Shown here: positions 1 through 64,000 of the stretch, piece after piece
How positions within the stretch are numbered: the stretch's first letter is position 1
Layout: each line of letters begins with the position of its first letter
Assembly: GCA_964637955.1 (NCBI GenBank)
Contig: CAZWXQ010000003.1
Location: forward strand, 159,154-223,153
DNA from: an uncultured Gammaproteobacteria bacterium
Lineage (GTDB): Bacteria; Patescibacteriota; Microgenomatia; Levybacterales; UBA12049
Length of the DNA stretch: 64,000 nt
Direction of reading: 5' to 3'
The notes under the pieces: generated by a model
What the model was told of the DNA's origin: nothing
The model's database searches: none
The model's input: the letters and a program-made list of their open reading frames with translations, nothing else
Made by a program: the position numbers and the translations under genes

Positions 1-245
1 CAAGAAGTGAGGATGTGGAAAAAATAATAGATGATATACAGGCAGGCATTAAGAAAAAGGATGCGAAAGTATTTAAATTAGTTGATAGAAAAGATGCTAT
101 TGAAGCTGCTGTTGAAATGGCTGGAAAAAATGACATGGTAGTAATTACAGGAAAAGCACATGAGAAATCAATGACCTACGGAAGCGAGGAAACACCTTGG
201 GATGAATATAAAGTCGTAATGGATGCAATTAGAACCCGAAAATAA
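1..245 (+). CDS. murE: UDP-N-acetylmuramoyl-tripeptide ligase MurE, C-terminal fragment; the 5' end lies outside the window
   Basis: Reading frame is open from position 3 (..RSEDVEKIIDD..). The C-terminal motif VVITGKAHE matches the Mur ligase C-terminal domain (AGKGHE). The track start at 15 is a GTG. It sits directly upstream of murC in a dcw-type cluster. Confidence 0.6.
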   Translation, partial: RSEDVEKIIDDIQAGIKKKDAKVFKLVDRKDAIEAAVEMAGKNDMVVITGKAHEKSMTYGSEETPWDEYKVVMDAIRTRK

Positions 246-250
246 ACTTA

Positions 251-1669
251 ATGAATAAATTTAAAAAAATTCACTTTGTTGGCATAAAAGGAGTTGGCGT
301 TGCGCCTCTTGCAATTATCGCAAAAGAAGCTGGTGTTGAAGTTACTGGTTCAGATGTCTCTGATCATTTTATAACTGATAAACAGCTCATTAATTCCGGA
401 ATAAATATTCTTGAAGGTTTTGATAAGTCAAATATTAAAAATCCAGACTTAGTAATTTCGACCGGTGCCCATGGTGGACTTGAAAATGTAGAGGTGGTTG
501 AGGCAAAAGAAAAAAACATTCCCGTAATGTTGCAAGGTGAAGCGCTGGGTAAATTTCAGGACGGAGAAATATTTGATAAAAAATTTGTAGGTGTTTCGGT
601 GGCTGGTTCGCACGGAAAAACTACTACCACTGCTATTATTGCAACAATATTATCTAAAAATAATTTAGACCCATCTTATGTGATTGGAACAGGAGAAATT
701 CCAACGCTGAAAAATTCTGGACATTTTGGTAAAGGAAATTATTTCGTTACTGAAGCAGATGAATATTTTACAGATATTAAGTTCGATAGAATCCCAAAAT
801 TTTTATATCAAAACCCTAAGGCAATTATCATTACAAATATCGATTTTGATCATCCAGATGTTTTTGAAAATCAAAATCATATGGAGAATGCATTTCTTGA
901 TTTTACTCAGAAATTATCTACTGATGGAGTGCTTGTAATATGTGGTGATGGGAATAATAATCGGCAATTTATTTCTAAATTAATTCATCCTCATATCTCT
1001 TATGGAATTTCTCCTGACAATGATTATATTATTGAGAAAATAAATTTTGATTCAGAAAAAATGTTTTTTTGGGTTAGATCAAAAGAAACTCTTCTTGGGG
1101 AATTCTCAGTAAATATTTTTGGGGAACACAACGCTCTAAATTGTTTAGGTGCAATTGTAATCTGTTTGGAGCTAGGTCTTTCAATAGAGCAAATTAAAAA
1201 AGGCTTAAGTGAATTTAAAGGAACAAAGCGAAGAGCAGAATTTATTGGTAAGACGATAAATGGAGCAACTTTATATGATGATTATGCTCATCATCCATCA
1301 GAAATTAAAGAAACGCTTCAGGCGTTTAGAAAAAGATTTCCAAAGCGAAACATTGTTACAATCTTTCAGCCTCACATGTATTCAAGAACTAAAACATTAT
1401 TTGGTGATTTTGTAAATTCATTTACTGATACCGATGAAGTTATTATTACTGAAATTTTCCCTTCATTTAGAGAGCCAATTGATTGCAATTTTTCTTCAAA
1501 GCAGATAGTGGATGAATTAATAAAAAAACAAAAAAAGGCAACTTATTTTCCTTCAAATTTGGATGTGATAGAATACATTTCTTCTCAGAATTATTCTAAC
1601 AATACTGTTATTATTACTATGGGAGCAGGAGACATTTATAAGATAGGAGAAAAATTAATCAATGGATAA
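251..1669 (+). CDS. murC: UDP-N-acetylmuramate--L-alanine ligase
   Basis: N-terminus IHFVGIKGVGVAPLAIIAKEAGVEVTGSD matches the MurC signature. It has the Mur ligase P-loop GSHGKTTTT and is 472 aa. ATG confirmed at 251. Confidence 0.9.
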   Translation: MNKFKKIHFVGIKGVGVAPLAIIAKEAGVEVTGSDVSDHFITDKQLINSGINILEGFDKSNIKNPDLVISTGAHGGLENVEVVEAKEKNIPVMLQGEALGKFQDGEIFDKKFVGVSVAGSHGKTTTTAIIATILSKNNLDPSYVIGTGEIPTLKNSGHFGKGNYFVTEADEYFTDIKFDRIPKFLYQNPKAIIITNIDFDHPDVFENQNHMENAFLDFTQKLSTDGVLVICGDGNNNRQFISKLIHPHISYGISPDNDYIIEKINFDSEKMFFWVRSKETLLGEFSVNIFGEHNALNCLGAIVICLELGLSIEQIKKGLSEFKGTKRRAEFIGKTINGATLYDDYAHHPSEIKETLQAFRKRFPKRNIVTIFQPHMYSRTKTLFGDFVNSFTDTDEVIITEIFPSFREPIDCNFSSKQIVDELIKKQKKATYFPSNLDVIEYISSQNYSNNTVIITMGAGDIYKIGEKLING

Positions 1670-2993
1670 GTTTAAAATAAATGGAGGGAAAAGATTAGTA
1701 GGTGAAGCAAATGTGAGTGGGGCAAAAAACATGGCTTTAAAAGCTATTGTAGCTGCATGTTTAACCGCGGAAGAAGTAACACTTGATAATATTCCCTTAA
1801 TCTCGGATCTGTTTGTAATGACAGATATAGTTGAGGAGTTGGGTGGAAGAATTGATGTTCAAAACCATACTATTAAATTACAGCTTTCTGAAATTAAGAA
1901 AAATAAAATTTCACTTGAAAAAGCTGCAGAAACCAGAACTTCAGCAATGTTTATGGCACCTCTGTTAGCAAGAAAAGGCGAAGCAATAATTCCAAATCCT
2001 GGAGGATGTAGAATTGGTTCGCGCCCGATAGATAGGACTATCGAAGGACTTGAGCAAATGGGCGTTGAAGTAGATTATAAAAGTGAGGATGGATTTTTTT
2101 ACTTAAAAGCTGAAAATGGACTAACAGGGATTGATTATACATTCAAAAAAAGTACTCATACAGGTACAGAGACAATGATATTAGCTGCAGTTTTGGCTAA
2201 TGGAACTACCATTCTTCGAAATTCTGCGCAGGAGCCCGAGATTAATGAGTTAATGGATCTTCTTAATAAAATGGGGGCGAATATTAAAAAGTTAGATTCT
2301 AGGACGATTGAAATAGTTGGAGCTGAGAGATTGCATGGGGCTGAATTTAAAGTAGGTCCAGATAGGAATGAGGTTGTAACTTTAGCAATTGCGGCTATTA
2401 TTACAAAGGGAGATATTAAGATTAAAAATGTAGGCAAGTGTGATCTTTCTGCGTTTTTAGAAAAGATGGAAGAGGTGGGTGCCGGTATTGAAAAAGGTAG
2501 AGATGATATTAGATTTTTTTATAAAGGAGAAATTAAAGCAGTCGATATGGAGACAACGCCTTATCCAGGTTTTATGACCGATTGGCAGGCTCCGTGGGCA
2601 GTTTTAATGACTCAGGCAAGAGGAGAATCAATAATTCATGAAAGAGTTTACGAAAGTAGATTTGGATATGTTGAACAGCTTCAAAAAATGGGAGCGGATA
2701 TTGAGCTTTTTAATCCAGAGGTAGATAATCCTGATGAATTTTATAATTTTAATATTGAAGATGATAAAAAAACAAATAAGCACGCCGCAAAAATAAAAGG
2801 TCCAACTGATCTCCATAATGCTATCGTAACTATTACTGATCTAAGAGCTGGTGCAACGCTTGTTCTTGCTGCAGTTGCTGCTCAAGGAGAAAGTGTTCTT
2901 TTAGAAATCCAGCACTTGGATAGAGGTTATGAGAAGTTTGAGAATAGATTGAATAGTCTTGGGGCGGATATCAGAAGAGTTAACAATGAATAA
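1662..2993 (+). CDS. murA: UDP-N-acetylglucosamine 1-carboxyvinyltransferase
   Basis: INGGKRLVGEANVSGAKNMALKAIVAACL matches the MurA N-terminus. The active-site loop NPGGCRIGSRPID contains the catalytic Cys. 443 aa. It overlaps murC by 8 nt. Confidence 0.9.
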   Translation: MDKFKINGGKRLVGEANVSGAKNMALKAIVAACLTAEEVTLDNIPLISDLFVMTDIVEELGGRIDVQNHTIKLQLSEIKKNKISLEKAAETRTSAMFMAPLLARKGEAIIPNPGGCRIGSRPIDRTIEGLEQMGVEVDYKSEDGFFYLKAENGLTGIDYTFKKSTHTGTETMILAAVLANGTTILRNSAQEPEINELMDLLNKMGANIKKLDSRTIEIVGAERLHGAEFKVGPDRNEVVTLAIAAIITKGDIKIKNVGKCDLSAFLEKMEEVGAGIEKGRDDIRFFYKGEIKAVDMETTPYPGFMTDWQAPWAVLMTQARGESIIHERVYESRFGYVEQLQKMGADIELFNPEVDNPDEFYNFNIEDDKKTNKHAAKIKGPTDLHNAIVTITDLRAGATLVLAAVAAQGESVLLEIQHLDRGYEKFENRLNSLGADIRRVNNE

Positions 2994-3729
2994 TATTGGT
3001 GCAATAATTCTTGCTGCTGGAAAAGGAACTCGAATGAATTCCACAGATATAAATAAAGTTGCTCTTCATCTGGGAGAAAAGCCAATGGTTCGTCACGCTG
3101 TTGAAAGATTGGAATCTATAAAGATTGAATTAATAGTAGTGGTTGTAGGATTTGCACAAGAGTCAGTTATTAATAGTCTGAAAGGTACTAAAGCGGTTTT
3201 TGCTGAGCAGGAAATTCCTCAAGGAACAGGCCATGCATTAAGCTGTGGGCTTTCAAAAGTTTCTGAAAACATCGAACATGTTTTGGTAATGAATGGTGAT
3301 GATTCAGCTTTTTACGGTAAGGAAATTCTTGAGAAATTGATCTTGTGCCATTTGGAAGCAGATGCCGACGTTACTCTTCTGACGATTGAAAAAGACAACC
3401 CTTTTGGATTAGGAAGGATAGTTAGGGATAACGAAGGTAGGCTCATTGATATTATCGAAGAAAAAAATGCAACTGAAGAGGAAAGATTAATTAAAGAAGT
3501 TAATCCTGGTTGTTATATTTTTCGATCGTCGTTTTTAAATGGTCATAAAGATAAAATTAAAAAAAATGAATTGACTGGCGAATATTATATTAATAATTTT
3601 ATTCAGATGGCGGTAGAAGAGGGACTAAAAGTAGAGACTTTAAGAGAATCAATTCCATGGAGAGGTGTAAATACAAAAGAAGAATTAGAAGAAGCAGAGA
3701 AACTACATGCACAAACTTTAGGCAGTTAG
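2986..3729 (+). CDS. Sugar-1-phosphate nucleotidyltransferase, GlmU N-terminal (uridyltransferase) domain only; no left-handed beta-helix acetyltransferase domain
   Basis: GAIILAAGKGTRM is the NTP-transferase signature. The protein is about 247 aa from the ATG at 2986. The track start at 2959 is a TTG. Only 50 nt separate it from mraY, leaving no room for the acetyltransferase half. Confidence 0.6.
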   Translation: MNNIGAIILAAGKGTRMNSTDINKVALHLGEKPMVRHAVERLESIKIELIVVVVGFAQESVINSLKGTKAVFAEQEIPQGTGHALSCGLSKVSENIEHVLVMNGDDSAFYGKEILEKLILCHLEADADVTLLTIEKDNPFGLGRIVRDNEGRLIDIIEEKNATEEERLIKEVNPGCYIFRSSFLNGHKDKIKKNELTGEYYINNFIQMAVEEGLKVETLRESIPWRGVNTKEELEEAEKLHAQTLGS

Positions 3730-3779
3730 ATTCATCTTTGATTTGTTAAAGCATAACTAAAGATATATAATTAGATCTT

Positions 3780-4793
3780 ATGGAACAGCTTTTGGGACTA
3801 ACTTTGCTCTCGCTCTTTTTTACAGGCATACTTATCGTTCCATTTATAGACTTTCTTTATAAGATAAAACTGAGACGTCAGAAGCAAAACACAGTAGATA
3901 TTTTTAATAAACCCACTCCTACTTTTGACAAATATAATCAGTGGAAAGTAGGCACTCCTTTTGGAGGGGGACTTATAATTATTGCTGTTGTAACAATATT
4001 ATCTCTCTGGAGTTATGGAATTTTTAGTGTTAAAGCAAATCCCTGGGCAGTATTTGTGTTATTATTCTCGTTTATAAGTTTCGGGATTTTAGGCTTTTAT
4101 GATGATCTGAAAAAGTTAGTCAATAATCCGAGTAAATATCATTTTTTTGGTTTGAGATTTAGGTACAAATTTATTATCCAATGGATATTGGCATTTTTTA
4201 TTGCATTTATTTTATATTATAAGTTGGGATATTCAACAATTTTTGTAAGTGGGTTGGGCTCAATTGATTTGGGGTACGTTTATATTCTAATGGCTGCATT
4301 TGCAATTGTTTCTTTTGCGAATGCATTTAATATCGCAGATGGTTTGGATGGATTAGCGTCGGGACTTCTTCTTATTTGTCTTGGAGCATTTTTAGCAATT
4401 TCTTCAACGCAGCTAGATTCAACTCTTGGTATTTTTATTGCAGTGCTTGCAGGTAGCGTTACTGCATTCCTCTACTTTAATATTTATAAAGCGAGAATTT
4501 GGCTAGGAGATGTGGGGTCTTTGTCACTTGGCGCAAGTCTTGCCGTGATAGGTCTACTTTCTGGAAAAATTTTGGCTCTCGCAGTGATAGGTGGAGTATT
4601 TGTTTTGGAAGTAGGATCGTCATTGATTCAACTTATATCAAAAAAATATTTTGGAAGAAAAATTTTTCCAGCAGCACCTTTTCATTTATTGCTCTTAAAA
4701 CGAGGTTGGGAGGAGCCAAAAATAGTTATGAGAGCTTGGCTTTTTGGATTTTTCTTTGCAGTTCTTGGATTATATATTGCGCTACTTACATAA
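3780..4793 (+). CDS. mraY: Phospho-N-acetylmuramoyl-pentapeptide transferase
   Basis: The MraY signature NAFNIADGLDGLASG is present in a polytopic membrane protein of 337 aa. Confidence 0.9.
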   Translation: MEQLLGLTLLSLFFTGILIVPFIDFLYKIKLRRQKQNTVDIFNKPTPTFDKYNQWKVGTPFGGGLIIIAVVTILSLWSYGIFSVKANPWAVFVLLFSFISFGILGFYDDLKKLVNNPSKYHFFGLRFRYKFIIQWILAFFIAFILYYKLGYSTIFVSGLGSIDLGYVYILMAAFAIVSFANAFNIADGLDGLASGLLLICLGAFLAISSTQLDSTLGIFIAVLAGSVTAFLYFNIYKARIWLGDVGSLSLGASLAVIGLLSGKILALAVIGGVFVLEVGSSLIQLISKKYFGRKIFPAAPFHLLLLKRGWEEPKIVMRAWLFGFFFAVLGLYIALLT

Positions 4794-4826
4794 CTACTTT
4801 TAATTATTGTTATAATAAATTAGTTC

Positions 4827-5897
4827 ATGAGAAAAGCTGATTTTGCTCTCCTTTTTGCTGTTTTTAGTTTAACTGCTTTTGGTTTATTTATGATTTATGA
4901 TGCCTCAAGCTATGTGGCGTTTAGGGATTTTGGTGATAAGTATAGTTATTTTAAAAGCCAAACTACCTGGGCAATTTTAGGATTTATTGCTCTTGGTATA
5001 ATATCTTTTTTTGATTATAAAAAATATTATAATTTAGCGCTGCCTATTCTTGTTGCTTCAATAATATTACTTGTGGTGGTACTTATTCCTGGTGTGGGTA
5101 TTTCTGCTCTTGGTGCAAGAAGGTGGATAAATTTAGGATTCTTTGTGCTTCAGCCATCAGAATTCGTTAAGCTTGCGCTTATAATTTATTTGTCAGCATG
5201 GTTTTCTACAAAAGAAAAAGGAAGATTTATGGCATTCTTGCTTCTAATTGGATTAGTTCTTGGTCTCGTAATGCTTCAGCCCGATATGGGAACGGCTATT
5301 ATAATTCTCGGTCTTTCTGTGATTATTTATTTTCTGTCTGGGGGAAATGTACTACATCTTTTGGCACTTGCGCCTGTTGTCGGTATTGCAGGGATTGCGC
5401 TAATAATACTTGAGCCATATAGACTTGCTCGTCTTACGACATTTTTAAATCCTGAGCAAAATGTTTTGGGTTCCTCATATCATCTTCGCCAAATTTTGAT
5501 CGCGCTTGGATCAGGAGGATTGTTTGGTGTTGGATTTGGGAATTCTCTTCAAAAATATGCATATTTACCTGAGGCAACTACTGACTCAATTTTTGCTATT
5601 ATGGCTGAGGAGATAGGATTTTTTGGTGTAATTATATTTGTCGGAGTTGTGCTGTTTGTCGTATACAGAGGATTTCATATAGCAATGCACGCTCCAGATG
5701 CATTTGGAAAATTGCTAGCAGCTGGGATTACATCATTTATTGCAATTCAAGCTGTAGTAAACCTTAGTGCTCAAACTGCGCTTATGCCTTTAACAGGCGT
5801 TCCGTTGCCTTTTATTTCTTATGGAGGCTCTGCTTTAATTATTAATCTTGTTTCAATTGGGATTCTTCTTAATATTTCAAGACAAAGTAAGGTTTGA
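4827..5897 (+). CDS. ftsW: SEDS-family peptidoglycan glycosyltransferase FtsW
   Basis: Polytopic SEDS protein with the C-terminal PFISYGGSALI motif. It sits between mraY and murG. Confidence 0.8.
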   Translation: MRKADFALLFAVFSLTAFGLFMIYDASSYVAFRDFGDKYSYFKSQTTWAILGFIALGIISFFDYKKYYNLALPILVASIILLVVVLIPGVGISALGARRWINLGFFVLQPSEFVKLALIIYLSAWFSTKEKGRFMAFLLLIGLVLGLVMLQPDMGTAIIILGLSVIIYFLSGGNVLHLLALAPVVGIAGIALIILEPYRLARLTTFLNPEQNVLGSSYHLRQILIALGSGGLFGVGFGNSLQKYAYLPEATTDSIFAIMAEEIGFFGVIIFVGVVLFVVYRGFHIAMHAPDAFGKLLAAGITSFIAIQAVVNLSAQTALMPLTGVPLPFISYGGSALIINLVSIGILLNISRQSKV

Positions 5898-5909
5898 TAA
5901 AATTTAAAT

Positions 5910-7010
5910 ATGAGAATTGTAATAATTGGTGGACATTTAACACCAGCGCTTTCAGTAATTGAAGAGCTACCTGATGATTCAAGTCTAATTTATATTGGTC
6001 GTAAGCATGCCTTAGAGGGTGACAAGGCAATTTCATTAGAATATGAAACCATAGCTAAAAAAGGAATCCCGTTTTATGTTTTAAAAACTGGTAGGATTCA
6101 AAGAAGGCCTACGAGACATACTATTCCTTCACTGTCTAAAATTCCATTTGGATATTTTCAATCAATTAAAATTCTTAGGAATTTTAAACCAAATGTAGTT
6201 GTGGGTTTCGGGGGCTATGTTAGTTTCCCGGTTATATTGGCAGCAAAAACTCTAAAAATTCCCATAATTATTCATGAGCAGACGATGGAAGCAGGCGCAG
6301 CAAATAGAACCGCTTCAAAATTTGCCACTAAAGTTTGTATTTCATTTGAATCATCAAGGAAATATTTCCCTAAAGAAAAAACAGTTTTGACAGGGAATCC
6401 TGTTAGAAAAACCATTTTGTCTCCAGAGTTAGCTTTTAAAACAACTAGTCCCGGCCCTATTATTTACATTACCGGTGGAAGTCTGGGGTCTCATTTTATT
6501 AATTCATTGGTTTCAGGTTGTCTCGCAAAACTTCTGGATAAGTACACGATTATTCATCAGACAGGTGGCGCCACTGAGTTTAATGATTTTGAAAAGTTAA
6601 ATATTCTTCGCGATGGATTAAATAAAAATAGAGAAAAATATATTATTTCAAAATACTTTTCTACTGAAGAAATTGGGAGTATCCTAAAATCTTCTACATT
6701 GGTTGTAAGCAGAGCGGGAATTAATTCAGTATCAGAGTTAATTATTCTAAAAAAACCATCACTTCTTATTCCTTTGCCTGTTTCACAAAAAGATGAACAG
6801 CTTAAAAATGCCAATCTCGTTGAAAAAGTTGGTCTTGGTGAAGTCGCACTTCAGAAAGAATTATCGCCTGAAATATTTTTATCCAAAATAAATAAGATGA
6901 TGGACAACATTGATAATTATAAATTTAATAGTACCGAAAGGAGTTTTCCTAAAAATGCTGCTAAAAAAATAGTAGACACTATATATGAAATTCAACAAGA
7001 CAGTAACTAA
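5910..7010 (+). CDS. murG: UDP-GlcNAc:Mur-pentapeptide-PP-undecaprenol GlcNAc transferase
   Basis: N-terminus MRIVIIGGHLTPALSVIEEL matches the MurG G-loop and the fold is GT28-like. 366 aa. Confidence 0.85.
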   Translation: MRIVIIGGHLTPALSVIEELPDDSSLIYIGRKHALEGDKAISLEYETIAKKGIPFYVLKTGRIQRRPTRHTIPSLSKIPFGYFQSIKILRNFKPNVVVGFGGYVSFPVILAAKTLKIPIIIHEQTMEAGAANRTASKFATKVCISFESSRKYFPKEKTVLTGNPVRKTILSPELAFKTTSPGPIIYITGGSLGSHFINSLVSGCLAKLLDKYTIIHQTGGATEFNDFEKLNILRDGLNKNREKYIISKYFSTEEIGSILKSSTLVVSRAGINSVSELIILKKPSLLIPLPVSQKDEQLKNANLVEKVGLGEVALQKELSPEIFLSKINKMMDNIDNYKFNSTERSFPKNAAKKIVDTIYEIQQDSN

Positions 7011-7401
7011 AAAGGAAAAAAAAGAAGCATCAAAAAGAAGAAATGGTTTTTTATTAATTTTTTTAGGATTGGTGGCTTTAAATATAGTACTTTTATATTC
7101 AGCTTTTTTTGAAAAACCAAAACCTATCTTAAATCCACTTTCAAAAAATCAAATTTCATCAAGTCAAATAATTGAAAAAAAAATAAAAGAGTCAGGAGTT
7201 AGATATCAAAGCATTTCAACAGAAAAGGATTTAACATACTTAATTAAGCTTGATCCGAAGGGCGAAGTAGTTATGGATCCTAGTAAAGATGTTGATCGAC
7301 AATTATCCTCTTTACAACTTATCCTCAAACAACTTAAAATAGAAGGAAAGGCGCTCAAGCGTTTGGATTTCAGGTACGAAAAGCCAATAATCACCTTTTA
7401 A
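6985..7401 (+). CDS. Small bitopic membrane protein in the ftsQ position (FtsQ/DivIB- or FtsB/FtsL-like); identity uncertain
   Basis: 138 aa with a basic N-terminus, one TM helix (FLLIFLGLVALNIVLLYSAFF) and about 95 extracytoplasmic residues. Its position between murG and ftsA is where ftsQ normally lies. Confidence 0.35.
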   Translation: MKFNKTVTKKEKKEASKRRNGFLLIFLGLVALNIVLLYSAFFEKPKPILNPLSKNQISSSQIIEKKIKESGVRYQSISTEKDLTYLIKLDPKGEVVMDPSKDVDRQLSSLQLILKQLKIEGKALKRLDFRYEKPIITF

Positions 7402-7403
7402 TA

Positions 7404-8708
7404 ATGACAGAAGGAAAAATTGTAGTCGGAGTAGACATAGGAACCTCAAAAATTGTTACTATCATTGCAAAAATAGACGATGCAGTGAATGTGCTTGGCG
7501 TGTCTGATATTCCATCTTCAGGAATTAAGAAAGGCCAAATCGTAAATATTGAAGAAGCAGTCGTTGCTATTAATACTTCCATCGAGGCTGCCGAGAGAAT
7601 GGCTGGAGTTTCTGTAAGTCGAGTTATAGCTTCAATTGGAGGAAGTAATATCGAATCTCAAAATTCAAGAGGAGTTGTGGCTGTTTCTCAACCAGAGGGA
7701 GAGATAAATCCAGGAGATGTTTCAAGAGTTATTGATGCTGCAAAAGCAGTTTCCATGCCTTCTACTCGCGAAATAATTCACGTACTTCCTCGTAGCTTTA
7801 CGGTTGATGGTCAAGAAGGAATTAAAGACCCCGTAGGAATGACAGGAACTAGGCTTGAGGTTGAAACGCACATTGTAACTGCAGGAAGTCCTGCTGTCAG
7901 AAATCTAGAAAAAGCTTTTTCTCAGGTGGGCGTAGATGTTGATGGGTTAGTTTTTTCAGGTTATGCAAGCGGTCTTTCTGTACTTTCTGAGACAGAGAAA
8001 GAGCTTGGAGTAGTTCTTATTGATATAGGTGCAGGAACAACGGACATCTCTATTTACATTGATGGCTCCGTCGCATATTCATCAGTTCTTCCAATTGGCG
8101 CAAGACATATCACGAATGATCTGGCGATAGGTCTTAGAATTTCCCTAGAATCAGCTGAGAAAGTAAAGCTTTTCTTGTCGCGTCCAAAAAAGAAGGTAAT
8201 AAGCTATGAGGATGCATTAAATATAGATGAAAAGAAAGATAAAGCAGCGGCTGCAGATGAATTGGACTTGGCTTCTCTTGGACTTCCAGAGCAATTGAAT
8301 AAAGTATCACAGAAGACGTTGGTTGATGGGATAATTAGGCCTCGACTTAACGAAATATTTACCATGGTAGGTCTCGAGATTAAGAAATCAGGATTCGGAG
8401 GGCAAACGCCTTCAGGTTTAGTTGTGACTGGTGGAGGAGCAAGAACCATAGGGGCAGTTGAATCAGCTAAAAGAATGCTTGCAATGCCTGTAAGAGTAGG
8501 TCAGCCACAAGACATGAAGGGGATTATTGATGAAATTCAGGATACACCTTTTGCTGCTGTGGTTGGATTGACGATATATGGAGCTTTGCAGGGAGTTGAA
8601 TCCACCTCTTCATTCAAGATGAAGCTGCCAAAAGGAATTCCATCAGTGAGGATGCCTGGAAAAATGCCGAAAAAGATTATGGATCTTATAAAATCTTTTA
8701 TTCCGTAG
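7404..8708 (+). CDS. ftsA: Cell division protein FtsA
   Basis: N-terminus VVGVDIGTSKIVTII shows the actin-like ATPase fold. 434 aa, immediately upstream of ftsZ. Confidence 0.9.
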   Translation: MTEGKIVVGVDIGTSKIVTIIAKIDDAVNVLGVSDIPSSGIKKGQIVNIEEAVVAINTSIEAAERMAGVSVSRVIASIGGSNIESQNSRGVVAVSQPEGEINPGDVSRVIDAAKAVSMPSTREIIHVLPRSFTVDGQEGIKDPVGMTGTRLEVETHIVTAGSPAVRNLEKAFSQVGVDVDGLVFSGYASGLSVLSETEKELGVVLIDIGAGTTDISIYIDGSVAYSSVLPIGARHITNDLAIGLRISLESAEKVKLFLSRPKKKVISYEDALNIDEKKDKAAAADELDLASLGLPEQLNKVSQKTLVDGIIRPRLNEIFTMVGLEIKKSGFGGQTPSGLVVTGGGARTIGAVESAKRMLAMPVRVGQPQDMKGIIDEIQDTPFAAVVGLTIYGALQGVESTSSFKMKLPKGIPSVRMPGKMPKKIMDLIKSFIP

Positions 8709-8769
8709 CTTACTGAAGAAACTTATTCTACTTGCAAATAGAGTACTCATTTGATACGATTTCCAGGCT

Positions 8770-9957
8770 ATGCTCATAAAGCCTCAAACAACTAATTTCG
8801 CAAAAATTCGAGTTATGGGTATAGGTGGTGGAGGAGGAAATGCTCTAAACTCCATGATCTCCCAGTCTTCAATTCAAGGCGTAGACTTCATAGCTGTTAA
8901 TACTGACGCCCAGGCACTTCTTCTTAATCAAGCAGCCACAAAAGTTCAGATTGGAGAAGACTATACGAAAGGACTTGGTTCTGGAGGAAATCCAGAAGTG
9001 GGAGGAAATGCTGCGGAAGAATCCTATGAAAAGCTAAAAGACATTCTTCAAGGGACTGATATGGTGTTTTTAACCGCTGGAATGGGTGGGGGGACAGGAA
9101 CCGGGGCAACTCCGGTAATCGCACGCGCAGCAAAAGAAGTGGGGGCGCTTACCGTAGCAGTCGTTACTAAGCCATTTACTTTTGAAGGGACTCGCAGAAT
9201 GGTGTCTGCCGAAGAAGGAATAGAGCTTCTTAAAGATAAAGTCGATACTTTGATTACTATACCAAACCAACGAATTCTTGATGTTGTGGATAAAAAATTG
9301 TCCCTTCTTGAAGCATTTAAGGTAGCAGATTCAGTTCTTACACAGGGAGTGCAGGGAATTTCTGATCTTATTACTATGCCAGGACTTATTAACGTCGATT
9401 TCGCTGATGTAAGAACCATCATGCAAAATGCAGGCTCATCTCTTATGGGTATTGGAACAGGAGTTGGTGAAAATAGAGCACAAGCAGCGGCTCGTTCAGC
9501 TATTGCGTCACCACTTCTCGAGATCACTATGGATGGAGCGCGTGGAGTTCTATTTAATGTGATAGGAGGTCCAGATCTTACTATGAATGAGGTAGATGAA
9601 GCTGCAAAGATTATAGCTTCGGCAGCCGATAGTGACGCAAACATCATTTTTGGAGCTACTATTGATGAGTCTATGCGTGATCAAATGAAAATTACTGTTA
9701 TAGCAACAGGATTTGATAGCGCTCGTCAAACTCTTCGTGAATTTGTTACTCCAGCTTCAGCAGCTTCTTATGCAGGTGGTGGGAATTCATTTGGTCAATC
9801 TATAAATCAGCAAAATGATGATGATCATTCAAGTAATAATCAAAATATTTCCAATCAAAATATAAATACTCCAAATAATATGCCAGGCTCAGCTCCAGCG
9901 GAAGAGCCCGATGAAGAGGTCTGGGACATTCCCGCATTCCTTCGACAAAAGAATTAA
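8770..9957 (+). CDS. ftsZ: Cell division GTPase FtsZ
   Basis: Contains the tubulin signature [13 protein letters not shown] and [15 protein letters not shown]. The C-terminal peptide [10 protein letters not shown] is the conserved FtsA/ZipA-binding tail. Confidence 0.95.
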
Positions 9958-9958
9958 C

Positions 9959-10438
9959 ATGATTACGGAAACAGAGAGCACACCGCGAGAGCCATTATAT
10001 CTTTCTCCGGAAAAATTCGAAGAATCATTTAAAAATGTGCCGCGTCTCGCAGTTAATCTCATTGTAAGAGATGAAAGGGGAGGAGTTTTGTTAGTAAAAA
10101 GAAATATTCCTCCTCAGGAGGGGGTCTGGCATATGCCGGGAAGATTTTTACTTAAAAATGAAACTATTGAAGCATGTAGATCACGAATTGCAAGAAAAGA
10201 ACTAGGCATTGAATTACCTCTAGGAGAGGAAATCACACTTTTAGGTGCTTTTGAAGATTTAGATGGAGACTCTCGAGGACACGTAATTGATTTAGCTTTC
10301 GGAATCAAACTAAATGATGGTGTAAAATTGCGACAAACCGATGAAAATTCAGAAGCAAGATTTTTTAGTAGATTGCCAGGCAATATTGGTTTTAACCATA
10401 GAGACACGCTCCAATTATTGGGTTTTCAAGATGAATAA
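9959..10438 (+). CDS. NUDIX-family hydrolase (degenerate Nudix box)
   Basis: GRFLLKNETIEACRSRIARKELGIEL resembles the Nudix motif G-x5-E-x7-REUxEExGU. The ATG at 9959 lies 1 nt after the ftsZ stop. The track ORF start at 9911 would overlap ftsZ. Confidence 0.5.
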   Translation: MITETESTPREPLYLSPEKFEESFKNVPRLAVNLIVRDERGGVLLVKRNIPPQEGVWHMPGRFLLKNETIEACRSRIARKELGIELPLGEEITLLGAFEDLDGDSRGHVIDLAFGIKLNDGVKLRQTDENSEARFFSRLPGNIGFNHRDTLQLLGFQDE

Positions 10439-10441
10439 GTT

Positions 10442-10477
10442 TGGGACATTCCCGCCTTCCTAAGACAGAAGAACTAA
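10442..10477 (+). repeat. Second copy of the last 11 codons plus stop of ftsZ ([11 protein letters not shown]), downstream of and in frame with the NUDIX gene
   Basis: 10442-10477 tgggacattcccgccttcctaagacagaagaactaa compared with 9922-9957 tgggacattcccgcattccttcgacaaaagaattaa shows 6 differences. All six are synonymous. Confidence 0.85.
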
Positions 10478-10530
10478 GTTCGAAAATAATCCTCATGTAT
10501 TAATTGTTTCGGTTTTGCTAATGTAGAATC

Positions 10531-12084
10531 ATGGAGTATATTTATCTGTTTAAAAATAAATATTATTTACTAACTTTAATTTTTGTTATTTCATTTTCAG
10601 TACACTTAATTGGGCTTAACAAAATAGGAAGGACTTGGGATGAAGGTTTTAAAGTAGATTCTGGATATATGGCGTTGGGAAATATTGCTTCTCGAGATTT
10701 TTCAGTAAACTCGTGGTATTTGGTTCCTGAGCATCCAATGGTAGGAAAGTATGCATATGGTTTGCTTATGGGCCCTCAGACCATAAGAATCGATGATGGA
10801 AATGGACATTTTGCAAATATATCTGATTTAGATATGGTTGCAATAACTACTGGTAACTATATTAAAACTCAGTTAGGAAATAAGCTTTATATGGTTTCCT
10901 ATGATTACACGATGGCAAGGGTTTTATCGGCTCTTTTCAATAGTCTTGCAATTACTTTTACTGTGTTAATTGCGCTAAATTTCCTAAGTGCATTTTGGTC
11001 ACTACTGGCTGGAATTTTTATGCTTCTTATTCCCAGATTTGTCGTTATGGGGCAGCTCGTTACTTTTGAGTCTTTGACAATCTTTTTATTTACCCTAACC
11101 CTATTAGTATTTTATAAATTATTAAATAAACCAAAAGACATAAAACTTTACCCAATCATGGGAATACTATGTGGTTTGTTATTTTGGACGAGATATAACA
11201 ACTACTTTGTATTCGTATTTTTATTTGGATGGATGATTTTGGACTATTATTTTAAGAGAAATAAAGAAATTTTTAATTATCGTCTTATTATAATTCCTAT
11301 AATTGCATTTTTTTTGGGAATTGTAATTTGGCCACTTGTTTGGAATGATTTCCCTAAATATCTTTTGGAATCCGTTTTATTTCATAAAGATAGACTAATT
11401 CCTTCATTTTATTATTTCCATAGGCTTATTATTACTACTCCTATTCCCATAATAATCGGAGTTGGTTTTGGATTGTTTTTTGCTCTAAGAGAAAAGAAAT
11501 ATTGGAATTATTTTTTTGCATTTTGGTTCATTTTTGTTTTAATTTATCACATGATTTTGGGTGTTCCAGGTGGAGGAACTAGATTTATTTTTATAATTTA
11601 TCCTGCAGTTGGAATAATGTGTGCATTTGGATATTTTAAGCTTCTTAAGAAAAAATGGATTTATGCACTTATTCCGATACTTGCGTTTATGATAATTGAT
11701 ATGGTTTCTTATTTTCCTTACTATCTCGACTATTACAATATGGCAATTGGAGGAGTAAAAGGGGCAAAGAAATTGCAGTATGAAGTTTCTTGGTGGGGCG
11801 AAGGTCAAAGAGGAGTAGGGAAATATATAAATAATAACGTGCCTTCTGGCGCAAGTGTTGGATATTATGTAGTTCCTAGGTATGTTGCACCTGCAACGAG
11901 AACTGATTTAAATAATTTGGGGTTTGTAGATGATACGGGAGCGGTTGCTGATTATGTAATGTTAAGTAGTGGAAGAGTACCTGAGTTTGAAAAGAAATAT
12001 AATGGGAAGTATGAAGTTATTTATTCAGAAAAAGTTAGAGGAGAAAATTTGGTTTTGCTTATGAAAAAGAAAAATACCAAATAA
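10531..12084 (+). CDS. GT-C fold polytopic glycosyltransferase (PMT_2/ArnT-like)
   Basis: 517 aa with more than 10 TM segments. The first extracytoplasmic loop carries IGRTWDEGF, a DE motif typical of GT39/GT83. Confidence 0.5.
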   Translation: MEYIYLFKNKYYLLTLIFVISFSVHLIGLNKIGRTWDEGFKVDSGYMALGNIASRDFSVNSWYLVPEHPMVGKYAYGLLMGPQTIRIDDGNGHFANISDLDMVAITTGNYIKTQLGNKLYMVSYDYTMARVLSALFNSLAITFTVLIALNFLSAFWSLLAGIFMLLIPRFVVMGQLVTFESLTIFLFTLTLLVFYKLLNKPKDIKLYPIMGILCGLLFWTRYNNYFVFVFLFGWMILDYYFKRNKEIFNYRLIIIPIIAFFLGIVIWPLVWNDFPKYLLESVLFHKDRLIPSFYYFHRLIITTPIPIIIGVGFGLFFALREKKYWNYFFAFWFIFVLIYHMILGVPGGGTRFIFIIYPAVGIMCAFGYFKLLKKKWIYALIPILAFMIIDMVSYFPYYLDYYNMAIGGVKGAKKLQYEVSWWGEGQRGVGKYINNNVPSGASVGYYVVPRYVAPATRTDLNNLGFVDDTGAVADYVMLSSGRVPEFEKKYNGKYEVIYSEKVRGENLVLLMKKKNTK

Positions 12085-12087
12085 TAT

Positions 12088-13341
12088 TTATCTGCGATAG
12101 TTAAATATTAGGTAATAGATTAGATAAGCTGATGCTCCAACAGCTTGGCCAATTAATATTCCCCAGCCAATACCAACAAGTCCAAATGAGGAAAGTAAAT
12201 ATGTACTTATTATTATGGCTGATGCTCCAATAAAATTTAAAATAATAAGTGCATTTATTTTATGTCTTATTCTGAGGATAGAATTTGTAAATAAAGATAC
12301 TGGAACGAAGAGTGCTGAAATTGAAATTATTTGTAAAAATTTAAAAGCATCTTCTTCAAAATTTTTTCCAAAAAAATGAAGAATATAATTACCAAAAAAG
12401 AAAATTATAATTACACTTGGAATAAGTAGTAAGAAAGTTATTTTTGAAGCTTTTAAAATATGCTTTTTAAGTTCTGTTTCGTCATGAGATCCTTCGGTAA
12501 GTAATGACTGTGAAACGGATGAGGGTATAGTGAGTAAAAGTGTGTAGATCATAATATCTATATAATAGTATGCTGCATAAGTTGCCCCAATAGAATTAAC
12601 AATTAGAATTGGAAGAATTAAAAGTGGCGTAGATGATAAAAGGTTGGCAATGTAATTTCCGCTTGAAAATTTGCCCATGCTTTTAATTAATGGTATATTA
12701 ACACCTAAGATTAAATGAAATTTGAATTTATAAATTAATATTCCAAGACCGAAGAAAAAGCTAATTGCCATCGCAAGTGAAAAAGCTGAGAAAAGTCCAT
12801 ATGCGCCAAATGCGGAAAATATAAATAGAAATAATATTTTTAAAGTACTTAGTATTAAGCTTTTTGAAAGAACGTTTCCTGCGTCTCTGTACGCAGTAAA
12901 TATATAATCTAAAAGACTATTTAAAGATATTACGATGGTAAAGAAGATGAAAGTTGATATGTAGATTAAATTGTTATTGAGAAAAGATAGTTTTGGAGAA
13001 AATATATTTATACCTATTAAAAATATAATACATACGATTAGACTAACAAATGTTATAAGAATTGAAGATGATGAAATCATTTCATTTTTGACTTCAGATT
13101 TGGGCAAAAATCTATTTAAGCTAATATTTAATCCAAGCATGCAAAAGCCGGATATTAAGGATGAAACGGATAATAATGTAGTTGCTACGCCAATTTGATC
13201 AGTCGTAAAGTTTTTTGCTGCTATAACCCAGAAGAAAAATCCAAAACCAGCCATTACACCTGAGCTTGCTATTAAATATATAGAATTTCTGTATAAATGA
13301 TCAGATCTGAAATGATTTATGATCGTCTTGAATCTACCCAT
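12088..13341 (-). CDS. Wzx-like polysaccharide/oligosaccharide flippase (MOP superfamily)
   Basis: 417 aa with about 12 TM. The N-terminus NSIYLIASSGVMAGFGFFFWVIAAKNFTTDQIGV is typical of the polysaccharide biosynthesis protein family. Confidence 0.65.
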   Translation of the reverse strand: MGRFKTIINHFRSDHLYRNSIYLIASSGVMAGFGFFFWVIAAKNFTTDQIGVATTLLSVSSLISGFCMLGLNISLNRFLPKSEVKNEMISSSSILITFVSLIVCIIFLIGINIFSPKLSFLNNNLIYISTFIFFTIVISLNSLLDYIFTAYRDAGNVLSKSLILSTLKILFLFIFSAFGAYGLFSAFSLAMAISFFFGLGILIYKFKFHLILGVNIPLIKSMGKFSSGNYIANLLSSTPLLILPILIVNSIGATYAAYYYIDIMIYTLLLTIPSSVSQSLLTEGSHDETELKKHILKASKITFLLLIPSVIIIFFFGNYILHFFGKNFEEDAFKFLQIISISALFVPVSLFTNSILRIRHKINALIILNFIGASAIIISTYLLSSFGLVGIGWGILIGQAVGASAYLIYYLIFNYRR

Positions 13342-13436
13342 ACATTCATTATATATGTTAATTGCCCAACATCTATAGAAGTAATTATTTTTGTCCTCGA
13401 GGTAAATTTTATATAGGATATATCAGCTTCAGTATA

Positions 13437-13472
13437 GATATATATCAATAAACATCAGTTTAAGATTGATAA
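13437..13472. promoter_or_regulatory. Imperfect inverted repeat ATATCAAT-N15-ATTGATAA upstream of the HTH gene promoter; related to the perfect inverted repeat at 45508-45540
   Basis: ATCAAT at 13444-13449 and ATTGAT at 13465-13470. The flanking TATAT is shared with the 45508 site. Confidence 0.4.
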
Positions 13473-13485
13473 CATTGCTTTAGCA

Positions 13486-13514
13486 TTGACATTATAGGCC
13501 ATTTATGATATATA
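13486..13514 (+). promoter_or_regulatory. Sigma70-like promoter: TTGACA (13486-13491), 17-nt spacer, TATATA (13509-13514)
   Basis: The -35 is a consensus hexamer. The predicted transcription start near 13521 gives a 12-14 nt leader to the ATG at 13535. Confidence 0.45.
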
Positions 13515-13534
13515 TGGCTATTCATATCTCAATT

Positions 13535-13741
13535 ATGATTGATATAAGTAAAACTAACTTCCTTACAGTTGCAGAGGTTTCAGCACTACTGCGATTAAGT
13601 GAGCTTACTATTTATAAATACCTTAAAGAAGGTAAGCTTGAAGCAGTCGAATTTGGCGGTCATTATCGCATTTCAGAATCTTCATTATTTAAATTTATTG
13701 AAAAGCATAAAGTAAATTCAGTTAAGGAGGAAAATGAATAA
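13535..13741 (+). CDS. Small helix-turn-helix DNA-binding protein (excisionase/MerR-like HTH_17 type)
   Basis: FLTVAEVSALLRLSELTIYKYLKEGKLEAVEFGGHYRI is the canonical helix-turn-helix of the excisionase-family DNA-binding domain. The track start at 13505 falls inside the predicted promoter, so I prefer the ATG at 13535. Its 3' end carries the AAGGAGG Shine-Dalgarno site of the next gene. Confidence 0.55.
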   Translation: MIDISKTNFLTVAEVSALLRLSELTIYKYLKEGKLEAVEFGGHYRISESSLFKFIEKHKVNSVKEENE

Positions 13742-16700
13742 CGAATCTACTGGGTTGAGTATTATCGTTCCTACATATAATGAAGAAGCTAATATTAAAT
13801 TATTAGTTGAAAGAATTCACGCTGCTTTATCTGATGCAAAAATAAATTATGAAATAATTTTTGTTGATGATCACTCTACAGACCAGACTCAAAATGTGAT
13901 CAGTAATCTAGCCATTTTTTTTCCAATCATTTCAACTACTAAGGTAGGCAAAAAAGGTAAAGCATATTCAATATTAGAAGGTGCTAAATTTGCTCAGTTT
14001 GATAATTTAGCCATGATTGACGCAGATCTTCAATATCCGCCAGAAGCTCTTCCGAAAATGGTAAACATGCTTAAGTATTCTGATTTGGTAATTTCAAATA
14101 GAAAAACATATAAAGATACAAAACTTAGAAAAGTTTTAAGTCGTACATTCAAGTTTATGTTTGGAAAGGTTTTATTTGGACTTAATTATGATATTCAATC
14201 AGGACTTAAAGTGTTTACAAGAGAAGTTTTTGAAACATTAAAGTATATGCCTTCATCTTCTTGGACATTTGATCTTGAGTTTTTACATAGGGCGAAACAG
14301 GCAGGATTTCATATGAGCAGCTATGATATTACTTTCACCAAAAGAGCAAAAGGAAATTCAAAAATGGGGATCATGAAGCAAGTTATAGAAATTGGATCTA
14401 ATGCAATAAGAGTCAAAGCAAAAAGAATTAGACCTGTTCATATTGCTCCAAAAAGTTTAGATTCTATGAAAGGTGCTGGAATAGGTTATAAAAAAAGAAA
14501 GTATATTACTCATACTACTATTCCACATCACTTATCAGCTTTAACTACCGTAACTAAATTACAAAAATTTATCGTAATTATGATTGTTGGAATTTTAATT
14601 GTTGGAATACTGACAACGCCGATGCTAACTTTAAAGTTGTTAATTGGAGTTCTAAGTTTTATATACCTGGCAGATGTATTATTTAATTTATTTTTAATTT
14701 CAAAAAGCTTAAATAGTCCTCAGGAAATTATATCTTCAAAAGATGAGATTGATTCAGTGAAGAATTCAGATTTGCCAATATATTCTATACTTTGTCCACT
14801 CTATAAAGAGGCTCAGATTATTCCGCAATTTTTAGAAGCTATTGAAAAAATTTCGTGGCCAAAAGATAAGCTTGATGTAATATTACTTTTGGAAGAAGAC
14901 GATAGGGTAACGATCGATGTTGCAGCAAGAATGGATTTACCTTCTTTTGTTAGAACAATTATTGTTCCACATTCAATTCCTAAAACAAAACCTAAGGCAT
15001 GTAACTATGGACTTGCATTTGCAAAAGGAGAGTATGTAGTTGTTTATGATGCAGAAGATATCCCAGATGTAGACCAATTAAAAAAAGCATTTCTTGGTTT
15101 TAAGAAAAGTTCAGAAAACGTAATATGTCTTCAAGCGAGACTTAATTATTACAATCCTCACCAGAATTTATTAACAAGATTTTTTACAGCAGAGTACTCA
15201 CTTTGGTTTGATGTAACGCTTCCTGGAATGGTGGCGATTGAAACTGCTTTGCCATTGGGTGGAACCAGTAATCATTTCAAAACAAAATACTTACAGTCTG
15301 TTCATGGATGGGATCCATTTAATGTGACTGAAGATGCCGATTTAGGAATCCGGCTTTTTAACCAAGGATATAAAACTGCAATGATTGATTCAACAACTCT
15401 TGAAGAAGCAAATAGTAATCTTAAAAATTGGTTTAGGCAAAGATCACGTTGGATAAAAGGGTATATGCAGACATATCTGGTGCATACGAGACGAAATGGT
15501 GTTTCAAGCAATAAGAAATCAAAACACTCTTTATATTTTCAATTAATAATTGGAGGAAAAATCGCTTTTGTTCTTATAAATCCTATTCTTTGGATTGCTA
15601 CATTTGCATATTTTGCACTTTATTCATATGTAGGGCCTAGTATAGAACAGCTATATCCCAATGTCATATTTTATATGGCTATATTTTCTCTCGTAGTTGG
15701 CAATTTCCTCTTCCTTTATTACTACATGATTGGACTTGCGAAGAAAGGACAATGGAGTCTTATTAAATATGTGTTATTAGTTCCTATTTATTGGTTAATG
15801 ATAAGTATTTCTGCATTCATCGCTTTGTATCAATTAATATTTAAACCTCACTACTGGGAAAAAACAGTTCATGGTTTACACTTGAAGAAAGATGAAGTTA
15901 AAGAAAAAGTAAACGTTGTGGAAGAGATCCCCGCATATGATGATATCTCAAAGAAAAGACTTAGATATATTAATATTAAGCAAATTGCTGCAGTTACTAT
16001 ATACTCATTAGGAATATTATTCATTTTTCAAGATAATATTTTATATGCTTCATTAGTTTTGTTAAGTTCATTCTTAATTTACGTCATCTATACTTTATTG
16101 TTTCCTCTTTTAGCAGATTTATTACGCTCTGTGTTTTCAAATTTAAGTGATTTACTTAGTATGTTTAAAAAATCAAATGAGGAAAGCAGTGGAATTAGGA
16201 TTTTAGTATTAAATTGGAGAGACAGTAAGCATAAATGGGCTGGTGGGGCAGAGGTATATGCACATGAGTTAGCTAAAAGATGGGTAAAGGATGGCAATAG
16301 TGTAACAATGTTTTCTGGAAATGATGGAAAGAATAAAAGTAATGAAACTATTGATGGCGTAAATATCATAAGGCATGGAGGTTTTTATACAGTCTATTTC
16401 TGGGCTTTTGCTTACTATGTAATTAAATTTCGCGGAAAATTTGACGTAATTATTGATACTGAGAATGGAATTCCATTCTTCTCGCCTTTATATTCTAGAA
16501 AGAAAAAATTTCTCTTGATTCACCATGTTCATCAGGAAGTATTTAGAAAAAGTTTAAGATGGCCATTTTCAGACCTAGCATTATTTTTAGAAGCAAAACT
16601 TATGCCGTTTGTTTATAGAAATGTTCAAGTAATCACAGTTTCTCCGTCATCAAAAAAAGAAATTTTAAAACATAAGCTGACTAAAAAAGATCCAATAGTC

Positions 16701-17345
16701 ATCTATAACGGTGTAAATCATGACATATTTAAGCCCGCTAAAAAAAGTCAAAAGCCAATGGTCATATATCTTGGTAGACTTCAGTACTATAAAAGTTTAC
16801 ATATTTTTATAGTAGCTGCAAAAAGAATACTTAAGAAAAATCCAAAAGTTCAGTTTGTTATCGCTGGCGAAGGTGAGGAAAAAAAGAAGCTAATGAATTT
16901 TGCTAAAAAATTGGAAATTTCTGATCAAGTTAATTTTTTAGGCAAAGTAACTGAAGAAGAAAAAGTAAAGATATTTCAAGAAGCATGGGTATTTGTTAAC
17001 CCTTCTTATATGGAGGGATGGGGAATTACTACGATTGAAGCAAACGCTTGTGGAGTCCCAGCTGTTGCTTCAAATGTAGCAGGATTAAAAGATGCTATTA
17101 AAAATAATGAAACGGGATTTTTGGTTGATTATAAAGACTATGACAGTTTCACAAAAAGTATATTAGCTTTAATCGATGATGAATCATTAAGAAAAAGAAT
17201 GTCAGAAAATGCATTAAATTGGTCAAAGAAATTTAGCTGGGATATTAGCGCTGAGTTGTTCCTTGAAGTTATTAAGATCTCATTACAAGAAGATGATTAC
17301 AAATCAGAATCTTATACAAATATATTTTTAATGCAAAAAAACTAA
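13734..17345 (+). CDS. Three-domain membrane glycosyltransferase: N-terminal DPM1/GtrB-like GT2, central processive GT2 synthase (PgaC/NodC/cellulose-synthase-like), C-terminal GT4
   Basis: Domain 1 (LSIIVPTYNEE..FVDDHSTDQT) is polyprenyl-phosphate sugar synthase-like. Domain 2 has YDAEDIPD, VTEDADLG (TED) and FRQRSRW (QxxRW) and is flanked by TM helices. Domain 3 (EGWGITTIEANACGVPAVAS..ETGFLV) has the GT4 E-x7-E signature. An AAGGAGG Shine-Dalgarno site lies 7 nt upstream. 1203 aa. Confidence 0.8.
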   Translation: MNNESTGLSIIVPTYNEEANIKLLVERIHAALSDAKINYEIIFVDDHSTDQTQNVISNLAIFFPIISTTKVGKKGKAYSILEGAKFAQFDNLAMIDADLQYPPEALPKMVNMLKYSDLVISNRKTYKDTKLRKVLSRTFKFMFGKVLFGLNYDIQSGLKVFTREVFETLKYMPSSSWTFDLEFLHRAKQAGFHMSSYDITFTKRAKGNSKMGIMKQVIEIGSNAIRVKAKRIRPVHIAPKSLDSMKGAGIGYKKRKYITHTTIPHHLSALTTVTKLQKFIVIMIVGILIVGILTTPMLTLKLLIGVLSFIYLADVLFNLFLISKSLNSPQEIISSKDEIDSVKNSDLPIYSILCPLYKEAQIIPQFLEAIEKISWPKDKLDVILLLEEDDRVTIDVAARMDLPSFVRTIIVPHSIPKTKPKACNYGLAFAKGEYVVVYDAEDIPDVDQLKKAFLGFKKSSENVICLQARLNYYNPHQNLLTRFFTAEYSLWFDVTLPGMVAIETALPLGGTSNHFKTKYLQSVHGWDPFNVTEDADLGIRLFNQGYKTAMIDSTTLEEANSNLKNWFRQRSRWIKGYMQTYLVHTRRNGVSSNKKSKHSLYFQLIIGGKIAFVLINPILWIATFAYFALYSYVGPSIEQLYPNVIFYMAIFSLVVGNFLFLYYYMIGLAKKGQWSLIKYVLLVPIYWLMISISAFIALYQLIFKPHYWEKTVHGLHLKKDEVKEKVNVVEEIPAYDDISKKRLRYINIKQIAAVTIYSLGILFIFQDNILYASLVLLSSFLIYVIYTLLFPLLADLLRSVFSNLSDLLSMFKKSNEESSGIRILVLNWRDSKHKWAGGAEVYAHELAKRWVKDGNSVTMFSGNDGKNKSNETIDGVNIIRHGGFYTVYFWAFAYYVIKFRGKFDVIIDTENGIPFFSPLYSRKKKFLLIHHVHQEVFRKSLRWPFSDLALFLEAKLMPFVYRNVQVITVSPSSKKEILKHKLTKKDPIVIYNGVNHDIFKPAKKSQKPMVIYLGRLQYYKSLHIFIVAAKRILKKNPKVQFVIAGEGEEKKKLMNFAKKLEISDQVNFLGKVTEEEKVKIFQEAWVFVNPSYMEGWGITTIEANACGVPAVASNVAGLKDAIKNNETGFLVDYKDYDSFTKSILALIDDESLRKRMSENALNWSKKFSWDISAELFLEVIKISLQEDDYKSESYTNIFLMQKN

Positions 17346-17346
17346 T

Positions 17347-18393
17347 ATGAAAAAAGAAAATTTAAAAAGTCATAAAAACAGTTTCAATCTACTTAACATT
17401 ATTATCTTAGAGTTTTTTGATTTACTAGTGAAAAGATTTGTAAAACCACAAAAGTTTAATGCACCAAAGGAGATAGGTAGTTATAAATTAAAATTTAAAT
17501 TTAAAAAACAATGGAAATCAGACACGGGTAAGCTAGGAATATATGAATCAATTGACGGTAAAAAAGCATTTGGAAAGACTGTTAATTATAAATATAAAAA
17601 CGCATCTTACATAAAGCTTAAAAATGAAATCGAAATTTATAAATTAATAGATAAAGTAATATCTAATTTAACAAAAAAAAATAAATCTAAATTTAATAGT
17701 TTTAGAATTCCAAAGTTCATTCATAGTAGTGAGTCTAAAAATTCGCTATCACTATTAGTCGAGTATGTGGAAGGAATTAGGGCGGATAATCTTTCTTCCG
17801 ATGATAAATTTAATCTTTATATAAAAAATATTGATTTTCTAGATAATCTTGGAAGCTCTATGTCCAATTCGCAAAAAAATACATTTTATAAAAGAACTTC
17901 GATTAATTATGTTTTACTTTATCCTTTATTATTGATTTTTGCTTTGATTAGAAATTTTGAATCAAGGAAAGAATTGCTAAGAGGAGCATTTATATTTATA
18001 AAGAATTTTAATCTTTTATTTTTGCAAAATAAATTAGTTTTAACTCATAGGGATCTTCATTTTAAAAACATAATAGTAAATGAGAAAGAAAATATATTAA
18101 TAGATTTTGAATCAGCAGTATTTACAGTTCCATATTATGATGTTGTTACAACTTTAAGATATGAATGGAATGATTTAGAATTTACTAAATTGCTAATTTC
18201 AACAATAGAGAAAGAAAATATATTAAATAATAAATTTGAAAATTATTTTAAATTATTGATGATAATCTCCTCTACCCATGGTTTGACTGCGAACAATTTT
18301 TCTAAAAAAGAAATTAATCAAATAAATAAGTTTTTGTCTTTCGGGCTTGCATATAAGTTTAATAAGACAAATATACAAGGAGCATTTTCATGA
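17347..18393 (+). CDS. Protein-kinase-like fold phosphotransferase (APH/choline-kinase family)
   Basis: LTHRDLHFKNIIVNEKENILIDFESA carries the catalytic-loop HxDxxxxN and the DFE metal-binding motif. 348 aa, inside the glycan gene array. Confidence 0.5.
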   Translation: MKKENLKSHKNSFNLLNIIILEFFDLLVKRFVKPQKFNAPKEIGSYKLKFKFKKQWKSDTGKLGIYESIDGKKAFGKTVNYKYKNASYIKLKNEIEIYKLIDKVISNLTKKNKSKFNSFRIPKFIHSSESKNSLSLLVEYVEGIRADNLSSDDKFNLYIKNIDFLDNLGSSMSNSQKNTFYKRTSINYVLLYPLLLIFALIRNFESRKELLRGAFIFIKNFNLLFLQNKLVLTHRDLHFKNIIVNEKENILIDFESAVFTVPYYDVVTTLRYEWNDLEFTKLLISTIEKENILNNKFENYFKLLMIISSTHGLTANNFSKKEINQINKFLSFGLAYKFNKTNIQGAFS

Positions 18394-19187
18394 TGAAGAA
18401 TCATTTTTTTACACTTAGAAAAATTTTATTTAGAATAACTTACCTAGTTTCTAAGTTAATTCCTGGGAAAAGCGTTTCTGTGCTTTGCTTTCACAGTATC
18501 TCAAAATCAAATGACAGATATTCTGTTTCGCCTGAGAAATTTAAAAAAGAGATTGAAATAATTTCTAAACATTCTGATTTCATAAGTTTTAAAGATTTTT
18601 TGGATAACAGAAACAAAAAAAAATCATCTGTAATAATTACATTTGATGATGGATACAAAGACATAATTGGAATAGTGCCAATTATTAAAAGATATAATAT
18701 TAAGCCGATACTATTTGTTTTATCAAATCATAGAAATGTTAATAGAATCGAAATTGAGAACGATAATAAATTATTAACTATTAAAGAAATTAGATATTTA
18801 GTAAAAAATGGTTTTGAAATTGGTTCTCACAGTGCAACTCATTCTAATTTGTCCAAAATTTCAGATAATGAATTAATTGAAGAAGTAATAAATAGCAGAA
18901 GGATTCTTCAAGAACAATTGCGAGTGGATATTAATTATTTTGCATATCCGAAAGGAATAAATAATAAAAAAATAGTCAATATCGTGAAGAAAGCAGGATA
19001 TAAATATGCTTTTACTGTTGAACCTGGAAATTTAAATGAAAAAAATGATAATTATAGACTTCCAAGAACAATTATAGATAAAACACATCAATTGTCTGAA
19101 TTTCCAGGAGTATATTCTAAAGGGACGTACATAATTAGGAAAAATACAAATAGATTTAAATTATGGGAGAGGTTTTTAAGTATATGA
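18390..19187 (+). CDS. CE4 polysaccharide deacetylase (NodB/PgaB/IcaB-like)
   Basis: ITFDDGYKD is the TFDDG motif 1 and GSHSATHSNL is the H-S-x-x-H motif of the NodB homology domain. It overlaps the upstream gene at an ATGA junction. Confidence 0.8.
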   Translation: MMKNHFFTLRKILFRITYLVSKLIPGKSVSVLCFHSISKSNDRYSVSPEKFKKEIEIISKHSDFISFKDFLDNRNKKKSSVIITFDDGYKDIIGIVPIIKRYNIKPILFVLSNHRNVNRIEIENDNKLLTIKEIRYLVKNGFEIGSHSATHSNLSKISDNELIEEVINSRRILQEQLRVDINYFAYPKGINNKKIVNIVKKAGYKYAFTVEPGNLNEKNDNYRLPRTIIDKTHQLSEFPGVYSKGTYIIRKNTNRFKLWERFLSI

Positions 19188-20095
19188 AAAAAATTAGCGT
19201 AACTGTCGGAATTCCGGCATACAATGAAGAAAAAAATATTGAAAATATATTAAATGATATTCTATTTCAGGATAAGAATTCATTTGTTCTTAAAAAAATA
19301 TATGTTTCATCTGATGGAAGTACGGATGAAACGAGTAAAATTGTTAAAAGATTTGTTAAAAAGTATGATTTTATAACTCTTTTAGATAATAAGGAAAAGT
19401 TGGGTAAATCAACAAGATTAAATGAGTTATATAAACTAAGCAATACAGATATTTATATTAATTTTGATGCAGATCAAAAGCTCGGAGATAAGTTTGTGAT
19501 AGAAGAAATAATTAAGAAATTTAATAAAAGTAAAGTAGGTGTAGTTGGGGCGTCATCTTTACCTATGAAGCCAAAGAAGTTTTTTGAAAAAATTGTAGTT
19601 GCTTGGATAAATGTGTGGATATCAGTAAGAGAAGATTATAAAAAAGGAAATACAATTCATAATCATTTGGGATGCGCTTCTGCAATGAGGAAAAATATTT
19701 ATAAAAATATTAATTTACCAAAAAATTTAATTGCTGATGAAGATTATATTTATTTTTCAGCAATGAAAATGGGATATGATTTTAGATTTGCAAAGAATGC
19801 AAGGGTATATTATAAAAGTGCTTCAAATATTAATGATTTTTTCATACAGCATTCAAGATTCTTAATGATTAAGGATATAGTTGCTGAGCATTTTGGTTCT
19901 TGGGTTTTAGATTATTATATAATCCCAAAAAAATATAAGATAAACAGTTTGCTGAAGAATTTAATTAGAAATCCAATTTATTTATCCTTTTCAATTGTTC
20001 TCCAAATGTTGTTAGTTATTTATAAAAAATTAAATAATGAAAATTATAATTCAGGTAAGTGGAAAGAAGTAAAAACATCTAAGGTCTTAATATGA
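19184..20095 (+). CDS. GT2 glycosyltransferase, tandem paralog 1 of 3
   Basis: GIPAYNEEKNIENIL..SSDGSTDET shows a GT-A fold with a DxD motif, with hydrophobic C-terminal helices. I chose the ATG at 19184; the track start at 19163 lies inside the upstream gene. Confidence 0.7.
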   Translation: MKKISVTVGIPAYNEEKNIENILNDILFQDKNSFVLKKIYVSSDGSTDETSKIVKRFVKKYDFITLLDNKEKLGKSTRLNELYKLSNTDIYINFDADQKLGDKFVIEEIIKKFNKSKVGVVGASSLPMKPKKFFEKIVVAWINVWISVREDYKKGNTIHNHLGCASAMRKNIYKNINLPKNLIADEDYIYFSAMKMGYDFRFAKNARVYYKSASNINDFFIQHSRFLMIKDIVAEHFGSWVLDYYIIPKKYKINSLLKNLIRNPIYLSFSIVLQMLLVIYKKLNNENYNSGKWKEVKTSKVLI

Positions 20096-20997
20096 AAAAC
20101 TATAAAACAATTACTGTGGGAATTCCTGCATACAATGAATCAAGAAATATTTCTTTCTTGCTTAGTGCTTTAAGCACACAAGTTATAAAAACTGGTATTT
20201 TAAAAGAGATAATTCTTATTTCTGATGGAAGCATCGATGAAACAGTTGCAACAGCAAAATCGGTTCATTTACCTTTTCTAAAAATAATTGAATACAAGCA
20301 TAGAGAAGGAAAAATGAAAAGACAAAATGAAATTGTTAAATTATCAGAATCTGATATTTTAGTGCTTTTAGATTCTGACACAATTCTTTTTGGAAATGAT
20401 TTTATTGAAAATTTAATTAATCCAATTGTTTTGGATGAAAATGTTGGATTGGTAGGTGCAAATATAAAAAGCTTAAGAGGTAAAAATTATATTCAAAGAT
20501 CATTAGCCTTAAGTCATGATTTTAAATGGAAAATGTATGAAAAAATTGATGAAGGAAATAATATTTATTTATGTCATGGAAGAGCGAGGGCATTTTCTAA
20601 AAAATTATATAAAAATATTAATTGGCCAGATGAATTTCCTGAAGATGCATACTCATATTTATGGAGCTTGAGGAATGGATTTAAATTTGCATACGCCAAG
20701 AAAGCGGTACTTTTATTTAAATCTCCAGATAATATCAATGATCATCTTAGGCAAAGTTTAAGATTTAAGACTGGAAAATATATTTATAATAAAGATTTCT
20801 CTAAAGAATTCTTAGAATCTGAATACCACATTCCTAAAAAGATTATGTTAGGTTCTATATTTTTACAATTCATAAAACATCCGATTGATATGTCAATTTA
20901 TTTACTGATAATGGTTTATATAAAAATATTTAAATCAGATACAAAAGTAGATAATAATAGATGGGAGATTTCAGAATCTACAAAGGAAATCAATTAA
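20092..20997 (+). CDS. GT2 glycosyltransferase, tandem paralog 2 of 3
   Basis: GIPAYNESRNISFLL..ISDGSIDET has the same architecture as paralog 1. It joins the upstream gene at an ATGA overlap. Confidence 0.7.
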   Translation: MKNYKTITVGIPAYNESRNISFLLSALSTQVIKTGILKEIILISDGSIDETVATAKSVHLPFLKIIEYKHREGKMKRQNEIVKLSESDILVLLDSDTILFGNDFIENLINPIVLDENVGLVGANIKSLRGKNYIQRSLALSHDFKWKMYEKIDEGNNIYLCHGRARAFSKKLYKNINWPDEFPEDAYSYLWSLRNGFKFAYAKKAVLLFKSPDNINDHLRQSLRFKTGKYIYNKDFSKEFLESEYHIPKKIMLGSIFLQFIKHPIDMSIYLLIMVYIKIFKSDTKVDNNRWEISESTKEIN

Positions 20998-21927
20998 ATG
21001 AAAAATAATAATAAATTTAAAATAGTAAACGTAGATGTTGTCGTCAGTGCTTTTAACGAAGAGCAAAACATTTCAAACTTAATTCATTCAGTATTAAAGC
21101 AAAATGAAAATGGATATAGATTAAAAAACTTAGTGATATTTTCTGATGGCTCTACGGATAATACTGTAAGAGTAATTAAGAAAATTTATGATCATAGGAT
21201 TAAAATCTTTTCTTTCAAGGATAGAAAAGGAAAATCAAGCAGATTAAATAAATATTATAAAAATTCTAATTCAGACATTTTAGTTCAAATTGATGCAGAT
21301 GTTATTTTATCTCATAAAAATGTTTTAACAGATATTGTAAGGCCAATTATTAAAAATAAAAATGTTGGAATGTGTGGGGGAAACGCTCTTCCGATGAAAG
21401 GTAAAACATTTACAGAGAAGGCGGTTAATTATACTAACCAAGCATATCAGCCTATTAAGGACAATCAAAAAAATAAAGATAATGTTTACTCAGTAAGTGG
21501 AGCGATCATGGCCTTTAGAAAAGAACTTGTAAGTATAATTAATTTGCCAGAAAATGTGATAGCAGAAGATGTTTATATTTATTTTTTATGTTTAACTAAC
21601 AAATTTCTTTATAGATATGTTCCATCTGCAGTAGTTAATTATAGATCACCGTCAAATTTAAGGGATCAGATCAAGCAGAATACAAGATTTTTAATGTCTG
21701 AAACAAAAATGAGCATGTATTTCTCAAAAGATTTAGTTGAACGCGAATCTTATTTTCCCAAGAAAATATTGGTAATTCAAATGTTAAAAATTTTCATAAA
21801 ACATCCATTTCATTGTATATATATATTTATAGTTAATAGATATTGTCAGTTGAGAGCAGAGAAGTTAGTATTAGAAATGAAGGCTGATTGGCAAATTGCT
21901 GGGAGTACTAAGAAAGGATTTGCTTAA
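20998..21927 (+). CDS. GT2 glycosyltransferase, tandem paralog 3 of 3
   Basis: VVVSAFNEEQNISNLI..FSDGSTDNT. It shares the C-terminal RFLM motif with paralog 1. Confidence 0.7.
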   Translation: MKNNNKFKIVNVDVVVSAFNEEQNISNLIHSVLKQNENGYRLKNLVIFSDGSTDNTVRVIKKIYDHRIKIFSFKDRKGKSSRLNKYYKNSNSDILVQIDADVILSHKNVLTDIVRPIIKNKNVGMCGGNALPMKGKTFTEKAVNYTNQAYQPIKDNQKNKDNVYSVSGAIMAFRKELVSIINLPENVIAEDVYIYFLCLTNKFLYRYVPSAVVNYRSPSNLRDQIKQNTRFLMSETKMSMYFSKDLVERESYFPKKILVIQMLKIFIKHPFHCIYIFIVNRYCQLRAEKLVLEMKADWQIAGSTKKGFA

Positions 21928-21947
21928 AGAATCAAGCAAGATTTGAT

Positions 21948-23501
21948 ATGAAGACTATGTTTTATAAATTATTAAAAATTGGATTTGTAGTATTTGTTGG
22001 ATTAATTCTTTCTCTATCCATAAGAGGAAATAAAGGAAATCCGACTTCTCAAGATTTAAGTAATATAAAGTGGGCAGCGAATGGGCCGTTTGAGCTATCT
22101 CCTGAAAGGGGCAGATTTGCATTGATGTACAGCATGGTTGAAGATAGATCTTTTTATTTCTCAGAACCTGTTGCTAGATTTGCAGCTCCTGATATTGGCG
22201 AAAGTAATGGGCATTATGTTTCTTTGTTTGCTCCACTAGTTTCATTTATCATAATTCCAGGATATCTTCTTGGAAAAGTTTTTGGAGTGAGTCAGGTGGG
22301 AGCATTTGCTGTGATAGCATTATTTGCGCTTTTTAATGTAATTCTATTAAGATTAATTGCAATAAGGCTTGGTGCTGGAAAATTGCCAGCTACCATAGCT
22401 TCACTTTTATTTTTATTTGCAACTCCAGCATTCTCATATGCAGTTAACTTATATCAGCATCATATCTCAACTTTTTTAATTCTTTCGAGTATATATTTGC
22501 TTTTAAAATCAAATAAGATTTGGGTATTATTTGGCGTTTTCTTTTTATGCGCTATGTCTATACCTTTGGATTATCCTAATGCATTTCTCATGTTTCCAAT
22601 TGGTGTCTATGCGCTCCTTCGAATAATTTCACTAAAAAGAGATGAGGAAAAAATAATATTTAAATTTAATTTTGTAAAGTTTTTAACTGTATTTATTATG
22701 ATTTTACCACTACTGTTCTTTTTCTGGTTTAATAAAAAATCATATGATAATCCGCTTCAGTTTTCAGGGACAGTAAAAACAGCAGAATTTAAAGACTTAA
22801 ATAATATTGATAATTTTAATAAAAAATTTATTGAAAAAAATGTGGGAGAGGAAAAAGGGAAATCAGCTTTAGGCTTTTTCAGCACACGTGATCTTCTAAA
22901 TGGTTTTTATATTCATACGATAAGTCCAGATAGAGGAATCGTATACTATGCCCCTGTGGTATTGTTTGGTATTGCTGGAATAATTTTTGCTATACGAAGA
23001 AAGATGCAAATGACAGCCGTTTTGGTTGCTGTAATAGGCGCTAATTTACTTCTTTATTCAATGTGGGGAGATCCTTGGGGAGGATGGGCATTTGGATCCA
23101 GGTATTTGATTCCGACATTTGCAATCCTTTCAATTTTTACAGCAATAGCTATAAATCGATGGGGAAATAAAATATTATTTGTCATACCATTTATAGTTGT
23201 TTCCATCTATTCGGTAGCTGTGAATGTTTTGGGAGCGATTACTACTAGCGCTATGCCACCTAAGATCGAAGTTCTGGCGCTTGAAAAAATTTCAAACACC
23301 GTTCAGAAATATGATTATTTCAGAAACTGGGATTATCTTTCTGGTGGAAATTCTAAATCATTTATCTATCAAGCATTTTTAGAAAAATATATTTCATCGG
23401 TATTGTTTTATGGAATCTTAACTATAAGCATATGTTTGGTTTTGGGAAGTTTAATCATTTATCAGTATATGTATTCAAGGAGAGGAGTATCGAATGATTA
23501 A
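21948..23501 (+). CDS. GT-C-like polytopic membrane glycosyltransferase, family A (paralog of 29150-30589)
   Basis: ERGRFALMYSMVE matches the (D/E)xxR(Y/F)A motif of ArnT/PMT-type GT-C enzymes. The motifs IDYPNA and WGDPWGGWAFGSRYL are conserved in the minus-strand paralog. Confidence 0.5.
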   Translation: MKTMFYKLLKIGFVVFVGLILSLSIRGNKGNPTSQDLSNIKWAANGPFELSPERGRFALMYSMVEDRSFYFSEPVARFAAPDIGESNGHYVSLFAPLVSFIIIPGYLLGKVFGVSQVGAFAVIALFALFNVILLRLIAIRLGAGKLPATIASLLFLFATPAFSYAVNLYQHHISTFLILSSIYLLLKSNKIWVLFGVFFLCAMSIPLDYPNAFLMFPIGVYALLRIISLKRDEEKIIFKFNFVKFLTVFIMILPLLFFFWFNKKSYDNPLQFSGTVKTAEFKDLNNIDNFNKKFIEKNVGEEKGKSALGFFSTRDLLNGFYIHTISPDRGIVYYAPVVLFGIAGIIFAIRRKMQMTAVLVAVIGANLLLYSMWGDPWGGWAFGSRYLIPTFAILSIFTAIAINRWGNKILFVIPFIVVSIYSVAVNVLGAITTSAMPPKIEVLALEKISNTVQKYDYFRNWDYLSGGNSKSFIYQAFLEKYISSVLFYGILTISICLVLGSLIIYQYMYSRRGVSND

Positions 23502-25134
23502 TTTTCGAAATGGTTATATTATCATTAAAGTTTCTGAAAAAAATAAAATTCTTGACTCTATATTAAATTTTTTAGATAAATATACAGTTTATCTATTAAT
23601 ATCGTTTTTATTTTTTGTTTCGACTCTTTCTTATTTATTTTTCTATCAAAATGGGCTTGGCCTTGCTTATAATGATGCGCGGTCTCATTTAGATATAGGC
23701 AGACGTGTAGTGGAAGGTCTTAAGCCTGGATTTGCACAACTCGGATCAGTTTGGCTGCCACTCCCTCATGTGTTGATGCTTCCTACTATATGGAATGATT
23801 TTATGTGGCATACAGGTCTTTCTGGAGCACTTCAGTCAATGATCTCATTTATAGCAACAGGCTTATTAATTTATTATTTCTTAAAAGAGATTGGGGTTAG
23901 TAAATTTGGAAGAATAATTGGTGTTTTGGTTTTCGTTCTTAATATTAACATTTTATATCTTCAGTCTACTGCAATGACTGAGCTTCTGTTAATTGGGACG
24001 ATGATGGCTGGAATATATGAATTTCTTTTATTTTTTAAAAAAGGACAAATCATAAATTTAATATTTTCAGCATTTTTCATAATGCTTTCTACGATGATTA
24101 GGTATGATGGATGGTTCTTATTTGTTTTTTGCGCATTCTTGCTTGGAATCCAGGTCATAAAAAGTAGAGGATATAAGGTTAGTGAAGGAGTAGTATTACT
24201 ATTTGCTACCCTTGCAGGATTTGGAATTGCATTATGGTTTTTATGGAACTTGCTAATATTTAAAGATCCACTTTATTTTATTTTTGGTCCATATTCTGCA
24301 CACACTCAGCAAGAACAGCTCGCTGCAGCGGGAAATTTAGCAACACAAGGAAATTTATTATTTTCAATTAAAACCTACATCTATGCTCTAGCTTATAATT
24401 CAAATACTTTTATTTTAGTTCTGGGATTTATTGGTGCAGTTGTATTTTGGTTTGATAAGAATATTTCAACTAACATTAAGATTGCATCAAGTGCTCTTTT
24501 TGCCCCGCTTATATTTAATATCTTAGCTCTCTATATGGGTCAATCTGTTCTTTTTATCCAAGGACTTTCTGGAAATACATGGTTTAATGCCAGATATGGA
24601 ATTATGCTTATGCCATCCCTTGCGATTTTTATAGGTTATTTAGTTTATAGACTTAACAATTTGAAATATGTATTAGTAGGTCTTATGGCATTTGTTTTAT
24701 TCTTTTCATTTTCAAGTTATGATGCAGTAACCATAGATGATGCCAGAGTTGGATCAAGTCAAAAAAATGTATCTGAAGTATCAGGATGGTTAGGGAAAAA
24801 TGCTAAAGATAAAGAGGGATTTGTATTAATTTCTGCAGCCTCACATGATGCAATTATTTTCTCTTCAGGGTTACCTATGAAAAGATTTATTCATGAAGGA
24901 ACTGGATTGTATTGGGACAGTGCTACAGTTGCTCCAGACAGGTGGGCGCGGTGGATAGTTATGAGAACAAATGACAATAATGATTTGACTTTTAAGCTCG
25001 TAAGCCAAAGCAAATCATTTAGGAATGGAGATTATATTCTTGTTGATCATTACCCATTTGCAGATATTTATGAGATAAAACCAGAGCTCATAAAAAACTT
25101 GAACATTAAACCTAATTTAGGAAAACAAAAGTAA
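23494..25134 (+). CDS. Polytopic membrane protein with a C-terminal soluble domain, family B (paralog of 27559-29160); putative GT-C-type glycosyltransferase
   Basis: YNDARSHLDIGRRV..LGSVWLPLPHVLMLP is conserved in the paralog (YNDSRAHLN..IGSVWLPLNHVLMLP). The C-terminal domain (KRFIHEGTGLYWD) is also conserved. Confidence 0.4.
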   Translation: MINFRNGYIIIKVSEKNKILDSILNFLDKYTVYLLISFLFFVSTLSYLFFYQNGLGLAYNDARSHLDIGRRVVEGLKPGFAQLGSVWLPLPHVLMLPTIWNDFMWHTGLSGALQSMISFIATGLLIYYFLKEIGVSKFGRIIGVLVFVLNINILYLQSTAMTELLLIGTMMAGIYEFLLFFKKGQIINLIFSAFFIMLSTMIRYDGWFLFVFCAFLLGIQVIKSRGYKVSEGVVLLFATLAGFGIALWFLWNLLIFKDPLYFIFGPYSAHTQQEQLAAAGNLATQGNLLFSIKTYIYALAYNSNTFILVLGFIGAVVFWFDKNISTNIKIASSALFAPLIFNILALYMGQSVLFIQGLSGNTWFNARYGIMLMPSLAIFIGYLVYRLNNLKYVLVGLMAFVLFFSFSSYDAVTIDDARVGSSQKNVSEVSGWLGKNAKDKEGFVLISAASHDAIIFSSGLPMKRFIHEGTGLYWDSATVAPDRWARWIVMRTNDNNDLTFKLVSQSKSFRNGDYILVDHYPFADIYEIKPELIKNLNIKPNLGKQK

Positions 25135-26108
25135 TGAAAAAAATATACTTAATTATAACGGGTATTCTTTTTGTAATTTTTGTAAGTTTATTTTTTACTT
25201 TCAAGTCTAAAGAAACCTCCCCATACTCTAATTGGAATTTTCAATCGATTGATACTATGAAATATTCTAGAGACTTAGCTAGAGAGAAATTAAATGATCC
25301 ATTGTTTGATAAAGTCATAAATGATCAAGTTAAAGCTATTTCTGACACAGGTGCGACTCATATCGCTATAGCTACTCCATATGACGAAGAATTTTACCCA
25401 ATATTAAAAAGATGGGTAATTGCAGCAAGAAAAAATAACTTAAAAGTATGGTTTAGAGGTAATTGGGCTGGATGGGAGGGATGGTTTGACTATCCTAAGA
25501 TTAATAGGCAAGAACATTTAGAAAAGTCACAAGAATTTATTCTTAAGCATAAAGATTTGTTTGAAGATGGAGATGTATTTACGGCCTGTCCTGAGTGTGA
25601 GAATGGTGGCCCTGGAGACCCTAGGCAAACTGGAGATATAAAAGGACATAGGATGTTTTTAATAGAAGAATACGAAATGACAAAGTCAGCATTTAAAAAA
25701 ATAAATAAGAATATAATTTCAAACTATGACTCTATGAATGCTGATGTAGCCAAAGCAGTAATGGATAAAAATACTACAATTGCTCTAGACGGAGTAGTGA
25801 CGATTGATCATTATGTGGCTACTCCAGAAAAGATGATTGATGATATTAAATTTATCTCTAAAAATAGTGGCGGTAAGATAGTTTTGGGTGAAATCGGAGC
25901 GCCAATTCCGGATATTAATGGTAATTTAAATGAAGCACAGCAGGCTGATTGGATAAACAAATCATTTACTTTACTTAAAATGTCTCCAGATGTTATAGGA
26001 GTAAATTATTGGACAAATGTGGGTGGATCAACTTCTCTTTGGCATGTAGATGGCTCAGAAAAGCCAGCAGTAGGGATTATTAAATCATTTTATAAGCCTC
26101 AAAGATAA
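25134..26108 (+). CDS. Membrane-anchored extracytoplasmic protein, possible TIM-barrel glycoside hydrolase
   Basis: N-terminal signal anchor, then a soluble domain with acidic motifs (CPECENGG, GEIGAPIPD) reminiscent of GH5/GH113-type hydrolases. The assignment is weak. Confidence 0.25.
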   Translation: MKKIYLIITGILFVIFVSLFFTFKSKETSPYSNWNFQSIDTMKYSRDLAREKLNDPLFDKVINDQVKAISDTGATHIAIATPYDEEFYPILKRWVIAARKNNLKVWFRGNWAGWEGWFDYPKINRQEHLEKSQEFILKHKDLFEDGDVFTACPECENGGPGDPRQTGDIKGHRMFLIEEYEMTKSAFKKINKNIISNYDSMNADVAKAVMDKNTTIALDGVVTIDHYVATPEKMIDDIKFISKNSGGKIVLGEIGAPIPDINGNLNEAQQADWINKSFTLLKMSPDVIGVNYWTNVGGSTSLWHVDGSEKPAVGIIKSFYKPQR

Positions 26109-26123
26109 CTCTAGGACTAACTA

Positions 26124-26151
26124 TTGACAATTTATAAATTTCTGATATAAT
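26124..26151 (+). promoter_or_regulatory. Sigma70-like promoter with an extended -10: TTGACA (26124-26129), 16-nt spacer, TGaTATAAT (26143-26151)
   Basis: Consensus -35 and consensus -10 with an upstream TG, located 45 nt upstream of the sortase-substrate ATG. Confidence 0.5.
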
Positions 26152-26166
26152 CCTATAACAATTTTT

Positions 26167-26195
26167 AATGAAGCTTTTTAGCTTCATTTTTTATT
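26167..26195 (+). terminator. Intrinsic-terminator-like hairpin in the 5' leader: 8-bp stem AATGAAGC/GCTTCATT, 6-nt loop, then TTTTTATT; it ends 1 nt before the ATG at 26196
   Basis: The arms at 26167-26174 and 26181-26188 are perfect reverse complements, followed by a U-tract. The element lies between the predicted promoter and the start codon. Confidence 0.5.
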
Positions 26196-26795
26196 ATGAA
26201 AAGCAAGAATTTATTCGTTATAGTATTAAGTATAGTATTAATGTTATCGGCTTATGTGCCGAGCGCTTTGGCAGCAAACGAACCTTCATTTCCAACTTGT
26301 GTAAATCCACAAGGTCAGGTAAAGGCTTCATATGAATCAGGTAGTCACGGGGTAGTAGGTGACCCAAAAACATATTCAGGTAAAGATACAGTATATTCAC
26401 TTAATGGCGGAAATCAGACACAATGTTTGTGTCCCGTAAATGGAAGTGGAATCCAGACCAATTGGATGAAAGCTTCAAATTTAAGTGAAAATGAAATTAG
26501 CATTTTTGTTAATCAAGGCTGGATACTAGTAGCAGATGGAAGTGCTTGGGGCCTTGATCAAGGGACGTATTTAGCAAAAAACATAAGTTATTCATGCTCA
26601 TCCAATCAGGGCGGAACAAGCTCTAGTAGTTCTTCATCAAATTCAAATGATAGTAAAAATGCAGGTGCTTCAGCTACTAACAGTATATTTAGCTTAGCAA
26701 ATACAGGAAATATTGTATTTATTGCTTCAGTTTTCATTTTAGGATTTTTCTTACTTATTGCTGGATTTGCCACTTCACAAAAAAGAAAAGAGTAA
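26196..26795 (+). CDS. Small secreted surface protein with an LAxTG-type cell-wall sorting signal (sortase substrate)
   Basis: N-terminal signal peptide (LSAYVPSALAANE), a Cys-containing domain, and a Ser-rich stretch (GGTSSSSSSSNSNDS). Then LANTG, a hydrophobic helix (NIVFIASVFILGFFLLIAGFA) and a basic tail (SQKRKE), which together form a tripartite sorting signal. Confidence 0.75.
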   Translation: MKSKNLFVIVLSIVLMLSAYVPSALAANEPSFPTCVNPQGQVKASYESGSHGVVGDPKTYSGKDTVYSLNGGNQTQCLCPVNGSGIQTNWMKASNLSENEISIFVNQGWILVADGSAWGLDQGTYLAKNISYSCSSNQGGTSSSSSSSNSNDSKNAGASATNSIFSLANTGNIVFIASVFILGFFLLIAGFATSQKRKE

Positions 26796-26799
26796 TCAA

Positions 26800-27330
26800 A
26801 TGAATCTTTTTTCAAAGCTGCTCGCTGCTTCGGGAATACTTCTTTTAATATTTGGATTTTATTTAGTAAATTTAAGATTTAGTCCGAAAAAAATTGCCTT
26901 CTCAGATGTAAAGGTTGAAGAAAAAAAGCAAACAAATGTTGCTCCAGCGAGGATAATTATCCCTAGTTTAAAAATCGATAGTAAAATCGTTCCTGCAATA
27001 ATTACAAATAACAAATGGGAAGTCACAAATGAAGGAGTTTCATATTTATCTTCTTCGCCTATTCCTGGAGATCAAGGCAATAGCATTCTTTATGGTCATA
27101 ACTGGAGTAGTATACTCGGAAATCTTACAAAGATTAAGCCAGGGGAGAAACTAATTATAGTAATGAATGACGGTGATGTTAGGGAGTTTGTTGTTAATTA
27201 CACTATGATAGTCTCTCCAACTCAAACCAACATATTAGATCAAAGTAAAGACAATAGGCTTACTATTTATACATGTGCTGGATTTCTAGATTCAAAGAGA
27301 TTTGTAGCCACAGCGCTGCTTGTTAAGTAA
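26800..27330 (+). CDS. Sortase (class E-like transpeptidase)
   Basis: N-terminal TM anchor, catalytic His in LYGHNWSS, the TLxTC-type active site RLTIYTCAG, and a downstream Arg (KRFVATA). The ATG at 26800 is 5 nt after the substrate stop; the track start at 26758 would overlap the substrate. Confidence 0.8.
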   Translation: MNLFSKLLAASGILLLIFGFYLVNLRFSPKKIAFSDVKVEEKKQTNVAPARIIIPSLKIDSKIVPAIITNNKWEVTNEGVSYLSSSPIPGDQGNSILYGHNWSSILGNLTKIKPGEKLIIVMNDGDVREFVVNYTMIVSPTQTNILDQSKDNRLTIYTCAGFLDSKRFVATALLVK

Positions 27331-27360
27331 TTTCCTCAGTAGATTAATTTTAAAAAAGCA

Positions 27361-27400
27361 AAAAGGTCTACTTTTTGGGCAGACCTCTTTGTTTATTTTG
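27361..27400. terminator. Bidirectional intrinsic terminator between the converging sortase and minus-strand GT-C genes
   Basis: AGGTCT (27364-27369) pairs with AGACCT (27381-27386), followed by CTTTGTTTATTTTG. The complement strand also reads hairpin plus T-tract. Confidence 0.55.
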
Positions 27401-27558
27401 ATTTTCTTACCTTGTGAGTAAGTCCATCCCCTGTAATGTCCCTCAAAAGAACTAGTATCTTTATTGGCAAGTCTAGCTAATGCATTAGTTAGGCATAATT
27501 AGAATAATACGTTTTTTATAGGTTTGTCAAGTTTTAAGCCTGGCTTGTAATATCAAAT

Positions 27559-29160
27559 TTAATTAGGTGGTAAATTAGAATTCTTGTAGATATTTGTATA
27601 TTTTCCCCTAAGAACTAATTTGAAATTTTTTGAGAAATCGGGATTATTTTCTTTTACTAACTTTGTGTAGACTTCATCTCCGACATCTCCATTTGCCATA
27701 ATTATCCATTTAATATCTTTTGATGGCGTAGTAAGAGCGCGATTCCAGTAGTCACCTGTGCCCTCATGTACAAATCTTTTCAAATGCACTCCACTCGAGA
27801 AAGCCAAAGCATTATTGAATGCAATCGATGTCAGAATAAGTCCATCTTCATTATCTGCTGCACTTCTTATCCATCCACTTGCATCTCCCACTTGAAGGGA
27901 GCTAGTTCCAATTACACCGTCAGTTATTGTTACTACATCATTTCTAGCATAGAAAAATATGGACTGAATTATTATCAGCGAAAATAGCAGCATTTGAAGG
28001 ACTTTTTCTCTTGCCCAGTAAGCAGAAAAAACAGCAATTGCTGGCGCTACCATTAGTCCATATCTGACATTAAACCAGGATGTTTTTGCTTCTTCTGTCA
28101 CTTTAACTCCTAATTCCGGAGTAACTAAGATTGAATTCCCTATGTACAACGAAATAATATGAAAGGCAATTGGTGTAAGTAGAGTTAATACCGCGACAGT
28201 TAGGGGAGTAAGTTTGTTTCTGAATAAGAATAATAATAAGCCGATAATGGAAGAGATCATTAAGAAAGAACCAATATTATCAAGCATTGAAGACCAATAT
28301 GCTTGAATAGAAAGCGTTAGATTTTTATAAGTTAGTAATGATCCCGCTTCTTGAATACGCGCTTGTTGTGCATGTGCAGAATATGGGCCAAGCGCAAAGT
28401 AAAATGGATCATTAAAGATAAGCAGATTCCATATAATCCAAAGGAAAATTCCAAATCCACCAACAGTTAAAAATAGCAATAATCTTGCTTCAAGAATACG
28501 TAATCCTTGAGAAGCAGAAGAAGCGCTTATTTTTAATTTACCCTCCTGTTTGTAGTAAAGAAGAGTGATTATTACTATGGAAGGGGCCATGCATATAAAT
28601 AAAAACCATGCATCATATCGCGTTAAAGTTGCAAAAAATACCATCATTGCTGATAAGACTAAGTAGATAATGTTATATTTTTCCTTCACCCATTTAACCA
28701 GAAAATAAGAAGTTCCTGTAAAAAACATAAGAAGCGTAAGCTCTGTCATTGGAGTCGCTTGCATGTATAAAACGTTTGGATTTAAAAGAAATACAAGAGA
28801 ACCGAGAATTGAAGCGCCAATCCTTCTAGTTAGTTGAAATACTAACCCATATATAAATAGCGAGCATATTACATACGAGACCATTGATGCTATGCTGCCT
28901 GCAAATCCTGTTTGCCAAAGAGTATGATTCCAAACAAATGGAAGCATGAGTACATGGTTTAAGGGTAGCCAGACGCTACCTATTTGGGCGAGTCCAGGAT
29001 TAAGGTTATCAAATACAAGACGAGCCATATTTAGATGAGCTCTCGAGTCGTTGTACGCAACAATTACGTCTTTATATGAATAATAAAAAAAGCTCGTCAA
29101 GCTTAATGAGATAGATAAAATAATTATCAGATAAAGTCCATTTCTATAATTAAGCCTCAT
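27559..29160 (-). CDS. Polytopic membrane protein, family B' (paralog of 23494-25134)
   Basis: YNDSRAHLNMARLV, GSVWLPLNHVLMLP and the C-terminal KRFVHEGTGDYWN are shared with the plus-strand paralog. 533 aa. Confidence 0.4.
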   Translation of the reverse strand: MRLNYRNGLYLIIILSISLSLTSFFYYSYKDVIVAYNDSRAHLNMARLVFDNLNPGLAQIGSVWLPLNHVLMLPFVWNHTLWQTGFAGSIASMVSYVICSLFIYGLVFQLTRRIGASILGSLVFLLNPNVLYMQATPMTELTLLMFFTGTSYFLVKWVKEKYNIIYLVLSAMMVFFATLTRYDAWFLFICMAPSIVIITLLYYKQEGKLKISASSASQGLRILEARLLLFLTVGGFGIFLWIIWNLLIFNDPFYFALGPYSAHAQQARIQEAGSLLTYKNLTLSIQAYWSSMLDNIGSFLMISSIIGLLLFLFRNKLTPLTVAVLTLLTPIAFHIISLYIGNSILVTPELGVKVTEEAKTSWFNVRYGLMVAPAIAVFSAYWAREKVLQMLLFSLIIIQSIFFYARNDVVTITDGVIGTSSLQVGDASGWIRSAADNEDGLILTSIAFNNALAFSSGVHLKRFVHEGTGDYWNRALTTPSKDIKWIIMANGDVGDEVYTKLVKENNPDFSKNFKLVLRGKYTNIYKNSNLPPN

Positions 29161-30589
29161 TTATTGTTTCCTTTCTTAAAAATAAATAAGTCGAAAATAA
29201 AAATGAAAGACTTAGAAATCCGATAATTAAAACTAGATAGATGTATGGGTTAACAATATTTATTAAATAATTTTTATAGAAAAATGAATTTGGAGCGACT
29301 GTTTCGAGTTGCTTAATCGCATAAACAGGTGAATACCATATTCCGATGTATCCTTCACAAGGACAGGGAAGTAAGGTTCCTGTGAATGCTCCGATAGAGT
29401 TAATAATTATTCCCCAAATAACTGTAATACAGAAAATAAATTCAGCTAATAGTTTTCGAGACGAGTACTTTAAGAAATAAAGTAGAGGCAAGATAAGTAT
29501 AGGAATAGATGCTATTAGATATCTTGGGCCATAGCTCCATCCACCCCAATAATCTTGCCAAATAGAATAAAAAATAATATTTAAAGAAACAATAGAAAGT
29601 AAAGCGATTGAGAGATGCTTATCTCTTTTATATAGATTAAAAAAACCAAAAATTGCTAGAAGTAAGACAGGAGAAAAAATTAATATCCCTCTTTCAGGGC
29701 TTAGCGTTTGTGAAATTAAGCCTGGAAAAAGTCTCCTGTCATCAAATACTCCTTCTGCATTCCAGACCTTTATGGGAATTATGCTAGCCTTAAATCTTGA
29801 TCCTACTGATGAGCCGGAAGATTGGCCAATCTTGAATGGTGAGCCAAATGTGCTTTTATTATATAAAGATATCGCTGATCCAAATACTAGTAGTGGAATT
29901 AATAATAAAAAAATTCCGGAAAACATTTTTTTCTTTGAAGATTTAAAAAGTGAAACTATTATTAATAAAAATAAGGGGAATATGATAATTGCATTTGGAT
30001 AATCAATGGAAATTGAAAGAGCATAAAACAAGCCAAAAAATAAAATCGAAATTAACTTTTTCTTATTATAGAAAATTAGAAAAGATATTAAGCATAAAGT
30101 AATAAATAAAATTGAAAAAATGTGCGACCAGAATCCACCTGCAAATGAATAAATTAAAGTCGATACTCCAAATGAAATGCTTACAATAAATGAAGGTCCA
30201 GCAGAGAAATCTCCAAGTCTTCCTATGATGTAGAATAAGCTTATTGTAAGTGCAGCTATGATTGATATAATTCCAAACTCGAAAATGTACGGTATTTGGG
30301 TTGAGAATTTAAGTGCTATTTTATGAAAAGGAGTCATCATAAAAGACATACCTGCAGGGAACCTGCTGTAATAATGTCCATTTTTAAGACTTAGATCTGG
30401 AGCGGAAAAATCTTTATATTTATCAATACTTAATTTTTTATCTTCTACAATTGCTCGAGTTAATGCATATCTGCCTCTTTCTACTGAAGATACGAAGTTA
30501 TTGCGAATGCTGAGGATATATACAAAAGACATAAATATAAAAATAAATATGAAATATGCTATGTCTTTGGTGTGTTTGTTTTTTATCAT
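29150..30589 (-). CDS. GT-C-like polytopic membrane glycosyltransferase, family A' (paralog of 21948-23501)
   Basis: ERGRYALTRAIVE, IDYPNA and WQDYWGGWSYGPRYL are shared with the plus-strand paralog. 479 aa. Confidence 0.5.
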   Translation of the reverse strand: MIKNKHTKDIAYFIFIFIFMSFVYILSIRNNFVSSVERGRYALTRAIVEDKKLSIDKYKDFSAPDLSLKNGHYYSRFPAGMSFMMTPFHKIALKFSTQIPYIFEFGIISIIAALTISLFYIIGRLGDFSAGPSFIVSISFGVSTLIYSFAGGFWSHIFSILFITLCLISFLIFYNKKKLISILFFGLFYALSISIDYPNAIIIFPLFLLIIVSLFKSSKKKMFSGIFLLLIPLLVFGSAISLYNKSTFGSPFKIGQSSGSSVGSRFKASIIPIKVWNAEGVFDDRRLFPGLISQTLSPERGILIFSPVLLLAIFGFFNLYKRDKHLSIALLSIVSLNIIFYSIWQDYWGGWSYGPRYLIASIPILILPLLYFLKYSSRKLLAEFIFCITVIWGIIINSIGAFTGTLLPCPCEGYIGIWYSPVYAIKQLETVAPNSFFYKNYLINIVNPYIYLVLIIGFLSLSFLFSTYLFLRKETINEA

Positions 30590-30595
30590 TAATTA

Positions 30596-32167
30596 CTATG
30601 TATAAATTCTCTGGTCAACAAGATTATTGCCAATATTTTTTTCCGATTGAGCAAGAGAATTGTCATTTTTTAAGTGAAGTCCGTGTTTTGTTTTAGCCCA
30701 GTGATGAGGACGAACTATGGTTTCATATACAGATTTCCAGGCTGCAATACTAATTGCCAACCAATATAGCGGAACAATGAAGGCATACTTGCAAAGATCG
30801 TAGTATCGTCTTTTATAACATCCAAGCATGTAGTAGACAATTTGAACAAAGTTTCCAAAGACTAATGTAAATACTGCTGGATATAGAAGGGGAGCTGGAT
30901 AAAATCCTTCAATCGTAGGCCCGATTTGATTTCTAAAAACAAAATATGACACAGTTATGATCCACATAATAGGATTAATAAGCATAGAAAGGACCTTTGT
31001 CCCTAAAATGACTTGAAAAGTTAAAATATGAGGATTTTTCCATGTGGTAATAAAATCAGAAGGATTTCTCATATGAACTATGTAGGTTTGGATGTAGCCC
31101 TTAATCCAACGAGTTCTTTGCTGAAGCCAATTTGCTACATCGCTATTTGCTTCTTCTAAGGTAACACTTTCCAGAATCCCTGTTCTGTATCCTCGTTTAA
31201 ATAGCCGCATTCCCAAATCGGCATCCTCAGTAACATTAAAAGGATCCCAACCGCCTAGATTACTTAAGTCTTTGGTTCTGAAGTGATTTGATGTTCCGCC
31301 TAGAGGAATTGGAGCTTGAATAGATTGGAGACCTGTTAGGATTAAATCAAACCATAGTGAGTACTCTGCCGTGAATACTCGAGTAAGAATATTTTGGTGA
31401 GGATTATAGAAATTTAGCTTAGCTTGAAGACAAATTATGTTCGGATTAATTTTAGAAAAAGCTGCGACTGACTTCTTTAGCTGAAGAGGATCTGGAACAT
31501 CTTCGGCATCATAGATTACGCAATATTCACCCCTTGCTCTAGGTAGGGCATAGTTCATGGCTTTTGGCTTTGTTTTAGGAAGTGAGTTTGGAACCGTAAC
31601 GATTTCAAAAAAATTTGGCAATGACATTTTACCTATTTGAGTAATAGTTTCAATATCATCATCTTCTAGGATTAATAAAATCTGGAGTTTTTCCTTAGGA
31701 TAATTAAGACGCGTCATAGCTGAAATGAATTGACCTAAGACAGCTCCCTCTTTATATACAGGACAAAGCACAGTATAGACTGGTAAGTTTTCATCAATCT
31801 GTTTTATTTCTTCAGGGGAAATTTTTATAATCCCCTTTTTTACAAAACTTCTGCAGATAAGGAAAAAATTAAACAAAAGATCTAAGAAATAAATTATTGT
31901 AATAATTATTACAAGAATCTGAGCAGTATATCTCCAGTTAAGTATAAGAAAAAAAGTAAGTATCGAAAAAAAGAGAAGTAGAAATATTTTTTGAGCTTTT
32001 GAAAATAAAAAATTAGCACTTTCATTCTTTCTCATGGTTGAGATTTGAATGTGGTTTTTTATTTTATTGGGGAACTTAAATTCTTTAAGAATCTCATCAG
32101 AAGAAACCCATCTCAGGGCAGAGTTATTTTTAGTCTTCTTATGTTTTTTGTGATTATCTTCTTCCAT
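30596..32167 (-). CDS. Processive GT2 synthase (PgaC/IcaA/NodC/cellulose-synthase-like), stand-alone paralog of the central domain of the 1203-aa protein
   Basis: YDAEDVPD, VTEDADLG (TED) and LQQRTRW (QxxRW) are present, with N- and C-terminal TM helices. It is collinear with residues about 340-740 of the 13734-17345 protein. 523 aa. Confidence 0.8.
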   Translation of the reverse strand: MEEDNHKKHKKTKNNSALRWVSSDEILKEFKFPNKIKNHIQISTMRKNESANFLFSKAQKIFLLLFFSILTFFLILNWRYTAQILVIIITIIYFLDLLFNFFLICRSFVKKGIIKISPEEIKQIDENLPVYTVLCPVYKEGAVLGQFISAMTRLNYPKEKLQILLILEDDDIETITQIGKMSLPNFFEIVTVPNSLPKTKPKAMNYALPRARGEYCVIYDAEDVPDPLQLKKSVAAFSKINPNIICLQAKLNFYNPHQNILTRVFTAEYSLWFDLILTGLQSIQAPIPLGGTSNHFRTKDLSNLGGWDPFNVTEDADLGMRLFKRGYRTGILESVTLEEANSDVANWLQQRTRWIKGYIQTYIVHMRNPSDFITTWKNPHILTFQVILGTKVLSMLINPIMWIITVSYFVFRNQIGPTIEGFYPAPLLYPAVFTLVFGNFVQIVYYMLGCYKRRYYDLCKYAFIVPLYWLAISIAAWKSVYETIVRPHHWAKTKHGLHLKNDNSLAQSEKNIGNNLVDQRIYT

Positions 32168-32336
32168 CTTAAGTTAATTGCAATATGATTAATTCAATAT
32201 AAATTCATTAGCTTAGCTTAAGAGATATATTTATACGGAGCATTTATTATAAAGCAGTATAATTTAGTATGTAAAGCTTAGTTGTGTAAGAATTTTGTAA
32301 AATTATCATTAGACGCTTTGGTCTAAGCATTTAGCC

Positions 32337-32410
32337 TTGACTTTGTGCCTCCGCTTATATATAATCTTGACTCAGATTTAAACTGCCTCAAATTGCCTCA
32401 ATTTAAATCA
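32337..32410 (+). promoter_or_regulatory. Near-consensus promoter TTGACT (32337-32342), 17-nt spacer, TATAAT (32360-32365). Three phased 10-bp repeats follow in the leader (AACTGCCTCA / AATTGCCTCA / ATTTAAATCA, 32381-32410)
   Basis: Both hexamers match consensus. The tandem repeats sit between the predicted transcription start and the adaptor-protein ATG at 32426. Confidence 0.5.
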
Positions 32411-32425
32411 GAAAGCATCTTTTTT

Positions 32426-33928
32426 ATGAATTTTATAAATAGATTAAATAGAGATTTTAGAGAAAATAGAATTAAATCAACTAAGAAGGTTAATTCTTTA
32501 GCAAATAGTGCAAATAGTCATAGAAAATCAATCTACGATAAATCTATGAAAACTGCAGGAAAGCATCCTATTGCTAGTTTTTTAGTTCTTTTAGGTTCAC
32601 TTTTACTTTTAATAATACTTAGCAATTTCCTGGTTAAACCAAAAGTTACCGTAGAAGAAACAGCACTTCCAACAAAAAATGTAGTAGTATATTCAATCGG
32701 TGAATCTCCAAAAGTTACACTCCAAGCCCAGGTTGAGAAATCAGGCGTTATTAAAGTAGTTGCACTGGGTTCTGGTGTAGTCCAGTCAATAAATGCTCAA
32801 GTTGGACAAGATGTTGCTCAGGGAACAACCTTAGTCTCAATGTCTACAAATTATCAAGGAGGAAATGCTTTTTCAGTTCAAAGACAACTCGCTCAAGTTT
32901 CATATAAAAATGCAGTTGATACATATGATGCTAATAAAGATATTATCGCAAAGCAAAAAGAAGTTGCACAAAAGAGTAATGAAAGCGCAGATAAACTTCG
33001 AGAAATTAATGCAAATTCAATTGATGATACTCAAAACTTAATTAATCTAAATAATGATATGCTTACATCTTTATCAGTTGCACAGGAAGAACTTAAAGCA
33101 ACCAATGTTGATGGAAGTAATGACGCATTAATTATGCAAAATCAACAAATGCAAAATCAGTTAAAATCAGCAAACGCTCAGCTTCAATCTAGCGTTGATA
33201 CGCTTCAATATACAACAAGTGACACTAACGCTCCCGCCCAAATCGCAGATATTACAAAAGACATAACAATAAAGCAGTTAGAACTTCAAGAAAAAGCTTT
33301 GAATTTAAATAAAGAAGTTACAAGATTAAATCTTCAGCTTGCTCAAATTACAGAAGCGCTTATGTATCCTTCATCTCCAATCGCAGGAACAGTTGAGAGA
33401 ATTTATGTAAAAGAGGGGCAAGCGATAAATCCTGGAACACCAATTATGCAAATTAGTGGAGCAAGCGATAGTCTAATTGCGGTAGTTCCAATGAGTAAAG
33501 ATATGGCAACTGGAGTTTCTAAAAATTTAGTAAGTACACTTCATATTGGTAATAAAATATTTCAGTCAGTTCCATTTTATGTAAGTAGTGATGCAACTGA
33601 TGGAAGTCTATTTACCGCGCAGTATCAAATACCTCAGGAATACGCATCCTTAGTGACAGATAAATCATATATTGTTATTGAAATTCCAATTTCTTATGCA
33701 AGTACGGGAAGTACGGTACCATTTATTCCATTAGATAGTGTATTCCAGACTCAGGACGCATCCTACGTTTTTATCGTTAAGAATGGTGAAGCTAAATCAA
33801 AACGAATAATTTTAGGCCAAGTAATCGGAAGTTTTGTTGAAGTTAAAAAGGGACTCGAGAACGGAGATCAAGTAATACTTAATAGAAATGTAATTGACGG
33901 AGATCCTGTAAAAGTCACGAATAATTAA
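32426..33928 (+). CDS. RND-efflux periplasmic adaptor / membrane fusion protein (HlyD-like), unusually long
   Basis: N-terminal TM anchor, biotinyl-lipoyl-like and long Q/N-rich coiled-coil segments, and a C-terminal beta-barrel region (VERIYVKEGQAINPGTPIMQI). The track ORF start at 32345 is a GTG inside the promoter, so I used the ATG at 32426. Confidence 0.6.
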   Translation: MNFINRLNRDFRENRIKSTKKVNSLANSANSHRKSIYDKSMKTAGKHPIASFLVLLGSLLLLIILSNFLVKPKVTVEETALPTKNVVVYSIGESPKVTLQAQVEKSGVIKVVALGSGVVQSINAQVGQDVAQGTTLVSMSTNYQGGNAFSVQRQLAQVSYKNAVDTYDANKDIIAKQKEVAQKSNESADKLREINANSIDDTQNLINLNNDMLTSLSVAQEELKATNVDGSNDALIMQNQQMQNQLKSANAQLQSSVDTLQYTTSDTNAPAQIADITKDITIKQLELQEKALNLNKEVTRLNLQLAQITEALMYPSSPIAGTVERIYVKEGQAINPGTPIMQISGASDSLIAVVPMSKDMATGVSKNLVSTLHIGNKIFQSVPFYVSSDATDGSLFTAQYQIPQEYASLVTDKSYIVIEIPISYASTGSTVPFIPLDSVFQTQDASYVFIVKNGEAKSKRIILGQVIGSFVEVKKGLENGDQVILNRNVIDGDPVKVTNN

Positions 33929-36900
33929 TGAAACATGCATCATATCTCTCACATCTTTTCTTTGATAAAAAGCTAGAAAATTCGATTCAAGCTAAGTATC
34001 TTCGTAATCCAAGATTATTAGTTCTTCTATTAATTATAATTGTCACTTTTGGAATTTATAGTTATATAAATCTACCAAGGCGACTTAATCCTGAAATTAA
34101 AATTCCTTATGTAGTTGTAAGTACAGTTCTACCTGGAGCCAGTGCAAGTGATGTTGAGACTCTTGTGACAAATCCAATTGAAGACGCTGTGGGTGGAATT
34201 CAAAATATCGATACATATACTTCAAGTTCAAGAGATTCGGTTTCTGTTGTTCAAATTCAATTTAAAACTGGAATTGATGCTGATAAGGCTACAGCTGATG
34301 TAAAGAGCGCAGTTGATGGTGTAGCTCTTCCAGCAGATGCTCAAAAGCCAAGTGTAAGTAAAGTTGATTTTGAACAGTTTCCGGTTTGGTCTTTCTCGTT
34401 AACAAGTAAAAATAACGACGCCGCATCCCTTATTACTTTTTCTAAACAACTTCATGAAGCACTTGAGGCAGTGCCAACTGTTGATGATGTCAATGTCGCA
34501 GGCTTAGAGGAGCAGGAGATTCAAATTGTTGTTAAACCTGAGGCAATGACAACTTACGGATTTAATCCACAAGTTTTATTTGGTGAGCTAAGTAATGCAA
34601 CTAAGTCTTTCCCATCAGGTGTTGTGAGATCAGATGGATCTAGTTTTACTCTTAGCGTTGATCCAGCCGTTTCAAACATAGAAGACATTAGGCAAACTAA
34701 AATAAATTTGAATGGATCAATCATTCCATTGTCTGATATTGCTGTAGTTTCAGAAAAATCGAAACCTTCACAAGCCCAAAGTTTTATTAGTCACACAAAT
34801 GGAAACATTGAGCAGTCAGTAACTTTCTCAGTATTTAAAGCTGAAAATGCAGATATTAGTAAGACTGTAAAAGACGCAGAAAAAGTAACTGATACTTTGG
34901 TAAGTCGTTACGGCGATGAATTTAATGTTTCAACGATAACTGATGTTTCAGAGCAAATTGATGAACAGTTTAGAGAACTAGTTCGTGATTTTCTAATGAC
35001 GGTAGTTTTAGTATTCATTGCTCTACTTATTTTCTTAGGAATAAGACAAGCAGTGGTAGCTTCAATTTCAATTCCAATTACTTTCTTAATAAGCTTTAGT
35101 ATCATGTATGTTTTTGGAGTTTCACTTTCTTTTATTGCATATTTTTCTCTTCTTTTAGCTCTAGGACTTTTGGTTGATGACACGATTGTGGTTATTTCAG
35201 CAATGACCTCATATTATAGATCTGGTAAATTTACTCCATATCAAACAGGTCTACTTGTTTGGAAAGATTTTATTACTCCAATTTTAACTACAACTTTAAC
35301 AACAGTATGGGCGTTTATACCACTTCTTTTGTCGACTGGAATAATTGGAGAATTTATAAAACCAATTCCAATTGTAGTTTCATCAACATTACTAGCTTCA
35401 TTTTTCGTAGCTATGTTTATTACGCTTCCAATTATTTCTTACTTACTTAAGCCAACACTTCCAAAACGCGTAAAAGTATTAATTTCAATATTAACAATCG
35501 GAGTATTAATTGGGATAATTGTAGCTGTTTCACCAAAAACTCCGATCGTAATTCCTCAGATAATTATTTTTGCCGTATTAATATTCTTAGTCTTTAAATT
35601 AAAAGATGTATATAAAGCTAGATTTAATAAATCTGTAGGTACAACAACTAAAAAATATCATAATTATTTTGATCAGGGCTTCATAAGTTTTGAAGGAATT
35701 TCCATGAGATATCAATCTTTTATTGGAAAGATTTTGTCTAGCAAAAAATCAATGAGAATTACAGTTGCAATCGTTGTGATATTTTCAGTGTTTTCATATC
35801 TCTTGGTGCCTCTAGGATTCGTTAAGAACGAATTCTTTCCCAAGACTGATTCTGACTCACTAACTATTTCAGTAGAGCTTCCTGCAGGAACTAATATAGA
35901 GAGCAGTAAAAATGAAGCTTTATTGTTATTTAAAAAGTTACAAAATAACCCTGATGTAAAAATTGTATCTCTTGATTTAGGCGCAGCTAGTGGATCGTTT
36001 GGAGGATCCCAAAGTTCAGGATCAAATAGTTTCTTAATAACTTTAGTACTCAATCAGAAAAATAGTTCTGAGGTAGCCCAAAACATTAGAAATGAATTTA
36101 AAAATTACTCAGTAGGTAAGTTTTCAATTAATGAAGATTCAGGTGGACCTCCAGCAGGAAGTGATGTTCAAATAAACTTCTCAGGTGAAGATTTAGGTAA
36201 TCTAGATGAAATTGCAAATAATACGCAAAAATATTTAGAATCAATTCCTGGAGTAACAAATATTGATAAATCTATTAAGCCCGGAACAAGTAAAGTGATT
36301 TTTGTACCAAACAAGCAGATTCTTTCAGACAATGGAATTACATTTGATCAAATTGCACTTTTACTTAGAACATTTGCGAGTGGAACAAAAATTAGTACTG
36401 TAAAAATTAGCACAGTAAATAATACTGAGCAAGATTTAACGCTTAGATTTTCATCAGGAACTCAATTTGTTGATGACATAGGGTCTCTTAATTTGGTAAA
36501 TCTATCGGGTCAAATAGTGCCACTTCTTTCTCTTGGAGAGATGAAGCTTGAATCTAGTCCAACAGTTATAAATCACGAAAAGGGGGACAGAACTATTTCT
36601 GTAACTGCAAGCGTAACTAAAGGGACATCGGTTCAGGATGTAAATAAGCAGGTTGAAAGTTATGCTAAGACTTTAAATCTTCCTTCAGGATATTCTTGGA
36701 AAACAGGTGGAGTTAATGAAGAAAATCAAAAATCAGTAAACTCAATTCTTATTGCGATGCTTTTGTCAGTAATTCTAATTTTAACAACGATGGTTCTTCA
36801 GTTCCAATCATTTAGAAAAGCTTTCATTGTTATTTTAGTAATTCCACTTTCAATTTCTGGAGTATTTATTGTGTTCTCACTTACTCATACGCCGCTTTCA

Positions 36901-37233
36901 TTCCCAGCAATGATTGGAGTTTTAGCTTTATTTGGAATTGTTGTTAAGAATTCGATTCTTATCGTAGATAAGATTCAGGCTAATGAAAAAACAGAAATGG
37001 ACTTTATTGATGGAGTTGCTGAAGGTGCAGCAAGTAGATTAGAACCTATTGCCCTAACTTCTCTTACAGCAATTCTAGGTTTAATTCCAATTACATTGTC
37101 GGATCCGTTATGGAGAGGTCTTGGAGGCGCAATTATTTCAGGATTAGCATTTTCAGGAACAATCATGCTTTTCTTTATCCCAGTAGTTTACTACATGATT
37201 TTCAATTCTAGTCAAAAAGAGAAGATAAAATAG
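33928..37233 (+). CDS. RND-family efflux transporter permease (AcrB-like)
   Basis: 1101 aa with a 12-TM topology and two large extracytoplasmic loops. The N-terminus RLLVLLLIIIVTFGIYSYINLPRRLNPEIKIPYVVVS is typical of the AcrB family. Confidence 0.8.
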   Translation: MKHASYLSHLFFDKKLENSIQAKYLRNPRLLVLLLIIIVTFGIYSYINLPRRLNPEIKIPYVVVSTVLPGASASDVETLVTNPIEDAVGGIQNIDTYTSSSRDSVSVVQIQFKTGIDADKATADVKSAVDGVALPADAQKPSVSKVDFEQFPVWSFSLTSKNNDAASLITFSKQLHEALEAVPTVDDVNVAGLEEQEIQIVVKPEAMTTYGFNPQVLFGELSNATKSFPSGVVRSDGSSFTLSVDPAVSNIEDIRQTKINLNGSIIPLSDIAVVSEKSKPSQAQSFISHTNGNIEQSVTFSVFKAENADISKTVKDAEKVTDTLVSRYGDEFNVSTITDVSEQIDEQFRELVRDFLMTVVLVFIALLIFLGIRQAVVASISIPITFLISFSIMYVFGVSLSFIAYFSLLLALGLLVDDTIVVISAMTSYYRSGKFTPYQTGLLVWKDFITPILTTTLTTVWAFIPLLLSTGIIGEFIKPIPIVVSSTLLASFFVAMFITLPIISYLLKPTLPKRVKVLISILTIGVLIGIIVAVSPKTPIVIPQIIIFAVLIFLVFKLKDVYKARFNKSVGTTTKKYHNYFDQGFISFEGISMRYQSFIGKILSSKKSMRITVAIVVIFSVFSYLLVPLGFVKNEFFPKTDSDSLTISVELPAGTNIESSKNEALLLFKKLQNNPDVKIVSLDLGAASGSFGGSQSSGSNSFLITLVLNQKNSSEVAQNIRNEFKNYSVGKFSINEDSGGPPAGSDVQINFSGEDLGNLDEIANNTQKYLESIPGVTNIDKSIKPGTSKVIFVPNKQILSDNGITFDQIALLLRTFASGTKISTVKISTVNNTEQDLTLRFSSGTQFVDDIGSLNLVNLSGQIVPLLSLGEMKLESSPTVINHEKGDRTISVTASVTKGTSVQDVNKQVESYAKTLNLPSGYSWKTGGVNEENQKSVNSILIAMLLSVILILTTMVLQFQSFRKAFIVILVIPLSISGVFIVFSLTHTPLSFPAMIGVLALFGIVVKNSILIVDKIQANEKTEMDFIDGVAEGAASRLEPIALTSLTAILGLIPITLSDPLWRGLGGAIISGLAFSGTIMLFFIPVVYYMIFNSSQKEKIK

Positions 37234-37654
37234 ATTGAATTGAATCAATTTTTTCTTTTACCTCTTCAATTAAATTTTCTACTTGGTTAGTTTTTTCTTC
37301 AATTTCTTTTGCTTCATTTATTGGTGTCGGTTTTGAAGTCATTGTTGGGGAGTTTGAATCGGTCGAGGAAGGTGAAGTATTTTTTGGAGCGCTTGAAACT
37401 GAAACTCCATTTACTTTGATTTCAGATTCTCCGTTTTCTGATTTAACACTTACATCTCCTGGTTTATCTGATTCATAATGTGTAACTTTGCCATTTGTTT
37501 CGACTGTAATATCAGTGTGAGAAGTTGTTTGAGAGGTGGAATTTGAGGATGAGTTTACATTGTTGTGAATGTCTACATTAGCTGAAGATATTGCTAAAGC
37601 ATTCGGAGTAAATATTATTGATATCGAGAAGATTGTAAATAATAATTTTTTCAT
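37208..37654 (-). CDS. Small secreted Ser/Thr/Asn-rich protein with a signal peptide; function unknown
   Basis: MKKLLFTIFSISIIFTPNALA is a signal peptide. The body is low-complexity S/T-rich with a C-terminal coiled-coil-like segment. It converges on the RND gene with a 26-nt overlap. Confidence 0.35.
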   Translation of the reverse strand: MKKLLFTIFSISIIFTPNALAISSANVDIHNNVNSSSNSTSQTTSHTDITVETNGKVTHYESDKPGDVSVKSENGESEIKVNGVSVSSAPKNTSPSSTDSNSPTMTSKPTPINEAKEIEEKTNQVENLIEEVKEKIDSIQSILSSLFD

Positions 37655-37675
37655 GGACTAAAATTATATCACATG

Positions 37676-37702
37676 TTGAAAAGCATAAAAATTTGTTATA
37701 AT
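37676..37702 (+). promoter_or_regulatory. Extended -10 promoter: TTGAAA (37676-37681), 15-nt spacer, TGtTATAAT (37694-37702). The predicted transcript is leaderless or nearly so (ATG at 37711)
   Basis: The -10 ends 8 nt before the start codon of the FKBP gene. Confidence 0.4.
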
Positions 37703-37710
37703 ATTTTTCC

Positions 37711-38361
37711 ATGAATAGTAAGCTTGTGATCTTCGTGATCGCATGTGCATTAGGAGTAGGAGCAATTCTAGTCTTTGCAAAAAATAATATGAATACGAAC
37801 AACCCAACAGATCAAGTTCAAGGTGCTACAAGTTTTTCAGATTCCGCTTCTGGAGCTCCTAGTCCAGTTTCAAATCAGCTTGGTGGGACAACTCAGGTAG
37901 CAGCAGGTACCCAAAATCAAACCCAACAACAGCCAGCAGGTTCTCAGAGTCAGGGTCAGGCTCAAGTCCAAACACAGGTTCAAGGACAGGCTCAGGGATC
38001 AGCTCAGGCTTCAGATCCGCTACCAACAGGTCCTATTACAGAATTAATGATTAAAGATAGAGTGATGGGTAGTGGGGCTGAAGTAAAAAGTGGAGATACT
38101 GTTGACGTTAACTATCTTGGCACATTTTTAGATGGTCAAAAATTTGATTCTTCATATGACAGAGGTCAGCCTTTTAGCTTTACAGTTGGCGCTGGAAATG
38201 TAATTAAAGGTTGGGATCAAGGTCTCGTTGGCATGAAAGTTGGTGGAAAAAGACAATTAATAATTCCTTCAGATTTGGCCTATGGCGCTGGTGGTGCACC
38301 AGGTGCAATTCCTCCGAATACTCCCCTAGCATTTGAAATAGAGCTTGTAGCTATTAAATAA
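37711..38361 (+). CDS. FKBP-type peptidyl-prolyl cis-trans isomerase, membrane-anchored with a Q-rich linker
   Basis: The C-terminal FKBP domain reads DTVDVNYLGTFLDGQKFDSSYDRGQPFSFTVGAGNVIKGWDQGLVGMKVGGKRQLIIPSDLAYG. An N-terminal TM helix and a disordered QAQ repeat linker precede it. Confidence 0.85.
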   Translation: MNSKLVIFVIACALGVGAILVFAKNNMNTNNPTDQVQGATSFSDSASGAPSPVSNQLGGTTQVAAGTQNQTQQQPAGSQSQGQAQVQTQVQGQAQGSAQASDPLPTGPITELMIKDRVMGSGAEVKSGDTVDVNYLGTFLDGQKFDSSYDRGQPFSFTVGAGNVIKGWDQGLVGMKVGGKRQLIIPSDLAYGAGGAPGAIPPNTPLAFEIELVAIK

Positions 38362-38415
38362 TTTAATAGTGTATACATCTTTTAATTAACTCCATTTTTA
38401 GATACAATTAGCTTT

Positions 38416-41265
38416 ATGTTTAAGCCTGTAGATCCAAGTGTTAATTTTCCAAAGATGGAAGAGGAAATTCTTTCTGACTGGAAAAAGAACAAAATATTTG
38501 AAAAAACCCTAGATAAGGATTCACCCAAAGGGGATTGGACATTTCTTGATGGTCCTCCATTTGTAACAGGGATGCCGCATTACGGACATCTATTAGGAAG
38601 TATTCATAAGGACGTTTTTGGTCGTTACTATACCATGAAGGGTTATCATGTAAGACGTGTTTGGGGATGGGATGGTCATGGTCTTCCAATAGAAAATAAA
38701 GTTGAAAATAAGCTTGAAATTAAAAGAAAAAGAGATATTGAAGATGTTGTCGGAGTAAAGAAATTTATTGAAGAATGTAAAAATTATGTTGATGAAATTT
38801 CTGGTGAATGGGAATGGTATGTTGATCATATCGGTCGCTGGGTAGACTTTAAGAACGCATACAAGACTTGGGATACAGACTATATGGAATCTGTTATGTG
38901 GGTTTTTAAACAAATGTATGAAAAAAACCATATTTATAAAGGTCTTAAGGTTACGATGTATTGTCCTCACTGTTCAACTCCAATTTCGAACTTTGAAGTA
39001 GCAATGGACGCAGATAATTACAAAGATTTGACAGACTCTGGAACTATATATAAATATCCGCTTGAAGGTGAAGAAAATACATTTATTTTGGCTTGGTCCA
39101 CAACACCTTGGAATAAGATCGTGACTCCTGCTTTAGCAGTGAATCCGAAGCTATTTTATATTAGAGTCAAGCAAAAAGATGAAGAATATATTTTGGCAAA
39201 AACTACAGTAAAACTGCTTGGTGATCCAAAGAGTTTTAAGATTATTGAGGAAATTAAAGGTTCAGATTTGGTGGGTAAAAAATATGTTCCACATTATGAT
39301 TACTATAAAGACAAGGTAAAAGATGGAGAAAAGATATTTGAAATTATTCCTGGAGATTTCGTGACTGCAGAAGAAGGAACTGGCGTTGTTACTATCGCTG
39401 TTTACGGAGAGGAAGATCTAAAGGTCATGAATGAGCAAAATGTTCATAAAGAAATTCATCTTGATGAAGAGGGAAGTGTATTTGAAAATGTTCCAATTTT
39501 TGGAGGAATGTATTATCTCAAGGCAAATAAAGCGGTAAATGAAGATTTGAAAAACAGAAATCTAGTTTACAAAGATGAGGAGTTGATCCACAGTGTTCCA
39601 CTTTGCTGGAGATGTCATACAAGACTTTATTACGCACCAATTAATGCTTGGTATGTAAATATTCAAAACATAAAAGATCTTCTTAAGAAAACGAATGAAG
39701 AAGTAAATTGGTTTCCGAAGCATTTTAAGAATGGGAGATTTTTAAAAAGTCTTGAGAGTGCGCCTGACTGGAATATATCAAGAAATAGATATTGGGGTAG
39801 TCCTGTTCCCGTTTGGGAATGCGAATGTGGTGAACGGTTTGTTCCAGGTTCCATTAAAGAACTTGAGGAGAGAAGTGAGCAAAAAGTTATTAGCCTTCAT
39901 AAGCCTGACATCGATGAAATTGAAATCAATTGTAGTAATTGCAATAAAAAAGTAAAAAGAGTTTCTGAAGTTTTAGACAGTTGGATTGAGGCAGGAAGTG
40001 CAAGCTTTGCAGAAAGACATTTTCCATTTGATGAAAAAGAAAAACTTGAAGATTTTAATCCACCAGATTTTATCGCTGAATATACAGGGCAAATTCGGGC
40101 ATGGTTTTATGTCTTGCATGTTATAGGTGGCGCACTTTATTCCTCAAAAGCTTTTAAAAATGTTGCGGTTGAAGGTGTAATTCTTGGAACAGACGGAAGA
40201 AAAATGAGTAAAAACCTTGGAAATTATCCAGATCCCAAAGATCTTCTTGGTAAATATGGTGGAGATGCTCTAAGACTTTATTTAATGAGTAGCCCAATCA
40301 TGAATGGTGAAGACATGATTATTTCTGAAGAACAGTACCGCCAGCAGGTGAAGGGAATGATGCTAATTCTTTGGAACACTTATAATTTTTTTGTAAGTTA
40401 TGCGAATATTGACAACTGGAGCAGGGAAAATAGAACTGAAAATTCAGAAAACATTTTAGACAAGTGGATTTTGTCATTATTGAATAAGCTAGTCGATGGT
40501 GTTACTAAAGATTTGGATAATTATGACACTGTAAACGCAATTTCAAAAATAAATATTTTCATTGGTGAGTTCTCGACATGGTACATAAGAAGAAGTAGAG
40601 ACAGGGTTGGTCCGAGTGCTGAAGATGAAGAAGATAGAAGTAGCTTCTATTCAACTACCTATGATGTTTTAGTAAAGTTGTGTATCGTGATGGCGCCTAT
40701 TGCTCCTTTCCTGGTTGAAGATATGTATAAAAATTTAACAGATGAAGAATCGGTTCACTTGGCTTCTTGGCCTGAAGCTAATAAAGATTTGATTGATGAT
40801 AAATTGGAATCTCAAATGAAACAGATAAGATGGGTTGTTGAGCAGGTGCATGCAATAAGAAAAGAGAAGGGAATCAAAGTGAGGCAGCCTTTAGGGAAGC
40901 TTTTAGTAAGAGTAGACTTTGATGAAGATAATTGGAATGATTTGTCCAGGGTAATAGCAGATGAATTAAATATTAAGAATGTAAAATTTGATTGGTATGA
41001 AAATTTTGATAAAGAAAAAAAATTGGATGGACAATTGTTTGAGTTTGAATTAGACGATAAGTTAACGCCAGAGCTAATAGCTGAGGGTGAAGCAAGAGAT
41101 ATAGTTAGGAAAATTCAAGCTGAAAGAAAGATTCTAGGCACTGCTTTAGATGACAAAGTTGATGTAGATCTTCCGGATTGGCCTGCGGATTTTGAAGAAG
41201 ATATTAAGAAAAAGGCTCTTATAAATAATTTATCTCGTGGGGAGTTTAAAGTCTCAAAAATCTAA
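38416..41265 (+). CDS. ileS: Isoleucine--tRNA ligase, type 2 (eukaryote/archaeon-like)
   Basis: FLDGPPFVTGMPHYGHLL contains the HIGH motif and RKMSKNLGNYPDP the KMSKS motif; both fit the type-2 IleS pattern. 949 aa. Confidence 0.85.
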   Translation: MFKPVDPSVNFPKMEEEILSDWKKNKIFEKTLDKDSPKGDWTFLDGPPFVTGMPHYGHLLGSIHKDVFGRYYTMKGYHVRRVWGWDGHGLPIENKVENKLEIKRKRDIEDVVGVKKFIEECKNYVDEISGEWEWYVDHIGRWVDFKNAYKTWDTDYMESVMWVFKQMYEKNHIYKGLKVTMYCPHCSTPISNFEVAMDADNYKDLTDSGTIYKYPLEGEENTFILAWSTTPWNKIVTPALAVNPKLFYIRVKQKDEEYILAKTTVKLLGDPKSFKIIEEIKGSDLVGKKYVPHYDYYKDKVKDGEKIFEIIPGDFVTAEEGTGVVTIAVYGEEDLKVMNEQNVHKEIHLDEEGSVFENVPIFGGMYYLKANKAVNEDLKNRNLVYKDEELIHSVPLCWRCHTRLYYAPINAWYVNIQNIKDLLKKTNEEVNWFPKHFKNGRFLKSLESAPDWNISRNRYWGSPVPVWECECGERFVPGSIKELEERSEQKVISLHKPDIDEIEINCSNCNKKVKRVSEVLDSWIEAGSASFAERHFPFDEKEKLEDFNPPDFIAEYTGQIRAWFYVLHVIGGALYSSKAFKNVAVEGVILGTDGRKMSKNLGNYPDPKDLLGKYGGDALRLYLMSSPIMNGEDMIISEEQYRQQVKGMMLILWNTYNFFVSYANIDNWSRENRTENSENILDKWILSLLNKLVDGVTKDLDNYDTVNAISKINIFIGEFSTWYIRRSRDRVGPSAEDEEDRSSFYSTTYDVLVKLCIVMAPIAPFLVEDMYKNLTDEESVHLASWPEANKDLIDDKLESQMKQIRWVVEQVHAIRKEKGIKVRQPLGKLLVRVDFDEDNWNDLSRVIADELNIKNVKFDWYENFDKEKKLDGQLFEFELDDKLTPELIAEGEARDIVRKIQAERKILGTALDDKVDVDLPDWPADFEEDIKKKALINNLSRGEFKVSKI

Positions 41266-42347
41266 TGAAGAAATGGTTTAACTTTTCTGGAGTCGACTGG
41301 TTACTCATGATTCCAGTTTTTATACTTCTAGTTTTCAGTCTTGCTACATTGTTTTCTATAGATCGCGATATATTCAAGGCCCAACTGGTTTTTACTTTCG
41401 CTTCTTTTGGAATATTTTTGTTTTTAACTCAGTTGAATCCATCAGTGCTCAGATTTTATTCGATTCCTATATATGTATCTTCAATAATTATTTTAGGTGT
41501 CGTACTTTTTCTGGGAATAGAAAGTCGAGGATCTGTTCGTTGGGTAGAAATTCTTGGAGTCAGGATTCAGTTTTCAGAAATATTAAAACCATTCTTAGCT
41601 CTTGCCCTAGCAAGTTACCTGACAAATTTAAGATCTTTTTCTTTTAAAGCTTTCATTTCTGTTTTTATTTTAATTTCACCAATTTTTATGCTGATATTTT
41701 TTCAACCTGATCTCGGTAATGCTTTGATTTATCTTATGGTTTGTACTATGACGCTTGTTATTTATGGATTTCCATATAGATGGTTTTTGATTGGATTTGT
41801 ATTGTGGTTAGTAAGTCTTCCATTTTTCTGGTTATTTTTGCATGATTATCAAAGGCAAAGAGTGTTAACTTTCATAGATCCGAGTCGCGATCCTTTAGGG
41901 ACCTCCTACAATGCCATTCAAGCGGTCATAGCTGTTGGGTCAGGTATGATAATAGGTAAAGGATTGGGTCTTGGTACTCAGTCCGGGCTTAGGTTTTTAC
42001 CCGAACAGCACACAGATTTTATTTATGCCACTATTTCAGAGGAATTAGGTTTCGTAGGTGCCGTAATAATTATTTTGTGTTTCACTTTTATTTTTTTCAG
42101 GCTTTACCAAATCATAAAGAACAGTGAAGATAAATTTTCTAAGATATTTTCTATTATCGTTTTTTTAATCATATTTATACATTTTGCAATAAACATCGGA
42201 ATGAATTTGGCAGTGGTGCCAATCGTGGGTGTTACTCTACCTTTTGTTTCTTACGGAGGAAGCTCTCTTCTTTCCAACTTTATTCTGCTTGGTCTGCTTT
42301 TTGCAGTAAATAAGAAGAGTAGAACTCAAGTATTGGAAATAGGTTAG
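41265..42347 (+). CDS. rodA: SEDS-family protein (RodA-like peptidoglycan glycosyltransferase)
   Basis: Polytopic protein with the C-terminal motif LPFVSYGGSSLLSNFILLGLL, a paralog of ftsW at 4827. The start overlaps the ileS stop at a TAATG junction. Confidence 0.7.
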   Translation: MKKWFNFSGVDWLLMIPVFILLVFSLATLFSIDRDIFKAQLVFTFASFGIFLFLTQLNPSVLRFYSIPIYVSSIIILGVVLFLGIESRGSVRWVEILGVRIQFSEILKPFLALALASYLTNLRSFSFKAFISVFILISPIFMLIFFQPDLGNALIYLMVCTMTLVIYGFPYRWFLIGFVLWLVSLPFFWLFLHDYQRQRVLTFIDPSRDPLGTSYNAIQAVIAVGSGMIIGKGLGLGTQSGLRFLPEQHTDFIYATISEELGFVGAVIIILCFTFIFFRLYQIIKNSEDKFSKIFSIIVFLIIFIHFAINIGMNLAVVPIVGVTLPFVSYGGSSLLSNFILLGLLFAVNKKSRTQVLEIG

Positions 42348-42369
42348 TTTTTTGGTATAATTTATAGCT

Positions 42370-42741
42370 ATGCAATACGCAGTAATTAAAACTGGTGGAA
42401 AACAGTATAAAGTAAGCGCAGGAGATACGCTTACCGTAGATAAATTGAGCCTAGATGGCAAAAATTCCGTTACCTTTGACGAAGTTTTGTTAGTAGTTGA
42501 TGAGAATAAAGCAAGTGTTGGGAATCCAATTGTAAAAGATGCGACAGTAGATGCAACATTAGTTGAAAACAAAAGAGGAGAGAAGATTCATGTCAGAAGA
42601 TTTAAGGCAAAATCTAGATACAGAAGAACAACTGGATTTAGAGCTGAACAGTCAGTCTTTAAAATAGACAAGATCAATTTTGATAGTAAAAAGAGTTCGA
42701 AGTCACTTGAAGATAAGACAGACTCAAAAAAAGATAAATAA
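42370..42741 (+). CDS. rplU: 50S ribosomal protein bL21 with a Lys-rich C-terminal extension
   Basis: MQYAVIKTGGKQYKVSAGDTLTVDKL is the canonical bL21 N-terminus. Confidence 0.9.
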   Translation: MQYAVIKTGGKQYKVSAGDTLTVDKLSLDGKNSVTFDEVLLVVDENKASVGNPIVKDATVDATLVENKRGEKIHVRRFKAKSRYRRTTGFRAEQSVFKIDKINFDSKKSSKSLEDKTDSKKDK

Positions 42742-42742
42742 A

Positions 42743-42810
42743 TTGACATAGTTTGACTTATTGACGTTTGTGAAAACTAGCGTTAAAATAAAGTCACTTT
42801 TCACAAAGAT
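42743..42810 (+). promoter_or_regulatory. rpmA upstream element: three phased TTGAC hexamers (42743, 42753, 42761), a candidate promoter TTGACG-N17-TAAAAT (42761-42789), and a perfect 10-bp inverted repeat TTTGTGAAAA/TTTTCACAAA (42767-42776 / 42798-42807) ending 3 nt before the ATG
   Basis: Direct reading of the sequence. The inverted-repeat arms are exact reverse complements and bracket the predicted -10. Confidence 0.45.
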
Positions 42811-43062
42811 ATGGCACATACAAAAGCACAAGGATCAGTTAAGGGAAATAGAGACTCAGTAGCAAAGCGCTTAGGCGTTAAGAAATTTGGTGGAGAAAAA
42901 GTAATCTCTGGAAATATTATTGTAAGACAAAAAGGAACTAAATTTCATCCAGGAACAAATGTAAATATGGGTAAAGACTATACTTTATTTGCTGTAGCAA
43001 CTGGCACAGTAAATTTTAAACTTAAAAACGGAAAAAAGATTGTAGAAGTAGTTAGCTTATAA
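42811..43062 (+). CDS. rpmA: 50S ribosomal protein bL27
   Basis: [29 protein letters not shown] matches the bL27 signature. There is no N-terminal propeptide. Confidence 0.9.
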
Positions 43063-43880
43063 TGGACGAAAAAAAGCAGGATCAACTAACAGAAATTGAA
43101 GTAAACATGCTTCAGTCAAATCCTCTCCAGCCTCGAGGAATAATCTCACCGGAATCAATTACAGAACTTGCAGATTCTATTCGTGAGCAAGGAATCCTAG
43201 AGCCTATCGTGGTTGCAAGTACTCCAGCAGGATACCAAATAATTGCAGGAGAAAGACGTTGGAGAGCAGCAAAGCTCGTCGGATTAAAAATGGTTCCTGT
43301 AGTTATAAAGCAAACATCTCCTCAGCAGATGCTTGAAATGGCTATAGTTGAAAACGTCCAAAGAGAAGATCTTAATCCTATTGAGCGTGCACAAGCTTAT
43401 AAAAGACTTATTGATGAGTTTGGATTAGGAACAAATGAAGTTGCAAGAAAAGTTGGAAAGAGTGCTCCTACAGTTTCAAATACGATAAGACTTCTTTCTC
43501 TTCCAGATGCTATTAAAGATGCACTTGTAGCGGGAGTGATTACTGAAGGACACGTTAGACCTCTTATTTCAGTAGGTGATCAAAAGCTTATGCTTGAACT
43601 TTTCAAGAAAATCCTTAAAGAAAACAGTACGGTTCGCGAAACAGAAGATATGGCACGTCAAGTAAAAGGGGAAGTAGAGCAAAGAGCACCTAAGAAAACA
43701 GATAAATTATGGGTACCAGAGCTGGACGAAATGGCAAAAAGCGTAAAAGATAAAATGGGCGTTGATAAAGTGACTATTTTTCAATCAAGATCAAAGGCAA
43801 GAATTGTAATTGAGCAAAGTGGAGATGTTGAAATTACCGGACCAAAAGTGCAACAAATAGTTGCTATCCTTACTTCTTAA
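43062..43880 (+). CDS. parB: Chromosome partitioning protein ParB/Spo0J
   Basis: The ParB box GYQIIAGERRWRAAKLVGLKMVPVVI is present, with an HTH and a C-terminal dimerisation region. No parA gene is adjacent. Confidence 0.85.
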   Translation: MDEKKQDQLTEIEVNMLQSNPLQPRGIISPESITELADSIREQGILEPIVVASTPAGYQIIAGERRWRAAKLVGLKMVPVVIKQTSPQQMLEMAIVENVQREDLNPIERAQAYKRLIDEFGLGTNEVARKVGKSAPTVSNTIRLLSLPDAIKDALVAGVITEGHVRPLISVGDQKLMLELFKKILKENSTVRETEDMARQVKGEVEQRAPKKTDKLWVPELDEMAKSVKDKMGVDKVTIFQSRSKARIVIEQSGDVEITGPKVQQIVAILTS

Positions 43881-43889
43881 ATTTAATCT

Positions 43890-44447
43890 CTAATAAGGAT
43901 TTTTAATAAGCCCCGCAGAGTTGATAGGCCAATATATAATAAAAGAACTTCCAATTATGTTTTTCTTAGGAACAAAACCCCACTCTCTTGAGTCAGAGCT
44001 GTAAGACCGATTGTCTCCAAGTACGAAAAAATATCCTTCTGGAACTGATACTTCATCTCCTTCGCGAAGGAAGGATCCTCCGTACGTTTTAACTTCCGGC
44101 TTTAAATAGGCGCTTTCATCTAAAAGCTTACCATTTAGATAAACATTTCCCTCTCTCACAGAAACAGTATCTCCCGCAACGCCGATTACTCTTTTAATAA
44201 AATCTTTATCTGGTTCGTTTGGTGCCTTGAAAACGACGACATCACCAAGCTGTGGATTTCCTATTTTTTGACTGATGACATTTGTGATCAAATACTCACT
44301 ATCATGAAGGTTAGGGAACATAGATTCACCTTTTACCTCAAAAGGCCTAAAAAGGAACATGTAGACCACCACAAAGGCTGCTGCGGCGAGGATTAAGGTC
44401 TGTGCAATATCAAGTAGAAAAAAGTAAATCTTTTTCAAAATTTCCAT
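43890..44447 (-). CDS. lepB: Signal peptidase I (S26 family)
   Basis: GESMFPNL carries the catalytic Ser, KRVIGVAGD the catalytic Lys box, and GDNRSYSSDSR is box E. 185 aa with an N-terminal TM. Confidence 0.9.
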   Translation of the reverse strand: MEILKKIYFFLLDIAQTLILAAAAFVVVYMFLFRPFEVKGESMFPNLHDSEYLITNVISQKIGNPQLGDVVVFKAPNEPDKDFIKRVIGVAGDTVSVREGNVYLNGKLLDESAYLKPEVKTYGGSFLREGDEVSVPEGYFFVLGDNRSYSSDSREWGFVPKKNIIGSSFIIYWPINSAGLIKNPY

Positions 44448-44539
44448 AAGGTTAATTTTCCCAGATTAACTCACCTTTGTCAAAAAGATAAATTATATTG
44501 CTACTTGCAATTAGATTTAATTTGATACAAAAATAAGTT

Positions 44540-45163
44540 ATGGCTACTTCAGAGCCAATTGATAATAACAATATCGATAGACAATCTTCTGACGACAAAG
44601 ATCAAGAGAAGTCGGATCATGATTCTGGTCAAAAATCTTCCACAGTTAAATCAATTAGCAGTTACCTTACGAGTCACACTCATAATGTTGATGATCAAGA
44701 TGACCTGATTGATATTAGGGTAGGAAACCCATTAGATAAGATCACAAAATTATTAGAGGAAATTAAGAAGCAAAAGGCATTCTCATTCACTTTAAAGGGA
44801 TCATTAGGAATTGCTGGGGTTGCTTTGACTATTTCCATGTTTGGAATTTTTGGAGGTGGTAAAATAATATGCGATAAAGGTCTAACAACTGAGATTGGAG
44901 TGTTAAGATCTATTTCCTTTCAAGAAATTGAGCCTTATAATGTTCCTCTTATTTCAGAATTATTAAATAATATCGCTCCAAAAAGACATAGAAATAGATT
45001 AATCTTGATTAAGGGTAATCGTGATGTAATAGCTGTTGCACCATCTGGAAATATCCCAACAACACGTTTTATAAATAAAAATGTTTCTGTAACAGGTGGC
45101 TATAATTCATGTAAGAAAGTTTTAACTGTATCTGAGCCTTTTGGTATTGATTTTTTTGAATAA
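44540..45163 (+). CDS. Hypothetical membrane protein
   Basis: 207 aa with an acidic N-terminus, one TM (LGIAGVALTISMFGIFGGG) and no recognisable motif. Confidence 0.3.
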   Translation: MATSEPIDNNNIDRQSSDDKDQEKSDHDSGQKSSTVKSISSYLTSHTHNVDDQDDLIDIRVGNPLDKITKLLEEIKKQKAFSFTLKGSLGIAGVALTISMFGIFGGGKIICDKGLTTEIGVLRSISFQEIEPYNVPLISELLNNIAPKRHRNRLILIKGNRDVIAVAPSGNIPTTRFINKNVSVTGGYNSCKKVLTVSEPFGIDFFE

Positions 45164-45507
45164 TATAATTTATATCTTATATTTTATGTCTAATTGATCA
45201 TAAAGATTTGATATGCGATATCTTTAATATGTTTGAAATAATTAAAAAATATCATTTTGAGATTAGACTTATGGTAATTGGTTTACTGTTAATTTATTTC
45301 GGCTTCATGGAAATACTTAGTAGCTAAATTATCCATCTAACATTAAATACAACTTAAAAAAATAGAAGTGCATTTATATTTGATTATGAGGATACCATGA
45401 GTAATATGTCTGGGGTTTTTATTTGTTAATAGTTCTGTTTTTTTTTTCAAAAAATCTAATTAATAATAAAATAATTGGACCGGATTAAGGGGCTAACTCC
45501 ACCATTT

Positions 45508-45542
45508 TATATATCAATAAATGCATGTCATTGATATATAAT
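45508..45542. promoter_or_regulatory. Perfect 11-bp inverted repeat TATATATCAAT-N11-ATTGATATATA overlapping a TATATAAT -10, 29 nt upstream of the GT4 gene; candidate operator
   Basis: The arms at 45508-45518 and 45530-45540 are exact reverse complements. The spacer AAATGCATGTC contains an ATGCAT palindrome. Confidence 0.5.
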
Positions 45543-45570
45543 ACATGGAAGTTTATTATTAAAATCATTT

Positions 45571-46566
45571 ATGAAAATATTATTTTTATCAAGGAGGTTT
45601 TATCCAGATGTTGGCGGGGTTGAGAAGCATGTTTTAGAAATATCCAAAGTACTAATAAAACAGAAGCATCAGGTAAATTTAGTTACTCAGTCTCAAGGTA
45701 AGATTTCTAATATAGAGAATATAAATATAGTGCGAATTCCAACGACTCCAAAAGATAAATCAGAAAAGCTTCATATTTGGAAATGGTTTTGGGAAAATAA
45801 AAACCTAATTAAAGATGCTGATATTATTCATGCCCACGATGTGTTTTATTGGTATCTGCCGTTCAGATTTATATTTTTGAGTAAAAAATGTTTTGTTACC
45901 TTTCATGGATATGAAAGTTACCCAATTTCAAAAAAAGCCATATTCTTAAGGAAATTATGGGAAATACTATCAAATAAAAATATAATTGTTGGAGAATTTA
46001 TTAAAAAATGGTATCACACTAATCCTGATATTGTGATTTATGGCGGAGTAAATATTCCTAAAAAATATAGTCAATCAAAAAACAAAAAATCTGCTATATT
46101 TTTTGGAAGATTAGATTATCATACTGGAATTTTAGATTATGCAAAGACAATTGATTTAGTAAGAAATAAAATTCCAGATTTTAAATTCACAATTATCGGT
46201 GAGGGGGAGGATTCAAGAAAATTGAAGAAATATAATTTAATCGGTTTTAAAAAGGATATTAGTAAATATTTAGATGAGAATAATTTTGCATTCGTTAGTA
46301 GATATTTGTCGGTTTTAGAGGCCTTAGCGCATAAGCGACTTGTTTTTGCACTCTATGATAATCCTATTAAAGAAGATTATCTAAAAATGTCGCCTTTTTC
46401 ACATTTTATTGTTATTGAAAATTCCCCTGAAAAATTAGCTCAAAAAGTATTATATTATTTAGAAAATCCTAAAGAAGCTAATAAATTAATTAGCTCGGGA
46501 TATGAATGGGTAAATGATAAATCTTGGGAAAATGTTGTTAGTAAATACTTAAAGCTATGGAGATAA
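45571..46566 (+). CDS. GT4 (GT-B fold) glycosyltransferase
   Basis: MKILFLSRRFYPDVGGVEKHVLEIS is the GT4 N-terminal motif. 331 aa. Confidence 0.7.
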   Translation: MKILFLSRRFYPDVGGVEKHVLEISKVLIKQKHQVNLVTQSQGKISNIENINIVRIPTTPKDKSEKLHIWKWFWENKNLIKDADIIHAHDVFYWYLPFRFIFLSKKCFVTFHGYESYPISKKAIFLRKLWEILSNKNIIVGEFIKKWYHTNPDIVIYGGVNIPKKYSQSKNKKSAIFFGRLDYHTGILDYAKTIDLVRNKIPDFKFTIIGEGEDSRKLKKYNLIGFKKDISKYLDENNFAFVSRYLSVLEALAHKRLVFALYDNPIKEDYLKMSPFSHFIVIENSPEKLAQKVLYYLENPKEANKLISSGYEWVNDKSWENVVSKYLKLWR

Positions 46567-47555
46567 ATAATAAAAGTAGAGAATTATGGCCAGATGTAAT
46601 TAGGATATTTGCTATTTTTGGAGTTATTGCGCTTCACACATTGGGTACTTATCCTTCTTTTTCTTCGCCATATATATTTAAAATTTTTGAAACCTCAGTA
46701 CCAATCTTCGTAATGTTAAGCGGAGCTCTGCTTTTGGGTAAAGCAGAATCATATCTCTCGTTTTTTAAAAAGCGATCTGTGAAAGTTTTAATTCCTTGGA
46801 TCGTATGGACTTTTATTTACATGATATTCCTTTATTATTTAAAAGATGAGTATGTTATATCTAATTATTTTAATGGAGGAATTGTTTACTTAAACAATTG
46901 GGCTAAATTTTTCTTTATTCAATTTTTTACAGGTTTGTGGTTTTTGCCATTAATATTTGGAATTTATTTAATCACACCTCCGCTCCGAATTTTTATTAAA
47001 TCAGCAAAAGAATTAGATATATTTTATTTATTATCTTTATGGTTTGTTTTCATTTCTTTTTTACCCTGGGTATTTTCAAGCCCTTTGTTTCCCGAATGGC
47101 TCCCTTCTTTTATTTATGCTCCTATCCAATACAGTGGATATTTTGTACTAGGTTATGTTATAGCTAAAAAAATAAAACAAAGAGAATTGATGCTTCCTCT
47201 CTGGCATATAATTCCTATCAGTGCTTTGATAGTGGTTTTGCCCATTTCAAATTTCCTTGAACCATCGACAATTTTTGCATCTATTTTACTTTTTGTTTAT
47301 TTATTTTCATTTTCTAATAATATTGATAAAAAAATTAGTCCTAAAGCAAAGAGCATAATATATAAAATTAGTAGCGCAAGTATGGGAATATATATAGTTC
47401 ATTCATTTTTTACCTATTGTGTTGCTAAATTTTTAAGTATGGATCAAATGCTTAAAAATTCTGGATTTATATATACAGTTATCATTTTTTTGATATCATT
47501 TTTGACAATATATATTCTTCAGAAAATTCCAATAGTTAAGAAAATTGTCCCATAA
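46557..47555 (+). CDS. Acyltransferase family 3 membrane O-acyltransferase (OatA/WecH-like)
   Basis: WPDVIRIFAIFGVIALHTL is the AT3 N-terminal signature, followed by about 10 TM helices. 332 aa. Confidence 0.65.
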   Translation: MEINNKSRELWPDVIRIFAIFGVIALHTLGTYPSFSSPYIFKIFETSVPIFVMLSGALLLGKAESYLSFFKKRSVKVLIPWIVWTFIYMIFLYYLKDEYVISNYFNGGIVYLNNWAKFFFIQFFTGLWFLPLIFGIYLITPPLRIFIKSAKELDIFYLLSLWFVFISFLPWVFSSPLFPEWLPSFIYAPIQYSGYFVLGYVIAKKIKQRELMLPLWHIIPISALIVVLPISNFLEPSTIFASILLFVYLFSFSNNIDKKISPKAKSIIYKISSASMGIYIVHSFFTYCVAKFLSMDQMLKNSGFIYTVIIFLISFLTIYILQKIPIVKKIVP

Positions 47556-47575
47556 AGTTTTAAAATATTTGAAAA

Positions 47576-48250
47576 ATGAAAAAGCAGAAAGTAATCATTT
47601 GTGGCAAAGGAGAGTTAGCGATAAAAGTTTCAGAGTGGTTCCTTTTAAGTTCAGACTATGAATTAATATGCATAATTCCAGTTATTCCTGAACCAAATTG
47701 GACTGAATCATTTGTTGAATGGGGCGTAAAAAATAAAATTAAAATAGTTGAGTCTGGGAAAATAGAAGATATTGTAGGAGTTTCAGATCATGATTGGAAA
47801 ATAGATTTAGTTGTTTCAGTATTTTTTGACAAAATTATAAAAAAAAATTTTATTGACAAGTGCAATAAGATAATTAATATTCATAATGGTCCACTGCCTC
47901 GATATAGGGGTGTTTCTCCAATAAATTGGGCGTTGAAAAATAATGAAGTAAAACATGGAGTTACAATACATGAAATAACGGAAGGAATAGATGATGGTCC
48001 TATTATTGCTCAAGTCGATTATTCAATTTATCCAGAAATAGATGAAGTTGAAGATGTTTATAAGCGTTCTTTAAAATATGCGTATTTACTGTTCACGGAA
48101 ACAATAGTTTTAATTAATAGAATTAATCCTTACAAGCAGGATGCAGCTAGATCTCTTTACTATTCTAAGAGTAAAAACAGATTGTTGGGTTCAAGAAAAG
48201 GTTTTACAAGGAAAAGCGTAGTTTTAAAAGATCATAAAAAGCTAAAATAG
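47576..48250 (+). CDS. Formyltransferase-domain protein (sugar N-formyltransferase-like; ArnA-N/FdtF/WlaRD class)
   Basis: INIHNGPLPRYRGVSPINWALKN is an HxSLLPxxRG-type motif carrying the catalytic N/H, and ITEGIDDGPII supplies the Asp. 224 aa with no tRNA-binding C-domain. Confidence 0.7.
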   Translation: MKKQKVIICGKGELAIKVSEWFLLSSDYELICIIPVIPEPNWTESFVEWGVKNKIKIVESGKIEDIVGVSDHDWKIDLVVSVFFDKIIKKNFIDKCNKIINIHNGPLPRYRGVSPINWALKNNEVKHGVTIHEITEGIDDGPIIAQVDYSIYPEIDEVEDVYKRSLKYAYLLFTETIVLINRINPYKQDAARSLYYSKSKNRLLGSRKGFTRKSVVLKDHKKLK

Positions 48251-48902
48251 CTAACTTAAGATTTCCAGCGTATCCCGATTTTCCTGCTGGTTTTTTGTAT
48301 GAAACAGGAACAAATTCTAGCCTGTATCCTGATTTTAATGCTCTAATTAGAAGTTCTGCTTCTATAAAAACGCTGTTGGATTTAAGATTATATTTAAAAA
48401 TAATTTCTCTTCTTAATATTTTTATGCTTCCTGCATCAACGAGGTCCACATTAAAAAGTAATTTAGGTAATGAATTATACATAATCGATACAAATCTACG
48501 ATAAAAATTATATCCTAATTTTTTAGTTCTTTTGCCAATTACAATGTCTGAATTACTGCTTTTTATTTTTAATATCATCTTCTCGAGATCTCTTGTTTTC
48601 CAATCACCGTCAACGCTATAAAATATCACATATTCGAGCATAGTTTTTCTGTAGAGTGAATAAATGTTTTTAGCTATCCCGAGATTTTTTGAATTAAAAA
48701 TCAATTTAAAATGCTTTTTACCCCCAAAATTACTTGAAAGAATTTTTCTGGAGTTATCCGAGCTTTTATCATCGCCAACAATAATTTCATATTTTTTTGC
48801 GTTCCGCTTAAGAATCATTTCGCATGAATTTAGTTCTTCTAAAAGAGTTGATTCGTTATTAAATACAGGAACAATAAGGGAGATAGATTTTAGTTTAATC
48901 AT
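48204..48902 (-). CDS. GT2 glycosyltransferase
   Basis: LIVPVFNNESTLLEEL..IIVGDDKSSDNS. The 3' end overlaps the converging formyltransferase by 47 nt. Confidence 0.7.
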   Translation of the reverse strand: MIKLKSISLIVPVFNNESTLLEELNSCEMILKRNAKKYEIIVGDDKSSDNSRKILSSNFGGKKHFKLIFNSKNLGIAKNIYSLYRKTMLEYVIFYSVDGDWKTRDLEKMILKIKSSNSDIVIGKRTKKLGYNFYRRFVSIMYNSLPKLLFNVDLVDAGSIKILRREIIFKYNLKSNSVFIEAELLIRALKSGYRLEFVPVSYKKPAGKSGYAGNLKLAILAFYDLLKLRFSL

Positions 48903-49927
48903 AGAGATTTAAGATGAACAATAGATTTTGTTTTAAGAGCTTTCTCAATAGCTTCAAGAAGTATAACAACTTTTAACCCTTCTACTCCACCGGTGATAGG
49001 ATTTTTATCTTCTCGAATGCAGTCAATAAAGTGGTTTAGTTCTGAAAACAATGTTTCAGTTTGTTCTAATCTGGGAATTACTATATCTCCGCTTCTATAA
49101 GCAGGAGCGAAAGGAGTTATTTCAGATGGGGGAATTGAAACTCCTTTATCATATATTCTTATTTTTTCTGATGGCTCTATGTCATTATATGAAATCATTT
49201 TTTTACTTCCACCGATTAGAATATTTCTTACTTTTACAGGTGAGAGCCAGCTTAGGTGTATGTGCGCCGTAATGCCTTTTTCATAAGTAATAAAAATATG
49301 TGCTATTTCTTCGTTTTTTTTATTAACAAAAGATTTGCCAAAAGCAGTTACTGTAAGTGGTTTCATCGGTAATATATATGACAGGATTGATAGGTCATGT
49401 GGAGCTAAGTCCCATATAACATTAGAATCAGCTTGTATAAGTCCAAGGTTAATTCGGGTACTATCATAATAATATATTTCTCCTAGTTCTTTTTTGCTAA
49501 TAATTTCTTTTATTTTTTGAACGGCTTGAGAATAGACAAAAGTGTGCCCTGAAAATATTTTTACACCCTTTTTATTTGCTATTTTTATAAGTTCTTTTGC
49601 TTCTTTGCTTGTTCTTGTAATCGGTTTCTCAATTAAAACATGCTTGCTCGCTAAGAGAGCTTCTCTCGCTATTTTAAAATGTGTAGAAATTGGAGTTGAG
49701 ATTACGACTAGATCCAAATCTTTATCACTAAGAATGTCGCTGTAATTTGTTGTCAGCTTAAGTAATGGATGATCAGTATGTATTTTATTGAGATTTTCAT
49801 TTGAAATATCGCACACATAAATAATTTTGACCTTATCAATTTTTAAAAAATTTCTAAGAAGATTTGGACCCCAATAACCAACTCCAATAATTCCAACTCC
49901 AACTACTTTATTTTTTCTTTTAGTCAT
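48899..49927 (-). CDS. Gfo/Idh/MocA-family NAD-dependent oxidoreductase (WbpB-like sugar 3-dehydrogenase candidate)
   Basis: VVGVGIIGVGYWGPNLLRNF is the Rossmann N-terminus of the family. 342 aa. It is divergent from the DegT aminotransferase. Confidence 0.75.
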   Translation of the reverse strand: MTKRKNKVVGVGIIGVGYWGPNLLRNFLKIDKVKIIYVCDISNENLNKIHTDHPLLKLTTNYSDILSDKDLDLVVISTPISTHFKIAREALLASKHVLIEKPITRTSKEAKELIKIANKKGVKIFSGHTFVYSQAVQKIKEIISKKELGEIYYYDSTRINLGLIQADSNVIWDLAPHDLSILSYILPMKPLTVTAFGKSFVNKKNEEIAHIFITYEKGITAHIHLSWLSPVKVRNILIGGSKKMISYNDIEPSEKIRIYDKGVSIPPSEITPFAPAYRSGDIVIPRLEQTETLFSELNHFIDCIREDKNPITGGVEGLKVVILLEAIEKALKTKSIVHLKSL

Positions 49928-50188
49928 TATTATTTAAAAAACGATAATACAATAAATTATATTAACTGTAAATAAAAGCTAAAAAGAATTTAAGAAAATA
50001 ATATTTACATATAGCTTTTGGGCTTATCTTAAATTTACAAGTGATTTTATAATAAAAATGAAGGTACATCCTCATTAATAATTACCGTTCCATAAGAATT
50101 AATTATGTTGTTATAATATATTCGAAAAATAAAAGATGATAATTAATTTGTTTAATAAGATGTTAAGTTTATTTGCAAAGGAATTTAG

Positions 50189-51295
50189 ATGAAAGTTAAT
50201 TTTGTTGATCTAAAAAGACAGAATAAGAATTTATTTATGGAGATTGGTTCACTTATTGATCAAGTGATTCTTGAAGCAGATTTTAATATGGGTTCTAGAT
50301 TAGAGAGATTTGAAAACAATTTTGCTAAGTATGTTGGGAAGAAATATGCAGTAGGGTTGAACTCAGGAACAGATGCACTGTTCCTTTCCCTGATGGCATA
50401 TGGAATTGGTAAAGATGATGAGGTAATTCTTCCAACAAATAGTTATTTTTCTACGGCGATGGTTGTTTCAAATTTGGGAGCAAAACCGGTATTCGTAGAT
50501 GTGGATCCTATATACCTGCATATAGATCCTTTTCATATAGAAAAAGCTATTACTAAAAAAAGTCGCGCTATAATACCTGTTCACTTGTACGGTCAGTCAG
50601 TTGATATGGATCCTATCATTAAAATTGCAAAAAAAAATAAACTTTTTGTGATCGAAGATGCATGTCAAGCTCATGGAGCAATGTATAAAGGTGAAAAAGT
50701 TCCAGTCACTGAGACTGGGGCTTTTAGTTTTTATCCAGGTAAAAATCTTGGTGCATTTGGAGATGGAGGAGCGGTAGCTACTGATAATAAAAAAATTGCT
50801 ATGAAAATTCTTCATCTTAGAAATGATGGTGCCTACAAAAAATATGTACATGAAATGTTCGGAGTTAAGAGTCGACTTGATACTATTCAGGCTGCTGTGC
50901 TTGATTTAAAATTAAAGCATCTTACAAAATGGAATAGTCTTAGGGTTAAACACGCAGCTTTATATTCAGAATTGTTAAATGAAATTACTGAGATAAATAC
51001 TCCTAGTTTAAGAAAAGATGCTTATCATGTGTTTCATATTTATGCTATTCAAGCAGAAAAAAGAGAAGAACTTCAGTTCTTCTTAAAAAAACATGGAATT
51101 GACACTGTGATTCATTACCCAATTCCTATTCATTTTCAGAAACCATATAAAAAATTGGGTTTTAAAAAAGGAGATTTTCCAGTTTCTGAAAATAATTCTA
51201 TGAGAACACTTTCTCTGCCTATGTTTCCAGAAATTACAGATAAAGAAATCTCATATGTAGCGGACACTATAAAAAGCTTTTATCGCAAAAGATAA
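50189..51295 (+). CDS. DegT/DnrJ/EryC1/StrS PLP-dependent sugar aminotransferase (WbpE-like candidate)
   Basis: FENNFAKYVGKKYAVGLNSGTDALFLSL plus the family fold throughout. 368 aa. Confidence 0.85.
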   Translation: MKVNFVDLKRQNKNLFMEIGSLIDQVILEADFNMGSRLERFENNFAKYVGKKYAVGLNSGTDALFLSLMAYGIGKDDEVILPTNSYFSTAMVVSNLGAKPVFVDVDPIYLHIDPFHIEKAITKKSRAIIPVHLYGQSVDMDPIIKIAKKNKLFVIEDACQAHGAMYKGEKVPVTETGAFSFYPGKNLGAFGDGGAVATDNKKIAMKILHLRNDGAYKKYVHEMFGVKSRLDTIQAAVLDLKLKHLTKWNSLRVKHAALYSELLNEITEINTPSLRKDAYHVFHIYAIQAEKREELQFFLKKHGIDTVIHYPIPIHFQKPYKKLGFKKGDFPVSENNSMRTLSLPMFPEITDKEISYVADTIKSFYRKR

Positions 51296-51334
51296 TAAGT
51301 AGACAATAAATATTGAAGCTTTTTAAAAAATACG

Positions 51335-53086
51335 TTAATCGACTTTTTTTCTAGAATATAAAAAAACAGTAATTAATATACTTATTGAAAAAGTTATTAT
51401 GCTTAATACTTTTGCAAGTTTAAGAATAAATAAATCTTCATAGACTATTTCAATTTTCCAAATACCTCGCGGAAGCGAAAAATTTATAAGTCCAGGATGT
51501 TGTTTATCTGAATAATAAATTTCGGTTTCTTTACCGTTTACGAATAATTTCCATCCAGGAAAGTACCAAGTGTTTTCCGTAATTGAAGTATCGGAGTTAC
51601 TTTTTACTATGTATTCATGATACTGAGGCGTGATGGTAAGCGTTTTAGTAATTCCTTGACCATAAATAATATCTAAAGGACGTAATGGAGAGATATGTTC
51701 CCATTTGACACCATTTATCACCCATCTAGGGATTAAGTATGCATAGCCTTCCCCCTCATATGTGCTTTTAGGTAAATTGTTATACAGATTATTGTCACTA
51801 ATTGAAGGAATCGTTCTTCTATTTCCCCAATTTAAAATAGTTAGAAAAATCGTAATTAAAATTAAAAAGTAAATGAAAAATCGCTTATTTGTATATTGAA
51901 TTGAAAGATATCCCGCTAGTACTGAGATTAGAAAAGTGATCATGAATAGCATGCGGGATGAAAACAATAAATTCTCCAAAAGAGGTACTGTCTCCCATAA
52001 TATTCTCGAATACTCCGTAAGCATGAAAATGAAAAAAATACTTGTGATGAATAAAAATAAAATTTGCATATAATATTTTTTCTTAATTTTTTTTGTCAAA
52101 AGTAAATAGAAAGTAATTGCAAGTACAAAAATTTGAACATAACCAATTAAGTGACTCAATTCGCCATTAGGACCTTGGAATAATAGGCCAAACCGCCATG
52201 GCGAATAAAGAATTTCATTTAATTGCAATAGACTCACTTTAAATGTGGAGTTAAGATTCATGAGGGTATATTTTGTGTAAGTGAAGTAGGGAAGTAGCGC
52301 ATACCCAGATATTAAAAATGCAATTAAAAGTGAATAAATGATTTTGTAATGACTGAGAGACTTTCTTAGACCATTTTTTAAAAAATATGAAAGAATAAAA
52401 ATGGAAAAGAAAAGCAGGCTTATGAGGGCAATTCCCTGATGGCATAGGATAAAAATTCCAAAAGTTAATCCCAAAAAAATATAATTAATATTTTCTTTTT
52501 CAGTTAAAGATTTGTAAAAAAATAGACATACAAGTGGAAATAGCATAAAAGAAGCAAGTTGGCCAACATCTACCCTGAAATGCATATCTACCAAATGGTA
52601 AGGGGAATAGAGATAAAAAATTGATGAGGTGAATGCAGCGAGTTCATTTTTGAACAGTTTTTTTGAAAACAAATACATAAAAATTCCAGAAAAAATAAAT
52701 GTAATTATTATATAAAGCTTCATGCTTGCTATGAATGTGAATCCAGTTAAGTGCAAGAGCGAGATAGCATAGTAAGGTATAGGATTAATAATTAAAAAAA
52801 TAGGATATCCAAATCCAGCATTTAATCCGTCGCCCCAAGATGGGAAAAAATTAAAATGTCTTAGGCTTTCATAGAACGAAATTGATCTATAAATATGTAG
52901 ATTAAAATCTCCACTTTCATAGACACCTCTTCTTAAAACGCTAATTAATGGGAGTAGTGAAAAAAGAAAAACTAAAAAAATTGTTTTTATTTTTTTATGC
53001 AGGATATATTTGATAAAACCTAAGAATAATAATAAGGAAAATAAGGCAATTATATTTACAAATACCATTCTGTATTGCTCAAGCAT
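51335..53086 (-). CDS. Large polytopic membrane protein with an extracytoplasmic C-terminal domain (YfhO/GT-C-like or polymerase-like)
   Basis: About 14 TM helices, then a roughly 150-aa soluble domain and a final TM. I used the ATG start at 53086; an upstream TTG at 53107 is the alternative. Confidence 0.3.
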   Translation of the reverse strand: MLEQYRMVFVNIIALFSLLLFLGFIKYILHKKIKTIFLVFLFSLLPLISVLRRGVYESGDFNLHIYRSISFYESLRHFNFFPSWGDGLNAGFGYPIFLIINPIPYYAISLLHLTGFTFIASMKLYIIITFIFSGIFMYLFSKKLFKNELAAFTSSIFYLYSPYHLVDMHFRVDVGQLASFMLFPLVCLFFYKSLTEKENINYIFLGLTFGIFILCHQGIALISLLFFSIFILSYFLKNGLRKSLSHYKIIYSLLIAFLISGYALLPYFTYTKYTLMNLNSTFKVSLLQLNEILYSPWRFGLLFQGPNGELSHLIGYVQIFVLAITFYLLLTKKIKKKYYMQILFLFITSIFFIFMLTEYSRILWETVPLLENLLFSSRMLFMITFLISVLAGYLSIQYTNKRFFIYFLILITIFLTILNWGNRRTIPSISDNNLYNNLPKSTYEGEGYAYLIPRWVINGVKWEHISPLRPLDIIYGQGITKTLTITPQYHEYIVKSNSDTSITENTWYFPGWKLFVNGKETEIYYSDKQHPGLINFSLPRGIWKIEIVYEDLFILKLAKVLSIITFSISILITVFLYSRKKVD

Positions 53087-53114
53087 CTTGATATAATATA
53101 ATTGCAAATTATAA

Positions 53115-53432
53115 ATGACAATACTTCAAAGATTTAAAGCAGGGGAGGATATAAGAAATAAGTTATCCAAGAGATCTAAAAATAATAGCTTAGCTTATCA
53201 TTTTATAATTGTTTTGATCAGCATATTAATTTCGACCTTTATTTATTATTTGATTGTTAAATCTTTGAACTTAAATTTCGAAAATCCAAAAACTACTACG
53301 ATAAGCTGGTTTACTCTCAATAATTATCCTAGGCAGCAAGACTATTTTTATTTTATGACTTCTTTTGTTTTTATAACATCGCTTAGTTGTATTTTATGGT
53401 TTTTATGCATATGGTTAAAAAAATCCAAGTAA
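53115..53432 (+). CDS. Small hypothetical membrane protein
   Basis: 105 aa with two hydrophobic helices. It overlaps the start region of the next gene. Confidence 0.25.
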   Translation: MTILQRFKAGEDIRNKLSKRSKNNSLAYHFIIVLISILISTFIYYLIVKSLNLNFENPKTTTISWFTLNNYPRQQDYFYFMTSFVFITSLSCILWFLCIWLKKSK

Positions 53433-55021
53433 AATACATTTTAGCTTTTTTATTTATATTTTTGTTTCTTCTTCTAATAGGGTCTGGAAATGTGATTAGC
53501 CCATTCTATGGAGACATTAATTTAATCGATGAAGGACAGTTTTTAGCTTGGATAAACCATATGCGATCTGGTGATTTTCTTTATAAAAATACCTATGCAG
53601 CTTATGGGCCCCTACTCATATATCCTTTTTATTTGTTAAGTAAAATATTTGAACCCTCGTTTTTCTTATATAGAATGACTTTTGGTGTATTTGGTATGTT
53701 AATCTCTCTGGGGATTGTCATTTTGATTTTTAATAAGTTAAAAATATCTTTTCTTTTTCAGCTTTTTGCCATTTCTTTGTTAATTTTTATTCCTGGTTTT
53801 GGATTAAGGCAGGCTGGAGGCCTACTTGCAATTTTCATGGTTTATGTTGCATATACCTCGTCTCGATACATCTGGAGTTTTATGACCGGGTTATCAATAG
53901 GTGCTAGTTTTTTAATAAGTTCAGATATGGGAATATTTTCTTTTTTTGTAATATTTGTATTGATGGCAATCTTTTTTATAAATGCTAAAAATTTTTCAAT
54001 TTATTTCAAAAAACTTGCCTATATAATTATTGGGCTAATTGCTTTGTTTTTACCTTTTACTTTAATAACCGGCAGCGAGGGATGGCTTTTTTCATACATA
54101 TCTTCAATTGCAGATGACCTAGTTTCCTACTCAGGAATAGGCATACCAATAGGTAGAAAATTTCCAAATATTTTTGAACTTTTCCCAACAAGTATATCTA
54201 TTTTAAGCTTAATTAAATTTACATTTTCTAAAGAAATCTTAAATTATTGGCTAATATTTTTTTATATCATTAGTTTCATTTATTTTTTTATTAAGTTTAT
54301 GATTAAAAAAGTAGATGATAAGGATTTATTGGCATTCTCAATAACTCTTTTCGGATTTTTACTTTCTACGATTTTAATTGGGAGAATTGGGCACTTTGTT
54401 TTTGTAGTTCAAATAGTTTTTATTCTATTTGCTTATTACTTAAATCTACTATTTGAGTATTATAAAAAAACTAAATTAAATTCTGATAAAATCTTTATCG
54501 CTTTCGCAGTTTTAGTAATTTGCGCATTTTCGCTTAGAGAAGTTTCTATTTACAGGCCTCATTTTAATAAAATTCCCGATGCGATTGCAGCAGCTCGAAT
54601 TCATGATAGTAATCCTCCTGGGGTAGGAAATATTTTAATTTCAAAAGAACAGGAAAAAAATATAAAAATTATTCAAAATTTTATTAGGGAAAACACAAGT
54701 ACGCAAGAAAAAATATATTTCTTAAGCAATAATCCGGGTTTATATTTTTTAGTAAATAGAGTTAGCCCTTCCAGATTTGACTTACCGGGGACAGCAAACA
54801 CAAGAGATAGAAGAGTTGAGCTTGTTAAAGATTTGGAAAATGACAAAACAAAATATATTATTGAAGACACAAATGCATATTTAGTTGATGGAATCTCAAA
54901 TAGAACAAGACTTCCTGAAGTAATGGATTACATAAGATTAAATTACGATGTCTCAAGACTTGGACCTTACATTATTTACACTCGCAAATATTCAAATATT
55001 TCTCTTATTTTAAATTATTAG
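53396..55021 (+). CDS. Polytopic membrane protein with a C-terminal soluble domain; function unknown (glycan-assembly candidate)
   Basis: About 12 TM helices followed by a roughly 170-aa hydrophilic domain. The track start at 53387 is a TTG; the first ATG is at 53396 and the exact start is uncertain. Confidence 0.3.
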   Translation: MVFMHMVKKIQVKYILAFLFIFLFLLLIGSGNVISPFYGDINLIDEGQFLAWINHMRSGDFLYKNTYAAYGPLLIYPFYLLSKIFEPSFFLYRMTFGVFGMLISLGIVILIFNKLKISFLFQLFAISLLIFIPGFGLRQAGGLLAIFMVYVAYTSSRYIWSFMTGLSIGASFLISSDMGIFSFFVIFVLMAIFFINAKNFSIYFKKLAYIIIGLIALFLPFTLITGSEGWLFSYISSIADDLVSYSGIGIPIGRKFPNIFELFPTSISILSLIKFTFSKEILNYWLIFFYIISFIYFFIKFMIKKVDDKDLLAFSITLFGFLLSTILIGRIGHFVFVVQIVFILFAYYLNLLFEYYKKTKLNSDKIFIAFAVLVICAFSLREVSIYRPHFNKIPDAIAAARIHDSNPPGVGNILISKEQEKNIKIIQNFIRENTSTQEKIYFLSNNPGLYFLVNRVSPSRFDLPGTANTRDRRVELVKDLENDKTKYIIEDTNAYLVDGISNRTRLPEVMDYIRLNYDVSRLGPYIIYTRKYSNISLILNY

Positions 55022-55022
55022 A

Positions 55023-55060
55023 AATAGATATTATCGCTTCAGCTTATCTATTTTTATTTG
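55023..55060 (+). terminator. Weak AT-rich hairpin (AATAGATA/TATCTATT) followed by TTTTTATTTG
   Basis: 8-bp stem at 55023-55030 and 55045-55052 with a 14-nt loop. The stem is low in GC. Confidence 0.25.
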
Positions 55061-55131
55061 TTGGTTGCAGGTGGCGTATTAATTGTGATATATCTTTTAA
55101 ACCGTGTATTTAGTTCGTCTTTTCAATAAAA

Positions 55132-56391
55132 ATGATTAATCAAAAGAAAACCTCAATTGCAATTATTGGTATCGGAAGAGTGGGCTTGCCTCTTGCATTA
55201 GTTCTTGCTGAAAAAGGATTTAACGTTTTTGGAATAGGAAGAAAACAAGAAAAAATGGATGAAATAAATAAAGGCAAAATGCCTTTTATGGAAAAGGGCG
55301 CAAGTAAAATTCTAAAAAAAGTAAAAGGAAAAAATTTTCTTGCTACAACCGATTTTTCGTTTGTTTCAAAATGTGATTTTATAATCATAACTTTGGGTAC
55401 CCCAATTGATGAAAATATGAACCCTGTTTTTACACAGATTGAAGACGCCATTAGGTCAATGAAGGAATACCTAAAGCCTAATCAAACACTAATTTTAAGA
55501 AGTACTGTAACTCCTGGTACGACCCAGTACGTAAGCTCTTTAATTAAGGAAAATAGTACTCTTAAAGTTGGTGAAAATTTTTATTTAGCTTTTTGTCCGG
55601 AGAGAGTGGTGGAGGGAAAGGCAATCGAAGAAAATCAGAAAATTCCTCAGATAGTTGGTGGAGTAAATAAAGTCAGCAGTGAAAATGCCGCAGCCCTTTT
55701 TAAGTCCATCGGGGTAAAAACGATTATAAGTGATGCTGTTTCATCGGAACTGGCAAAGCTTTTTTCGAATATGTATAGATATATTAACTTTGCTATAGCA
55801 AATGAATTTATGGTGATTGCTGATAAATTTGATAAGGATATTTATGAGATAAAAAATCTTGTAAATTTTGGATATAGTCGTGGGGGATTAGCTTCTCCTG
55901 GCCTGACTGGCGGTCCATGTCTTTTTAAAGATGGCTTTTTTCTTATTTCTGATCTTCCATATTCTGATTTGATTTCGATAAGTTGGAAAATTAACGAATC
56001 TATTCCAACGCTCCTTATTAAGCAACTTTCAGAAAAACTTAAGTTAGAGAATAAAAAAGTCGCGCTTTTAGGGCTAGGGTTTAAGGCTGATATTGACGAT
56101 ACTCGTGAGTCATTAAGCTTTAAGGTAAGAAAAGGATTTTTCAGAGAAAGATCAAAAGTAGTACTTCATGATCCATTTGTTTCTGATTACCCATATCAAG
56201 AGATTGAAAAGGATGTTTATAAAGCTTTAAAAGGAGCAGAAGTAATATTTATAGCTGTTGATCACACTGAGTATAAAAATTTGGACATTAAAAAAGTAAA
56301 AAGAATTGCTAGTAAAAATTGTATCGTATGCGATGTTTGGAATGTTCTTAAGACAGGAAAGATTATCTTTAAATTAAATGAGATAAGTTAA
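55132..56391 (+). CDS. UDP-glucose/GDP-mannose dehydrogenase family nucleotide-sugar 6-dehydrogenase (WbpA/WecC/TviB-like)
   Basis: IAIIGIGRVGLPLALVLAEKGFNV is the Rossmann N-terminus and GGPCLFKD carries the catalytic Cys. 419 aa. Confidence 0.85.
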   Translation: MINQKKTSIAIIGIGRVGLPLALVLAEKGFNVFGIGRKQEKMDEINKGKMPFMEKGASKILKKVKGKNFLATTDFSFVSKCDFIIITLGTPIDENMNPVFTQIEDAIRSMKEYLKPNQTLILRSTVTPGTTQYVSSLIKENSTLKVGENFYLAFCPERVVEGKAIEENQKIPQIVGGVNKVSSENAAALFKSIGVKTIISDAVSSELAKLFSNMYRYINFAIANEFMVIADKFDKDIYEIKNLVNFGYSRGGLASPGLTGGPCLFKDGFFLISDLPYSDLISISWKINESIPTLLIKQLSEKLKLENKKVALLGLGFKADIDDTRESLSFKVRKGFFRERSKVVLHDPFVSDYPYQEIEKDVYKALKGAEVIFIAVDHTEYKNLDIKKVKRIASKNCIVCDVWNVLKTGKIIFKLNEIS

Positions 56392-56528
56392 ATATTCTCA
56401 TTAGTTTCAAAGATTTGTTTGTGTTTTCTTTTTACATTTCGAAGTTCATTATTTATTTAAATGCCTCAATTTATAAGATAAGTTTTCTAGTTTGCAAACC
56501 AATTAAAACAGATTATAATAAGCAATCA

Positions 56529-57041
56529 ATGGATCCCATTATTTCAAAAAATATTAGAATTCGAAACGAAGAATTTTTTAATGTTGGGAGTTACTCGATA
56601 GTTGATGATTTTTGTTATTTCTCTACGAAAATTGAAATTGGTAAATATTGTCATGTTGCCTCAGGGGTTTCTATTGCAGGGGGAAAAGATTTCAAATTTG
56701 TATTAGGAGATTATAGTGGTGTTGCTGCAGGTACAAAAATTTATTGTGCTAGTAGTAATTTTGTTAATGATTTAATAACGATAATTGCAAGAGATATTGA
56801 CATTGGACTAAGTAGCATTACAGGAGACGTTATTATGGAGCCAATGACTGGGATTGGATCAAATTCGGTAATCATGCCAAATAACTTAATTCCTGAAGGG
56901 GTGGCTATAGGGGCTCTCAGTTTTGTTCCTTCAAATTTTAAATTTGAACCATGGAGTGTCTATGCTGGTAATCCAATAAAATTTATCAAAAAAAGAAATA
57001 AAGAAAATATTTTAAAACAAGTAAAACTGCTTGAAAAATAA
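56529..57041 (+). CDS. Left-handed beta-helix (hexapeptide-repeat) acetyltransferase (WbpD/PglD-like sugar N-acetyltransferase candidate)
   Basis: Hexapeptide repeats run through IGKYCHVASGVSIAGGKDFKFVLGDYSGVAAGTKIY..IGSNSVIMPNNLIPEGVAIGALSFV. I used the ATG at 56529; the track start at 56415 is a TTG. Confidence 0.65.
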   Translation: MDPIISKNIRIRNEEFFNVGSYSIVDDFCYFSTKIEIGKYCHVASGVSIAGGKDFKFVLGDYSGVAAGTKIYCASSNFVNDLITIIARDIDIGLSSITGDVIMEPMTGIGSNSVIMPNNLIPEGVAIGALSFVPSNFKFEPWSVYAGNPIKFIKKRNKENILKQVKLLEK

Positions 57042-57055
57042 AACTCTATAATAAA

Positions 57056-57814
57056 ATGAATAAAATAAAATTATCTATCCTAATTCCTGTACGAAATGAG
57101 GGTGTAAATATTACATCGATGATGAAGATATTAACAAGTCTTCTTGAAGTGCCTCATGAAATACTTGTAATTCATGACACCCCAGATGATAATACTGCTC
57201 CTGTAGTTAAGAATCTGAGAAGGAAATTACCTCAGGTTAAGTCCGTGCAAAATAATCTTGGAGTTGGTGTGGCAAATGCAATCAGAGCTGGGATAAATAA
57301 AGCTCAAGGCAAATATATCTTAACTTTTGTCACTGATGATTTTGGACCAGTTATGGCAATTGAAGACATGGTTTATTTGCTTGATAATGGTTGTCAATTT
57401 GTTAGTGCTACTAGATATGCAAATGGCGGTAGAAGACTTGGCGGTTCATTTATTCAAGGAGTGTTATCTAAAACAGGGAATAATGTACTTAAAAAAATTT
57501 TGGGTACGACATTTTCTGATTCCACGACAGGTATGAAAATGTTTCATAAGGAATTATTTAAGACAGTAGATCTTGAATCAAAAATAGGCTGGGCTGTCCT
57601 CTTTGAGTTTACTATTAAAGCTCAGGTTCAGGGGCTTAGACTTGGTGAAGTTCCAATTGTTTCTATAGACAGATTATATGGTGGAAAATCAACTTTCAAA
57701 CTTGGTCCATGGTTAAAAGAGTATTTAAGATGGTTTATCTACGGAGTAAAAAATCTTAGAAAAAGAAAAATAAAACAAAAAGTTGTTGTGAGAATTCCTC
57801 AGAATATTTCATAA
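57056..57814 (+). CDS. DPM1/GtrB-like GT2 (polyprenyl-phosphate sugar synthase-like)
   Basis: LSILIPVRNEGVNITSMM..LVIHDTPDDNT. 252 aa with no TM region. Confidence 0.7.
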   Translation: MNKIKLSILIPVRNEGVNITSMMKILTSLLEVPHEILVIHDTPDDNTAPVVKNLRRKLPQVKSVQNNLGVGVANAIRAGINKAQGKYILTFVTDDFGPVMAIEDMVYLLDNGCQFVSATRYANGGRRLGGSFIQGVLSKTGNNVLKKILGTTFSDSTTGMKMFHKELFKTVDLESKIGWAVLFEFTIKAQVQGLRLGEVPIVSIDRLYGGKSTFKLGPWLKEYLRWFIYGVKNLRKRKIKQKVVVRIPQNIS

Positions 57815-58780
57815 TTAAATATACAAGCCTCCATTTACATTAAAAATTTGTCCTGTAATATATGATGCTTCATCAGAAACTAAATATCCAACAACTGATG
57901 CAACTTCCTCAGGTTTTCCAAGTCTTCCCATAGGAATCTGAGAGATTAATTGTTCAAGCGCAGCATCTCCGACACTTAGCATCAAATCGGTTTCGATACA
58001 GCCTGGAGCTACTGCGTTAACGGTAATATTGTTTCCTGCTAATTCTTTTGCTAGTGATTTTGTAAAAGAAATGATTCCTCCTTTTGCCGCTGTGTAATTA
58101 GTCTGCCCAGCATATCCCATTTGTCCAACAAAGGACGTCATTGAAACAATTCTTCCATGTTCAACATCTTTCATTAATGGAATTGCTGCCTTTGAGCAAA
58201 GAAAAACACTTTCTAAATTTGTTTTAATGACTATGTTCCATTGCTCATCTGTCATATTTTCAAGACGTCTGTCCATCATCATGCCTGCGTTGTTAACAAG
58301 AATATCTATGTGATTATTTTTGTTTCTAATCACATCCATCATTGTATTTACTTGCTTTGCATCAGAAACATCAGCTTGTAGATAATATGCTTTCCTACCA
58401 AGTTTTTTAATTTCAGATGCGACTTCTTTACCCTCTTTAGTGCTATTTTTGCTGTTAATAATAATATCTATTCCTTTTCGAGCAAGTTCTAATGCTATTG
58501 CTTTACCGATTCCCCTGGAGCTTCCAGTAATTAGTGCTACTCTTGGTCGTGTTTTCTTTTTTAATATATTCTTTGGAGTAAAAATCTGTATCTTATTTCC
58601 TAAATATTCAATTGTTGAAATGTCTCCTTGAGTATTAATGTGAATGCTATTGCTATGTTCTGGTCTTGCTTGTGCAACTGCTCTTTGATTATTGGTATTT
58701 TTAAGAACAACCAAAATATATCCGTTTTTAAACGGTGCAAGGGGTATTATGACGTTGGTAAAACTCACAACTTTCCACAT
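57815..58780 (-). CDS. SDR-family 3-oxoacyl reductase (FabG/PhaB-like) with an N-terminal 85-aa extension resembling a DUF35-type OB-fold
   Basis: VALITGSSRGIGKAIA is the TGxxxGxG motif, NAG and YAGQTNYTAAK (YxxxK) are present, and it ends PGCIETDLM. The N-terminal WKVVSFTNVIIPLAPFKNGYILVVLKNTNNQRAVAQA fits the DUF35 OB-fold pattern. Confidence 0.7.
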   Translation of the reverse strand: MWKVVSFTNVIIPLAPFKNGYILVVLKNTNNQRAVAQARPEHSNSIHINTQGDISTIEYLGNKIQIFTPKNILKKKTRPRVALITGSSRGIGKAIALELARKGIDIIINSKNSTKEGKEVASEIKKLGRKAYYLQADVSDAKQVNTMMDVIRNKNNHIDILVNNAGMMMDRRLENMTDEQWNIVIKTNLESVFLCSKAAIPLMKDVEHGRIVSMTSFVGQMGYAGQTNYTAAKGGIISFTKSLAKELAGNNITVNAVAPGCIETDLMLSVGDAALEQLISQIPMGRLGKPEEVASVVGYLVSDEASYITGQIFNVNGGLYI

Positions 58781-58781
58781 A

Positions 58782-59924
58782 TTAGTTAGATAAAACTGTT
58801 ACTAGCGCGCTTGCTCCTACTCCTCCCAAATTACATGTTAATCCATAATTAAGTTTTTCAATTTGACGTTCTCCAGCTTCTCCTCGAAGCTGTTTTACTA
58901 CCTCTACCATTTGCCCAACTCCAGTTGCTCCAACTGGATGTCCTTTTGCTTTTAATCCACCGCTAGTATTAATAGGGATTTTCCCACTTCTTTTTGTTTG
59001 CCCATTGTCAATAAGTTTTTTTGCCTGACCTTTTTCGCATAACCCTAAATCTTCCATTTCGACAATTTCTGCAATAGTAAAGCAATCATGTAATTCTGCA
59101 AAAGAAATATCTTTTGGAGTAATGCCAGCCATAGAATATGCTTTTTTTGCTGCAGCAACCACAGAAGGAATTGTAGTCAAATCAGTTCTATTAAATAAAC
59201 TGATTGGCCCAACAACGTGTCCCATACCTAATATATATACAGGTTTTTGCAACTTATGATCAATGGCATCTTCTGAAGAAAGAATTACTGCAGCTGCTCC
59301 ATCTGAAATTGGTGAGCAATCTAAGAGTTTTAATGGAGATGATATTAATCGTGAAGACATAACATCATCGACTGTGATTTTTTTATGAAAGTGAGCTAAT
59401 GGATTTAAAAATGCATTATCGTGATTTTTAACTGCAACTTTTGCAAGATGAGTTTCATCTGAATGATATTTTGCAAAATAAGCATTTGCAATAAGTGCAA
59501 AAAGAGAAGGAAATGTAAATCCATGTTTCATTTCCTCTTTGCTTGCTGCAGTGCTAAGTATCTTTGTTGCAGTATCAATAGTAACTCCAGTCATTTTTTC
59601 AACTCCAATAACCAAAACGTTTTTGTATCTTCCACTTAATATGGCAAGCATTCCTTGCTTTACGGCCAAGCTGCCAGATGCGCATGCGGATTCAACTCGA
59701 GTAATTTCAGTGGTTAACCCAAGCTCTTCAGAAGTAACAGCAGAAATGTGCCCTTGCATCGTGAATTGACTTGAAAAATTTCCGATATAAACAGCGTCTA
59801 TTTCATTTAATTTAATATGCGAATTTTCTATTGCGTCTGTAGCTGCCTGTTTTATAAGCTCTTCTAGAGTTTGCGGTAATACGCCAAATTTTGTATGTCC
59901 AATGCCGGTTATTGCAATTCTCAT
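58782..59924 (-). CDS. Thiolase-family protein (archaeal/SCP-x-type acetyl-CoA C-acyltransferase)
   Basis: MRIAITGIGHTKFG and the active-site region ESACASGSLAV fit the thiolase family. 380 aa. Its stop abuts the SDR start. Confidence 0.7.
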   Translation of the reverse strand: MRIAITGIGHTKFGVLPQTLEELIKQAATDAIENSHIKLNEIDAVYIGNFSSQFTMQGHISAVTSEELGLTTEITRVESACASGSLAVKQGMLAILSGRYKNVLVIGVEKMTGVTIDTATKILSTAASKEEMKHGFTFPSLFALIANAYFAKYHSDETHLAKVAVKNHDNAFLNPLAHFHKKITVDDVMSSRLISSPLKLLDCSPISDGAAAVILSSEDAIDHKLQKPVYILGMGHVVGPISLFNRTDLTTIPSVVAAAKKAYSMAGITPKDISFAELHDCFTIAEIVEMEDLGLCEKGQAKKLIDNGQTKRSGKIPINTSGGLKAKGHPVGATGVGQMVEVVKQLRGEAGERQIEKLNYGLTCNLGGVGASALVTVLSN

Positions 59925-60024
59925 TAGTTTACAAATTTCTTTTTGCTATGATAGACAATTTTATATTTATAAACAAGTATTGCAAAAATTCAGCCCCATT
60001 TAAATTTAGATTATTATATTTATT

Positions 60025-61131
60025 TTAATATGTCCGGGTAGTTTTTTTTTCATAAAAACGAAGTATGCATTCGCTTACTTTTTTTATGTCACTGTCTTTT
60101 AGAGTAAAAGCTGAAGGTAACCAAAGAGTAGATTTTGATATCTTTGTAGCTAACGGAAATTTAGTGCCATTTTGCTTGTAGTAATTCTGAGTGTGGATTG
60201 GAAACCAAAAATTCCTTGAGTCAATATTATTTTTATTCAAAAAATTTACTAAATTATCCCGATCATTAAAAATTCCATCAGACCATTGTGGTACTTCTTC
60301 AGATTTAAATTTAAATAAAGAAAAATGTTTGCTTTTCCCTAAATATTTTACATACAGTTCATAATTTCTTTTAAGTCTTTGAAGCCTCGCCTCTAGTTGA
60401 TTTAATTGTCCTAGGCCAATTGCAGCTTGAACATCTGTAAATTTAAAGTTGTAACCAATTCCTTCATGAATATCATCTCCTCCGGTGCCTCGTTTTGGTC
60501 GTCCTTGGTCTTTTAGCTCAACAAGTTTTTTATAAAGTTTGGAATCATTCGTAGCAACAAATCCACCTTGGCCAGTAGTGATCGTTTTGGCAGGGGAAAG
60601 TGAAAAACAACCTGTTAATCCGATTGTGCCTAAAAATTTGTTTTTGTGCATAGACATAAATGCCTCAGCAGCGTCTTCGATTATAGGTATATTAGTATTT
60701 TTACTTATTTCTAAAAGGCTATCTAAATCTGCCGCATGTCCACTTACATGGACTGGAATGATCGCCTTTGTTTTTTTAGTTATAGCTTTTTTAGTTGCTT
60801 CGATACTGATTGTGGGGCTATTAGTATCGACATCTACGAGAATTGCTTTTGCACCGGTCATTTCTACTGCATTTGCTGTTGCAATGAAAGTTATATCAGG
60901 AACAATAACTTCGTCTCCTGGGCCCACTCCAATAGCTTTTAGAGACAGAAACATGCCCGACGTCGCATTTGTAACTACTAGAACATGTTTTACTTTAAGT
61001 AATTTAGCAAGTTTATCTTGAAATTTAATAGATAGGTCACCTTCGTTGGGGAAGTTACTTTTAAGTACAGACTTAATGAGCTTATATTCTTCTTTGCCAA
61101 TTATTGGTTGCCACCATGGAATTTTTTTCAT
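60025..61131 (-). CDS. DegT/DnrJ/EryC1/StrS sugar aminotransferase (second copy)
   Basis: WWQPIIGKEEYKLIKSVLKSNFPNEGDLSIKFQDKLAKLL..TNATSGMFLSL matches the family. 368 aa. Confidence 0.8.
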   Translation of the reverse strand: MKKIPWWQPIIGKEEYKLIKSVLKSNFPNEGDLSIKFQDKLAKLLKVKHVLVVTNATSGMFLSLKAIGVGPGDEVIVPDITFIATANAVEMTGAKAILVDVDTNSPTISIEATKKAITKKTKAIIPVHVSGHAADLDSLLEISKNTNIPIIEDAAEAFMSMHKNKFLGTIGLTGCFSLSPAKTITTGQGGFVATNDSKLYKKLVELKDQGRPKRGTGGDDIHEGIGYNFKFTDVQAAIGLGQLNQLEARLQRLKRNYELYVKYLGKSKHFSLFKFKSEEVPQWSDGIFNDRDNLVNFLNKNNIDSRNFWFPIHTQNYYKQNGTKFPLATKISKSTLWLPSAFTLKDSDIKKVSECILRFYEKKTTRTY

Positions 61132-61288
61132 TTGTATCCTTTTAAATAAATTTCAACAATTTGCTTGCCGTCTATAATTTTTTTAGTTATTTATAAAATC
61201 TTTTGAATTATATCAAAATGCGAATATCAATTTACATTGCTTTTATGTTAATTAAAAAACAATTATAATCACATCTGACTAGATATAC

Positions 61289-62248
61289 ATGGAAAAAATT
61301 TTAATTACTGGAGGAACTGGATTTTTAGGAAGTGCTTTGACTAGAAAACTTATTAAATTAGGTTTTAATGTAAGCGTGTTTGATAATGATTATAGAGGTA
61401 ATAAATCAAGGCTTCATGATGTTGAAAAAGATTTCGAATTTATAAAAGGGGACATCAGGGATTTATCTAGTGTTTCAAAAGCATTAAAAAATAAAGATAT
61501 TGTTTTTCACTTAGCTTATATAAATGGGACAGAGTTTTTTTATAGTAAGCCTGAATTAGTTTTAGAAGTAGCTGTAAAAGGAACTATGAATGTCATGGAC
61601 GCGATGATAAAAAACAGCGTTTCCGAAATTTTTTATGCAAGTAGTTCAGAAGTTTATTTTTTACCAAAGAAAATTCCAACTGATGAAACTGCGCAGCTTT
61701 TAATTCCTGATCCAAAAAATCCAAGATTTTCATACTCAGGAGGAAAAATTATTAGTGAATTAATTGCATTAAATTATGGTAAAAAGTATTTTGAAAGAAC
61801 CGTTATATTTAGGCCTCATAATGTTTTTGGGCCTGATATGGGAAATGAACATGTTATTCCTCAGTTCATTAATAGAATGCATGAGCAAAATCTTAAAAGA
61901 GGAAATAAATTTTTATTTCCAATTCAGGGTACTGGACAGGAAACCCGAGCATATATTTATGTTGATGATTTTATAAGTGGATTGGAAATATTATTAAAAA
62001 AGGGTAAAAACCTAGAAATATATCACATCGGGTCGGAAGAGGAGATCAAAGTTGAAAAATTAGCTTACGAAATTGCTAAGATAATGAATGTTAATATTAA
62101 GATTAAGCCCAGCAAATTACTTGAGGGGAGTACTCCTAGGCGCGCTCCAGACATCTCAAAAATTAAAAAATTAGGTTTTAAGCAAAAGACTGATTTGATT
62201 GAGGGATTAACAAAAACTATCAATTGGTATGTAGACAAAAAAATATAA
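61289..62248 (+). CDS. Extended-SDR NAD-dependent nucleotide-sugar epimerase/dehydratase (4,6-dehydratase or UDP-GlcA decarboxylase-like)
   Basis: ILITGGTGFLGSALTRKL is the GxxGxxG motif and YSGGKIISE the YxxxK motif. 319 aa. Confidence 0.8.
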   Translation: MEKILITGGTGFLGSALTRKLIKLGFNVSVFDNDYRGNKSRLHDVEKDFEFIKGDIRDLSSVSKALKNKDIVFHLAYINGTEFFYSKPELVLEVAVKGTMNVMDAMIKNSVSEIFYASSSEVYFLPKKIPTDETAQLLIPDPKNPRFSYSGGKIISELIALNYGKKYFERTVIFRPHNVFGPDMGNEHVIPQFINRMHEQNLKRGNKFLFPIQGTGQETRAYIYVDDFISGLEILLKKGKNLEIYHIGSEEEIKVEKLAYEIAKIMNVNIKIKPSKLLEGSTPRRAPDISKIKKLGFKQKTDLIEGLTKTINWYVDKKI

Positions 62249-62265
62249 ATGACGTATAAATTACA

Positions 62266-63534
62266 ATGATGATAAAAGATCAGCTTAAGAAAACATACAA
62301 AACAAATAAAAGCGTGATAGTTGATTCGTGTCAAACTTGCGGTAATAAAAATCTAGTATCAATAATATTTTTAGGATATATGCCGCCAGTTAATACGATG
62401 CCAAAAATTGGTTCAAAGCCAAATGAGGAGCCTAGTTTTCCAGCCCAACTTCTTTATTGTTCAAAATGTCACTTAGTTCAAATAGGGTTGATCGTTGATC
62501 CTGTGATTCTTTTTCCAAAAAGCTATCCCTATACTAGCGGTACAACGAAAGTATTGAGAGAAAATTTTGCCGATTTGTGGGATGAATCATCAAAGCTTAT
62601 CTCATTTGATAACAAGGATCTTGTAGTTGATGTTGGATCGAATGACGGAACTCTTCTTAGTAATTTTAAAGACCACTCAAAAGTTTTAGGAATTACACCA
62701 GAAGATATAGGTAGATTAGCAATTAAAAAAGGAATACCTACAATTCTTGATTATTTCAACGAAAATAGCGTAAATGTCGCTCTTAAAAAATATGGGAAAG
62801 CGAAATTGGTTACAGCTGCAAATGTATTTGCTCATATCGAGCATGTTCATGAAGTTTTAAATAATATATTGAAAATGCTTACCAAAGACGGAGTTTTTAT
62901 AAGTGAATCTCATTATCTTTTGCCACTTATTAACGATGTTCAATACGATACGATTTATCACGAACATTTAAGATATTATTCTCTCCATAGCTTGAAATAT
63001 TTACTCGAAATGCACGGCCTTGAAGTATTCCACGTAAAAGAGATTCCTTCACATGGTGGATCGATTCGGGTATATGCAAGTAAAAAAGGTAATTATAAAG
63101 TTGATAAAACTGTTTCAAGTCAATTAAAAAAGGAAAAAGGAGTTGTAACGAGCATGGAATCATTTAAAAATTTTGAGAAAAAAGTTATCCAATCAAAACT
63201 GGATCTGGCAAAAATAATTAGTGACATTAAAAAGAAAAACGGGAGAATATATGGAATAAGCGCTCCATCTAGAGGAACTACCTTAATTAATTATTTAGGT
63301 TTTGATTATGGAATCGTGGATGCGATTGTTGAGATTAAAGGATCATATAAAATTGGAAAATATTTACCTGGAACACTTATTCCAGTACTTGATGAAGAAA
63401 GACTTATTAAAGATCAACCTGAGTATGCACTTTTATTGTCTTGGCATATTACAGATGAATTAATTCCAAAATTGAGAGCAAAAGGGTTTAGGGGTAAATT
63501 TATAAAGCCTTTACCGATACCGAAGGTGGTATGA
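62266..63534 (+). CDS. SAM-dependent NDP-hexose C-methyltransferase-like protein (TylCIII/Coq5 class) with an N-terminal zinc ribbon
   Basis: The zinc ribbon is [28 protein letters not shown] is the SAM-binding glycine loop. The architecture matches sugar 3-C-methyltransferases. 422 aa. Confidence 0.6.
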
Positions 63535-64000
63535 GTAAGAAAATCTTAATAAGTGTTATTGTCCCGGTTTATAATGAAAAGGGAAATATTAAATCTGCAG
63601 TAAGCCTCTCTGAAAAAGTTATTAAGTATCCCCACGAATATATTGTCGTTTATGATTTCGATGAAGACGATACAATCCCTGTCGCTAAAGAGTTGATAGA
63701 TAAGGGATTTGGTCTTAGGCTAATAAAAAATAAATATGGTTCTGGGGTCACAAATGCTGTCAGGACGGGCTTTTTAAATGCTGAAGGTGAATGTGTGGTT
63801 GTATTTTCTCCTGATGGCGCTGATGACCCTAAAGCTATAAATTTAATGTACGAAAAAATGCTTGAAGGTTACGATTTAATCTGTGCGACAAGATACTCGA
63901 GTGGAGGAAAAAGATTAAATCAAAATTCCGTAAAATCTTTTCTTTCTAATTTTGTTGGAATTTCAACCCCATTTGTTTTAGGAATTAATATAACAGATCT
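63531..64000 (+). CDS. DPM1/GtrB-like GT2, truncated by the window end
   Basis: The ATG at 63531 overlaps the previous stop at an ATGA junction. [28 protein letters not shown] is a GT2 DxD region, and the reading frame is open to 64000. Confidence 0.65.

Follow-up and report, generated by a model that had tools for sequence, protein, structure and literature searches.

Some integrative elements enter a gene at its 3' end and bring a replacement for that end, as do phage 21 and e14 in the icd gene of E. coli and many islands at tRNA and tmRNA genes. In the published model for Rhs proteins, a circular intermediate enters by a single crossover and displaces the tip, leaving the former one silent further downstream (Jackson et al. 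2009, PMC2935791), and homology-facilitated illegitimate recombination has been proposed for the displacement of T6SS effectors (Kirchberger et al. 2017, PMC5361080). The latter process is described in bacteria capable of natural transformation (de Vries and Wackernagel 2002; Prudhomme et al. 2002, both as cited in PMC5361080). In this article, we analyze a locus where the tail-coding end of ftsZ recurs behind a NUDIX hydrolase gene. We consider it likely that the locus arose by C-terminal displacement of ftsZ and that the resident tail is now a silent relic. Such a displacement would resemble both the displacement of Rhs tips and the duplication of att sites at gene 3' ends.

The locus lies in a stretch of 64,000 nucleotides of contig CAZWXQ010000003.1 (assembly GCA_964637955.1), referred to below as the window, and its features are collected in Table 1. 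Loci in other genomes carry our own labels (L001 and so on). NUDIX is the only ORF in the 520 bp between the tail copies. Its best solved relative is the GDP-mannose mannosyl hydrolase (GDPMH) 1RYA (2e-11), and against the NCBIfam model for GDPMH, NF011963, it scores 51.7 bits, under the cut-off of 146; the protein is only GDPMH-like, given that the curated family threshold is not reached. An earlier reading of the same DNA, made from the letters alone and called here the sequence-only reading, describes the region from 9911 onward; the ATG at that position is internal to ftsZ. Translation of NUDIX likely begins at the ATG at 9959, a single base past the ftsZ stop (TAAcATG), which agrees with the 159-aa database protein P0001 and with the N-termini of homologues. 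The stop codon of NUDIX, TAA at 10436-10438, sits within the second tail copy. L002 has a NUDIX homologue in a similar PMT_2/glycosyltransferase cluster.

Table 1. Features of the ftsZ-NUDIX locus, in positions of the window
Feature	Position	Strand	Remarks
ftsZ	8770-9957	+	395 aa, intact; ORF list, Pfam Tubulin and FtsZ_C
Copy 1 of the 48-nt repeat	9910-9957	+	FtsZ tail now in use
14-nt block TGGGACATTCCCGC	9922-9935, again 10442-10455	+	identical in both copies; includes the invariant CCC-GC
NUDIX hydrolase, GDP-mannose mannosyl hydrolase-like	9959-10438	+	159 aa; Pfam NUDIX 1e-13
Copy 2 of the 48-nt repeat	10430-10477	+	GATGAA TAA, then the 12-residue tail; without a start codon of its own
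3'-UTR motif ATCCTCATGTAT	10489-10500	+	after copy 2
GT39/PMT_2-type membrane glycosyltransferase	10531-12084	+	opens a glycan-synthesis cluster; outside the repeat
Flippase-like gene	12088-13341	-	glycan-synthesis cluster
Multi-glycosyltransferase	13734-17345		1203 aa; glycan-synthesis cluster

The sequence-only reading had noticed a second copy of the ftsZ tail directly after NUDIX and in the NUDIX frame, and the sequence confirms it. The repeat is real but longer than was thought, extending 9 nt further upstream than the 39-nt tail to a total of 48 nt, of which 40 are identical between 9910-9957 and 10430-10477. The tail codons of copy 1 up to 9957 read GTC TGG GAC ATT CCC GCA TTC CTT CGA CAA AAG AAT TAA, those of copy 2 (10439-10477) read GTT TGG GAC ATT CCC GCC TTC CTA AGA CAG AAG AAC TAA, and both encode the same 12-residue peptide. 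The earlier count of six differences in 36 nt, all synonymous, holds as to their nature; five fall within these 36 nt (9922-9957 versus 10442-10477), and one more affects the Val codon just before them (GTC/GTT), which gives 6 differences in 39 nt, 6/6 synonymous. When 6 random substitutions are placed in 39 nt, all are synonymous in ~9e-5 of simulations. The upstream 9 nt are GATGAA GAG in copy 1 and GATGAA TAA in copy 2, i.e., the Glu codon GAG of copy 1 is replaced within the repeat by the stop codon of NUDIX. When the 64 kb are searched for a 20-nt tail pattern, allowing up to 3 mismatches, the two copies are the only matches, where none is expected, and the identical 12-residue tail ends 65 of 120 close FtsZ homologues. 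The 14-nt block TGGGACATTCCCGC is a candidate crossover region, with the qualification that its identity is also demanded by the codons it encodes. A generic assembly artefact, which the sequence-only reading had itself raised as an objection, is ruled out by contigs from the separate sequencing runs SRR14271336 and SRR14271332, which are 100% identical to the window over 9.3 and 3.1 kb, respectively, and both include the two tail copies and the TAA.

Comparison of ftsZ 3' regions among related genomes, a check that the same reading had proposed, bears out an insertion. No NUDIX gene follows ftsZ in L159, L156, L160, L158 and L162, five of the closest relatives examined, whose FtsZ proteins are 90-97% identical, and none follows it in L157, L161, L010 and L011. 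The nearest NUDIX homologue (66% identical) is found in L001, where it starts right after the ftsZ tail (TAAttcATG) and where the ftsZ-NUDIX locus has no recognisable second tail. A gene missing from relatives with 90-97% FtsZ identity, with the tail-NUDIX module present in the more distant L001, is the distribution by which lateral acquisition is recognized. Apart from the window, L001, which came from a protein lookup, is the sole case of NUDIX behind ftsZ; a search of 66 metagenome NUDIX loci yielded none that adjoins ftsZ. Among eight genus-level relatives the functional ftsZ tails differ pairwise at 4-11 of 39 nt, all synonymously, with ftsZ nucleotide identity of 75-85% among these genomes, and the distance between copy 1 and copy 2 (6/39 nt) falls in this range of tails between species. 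Of the earlier proposal that NUDIX inserted with target duplication, the insertion consequently stands but the duplication does not: the copies are like the alleles of two species. The lack of non-synonymous differences would be due to each copy having served as the tail of its own ftsZ allele during the divergence, and an all-synonymous repeat can arise without selection on its second copy.

The displacement that we favor would have proceeded from a relative that already carried NUDIX directly behind ftsZ, as in L001. DNA of this relative, comprising the tail-coding end of ftsZ and NUDIX, would have entered the resident ftsZ by recombination at the tail-coding stretch, which alone is conserved, with the hypervariable FtsZ linker on one side of it and a variable downstream region on the other. 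Copy 1 would then be the incoming tail that now completes FtsZ, and NUDIX, one base past the stop, would probably be translated by coupling to ftsZ. Copy 2 would be the resident tail, shunted downstream together with the old 3' UTR, no longer translated and displaced too recently to have decayed. The right-hand joint may be the microhomology GATGAA(T/G)A(A/G)G, where the native end of NUDIX (..Q-D-E-stop) meets the resident ..P-D-E-E-V; NUDIX homologues end natively in ...LGYKDE(E) before the stop, and the GATGAA at the joint can therefore be read as shared microhomology. The most likely route is either 1) entry of a small circular intermediate through a single crossover in the 14 nt that both copies share or 2) homologous recombination on one side, with the other side joined at the microhomology.

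Two comparisons bear on which copy is which. The codons CTT CGA CAA AAG of copy 1 resemble the tails of L156, L161 and L001, the last being the ftsZ-NUDIX locus, more than they resemble copy 2, and copy 1, at least in its 3' half, was probably brought in with NUDIX. The motif ATCCTCATGTAT downstream of copy 2 is 11/12 identical to ATCCTCATTTAT, which stands directly after the single ftsZ stop in L010, and 9/12 identical to ATCCCCACATAT, directly after the second tail copy in L157. Since this ancestral ftsZ 3'-UTR motif follows copy 2 and not copy 1, it is copy 2 that lies in the native downstream context, and we infer that copy 2 is the displaced former end of ftsZ, preserved as a silent relic. 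No other role for copy 2 is suggested by the predicted RNA fold of 10425-10535, which is no better than that of shuffled sequences (z = 0.83), by an Rfam search (no match), or by promoter- and terminator-like sites (no meaningful enrichment). Sliding identity against seven relatives reveals no visible breakpoint inside ftsZ. Neither a donor nor an empty site (ftsZ, tail, UTR and PMT_2 without NUDIX) was found, and the closest PMT_2 orthologue (L163, 73% identical) is not adjacent to ftsZ. The codons CGA-CAA in the tail were also considered as a mark of cargo-bearing loci and rejected as inconsistent, with L158, L011, L010 and L157 all using AGA.

The same layout, i.e., an ftsZ tail, an unrelated cargo gene or a short spacer, and a partial second tail, occurs at six other loci, five in Patescibacteria and one in Chloroflexota. 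In L161 a 131-aa ORF is followed by the relic SAFLRQ-N and a stop, out of frame with the cargo, and then by the native UTR TCAAAAAAGG. L011 has a Lipoprotein_15 gene, encoding a secreted lipoprotein, and then TAFLRQKN and a stop in frame with the cargo ORF, while in L157 only 29 nt without a cargo gene precede PAFLRQKN and a stop. A 350-aa ORF precedes the decayed relic EDIFFIFAFTKQRN and its stop in L010, a Phd/YefM antitoxin gene precedes ..DLDIPAYLRRR and a stop in the Chloroflexota locus (L087), and L019 has three tandem tail copies. Counted as synonymous/non-synonymous codon pairs, the nucleotide differences between first and second tails are 6/0 in the window, 5/0 in L157, 2/0 in L011, ~6/0 plus one deleted codon in L161, 6/11 in L087 and 4/10 in L010. 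Judged from the sequences, this range from intact to decayed is what would be expected of unselected leftovers of different ages. The searches demanded tail-like sequences, so that the sample is biased to intact relics. Similarity to a decayed second tail was also noted by eye in L001 and L160; it is not significant against shuffles or background, one of these tests being weak.

Besides the missing donor, empty site and ftsZ breakpoint, two observations weigh against displacement as outlined. The homology offered to RecA is very short, with 14 identical nt and 40/48 overall, and the joints lie 24-55 nt from the stop, a closer grouping than illegitimate joining at random would produce. The latter figure comes from the left boundaries of the seven relics, four of which start exactly at (C)CCGC, and this tight clustering hints at a site-specific step. 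The corresponding alternative is that the ftsZ tail DNA, with the invariant CCCGC as its core, is the attachment site of a recombinase, that copies 1 and 2 represent attL and attR, and that NUDIX and one tail entered as a small circle or are the remnant of a larger element. We regard this as unlikely. The Pro codon CCC is present in all of at least 13 tail copies of the clade, whereas the other degenerate codons of the tail all vary and CCC makes up ~8% of Pro codons in the window. In the window, L161 and L001, the cargo ORF begins 1-3 nt past the stop of ftsZ. Furthermore, tyrosine integrases homologous to each other (55% identical) are encoded within 135-340 nt of the stop codon of ftsZ in L156 and L158, that of L156 accompanied by a Phage_CRI replication protein and that of L158 beside other unassigned small genes, one of them TerS-like by eye and without a Pfam match. 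However, these two integrases are oppositely oriented, have no homologues in the 64-kb window or at the other relic-bearing loci, and belong to elements whose far side shows no second tail copy within the contigs. At the locus itself NUDIX alone occupies the 520 bp between the copies, and copy 2 is without an attC-type hairpin. Nor can the spacers of L157 and L019 have been circles, because they are cargo-less and 29-31 nt long. Viral contigs of IMG/VR gave no matches to two degenerate tail patterns and contained no relatives of the L158 integrase, and nothing specific on ftsZ as an attB site was found in the literature. It is quite unlikely that the ftsZ tail end of these Patescibacteria, with its CCCGC core, is a dedicated, integron-like cassette site through which promoterless genes pass in and out as circles. 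Under such a scheme excision would restore a perfect ftsZ, each copy would periodically be the working tail, and the spare would thus be under selection.

It is very improbable that copy 2 is translated and selected in place, NUDIX gaining an FtsA-binding tail by readthrough of its TAA and so joining the divisome, or, in a variant, that NUDIX carried the tail until a very recent nonsense change at 10436-10438. The copy does stand straight after the stop and in frame, GAA to TAA would take a single step, the L011 relic is likewise in frame with its cargo ORF, and neutral drift in place would yield 6/6 synonymous differences with P of only ~9e-5. The same synonymous pattern, however, is seen between the functional tails of different species; it is explained without translation of copy 2, and the long-term selection on the encoded peptide deduced by the sequence-only reading is therefore not supported. 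Its further suggestion of readthrough or recent nonsense change finds no support in the NUDIX family, where an FtsZ-like tail occurs in 0 of 163 homologues (14 close and 149 representative) and the native end is DE(E)-stop, or in the usage of TAA, which is an ordinary stop and the commonest in the window (35 of 50 long ORFs). Besides the L001 locus, which has NUDIX behind ftsZ without a recognisable second tail, the second copies elsewhere come after a secreted lipoprotein (L011), after no cargo (L157) or out of frame (L161), and decay is seen in those of L010 and L161. The idea that a Nudix enzyme reaches the divisome through an FtsZ tail it has borrowed, attractive as it is, is accordingly unsupported. 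A +1 frameshift at CCC-G that would fuse FtsZ to NUDIX was rejected as well: the +1 frame is open from 9911 in the window, but cargo frames differ between loci, being +1 in the window and 0 in L001 and L161.

Duplication in place by transposon target-site duplication, slippage or tandem duplication, with copy 2 then drifting as junk, can be practically dismissed, for even though the inserted gene is flanked by direct repeats and L019 demonstrates that the tail region can be amplified into near-identical tandem copies, copies made in place would start identical and then drift mostly non-synonymously, whereas 6/6 synonymous differences have P ~9e-5 under drift (with L157 at 5/0 and L011 at 2/0 likewise), the repeat of 48 nt with 8 differences far exceeds transposon target duplications, the insert has no transposase gene or terminal inverted repeats, and the downstream contexts of the two copies differ.

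If displacement is the correct reading, foreign genes have landed repeatedly at the conserved FtsZ tail, both in streamlined Patescibacteria and in at least one Chloroflexota genome. Genes landing behind ftsZ would become co-expressed with it, and they would leave relics that can be dated. Should the clustering of the joints and the invariant CCC prove to reflect a site-specific step, the tail would constitute a new kind of cassette site, located in an essential gene.

Homology-facilitated illegitimate recombination usually leads to loss, not duplication, of the recipient's DNA past the anchor, and it does not predict that joints cluster in the final 55 nt of ftsZ. In the outline of that process cited by Kirchberger et al., the locus agrees with it in having one-sided homology, here in ftsZ, and the other end at a microhomology, GATGAA.A.G (8/10 nt). 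Integron cassettes are similar to the ftsZ insert in being promoterless single ORFs of ~0.4-0.6 kb that sit compactly at one defined site, depend on upstream expression signals and are bounded by a short recombination sequence overlapping their stop codon. In contrast to them, the ftsZ insert is associated with no IntI, no attI or attC and no hairpin, and its site is the coding sequence of an essential gene. Elements of the icd type share with the ftsZ locus the direct repeats, a copy in use that is partly derived from the element, an intact gene and synonymous differences. They differ in that the 520-bp ftsZ insert is without integrase, excisionase or any other element gene and its att core is putative; integrases are found beside ftsZ only in relatives, where no second tail copy was detected.

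With rhs, cdiA and T6SS loci, finally, the ftsZ locus has in common an intact gene followed by a downstream fragment that consists of a conserved piece and the former 3' end. In both cases the new end would arrive laterally with an accompanying gene while the old end falls silent, repeated events can build arrays, and the same routes have been proposed, namely crossover of a circle and homology-facilitated illegitimate recombination. The homologous stretch measures tens of nt at ftsZ and hundreds in rhs, cdiA and T6SS. In the latter the tips are toxin domains that vary and are paired with immunity genes, and their displacement changes the protein, whereas both tips at ftsZ encode the same peptide. 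Unlike those systems, the ftsZ locus involves an essential housekeeping gene, and the added cargo would be the only functional change.

The peptide that ends FtsZ is encoded a second time directly after the NUDIX stop codon and in the NUDIX reading frame, as the sequence-only reading reported. The repeated stretch spans 48 nt (9910-9957 and 10430-10477, 40/48 identical), and a 20-nt tail pattern allowing up to 3 mismatches occurs at only two places in the 64 kb, namely the two copies, where none would be expected. Two other sequencing runs gave contigs that match the region at 100% identity, which rules out an assembly artefact. From Val to stop the copies differ only synonymously, as claimed, but at five positions in 36 nt and six in 39 nt rather than six in 36 nt. 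In simulation, six random substitutions were all synonymous in ~9e-5 of runs, and therefore the differences arose under selection on the peptide. Both copies have GATGAA upstream, followed by GAG (Glu) in copy 1 and by TAA, the NUDIX stop, in copy 2. Because the NUDIX family natively ends in ..LGYKDE(E)*, the GATGAA opening copy 2 is the gene's own end and has microhomology to ftsZ ..GAT GAA GAG.

Features around the 3' end of ftsZ in the window
Feature	Positions	Description
ftsZ	8770-9957	last gene of a dcw-type cluster: murG, small ORF, ftsA, ftsZ
NUDIX gene	9959-10438	159 aa; ATG one base past ftsZ TAA
Copy 2, Val to stop		in NUDIX frame, straight after NUDIX stop; GTT TGG GAC ATT CCC GCC TTC CTA AGA CAG AAG AAC TAA
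Glycan-synthesis cluster	10531-17345	immediately 3' of NUDIX gene

The source genome belongs to the Patescibacteria (CPR) and is low in GC (32%), and the closest named FtsZ, 79% identical, is from Candidatus Woesebacteria. The NUDIX start was previously placed at ATG 9911, which falls within ftsZ; the start at 9959 agrees with the public protein P0001 and with the N-termini of homologues. Upstream of its start, the NUDIX frame stays open across the ftsZ tail as far back as ATG 9911 (9911-9958), +1 relative to ftsZ, such that a +1 shift at CCC-G would join FtsZ to NUDIX, although this open frame is probably due to chance because the frames of the genes behind ftsZ differ in two comparison loci, L001 and L161. 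The protein is closest to GDP-mannose mannosyl hydrolase (best solved relative 1RYA, 2e-11) and scores under the NCBIfam cut-off for that enzyme. The adjacent cluster contains a GT39/PMT_2 gene, a flippase-like gene with weak MatE/Polysacc_synt matches, an HTH_17 protein and a 1203-aa multi-glycosyltransferase fused from GT2, GT2-like and GT4/GT1 domains; a NUDIX homologue in locus L002 lies within a similar cluster.

We compared the locus with seven genus-level relatives (FtsZ protein 89-97% identical, nucleotides only 75-85%). All seven retain the tail peptide, none has a NUDIX gene 3' of ftsZ, and the region downstream of ftsZ differs in each, so the insertion suspected from the sequence is real. 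Among the 120 nearest FtsZ proteins, 65 have precisely this C-terminal peptide. The tails of the relatives differ pairwise at 4-11 of 39 nt, always synonymously, and the two copies in the window at 6 of 39; copy 2 thus resembles an ftsZ tail in use in a different member of the genus. The nearest NUDIX homologue (66% identical), in L001, also lies directly behind an ftsZ tail, with no recognisable second tail found behind it. Other homologues occur in glycosyltransferase clusters or after rho, and none of 66 metagenome NUDIX loci searched adjoins ftsZ.

We interpret the locus as a C-terminal displacement, in which an incoming ftsZ 3' end and downstream gene would have supplied the resident ftsZ with a new functional terminus and pushed its original one to a silent downstream position. 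The sequence ATCCTCATGTAT is located 11 nt past copy 2 and not past copy 1; it is 11/12 identical to the sequence directly behind the ftsZ stop in L010 and similar to that after the second copy in L157, which marks copy 2 as the resident end, still in its native surroundings, and copy 1 with the NUDIX gene as the newcomer. The motif ATCC(T/C)CA(T/C)NTAT behind the native stop (window 10489-10500, L010 5087-5098, L157 5230-5241), conserved among relatives only 73-93% identical in FtsZ, is a candidate 3'-UTR or terminator-proximal element. Between the hypervariable linker and the variable downstream region, no nucleotide stretch other than the tail is conserved, so crossovers between diverged relatives would naturally fall there. 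Identity comparison against the seven relatives revealed no breakpoint within ftsZ, and neither donor nor empty site was found among the loci examined. The inserted (cargo) ORF starts 1-3 nt past the ftsZ stop in the window (9955-9961, TAAcATG), L161 (6186-6194, TAGaatATG) and L001 (56-64, TAAttcATG) with no obvious Shine-Dalgarno sequence, which suggests coupling of its expression to ftsZ by termination-reinitiation.

When each of 85 ftsZ loci was scanned for a repeat of its own tail, six further examples emerged, a sample biased by searches that favoured intact copies. Nucleotide differences between copies were counted in synonymous and non-synonymous codon pairs.

Second ftsZ tail copies and their differences from the working tail; FtsZ identity is relative to the window
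Locus	FtsZ identity	Cargo or spacer	Second copy	Synonymous	Non-synonymous
Window				6	0
L157	93%	29 nt after ftsZ stop	PAFLRQKN*, then ATCCCCACATAT	5	0
L161	89%	131-aa ORF starting 3 nt past stop	SAFLRQ-N*, one codon deleted, then TCAAAAAAGG	about 6, plus codon deletion	0
L011	76%	secreted Lipoprotein_15 gene	TAFLRQKN*; repeat extends 8 nt beyond stop	2	0
L010	73%	350-aa ORF with own promoter and terminators	decayed, EDIFFIFAFTKQRN*	4	10
L019 (Buchananbacteria)	about 62%	no cargo	three tandem 60-nt units, PAFIRKKMK* in each		
L087 (Chloroflexota)	about 61%	Phd/YefM antitoxin, minus strand	..PPIVPTDDLDIPAYLRRR*	6	11

L157 and L160 have TCAAAAAAGG as the 3' UTR behind their ftsZ stop. In L087 (1149-1669), the second copy comprises roughly 20 codons (..TDDLDIPAYLRRR*) 520 nt past the ftsZ stop, with the minus-strand antitoxin gene between; the phenomenon is therefore not limited to Patescibacteria. 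The units in L019 (5129-5279, Candidatus Buchananbacteria; 94% matching by Tandem Repeats Finder) each consist of the last 10 ftsZ codons and a 30-nt spacer with a GGCGGG/CCCGCC inverted repeat. The decay of analogous copies (L087 6/11, L010 4/10) speaks against the previously proposed long-term selection on the copy-2 peptide, and the gradient from intact to decayed is as expected if the second copies are unselected leftovers of differing age.

It is possible, though unlikely, that the insertion at the ftsZ tail has a site-specific component. All seven displaced copies (relics) have their left boundary 24-55 nt from the stop, and in four it falls exactly at (C)CCGC. The tail Pro codon is CCC in every one of at least 13 copies (window 9931-9933 and 10451-10453; L001, L010, L011, L156-L162), although CCC accounts for just ~8% of the window's Pro codons and for 3-22% of those in the loci. 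All other degenerate codons of the tail vary in the clade, and the invariant CCC may reflect a nucleotide-level constraint. Two close relatives, L156 (1975-2979) and L158 (1932-3026), have tyrosine integrases immediately behind ftsZ that are homologous (55% identical) and oppositely oriented; the L156 integrase has an in-frame stop and neighbours a Phage_CRI (filamentous-phage-type) replication gene, and L158 has a 125-aa ORF that is TerS-like by eye, with no Pfam match. However, the 520-bp insert contains no recombinase, the 64-kb window has no homologue of these integrases, neither element showed a tail copy on its far side within the contigs, IMG/VR viral contigs contain neither tail nor integrase, and cargo-less spacers of 29-31 nt are impossible as circles. 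If the junction clustering is a true sign of a dedicated cassette site, the finding would be of greater interest. In L156 (1-620; FtsZ 97% identical), the place of ftsA upstream of ftsZ is taken by a 182-aa ORF on the minus strand that matches no family, so foreign DNA is present on both sides, and the promoter-proximal 50 nt of ftsZ are conserved despite the replacement.

Readthrough of the NUDIX stop, giving the tail-bearing NUDIX protein envisaged by the sequence-only reading, is very improbable, since TAA is the ordinary stop codon in this genome (35/50 long ORFs), none of 163 NUDIX homologues carries an FtsZ-like tail, the other ftsZ-NUDIX locus (L001) shows no recognisable second tail, analogous copies lie behind a secreted protein (L011), behind nothing (L157) or out of frame (L161), older relics have decayed, and copy 2 has no start codon, RNA structure signal or Rfam match; we see no sign of such a protein or of ongoing selection on copy 2.

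C-terminal displacement at ftsZ has parallels in known systems. Phage 21 and e14 integrate in the 3' end of icd and carry a replacement end, and the window locus is alike in its insertion at a gene 3' end with a replacement end. The outcome is the same as in rhs loci, where the old end is likewise displaced to a silent position; because the old tip is displaced and not deleted, it was proposed that a small circular intermediate enters by a single crossover within the conserved core (PMC2935791). Type VI secretion (T6SS) effector modules show the same displacement outcome, for which homology-facilitated illegitimate recombination was proposed (PMC5361080). At this locus a known evolutionary process is seen in a new setting, ftsZ, where it has recurred.

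Follow-up and report, generated by a model that had tools for sequence, protein, structure and literature searches.

Given the many predicted membrane glycosyltransferases encoded in the 64,000-nucleotide stretch analysed here (the window), which comes from a tiny uncultured Microgenomates (CPR/Patescibacteria) bacterium, it may be asked whether its final 53.5 kb (10531–64000) carries a single extracytoplasmic glycosylation system, as the original prediction had it, or several. All open reading frames named in that prediction are present, the one at 53396 being an internal ATG, matching a 541-aa NCBI gene call, of the full frame 53387–55021. With 417–1203 residues in a sequence of 32% GC, the polytopic and glycosyltransferase frames are not chance ORFs; the families searched have from 16 to more than 2000 database homologues, and start and stop codons of neighbouring genes overlap in the ORF list.

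The genes between 32345 and 45163 are of housekeeping type (RND pump, IleRS-type synthetase, RodA, L21, ParB and signal peptidase), and the span is thus split into separate modules. Module 1 comprises 13734–27330 together with a mirrored paralogous set (synthase, famA and famB) on the opposite strand at 27559–32167, whereas module 2 starts at 45571 and extends some 4.5 kb past the window end. The idea of one system has accordingly to be given up for a minimum of two modules without relation to each other and, in addition, a PMT_2 gene standing alone at 10531, which adjoins the dcw cluster; this housekeeping split had been overlooked before. The reading preferred here, and held to be reasonably probable from the sequences, is that several transmembrane glycosylation systems, multi-component and of Gram-positive type, would be encoded in the span, distributed over two or more modules independent of one another.

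The seven polytopic proteins

All seven named polytopic proteins, including the two that had been listed only as possible members, classify as GT-C, and none as a transporter or polymerase:

10531–12084, +: stand-alone GT-C of PMT_2 type (Pfam PMT_2 27.5 bits, cut-off 26.1)
21948–23501, +: GT-C family A, famA (NF047440, putative glycosyltransferase, 4.5e-14)
23494–25134, +: GT-C family B, famB (assigned from AF2 model and Foldseek PDB matches)
27559–29160, −: famB, second copy (39% identical to 23494 over 510 aa; loop motif AYNDSRAH kept)
29150–30589, −: famA, second copy (30% identical to 21948; NF047440 7.5e-8)
51335–53107, −: GT-C, PTPS_related/YfhO-like (PF10131 30.7 bits, cut-off 26.4; 11 TM)
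53387–55021, +: GT-C family E, famE, rare (assigned from AF2 model and Foldseek PDB matches)

The striking density of GT-C genes pointed out originally is borne out, the 53.5 kb containing these seven together with nine GT-A/GT-B genes; the paralogy within families A and B had not been noticed. Each protein has 9–12 predicted transmembrane (TM) segments, the GT-C topology consisting of TM1, a long loop in which acidic residues are invariant, and a TM bundle. A loop of 61–101 residues follows TM1 directly in six of the seven, whereas in 51335 two N-terminal TMs precede the long loop. A C-terminal soluble domain after the bundle is found in four proteins (10531, 23494, 27559 and 53387); in 10531, with 9 predicted TMs, it covers 122 residues, and the 101-residue loop carries W36-D-E. 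The corresponding loop is marked by an invariant Y59-N-D61-x-R-x-H65 in famB and by an invariant D48-E49-G50 in famE.

It could be argued that these proteins are not glycosyltransferases at all but, for instance, transporters, ligases or Wzy polymerases, and that the GT2s serve a Wzx/Wzy or synthase pathway as ordinary enzymes of the cytoplasm, since only two of the seven have a Pfam match of their own, profile-profile links among the GT-C families are weak, and sequence-profile searches of the PDB with the polytopic families gave no matches. This explanation is, however, largely refuted and very improbable. The famA protein 21948 lacks its own Pfam match, but 17 of 91 diverse relatives match PMT_2 (best 7.3e-9), with further matches to PMT, GT87, Mannosyl_trans4 and TMEM260-like models; through these relatives and NF047440, which matches both famA and famB, the family is putatively assigned to GT-C. 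For famB (23494; no Pfam match, more than 2000 homologues, all annotated as 'hypothetical') and famE (53387; no Pfam match, only 16 homologues in the database), the assignment follows from AF2 models (pLDDT 77.6 and pTM 0.74 for famB; 86.8 and 0.86 for famE) for which every significant PDB match is a GT-C enzyme. These occupy the top 45 Foldseek ranks for famB (STT3 1.6e-6, ALG12, ArnT, AftA and others) and the top 27 for famE (AglB 5.7e-7, AftA, STT3, ArnT, PglB), transporters appearing only at E>0.4; the TM-scores are modest (0.45–0.54), and the famB model is of low confidence precisely in the first loop. The conserved acidic residues of that loop also speak against non-glycosyltransferases.

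Concerning 51335, its C-terminal YxPGWK segment is common to a YfhO-annotated 917-aa protein of the related locus L007. Next to it lies a short frame:

53115–53432, +: 105-aa ORF (43% identity with the C-terminal end of the 917-aa YfhO of L007)

This ORF is likely to be the remnant of a YfhO-type GT-C gene of which only the 3' end is left.

Probable lipid-carrier glycosyltransferases and the flippase candidate

The original prediction counted three DPM1/GtrB-like GT2s; all three are indeed nearest to polyprenyl-phosphate transferases, but the count has to be raised by a fourth:

13734–17345, +: three-enzyme fusion (Pfam: GT2, aa 1–250; BcsA-like synthase, aa 253–720; GT4, aa 836–1162)
48204–48902, −: fourth DPM1/ArnC-like GT2, 232 aa, no TM (best PDB match ArnC 4.2e-8)
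57056–57814, +: DPM1-like GT2, 252 aa, no TM (PDB DPMS 2.1e-14, then GtrB, ArnC)
63531–64000, +: DPM1-like GT2, no TM, cut by the window end (35% identical to 57056)
12088–13341, −: MOP-superfamily membrane protein (MatE 27.1 bits, cut-off 24.9, aa 245–381; 11 predicted TM)

The four TM-less GT2s (in 13734 the N-domain) are closest to DPMS/GtrB/ArnC, their best solved relatives being P. furiosus DPMS, GtrB and ArnC over about 200 residues (DPMS 1.3e-22, GtrB 7.5e-15 and ArnC 1.7e-12 for the 13734 N-domain, the orthologue of which is a stand-alone 237-aa gene in locus L005). Their NCBIfam matches are the polyprenyl-phosphate glycosyltransferases ArnC, PgfS, AglJ and PpgS, with PgfS among the best for all four: 48204 best matches ArnC (8.3e-12) and AglJ, with PpgS (1.9e-6) lower in the list; 57056 best matches dolichyl-phosphate hexose transferase (1.3e-11); and 63531, complete as 235 aa on L003, a sequence 100% identical to window positions 54697–64000, matches PgfS (2.5e-16), AglJ, DPhHxTase and PpgS (7.2e-13). 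All four fall far below every equivalog cut-off (e.g. 71.8 bits vs 529 for ArnC), and the DADLQ motif is missing in three of them, 13734 having DADLQxPPE (IDADLQYPPE). Their probable role is the loading of a lipid carrier with sugars.

By homology, such a GT2 at the cytoplasmic face would transfer a sugar from a nucleotide sugar to polyprenyl phosphate, the lipid-linked sugar would then be flipped, and a GT-C would move it to an acceptor outside the membrane. This division of labour, proposed originally, is strongly favoured by homology and by conserved linkage in relatives, but not by the scores below the equivalog cut-offs or by the lack of the TM helices that GtrB and ArnC possess. The flippase, previously taken as Wzx-like, fares worse: 12088 is possibly of Wzx type, yet weakly supported, MatE being just above its cut-off, Polysacc_synt (23 bits, aa 17–274) below its cut-off of 28.2, SpoVB at E=3.6e-4, and the PDB yielding no match. 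The gene lies outside both modules and is not orthologous to the Polysacc_synt gene of the L007 cluster. The ORFs of at least 100 aa yielded no GtrA-type protein.

Module 1 and its possible acceptors

Besides the fusion gene and the two GT-C pairs, module 1 contains the following genes:

17347–18393, +: APH-type kinase-like protein (Pfam APH 4.8e-10)
18390–19187, +: NodB-type (IcaB/PgaB-like) deacetylase (Polysacc_deac_1 4e-24; IcaB 3.1e-21; PgaB 2.8e-18)
19163–20095, 20092–20997 and 20998–21927, +: three tandem paralogous GT2s (Pfam GT2; PgaC/NodC-like)
25134–26108, +: membrane-anchored extracytoplasmic protein (conserved, 55–58% identical across genomes)
26196–26795, +: secreted LAxTG sortase-substrate protein (signal peptide, 4 invariant Cys, LANTG + TM + KRKE)
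26758–27330, +: sortase (Pfam Sortase 1.9e-19)
30596–32167, −: BcsA-like processive membrane GT2 synthase, second copy (Glyco_trans_2_3 4.1e-23; BcsA 8e-14)

The BcsA-like synthases, the sortase with its LAxTG protein, and the synthase-dependent route had not been recognized before. The synthase 30596 has the motifs QRTRW, TED and DAED, and the middle domain of 13734, 50% identical to it, carries QRSRW; judged by these motifs, a predicted synthase-dependent route with two QRxRW synthases coexists with the GT-C genes. The tandem GT2s (mutually 32–36% identical; best NCBIfam PgaC_IcaA, up to 5.5e-28) are nearest to PgaC/NodC, in contrast to the DPM1-like GT2s with their polyprenyl-phosphate transferases. 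Neither signal peptide nor TM is predicted for the deacetylase, and as a cytoplasmic enzyme it would, like ArnD and LgmC, probably modify the lipid-linked sugar, together with the kinase-like protein.

Conservation was counted over 38 species-level loci with full flanks. In all 38, famA adjoins famB and a 25134-like gene lies directly downstream of famB, the three being collinear; the tandem GT2s are present in 35, the LAxTG protein in 31, the sortase in 27 and the MOP gene in none, the synthase and DPM1-like domain being found in at least 12–14, a lower bound since their position coincides with the limit of the 10-kb flank. Sequence identity of famB is 61–79% in the best 80 of 401 matching loci. 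The upstream content of glycosyltransferases, methyltransferases and acetyltransferases varies by genome, while famA, famB, 25134, LAxTG protein and sortase stay constant. The 5' end of famB and the stop of famA share 8 nt (29150 overlaps its neighbour by 11 nt), and famA is fused to famB in P0275; although they look unrelated, the two are translationally coupled and in some organisms fused, and so most likely form a heterodimer. Other fusions join famA to the 25134-like protein (P0370), to the kinase-like APH domain with the deacetylase (P0257/P0258) or without it (P0391), to PIG-L and a FemAB-like domain, to GT2 and to GT4.

The preferred acceptor would be a polysaccharide associated with the wall, to which the synthase and the PgaC/NodC-like GT2s would give rise. 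The 25134 protein (no match in Pfam, NCBIfam or PDB) probably aids its binding, and the LAxTG protein, whose motif is retained in 44 of 51 homologues, and the sortase would belong to the same envelope-assembly operon as the GT-C pair. It should be pointed out that the extra GT2/GT4 genes would be superfluous for single-sugar decoration, which counts against the preferred explanation, as does the modest number of loci, itself a lower bound, in which the synthase and DPM1-like domain were seen.

Alternatively, the glycan might be transferred en bloc: the DPM1-like GT2 would prime polyprenyl monophosphate in the manner of AglJ in the N-glycosylation of haloarchaea, the variable GT2/GT4 enzymes would extend the lipid-linked oligosaccharide cytoplasmically, a MOP flippase would export it, and famA-famB would move the whole glycan to the LAxTG protein or the wall. 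The constant genes behind a variable upstream part resemble glycan-variable, transferase-constant loci, the top structural matches are STT3 (famB) and AglB (famE), AglJ is among the best NCBIfam matches of the GT2s, and an oligosaccharide would make a MOP-type flippase sensible. Moreover, no product with a phosphoglycosyl transferase Pfam family occurs in the three annotated module-1 loci; this speaks equally for the preferred reading, being in line with a DPM1-like GT2 or a synthase as the priming enzyme. Nevertheless, en-bloc transfer is considered unlikely: a WWDYG-type motif is absent from all seven GT-C proteins, ArnT, ALG12 and AftA score about equally to STT3, the conserved operon lacks the MOP gene, and the LAxTG protein shows no conservation of its Ser-rich linker, the Ser-rich tract being missing from the L004 homologue.

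Ser/Thr-rich secreted proteins are encoded in the window by 26196 (its linker) and 37208–37654. Protein O-glycosylation of the PMT, Pgf or GtrB-PgtC2 type, in which GT-Cs place single sugars from polyprenyl-phosphate-sugar on disordered, Ser/Thr-rich stretches of proteins that are secreted or anchored by sortase, has a streptococcal precedent (10.1101/2024.05.05.592596; PMC5856776) and could draw on these proteins, on the PMT_2/PMT matches of 10531 and famA relatives, on PgfS among the best matches of all four GT2s and on the linkage of sortase and substrate to the GT-C pair. It is judged equally doubtful, however, with no MIR domain and no PF02366 match in the window proteins, with the L004 homologue lacking the tract, and with processive synthases, an IcaB-like deacetylase and PgaC/NodC-like GT2s indicating a polysaccharide.

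Slightly less probable still is that the GT-Cs do not decorate a ready-made polymer but are themselves the primary wall-polysaccharide polymerases, working outside the cell from polyprenyl-phosphate-sugar donors like the Emb/Aft arabinosyltransferases. Their pairing recalls EmbA-EmbB, AftA, AftB and EmbA/B/C occur among the structural matches, and the high conservation of famB (in those best 80 loci) suggests a core, possibly essential role, but the same operon already has a full cytoplasmic polymerising set (two QxxRW synthases, GT4 and three GT2s).

Module 2 and comparison with known systems

Module 2 appears to couple unusual amino-sugar pathways to the small GT2s and GT-Cs described above:

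45571–46566, +: GT4 (Pfam)
46557–47555, +: Acyl_transf_3 membrane O-acyltransferase (Pfam)
47576–48250, +: sugar formyltransferase-like enzyme (Formyl_trans_N 5.9e-24; ArnA 5e-18; dTDP-4-amino-4,6-dideoxyglucose formyltransferase 3.1e-12)
48899–49927, −: UDP-GlcNAc 3-dehydrogenase-like oxidoreductase (NF040723 1.8e-51)
50189–51295, +: DegT aminotransferase (DegT 2.2e-112)
55132–56391, +: nucleotide-sugar 6-dehydrogenase (TIGR03026 339.9 bits, cut-off 189.8)
56415–57041, +: hexapeptide acyltransferase (Hexapep)
57815–63534: second sugar pathway, with FabG-like SDR (−), thiolase (−), DegT (−), 4,6-dehydratase-like (+) and C-methyltransferase (+) (Pfam, NCBIfam)

Of the two pathways, one resembles a route to a 2-acetamido-3-amino uronic acid with an N-acetyl or N-formyl group, the other a route to a C-methylated, possibly N-acylated 6-deoxy amino sugar. 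Each would end in a small TM-less GT2 (48204, 57056 and 63531; the 48204 and 48899 genes overlap by 4 nt), the products of which would feed the GT-Cs 51335 and 53387 and a downstream GT2+PMT_2 fusion. The latter, of 852 aa, lies 2.5 kb past the window end, following an RmlD-like gene downstream of 63531 on L003. The gene set is kept in the loci L006 and L007, which also have a Polysacc_synt flippase and a YfhO; there, orthologues of 57056 (54–59% identical) stand in a formyltransferase-DegT-GT2 triad, and the DegT, dehydratase and C-methyltransferase of the second pathway have counterparts of 52–69% identity.

Lipid-carrier-linked surface decoration as such is of a known kind, the module-1 operon, conserved across Microgenomates, being previously undescribed. 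The preferred reading of several transmembrane systems has precedents in the combination of a TM-less GT-A (GacI), a Wzx-type flippase (GacK) and a GT-C (GacL), and in CsbB/GtcA/YfhO (PMC8035078), as well as in GtrB and a GT-C acting on proteins (bioRxiv 10.1101/2024.05.05.592596).

Gene content of the window and its DPM1-like GT2 enzymes

All the ORFs named in the original prediction were recovered at their coordinates by ORF calling in the window, which has a GC content of ~32% and belongs to a contig of 299,907 bp (NCBI). Database searches matched it best to MAGs from the Microgenomates group of the CPR/Patescibacteria, Levybacteria and Daviesbacteria among them. The beginning of the window (1-10438) is occupied by the dcw cluster—murC, murA, mraY, ftsW, murG, ftsA and ftsZ—with a nucleotidyltransferase gene (2959-3729, +) inserted between murA and mraY, and a 138-aa single-TM protein lacking a Pfam match (6985-7401, +) encoded between murG and ftsA, the expected location of an FtsQ-like protein. 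A second FtsW/RodA-family gene (41265-42347, +), 31% identical to the dcw-cluster copy (4827-5897, +), is found directly 3' of the gene of an IleRS-type synthetase, the stop codon of which it overlaps by one base. Two glycosylation modules can be distinguished—module 1 at 13734-27330, with a mirrored paralog set behind it, and module 2 from 45571 to beyond 64000. Between them lie an HlyD-type adaptor and an AcrB-type RND transporter (32345-37233, +) in a genome expected to be single-membrane, a secreted 148-aa protein without a Pfam match that is rich in Ser/Thr/Asn over a long stretch (37208-37654, −) and represents a possible O-glycosylation substrate, as well as a 207-aa protein adjoining the signal peptidase (44540-45163, +) and having an acidic low-complexity N-terminus, one TM segment and no Pfam match. 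At the opposite end, the gene 63531 is truncated by the window; it is completed on the Logan contig L003, 100% identical to window 54697-64000, where it encodes 235 aa, the genes 3' of it coding for an RmlD-like protein and a GT2+PMT_2 fusion of 852 aa.

Concerning the cytoplasmic glycosyltransferases, three DPM1/GtrB-like GT2s had been proposed originally (the N-terminal domain of 13734, 57056 and 63531), and all three were indeed found closest to polyprenyl-phosphate glycosyltransferases, 63531 in NCBIfam and the other two in both PDB and NCBIfam comparisons; a fourth candidate, 48204, had been overlooked. Their relatives are as follows:

13734, N-terminal domain: best PDB relatives P. furiosus Dol-P-Man synthase (1.3e-22), GtrB (7.5e-15) and ArnC (1.7e-12)
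48204: best PDB relative ArnC (4.2e-8)
57056: best PDB relatives DPMS (2.1e-14), GtrB and ArnC
63531, full-length: NCBIfam matches PgfS, AglJ, DPhHxTase and PpgS

The top NCBIfam matches of the four are of the polyprenyl-phosphate type, ArnC, PgfS, AglJ, dolichyl-phosphate hexose transferase and PpgS all being among the matches, with the tandem GT2s 19163, 20092 and 20998, serving as a control, ranking PgaC/IcaA and NodC first. All four DPM1-like GT2s miss the equivalog cut-offs of these five models, scoring 27-72 bits versus 325-529 bits and, as judged from sequence, none of the four is an ortholog of a characterised enzyme. The DADLQxPPE segment, which we take to be the active-site signature of GtrB/ArnC/DPM1, is present in 13734 as IDADLQYPPE, being absent or divergent in 57056, 63531 and 48204 (SVDGDW). 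In contrast to GtrB, ArnC and archaeal DPMS with their C-terminal TM helices, no TM helices of their own were predicted in 48204, 57056, 63531 or the 13734 N-domain. The helices at aa 269-324 of 13734 were considered as GtrB-like anchors of that domain, a reading dropped in view of their alignment with the N-terminal TM segments of 30596, the synthase paralog. TM-less members of this GT2 class are known, such as GacI, which works together with GacK, a Wzx-type flippase, and the GT-C enzyme GacL (PMC8035078), so that the missing helices do not rule out a polyprenyl-phosphate GT2 function.

GT-C assignment of the seven polytopic proteins

The original prediction assigned at least five polytopic proteins, and possibly two more, to the GT-C class, with profile-HMM classification suggested as the check. 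All seven are now assigned to it on the basis of Pfam, the Pfam matches of relatives, AlphaFold2/Foldseek, TM topology and acidic loop residues. Transporters or polymerases without GT-C signature loops, i.e. the outcome named as speaking against the assignment, were not obtained. The proteins, with the paralog pairs defined by all-against-all BLAST, are:

10531: Pfam PMT_2, 27.5 bits (cut-off 26.1)
21948 and 29150 (famA): paralog pair, 30% identity
23494 and 27559 (famB): paralog pair, 39% identity
51335: Pfam PTPS_related, 30.7 bits (cut-off 26.4)
53387 (famE): single gene, 16 homologs only

Each of the seven contains 9-12 predicted TM segments (~8-13 expected of GT-C) and, except for 51335 where two TM segments come first, a loop of 61-101 aa with conserved acidic residues immediately C-terminal to TM1 (6/7); a C-terminal soluble domain of 120-160 residues is found in four (10531, 23494, 27559 and 53387). 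The family PTPS_related (PF10131) is presumably a member of the GT-C clan, and 51335 has its C-terminal YxPGWK segment in common with a YfhO-annotated protein of a relative. The five members of famA, famB and famE have no Pfam match of their own. In the case of famB, with >2000 homologs, all of them unnamed and without Pfam domains, the AlphaFold2 model from a 30-sequence alignment (pLDDT 77.6, pTM 0.74) was compared with the PDB by Foldseek, and the best 45 matches are all GT-C—STT3, ALG12, ArnT, DPY19, AftA, ALG9, AglB, AftB, PIG-M, ALG3, Emb, Pmt and PimE—with a top E-value of 1.6e-6 (STT3) and TM-scores of 0.45-0.50, transporters appearing only at E>0.4. The model of famE (pLDDT 86.8, pTM 0.86) likewise yielded only GT-C structures among its best 27 matches (AglB at 5.7e-7, AftA, STT3, ArnT and PglB; TM-score up to 0.54), and one distant famE relative has PMT_2. 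As far as famA is concerned, its profile retrieved 9304 matches from 1.84 billion representative proteins; PMT_2 was detected in 17 of 91 diverse members scanned against Pfam (best 7.3e-9), single members matching PMT, GT87, Mannosyl_trans4 or TMEM260-like. The NCBIfam model NF047440 ('LA_3751/LA_3752 putative glycosyltransferase') matches both famA (4.5e-14, 7.5e-8) and famB (1.8e-6). By the available tests, famA is thus assigned to GT-C as well.

The first loop carries Y59-N-D61-x-R-x-H65, invariant in famB, and D48-E49-G50, invariant in famE; E49 and P81-D82 are conserved at ≥90% in the 91 diverse famA sequences, and W-D-E is found at 36-38 of 10531. These acidic residues fit a feature of the GT-C superfamily and represent putative catalytic positions. 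It should be noted that the C-terminal WWDYG motif of the oligosaccharyltransferases STT3/PglB/AglB, sought as WW[DN][YWF]G, is absent from all seven proteins, their likeness to these enzymes being one of fold only, and that neither the PF02366 PMT domain nor the loop-5 MIR domains of protein O-mannosyltransferases (GT39) occur in any window protein, PMT_2 being confined to 10531. Sequence-profile searches of the PDB with the famB, famE and famA alignments (27 and 91 sequences) gave no GT-C match, the sole matches, to alginate lyase, being judged as chance. The weak collinear hhalign matches among the three families (E from 3e-4 to 0.06, probability <40%) were set aside and not counted as evidence of homology.

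Two conserved modules and the flippase candidate

Module 1 and its surroundings comprise the following features:

13734: DPM1-like GT2, synthase and GT4 fusion
25134-26108 (+): membrane-anchored protein with an extracytoplasmic domain of ~300 aa
26196-26795 (+): ~190-aa LAxTG protein
26758-27330 (+): sortase, 3' of the LAxTG protein gene
27559-32167 (−): mirrored second set of synthase, famA and famB

Residues 253-720 of 13734 and the protein 30596 are 50% identical, resemble BcsA (best PDB match 8e-14) and contain the motifs QRTRW (30596), QRSRW (13734), NVTEDADLG and DAED, i.e. they show the sequence features of BcsA-like processive membrane GT2 synthases, with no PilZ domain detected by Pfam in either of them; the gene 13734 thus joins a DPM1-like GT2, a synthase and a GT4. 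A metagenome scan for the second famB copy, 27559, returned no close relatives.

The GT-A and GT-C genes, which share one operon in the window, remain linked in all three annotated loci (L001, L004 and L005; one is from Daviesbacteria, the other two from further MAGs of Microgenomates type). There the giant multi-GT gene comes first, followed by GT2/GT4 genes, deacetylase, kinase, acetyl-/methyltransferases, famA, famB, the 25134-like gene and the gene of the ~190-aa protein, and in two of the three (L001, L005) the sortase follows directly. In a one-genome-per-species collection, famB was found at 401 loci, 38 of which, those with full 10-kb flanks, were used for counting. In 38/38, famB is bordered on one side by famA and followed directly by the 25134-like gene; tandem-type GT2s occur in 35/38, the ~190-aa protein in 31/38, GT4 in 30/38 and sortase in 27/38, nearly all on the same strand and in the same order. 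The count of 12-14/38 for the synthase and the DPM1-like domain is a lower bound, since their position of −9 to −10 kb brings them to the border of the flank. The coupling is also reflected by overlaps in the window, both of famA with famB and of famB with 25134, and by fusions, namely famA+famB (P0275), famA+25134-like (P0370), kinase-like+NodB deacetylase+famA (P0257, P0258) and PIG-L+FemAB-like+famA (P0260, P0352), in addition to GT2+famA, GT4+famA and famA+famA. Many contigs with the Microgenomates-type famB operon (loci L008-L087) bear the titles 'uncultured Gammaproteobacteria', 'Pseudomonadales', 'Bdellovibrionales', 'Bathyarchaeia' or 'Eisenbacteria', which are probably mislabelled records of third-party assemblies.

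The 25134-like proteins (L001 11619-12608, L004 14209-15201, L005 11632-12957) are 55-58% identical across genomes, with DTMKYSRD, ECENGG, GEFGAPIPD and NYWTNVGG invariant; since 25134 gave no Pfam, NCBIfam or PDB match, its candidacy as a glycoside hydrolase was rejected. The ~190-aa protein, having a signal peptide, four invariant cysteines, a low-complexity linker, the LAxTG motif, a TM segment and a basic tail, is a predicted sortase substrate. The motif is kept in 44/51 homologs, as LANTG in the window and most commonly as LASTG in relatives.

Module 2 and its relatives L006 and L007 also preserve the GT-A/GT-C linkage. In the latter, famE is accompanied by a Polysacc_synt flippase within the cluster, a GT4, a GT2+PMT_2 fusion, a ~900-aa polytopic protein (YfhO-annotated in L007, without a Pfam match in L006), a C-methyltransferase, a dehydratase, a sugar dehydrogenase and a triad of formyltransferase, DegT and GT2, the last being the ortholog of 57056 (54-59% identity). 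The fusions (733-852 aa; L003 10577-13135, ~2.5 kb beyond the end of the window; L006 5102-7303; L007 4985-7240) have a GT2 part that is not clearly DPM1-like (best NCBIfam matches EpsD and arsenosugar-type) and a membrane part weakly matching the archaeal 'flippase activity-associated protein Agl23' model. The sugar-pathway genes of module 2 are:

47576: formyltransferase
48899: UDP-GlcNAc 3-dehydrogenase-like (1.8e-51)
50189: DegT aminotransferase
55132: nucleotide-sugar 6-dehydrogenase (TIGR03026, 339.9 bits, above cut-off)
56415: hexapeptide acyltransferase
57815: FabG-like
58782: thiolase
60025: DegT
61289: 4,6-dehydratase-like
62266: C-methyltransferase
downstream: RmlD-like

The first five resemble the WbpA/B/E/D set, which we take as the route to a 2-acetamido-3-acylamido uronic acid, and could make a sugar of this kind; the remaining six would lead to a 6-deoxy amino sugar carrying a C-methyl and possibly an N-(3-hydroxyacyl) group. 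Each block ends beside a small DPM1-like GT2. The thiolase-domain protein and the FabG/acetoacetyl-CoA-reductase-like SDR (57815-59924, −), without a counterpart in L006/L007, might supply the 3-hydroxyacyl group for N-acylation of the amino sugar. A true Arn pathway was rejected because of scores far under the equivalog cut-offs and a dehydratase of the 4,6-dehydratase type. The 105-aa protein with two TM segments (53115-53432, +) was considered as a small partner similar to GacJ or ArnE/F, an idea dropped since it matches nothing but the last ~75 residues of a YfhO-type GT-C of 917 aa, whose intact gene occupies this position in relatives (L007 7281-10034); it seems to be the 3' remnant of a deleted GT-C gene.

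The Wzx-like flippase 12088 had been counted as a part of the shared system, and only its superfamily assignment stood. With 11 predicted TM segments (~12 expected of Wzx), MatE at 27.1 bits on the second half (cut-off 24.9), Polysacc_synt at 23 bits on the first half (under the cut-off of 28.2), a weak SpoVB match and no PDB match, it is by sequence a weakly matching MOP-superfamily protein, for which Wzx-like and MurJ/SpoVB-like types are not separable. It adjoins the dcw cluster and belongs to neither conserved module, being found in 0/38 module-1 loci; orthology with the Polysacc_synt flippase of L007 was rejected (pairwise E 0.013). No GtrA-family proteins were detected among the window ORFs of at least 100 aa.

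Proposed mechanism and comparison with known systems

The two modules are best regarded as multi-component transmembrane glycosylation systems, in which a cytoplasmic GT2 would load a sugar onto polyprenyl phosphate, the loaded lipid would be flipped across the membrane and a GT-C enzyme would transfer the sugar outside. ArnD and LgmC tailor a lipid-linked sugar before flipping. A similar step by the deacetylase/kinase is suggested for module 1, the deacetylase of which has no signal peptide, since in other organisms deacetylase/kinase domains are fused to the cytoplasmic famA N-terminus. Most likely, famA and famB act as a pair, possibly as a heterodimer, and the favoured acceptor is a wall polysaccharide, the putative product of the synthase and of the PgaC/NodC-like enzymes. 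The presence of the genes, their family and fold assignment, paralogy, fusions and synteny are the observed part of this picture, from which the donor lipid, the sugars, the flipping step, the acceptor and the heterodimer are inferred.

Emb/Aft-like polymerisation by the GT-Cs is an alternative, Emb, AftA and AftB being among the structural matches. Another one is the en-bloc transfer of a polyprenyl-P-linked oligosaccharide following the haloarchaeal AglJ logic, in favour of which no phosphoglycosyl transferase family was found among the products of the three annotated module-1 loci, and the upstream GT content differs between genomes. In this vein, a famA-famB heterodimeric 'ligase' might be a core envelope-assembly machine of the class Microgenomatia, a glycan being built on polyprenyl monophosphate (DPM1-like GT2 priming, as in haloarchaea, without a phosphoglycosyl transferase), attached together with the 25134-type protein to the LAxTG protein or the wall, and fixed by sortase; we consider this unlikely. 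If true, it would mean a bacterial version of an archaeal-style glycoprotein/glycopolymer pathway with two GT-C families annotated in no database. The third alternative, O-glycosylation of either the LAxTG protein or proteins rich in Ser/Thr, is modelled on the streptococcal Pgf (PgfS-PgfM1-PgfE-PgfM2) and GtrB/PgtC2 systems (PMC5856776; bioRxiv 10.1101/2024.05.05.592596). These also combine a GtrB-like GT2 with two GT-C membrane proteins and act on membrane or sortase-anchored proteins that have Ser/Thr-rich regions; PgfS, however, is matched at just ~44-69 bits (cut-off 500 bits), the GT-C families are others and the operon here is dominated by polysaccharide-type genes. The Ser-rich linker of the 26196 protein (SSSSSSSNSNDS) is found in this genome only.

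The collinear operon, running from the multi-GT fusion to famA, famB, the 25134-like protein, the LAxTG protein and sortase, is a good candidate for the surface glycopolymer/glycoprotein machinery of the lineage. A large part of bacterial diversity belongs to the CPR/Patescibacteria, whose cell envelope is almost unknown; the surface is the face shown by these episymbiotic cells to hosts and phages. In Microgenomates, sortase is nearly ubiquitous, and the enriched protein families are mostly hypothetical, many of them being membrane proteins (Méheust et al. 2019, PMC6744442). A testable function, that of a GT-C glycosyltransferase, can now be proposed for two such unannotated families.

Among the known systems, the Gram-positive three-component ones—CsbB/GtcA/YfhO, GtlA/GtlB and GacI-GacJ-GacK-GacL of S. 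pyogenes (PMC8035078)—and Gac especially, share with the modules a GtrB/DPM1-related GT-A encoded together with GT-C, as well as the monoderm-type envelope with sortase. The Gac variant employs a TM-less GT-A and a Wzx-type flippase (PMC8035078), and the same may hold here. However, neither a flippase of the GtrA family nor a partner recognisable as GacJ-like is present in the window; the GT-Cs are an obligate pair of unannotated families, the GT2 forms a single protein with a BcsA-like synthase and a GT4, and the operon adds the 25134-type extracytoplasmic protein, the LAxTG protein and sortase. The Arn (ArnA-B-C-D-E/F-T) and LgmABC pathways, modifying lipid A, resemble module 2 in nucleotide-sugar dehydrogenase, DegT, formyltransferase, ArnC-like GT2 and GT-Cs, the formyltransferase-DegT-GT2 triad being kept in relatives, and the GT2, NodB-type deacetylase and GT-C of module 1 parallel ArnC-ArnD-ArnT and the LgmA-LgmC-LgmB of Bordetella. 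This type of organism, however, has no lipid A, all scores fall far under the Arn equivalog cut-offs, ArnE/F are lacking, the dehydratase resembles a 4,6-dehydratase instead of the ArnA decarboxylase, and C-methyltransferase, thiolase and FabG-like enzyme are added.

In haloarchaeal N-glycosylation (AglJ, AglG and AglB, on dolichol monophosphate), AglJ and the dolichyl-phosphate hexose transferase correspond to models matched by the GT2s, and AglB is the closest structure to the famE model, whereas the present lineage is bacterial and the seven GT-C proteins lack an STT3-type WWDYG. Finally, the two membrane GT2s with DxD, TED and QRxRW, the IcaB/PgaB-like deacetylase and the PgaC-like GT2s recall the BcsA and PgaC-PgaB systems, but without PilZ, BcsB or PgaA/D partners, with a deacetylase devoid of a signal peptide, and with GT-C genes linked to the synthase, which is itself part of a fusion with a DPM1-like GT2 and a GT4.

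The kind of system is already known (PMC8035078; PMC11127046; bioRxiv 10.1101/2024.05.05.592596); literature searches on CPR/Patescibacteria with GT-C, glycosyltransferases or sortase gave no description of the operon itself. Three apparent novelties add to GT-C biology, namely the two families without any annotation, the fact that they form an obligate pair, and the joining of a DPM1-like GT2 with a processive synthase in one protein. The constant linkage to the 25134-type protein, the LAxTG protein and sortase across Microgenomates likewise appears to be new, as does the crowding of eight GT-C genes into ~58 kb of a small genome.

Follow-up and report, generated by a model that had tools for sequence, protein, structure and literature searches.

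A probable unit of promoter, BldC-like regulator and envelope-glycan operon conserved in Levybacteria/Microgenomates

Introduction

Classical MerR regulators carry a C-terminal coiled-coil dimerisation and effector domain, and the promoters that they activate have a spacer of 19-20 bp. BldC of Streptomyces is a 68-residue monomer, which forms head-to-tail multimers on 9-bp direct repeats and not on palindromes (PMC5859096). According to two papers (PMC5859096, PMC11963761), the excisionase-family proteins typically use arrays of direct repeats bound by cooperating monomers. Our literature search on BldC-like proteins in CPR bacteria found no paper.

To our knowledge, the CPR (Patescibacteria) have very few recognisable transcription factors, and the regulation of their cell surface is almost unstudied. 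The cell surface of these bacteria mediates the attachment to the host.

The window analysed here is one stretch of DNA of 64,000 nt (contig CAZWXQ010000003.1 of assembly GCA_964637955.1, positions 159,154 to 223,153). With a probability of about 0.6, we read its HTH locus as a conserved unit of promoter, regulator and envelope-glycan operon of Levybacteria/Microgenomates (CPR), in which the inverted repeats around the promoter are -10 words and not an operator.

The HTH gene and its protein

The HTH gene was located at 13535..13741 on the plus strand. Its product is a stand-alone winged helix of 68 aa that belongs to the excisionase family and is BldC/Xis-like in type. A preliminary description of the window had pointed to a small HTH gene at this place, and two profile searches confirmed it: the protein scored 53.1 bits against PF12728 (Pfam HTH_17; cut-off 27, E 3.9e-14) and 50.7 bits against TIGR01764 (excisionase-family DNA-binding domain; cut-off 28.8), so that it belongs to both families by scores above the curated cut-offs. 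The longest open reading frame starts at ATG 13505, which falls within the promoter; the start was set at ATG 13535, giving the 68 aa, and in the relatives L040 and L042 an in-frame TAA stands between the two ATGs.

The AF2 model of the protein (pLDDT 78.7) had the topology strand-helix-helix-strand-strand-helix and contained no dimerisation domain. Foldseek with this model gave BldC (6AMA/6AMK) as best matches, with TM 0.63-0.84, rmsd 1.3-1.5 A and 33% identity, followed by Xis, RacA, the MerR N-domains (NmlR, SoxR, CadR and GlnR) and RdfS; the PDB profile search returned BldC (6AMA, 6AMK; E 0.02) and mycobacteriophage Pukovnik Xis (4J2N). Among 44 close homologues, T25, Y27, K28 and Y29 of the predicted recognition helix were invariant, as was the wing G41-R45. 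No HTH_17 paralogue was found elsewhere in the window. A wider search gave about 220 representatives at E <= 1e-10; among these, proteins of 236-479 aa (P0165, P0166, P0168, P0171 and others) carried 4-8 tandem copies of a closely related HTH domain, an arrangement that would fit a domain acting in arrays.

BldC was the best PDB match of the HTH protein by sequence profile and by fold. Both are 68-residue stand-alone MerR-like winged helices without dimerisation or effector domain, and the GGH(R/Y)R wing motif is common to both; in architecture, as a stand-alone winged helix of about 68 aa with a BldC-like fold, the HTH protein is of the BldC type. However, since it reached only 20.5 bits against NCBIfam NF033787, of which the cut-off is 77, it is not a BldC-family member by the NCBIfam criterion. 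BldC is a pleiotropic developmental regulator encoded alone, whereas a glycan operon begins with the gene of the HTH protein, and the AATTxxxx(C) 9-bp repeats of BldC were not found as such here.

With the excisionase family (Pukovnik Xis 4J2N and RdfS 8DGL) the protein shares the fold and domain scores above the cut-offs, but its gene is without integrase or mobile-element context and keeps its synteny with a glycosyltransferase gene across many genomes. The fold is also related to the N-terminal winged helix of the classical MerR regulators; the HTH protein has, in contrast, no coiled-coil/effector domain and its own promoter has the optimal spacer of 17 bp, and with only 68 aa and spacers of 17 or 18 bp at its promoters it is not a classical MerR regulator. 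A further likeness is offered by the small autoregulators that lead operons, with a small DNA-binding first cistron, a consensus promoter and conserved non-hexamer motifs flanking the -35; the difference is that here we infer the autoregulation. From these comparisons, the predicted function of the HTH protein is most likely to bind DNA and to (auto)regulate the operon that begins with its gene.

Conservation of the locus

Scanning one genome per species gave 37 HTH loci; 41 non-redundant loci were used for the promoter. Those of the 37 loci that bore a taxon name all came from MAGs of Levybacteria, Microgenomates or Patescibacteria. A homologue of the HTH gene lay directly 5' of a homologue of the large glycosyltransferase gene in 36 of the 37 species genomes, and the pair was also found in L040 (90% identity) and L042 (78%). 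The genes downstream of the pair (tailoring genes) varied between loci, and we therefore consider the HTH gene and the glycosyltransferase gene as the conserved core.

The large glycosyltransferase had 1203-1217 aa in the clade of the window (the window, L040 and L042) and 1571-1605 aa in L003, L006, L025 and L028, where it contained an extra module of about 370 aa without Pfam match. In L009, L013 and L036 it was divided between a GT2-GT2 protein (about 747 aa) and separate genes. Many MAGs labelled 'uncultured Gammaproteobacteria bacterium' (L003, L005, L007-L010 and others) contained the Levybacteria-type HTH-glycosyltransferase locus with 60-72% protein identity, and the labels on such MAGs look like placeholder or wrong taxonomy.

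Promoter and leader

The promoter of the HTH gene was found at 13486..13514 on the plus strand, composed of the -35 TTGACA (13486-13491), a 17-bp spacer and the extended -10 TGaTATATA (13506-13514), of which TG occupies 13506-13507 and TATATA 13509-13514. With hexamers within 17 +/- 1 bp and TG at -15/-14, it is of the sigma-70 type with extended -10, and the transcript start is predicted around 13520-13522. The promoter TTGACA-N17-TATATA had been proposed before and was borne out, its position and sequence being conserved: in all 41 non-redundant loci a near-consensus promoter stood at a constant distance before the coding start. In 35 of the 41 loci the -35 was TTGACA; the spacer measured 17 bp in 35 of them and 18 bp in the other 6, and in most loci 44-46 nt lay between the -10 and the conserved FLTV codon. 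The -10 was compensatory, with TG before TATATA-type hexamers in 31 loci and a perfect TATAAT without TG in nine. Because the same architecture is conserved across the 41 loci, we take it as strong evidence that the predicted sigma-70-type promoter of the HTH gene is real.

The leader (13515..13534, plus strand) is short and reads GTTCATAnCTAAGTT-ATG in the close clade. An mRNA started at this near-consensus promoter would have no SD and a leader of which about 14 nt are predicted to be transcribed. That the HTH gene lacks an SD, as the preliminary description had stated, is correct, but it is nothing special to this gene, since an SD-like sequence precedes only about 12 of the 54 genes in the window. 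At several first genes TATAAT lies 6-12 nt before the ATG, for example at the flippase gene (13341) and at 37711, 37654 and 42370, which suggests that leaderless or short-leader mRNAs may be widespread in the source organism. Our literature search on leaderless mRNAs or SD usage in Patescibacteria found no paper, and PMC9297842 provided ribosome context of a general kind only.

The glycan operon

The SD and the start of the glycosyltransferase gene (13724..13736, plus strand) lie within the HTH coding sequence, with AAGGAGG at 13724-13730 and ATG at 13734, so the earlier claim that both are contained in the 3' end of the HTH gene was confirmed in the sequence. Between the two genes there is an 8-nt overlap (ATGAATAA). 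An SD-like sequence within the HTH 3' end recurred in 21 of 37 relatives, and the strong SD of the glycosyltransferase gene is an exception in a window mostly without SDs. Following it is the large glycosyltransferase (13734..17345, plus strand), which has 1203 aa and three modules: a GT2, a second GT2 of synthase-like type (PgaC/CelA-like), membrane-embedded and with predicted TM segments, and a GT4. In the proposed mechanism, the first cistron would be the excisionase/BldC-type winged-helix protein, and the internal SD together with the overlap would couple its translation to that of the GT2-GT2(synthase)-GT4 enzyme.

Eight more co-directional glycan genes were found at 17347..26108 on the plus strand, with junctions of +1, -4, -25, -4, 0, +20, -8 and -1 nt. 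They encode an APH-like kinase, a polysaccharide deacetylase, three GT2, two putative glycosyltransferases (LA_3751/2-like, with 11-12 TM) and one unknown protein. Counted from the HTH gene, the array 13535-26108 comprises ten genes and nine junctions, the first of -8 nt and the other eight as given above. About 11 overlapping head-to-tail genes had been described up to 26108; the tight same-strand array stands, but it holds ten genes and its gaps reach +20 nt.

A terminator-like hairpin, AATGAAGCT-TTTT-AGCTTCATT (26167-26188) and then a T run, was located at 26167..26195 on the plus strand. It is the only strong plus-strand terminator-like hairpin in the region, and is likely the operon end; after the eight further glycan genes it would close the unit. 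From 13535 to 26108 the genes share one strand, follow each other closely or with overlap, and have a single promoter and a single terminator, as in an operon. The long operon proposed before can thus be kept as an operon-like array closed by a terminator-like hairpin, whose co-transcription we infer from the sequence.

Inverted repeats

Site 1 (13441..13473) is an imperfect inverted repeat, TATATCAAT-N15-ATTGATAAC, with 7/9 matching, and its core is ATATCAAT (13442-13449), N15 and ATTGATAA (13465-13472). Its left arm, read on the minus strand, is TGATATATA and lies in the clade-conserved block ATCAnTnnAnATCAT, while its right arm is unique to this genome. A third repeat of the same words (13525..13546), TATCTCAAT-TATG-ATTGATATA, lies across the start codon of the HTH gene; it has 1 mismatch and a spacer of 4, and relatives do not conserve it.

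Site 2 (45507..45541) is a perfect palindrome and the longest short-loop repeat in the window. A perfect 11-bp repeat at 45508-45540 over the -10 of the GT4 gene had been noted; the repeat is present and does overlap the -10, but its arms are of 12 bp (45507-45518 and 45530-45541), with a loop of 11 nt. The right arm is the extended -10 (TGaTATATA / TATAAT, 45532-45542) of the GT4 gene, 29 nt 5' of ATG 45571, and the minus strand carries this word again in the left arm. From 45571 onward, the second locus is a glycan locus too, with GT4, acyltransferase, formyltransferase, GT2, oxidoreductase, DegT aminotransferase, UDP-sugar dehydrogenase and acetyltransferase genes. The gap before the GT4 gene (45164-45570) is gene-free over 407 nt, which is unusually long; its sole features are ORFs of 21-39 aa and a T11 run.

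The words that make up these repeats are concentrated between genes. TGATATAT has 8 copies in the window, 6 of them in the intergenic 4.2%; TGATATATA has 4 copies, all intergenic, being the HTH -10 and three repeat arms; and TGnTATA(A/T)(A/T) shows an enrichment of about ten-fold between genes. This enrichment indicates that the shared core is the generic extended -10 word TGATATAT of the genome. The ATCAAT/ATTGAT repeats would then be lineage-specific arrangements of an ordinary extended -10 word in AT-rich intergenic DNA. Where an AT-rich genome depends on extended -10 promoters, palindromes of the TGATATAT word arise easily, and an operator reading needs comparative support.

If the repeats are made of -10 words, they might also act as promoters in both directions, the back-to-back extended -10s at site 2 starting a leftward transcript (a small RNA or protein) in the gap before the GT4 gene and those at site 1 forming a distal promoter of the flippase gene, the divergent MatE/Polysacc_synt-type gene upstream of the HTH gene. 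All four TGATATATA copies are intergenic and form the divergent pairs 13439-/13506+ and 45508-/45532+, and the true divergent gene pair 37654/37711 has the same TGnTATAAT layout (37663-/37694+). We nevertheless consider bidirectional promoters doubtful. To the left of site 2 no convincing minus-strand gene, ORF or Rfam RNA could be identified, and Rfam and tRNA scans of the whole window found nothing. The flippase gene already has a leaderless-type -10 TATAAT of its own (13348..13353, minus strand), 6 nt 5' of ATG 13341, conserved and reading TGTATAAT-aaagct-ATG in L040, by which the left arm of site 1 was ruled out as the flippase promoter; and the minus-strand element is not conserved in relatives.

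That another, genome-specific dimeric repressor has its operator at site 2 (perhaps also at site 1) and occludes the GT4 -10 is unlikely, even if site 2 is a perfect 12-bp palindrome over the -10 and its arms exceed the -10 word by 3 bp. The expected number of perfect repeats with arms of 11 bp or more is 0.55 per window, and for arms of 9 bp or more the count was at chance level (14 seen, 11.5 expected). The window contains no second HTH_17 paralogue, and no candidate regulator was found. Site 2 was not kept in L071-L075, a comparison of five contigs in which footprinting is weak, the GT4 relatives obtained by a metagenome scan and a protein search being at most 69% identical and mostly in other contexts. 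In the nearest of these (66-69% identical) only the -10 and downstream bases were common, L071 and L075 keeping gTATATAATACA; L071 further retained ATCAATnAATGCAT (ATCAAT) beside a ATTGATCAAT palindrome, without the right arm of the window, and the others kept nothing more of site 2.

The preliminary description had read the repeats as an operator, proposing from the shared ATCAAT/ATTGAT half-sites that one regulator, possibly the HTH protein, controls both loci. In such a model the HTH protein would bind the repeats as a dimer, both at the promoter of its own gene and, 32 kb away, at that of the GT4 gene. Two intergenic sites TATCAAT-N5-25-ATTGATA were indeed seen in the window, against 0.054 expected under a whole-window Markov model (P ~0.001, a post hoc value); both lie at glycan-locus promoters, a third near-copy lies over the HTH start codon, and ATCAAT with ATTGATCAAT is kept in L071. 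The comparison with relatives did not uphold the operator, and we hold this dimer model to be very unlikely. In the close clade, where the HTH proteins are 78-90% identical, promoter and leader aligned almost base for base, but the right arm ATTGATAA of site 1 was replaced by (A/G)GCTAnTA in every relative; the left arm was found in L043 only. In the 41 loci, almost no ATCAAT/ATTGAT lay between -200 and +160 relative to the promoter, and TATCAAT-N5-25-ATTGATA had 0 matches in 496 kb of related DNA. As the DNA-contact residues of the HTH protein are invariant among its orthologues, repeats that are not conserved upstream of about 40 of these count against an operator, and the conservation at orthologous promoters that marks a palindromic dimer operator is absent here. 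The half-site spacers of 15 (site 1), 4 (third repeat) and 11 (site 2) are not constant, which is incompatible with one dimeric binder. Moreover, the closest structural relatives are monomers on direct repeats, and the 68-aa protein has no dimerisation domain.

Among shuffled AT-rich intergenic regions, a 7-mer inverted-repeat arm was common to two regions in 20% of trials and a shared 14-mer occurred in 29%, so that the post hoc coincidence has P ~0.2 under this intergenic null. The repeat elements are present, but the statistical link between the two loci is not compelling. The repeats are most likely not the operator of the HTH protein and would provide no link between both glycan loci; a genome-specific role of the ATCAAT/ATTGAT words is possible, given that L071 retains ATCAAT next to ATTGATCAAT.

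That the HTH protein is the excisionase (recombination directionality factor) of a mobile element and not an operon regulator is highly improbable, because, although TIGR01764 is its best family match and phage Xis is among the top structural matches, its gene has no integrase neighbour within a mobile element and stands among cell-division and glycan genes (FtsZ, NUDIX, PMT_2, flippase and glycosyltransferases), with the glycosyltransferase synteny in 36 of 37 genomes and a dedicated conserved promoter.

Candidate regulatory motif

If the HTH protein has a site in its own operon, the best candidate would be TATAGG/CCTATA flanking the -35. With the hexamers masked, CCTATA/TATAGG was the top enriched 6-mer near the 41 promoters, with 40 copies against 3.6 expected, in 26 of 41 loci. 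It had stereotyped positions: CCTATA at -7 (9 loci), and TATAGG at +7 (7 loci), at -74 (the close clade) and at +50 (the long-leader clades). In the window, an upstream TATAGG (13412..13417, plus strand; block gTTATAGGtTAA) has the same direction as the TATAGG next to the -35 (13493-13498), and all 4 intergenic TATAGG copies lie at promoters between 13.4 and 27.5 kb. In loci with CCTATA at -7, the adjacent 52 bp had diverged to 31-63% ungapped identity (random 26%, 95th percentile 37%), and since the flanking DNA has diverged to near-random identity we take TATAGG/CCTATA as a kept motif. Compared with other non-coding DNA, the enrichment of TATAGG is only about 2.7-fold; the motif is absent from about a third of the loci, its positions are clade-specific, and its recurrence may come partly from shared ancestry.

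The direct-orientation TATAGG at -74 and +7 in the close clade was the sole sign here of a direct-repeat arrangement. Also in the close clade, the spacer and the -10 are crossed by three TAT(A)GG units in tandem; these were set aside, as two of them coincide with the extended -10. A family-wide operator at a fixed position was also set aside: the per-column information of the 41 loci, anchored on the -35, gave no single universal site and was confined to the hexamers, cc..ATAG 5' of the -35, ATAAGCT 3' of it and ACA..TC after the -10.

By analogy with BldC/Xis, the HTH protein might act on its own operon through several monomers on TATAGG/CCTATA by the -35, recurring upstream or in the leader. 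Tentatively, one might see in it a BldC-like 68-aa protein that is found throughout Levybacteria/Microgenomates, is hard-wired as first cistron to a giant GT2-synthase-GT4 enzyme of the envelope polysaccharide and controls its promoter, which is of consensus strength, through multimers on TATAGG-type repeats flanking the -35. If this is true, it would be a lineage-wide, single-target BldC/Xis binding mode that sets the surface-glycan output in ultra-small episymbiotic bacteria. A regulator conserved with the main polysaccharide synthase and its promoter is a concrete and cheap target in vitro, with a 68-aa protein and 150-bp DNA.

Other features of the window

After the last gene of the array, the region 26124-26195 contains a perfect TTGACA-N16-TATAAT (with TG), then CCTATAA, and then the hairpin 26167-26188, 7 nt before ATG 26196; by this layout a promoter and a terminator are nested within one 87-nt gap. 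The region 26196-27330 encodes a secreted protein with a Ser-rich tract, a LANTG sorting signal, a TM segment and a KRKE tail, followed by its sortase. On the basis of the sorting signal, the TM segment and the tail, we consider the protein a sortase substrate. Sortase homologues near the HTH-glycosyltransferase pair were also found in L013, L017 and L019, and the glycan operon may for this reason modify the LANTG surface protein.

On the minus strand of 27345-27530 there is a promoter-like site TTGACA-N18-TATTCT (27530-27501), with CCTATAA 2 nt after TTGACA. About 110 nt beyond it, a strong hairpin with a 13-bp stem and a T run was observed (27391-27359; fold z-score -1.9). This stretch of the minus strand contained no ORF and no Rfam match. 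We read the element as a possible small RNA or else as a possible terminator that serves both directions of the convergent gap. Finally, three TTGAC words within 24 nt (aTTGACatagtTTGACttaTTGACg) were found at 42742-42770, 5' of an unlisted small ORF that resembles ribosomal protein L27.
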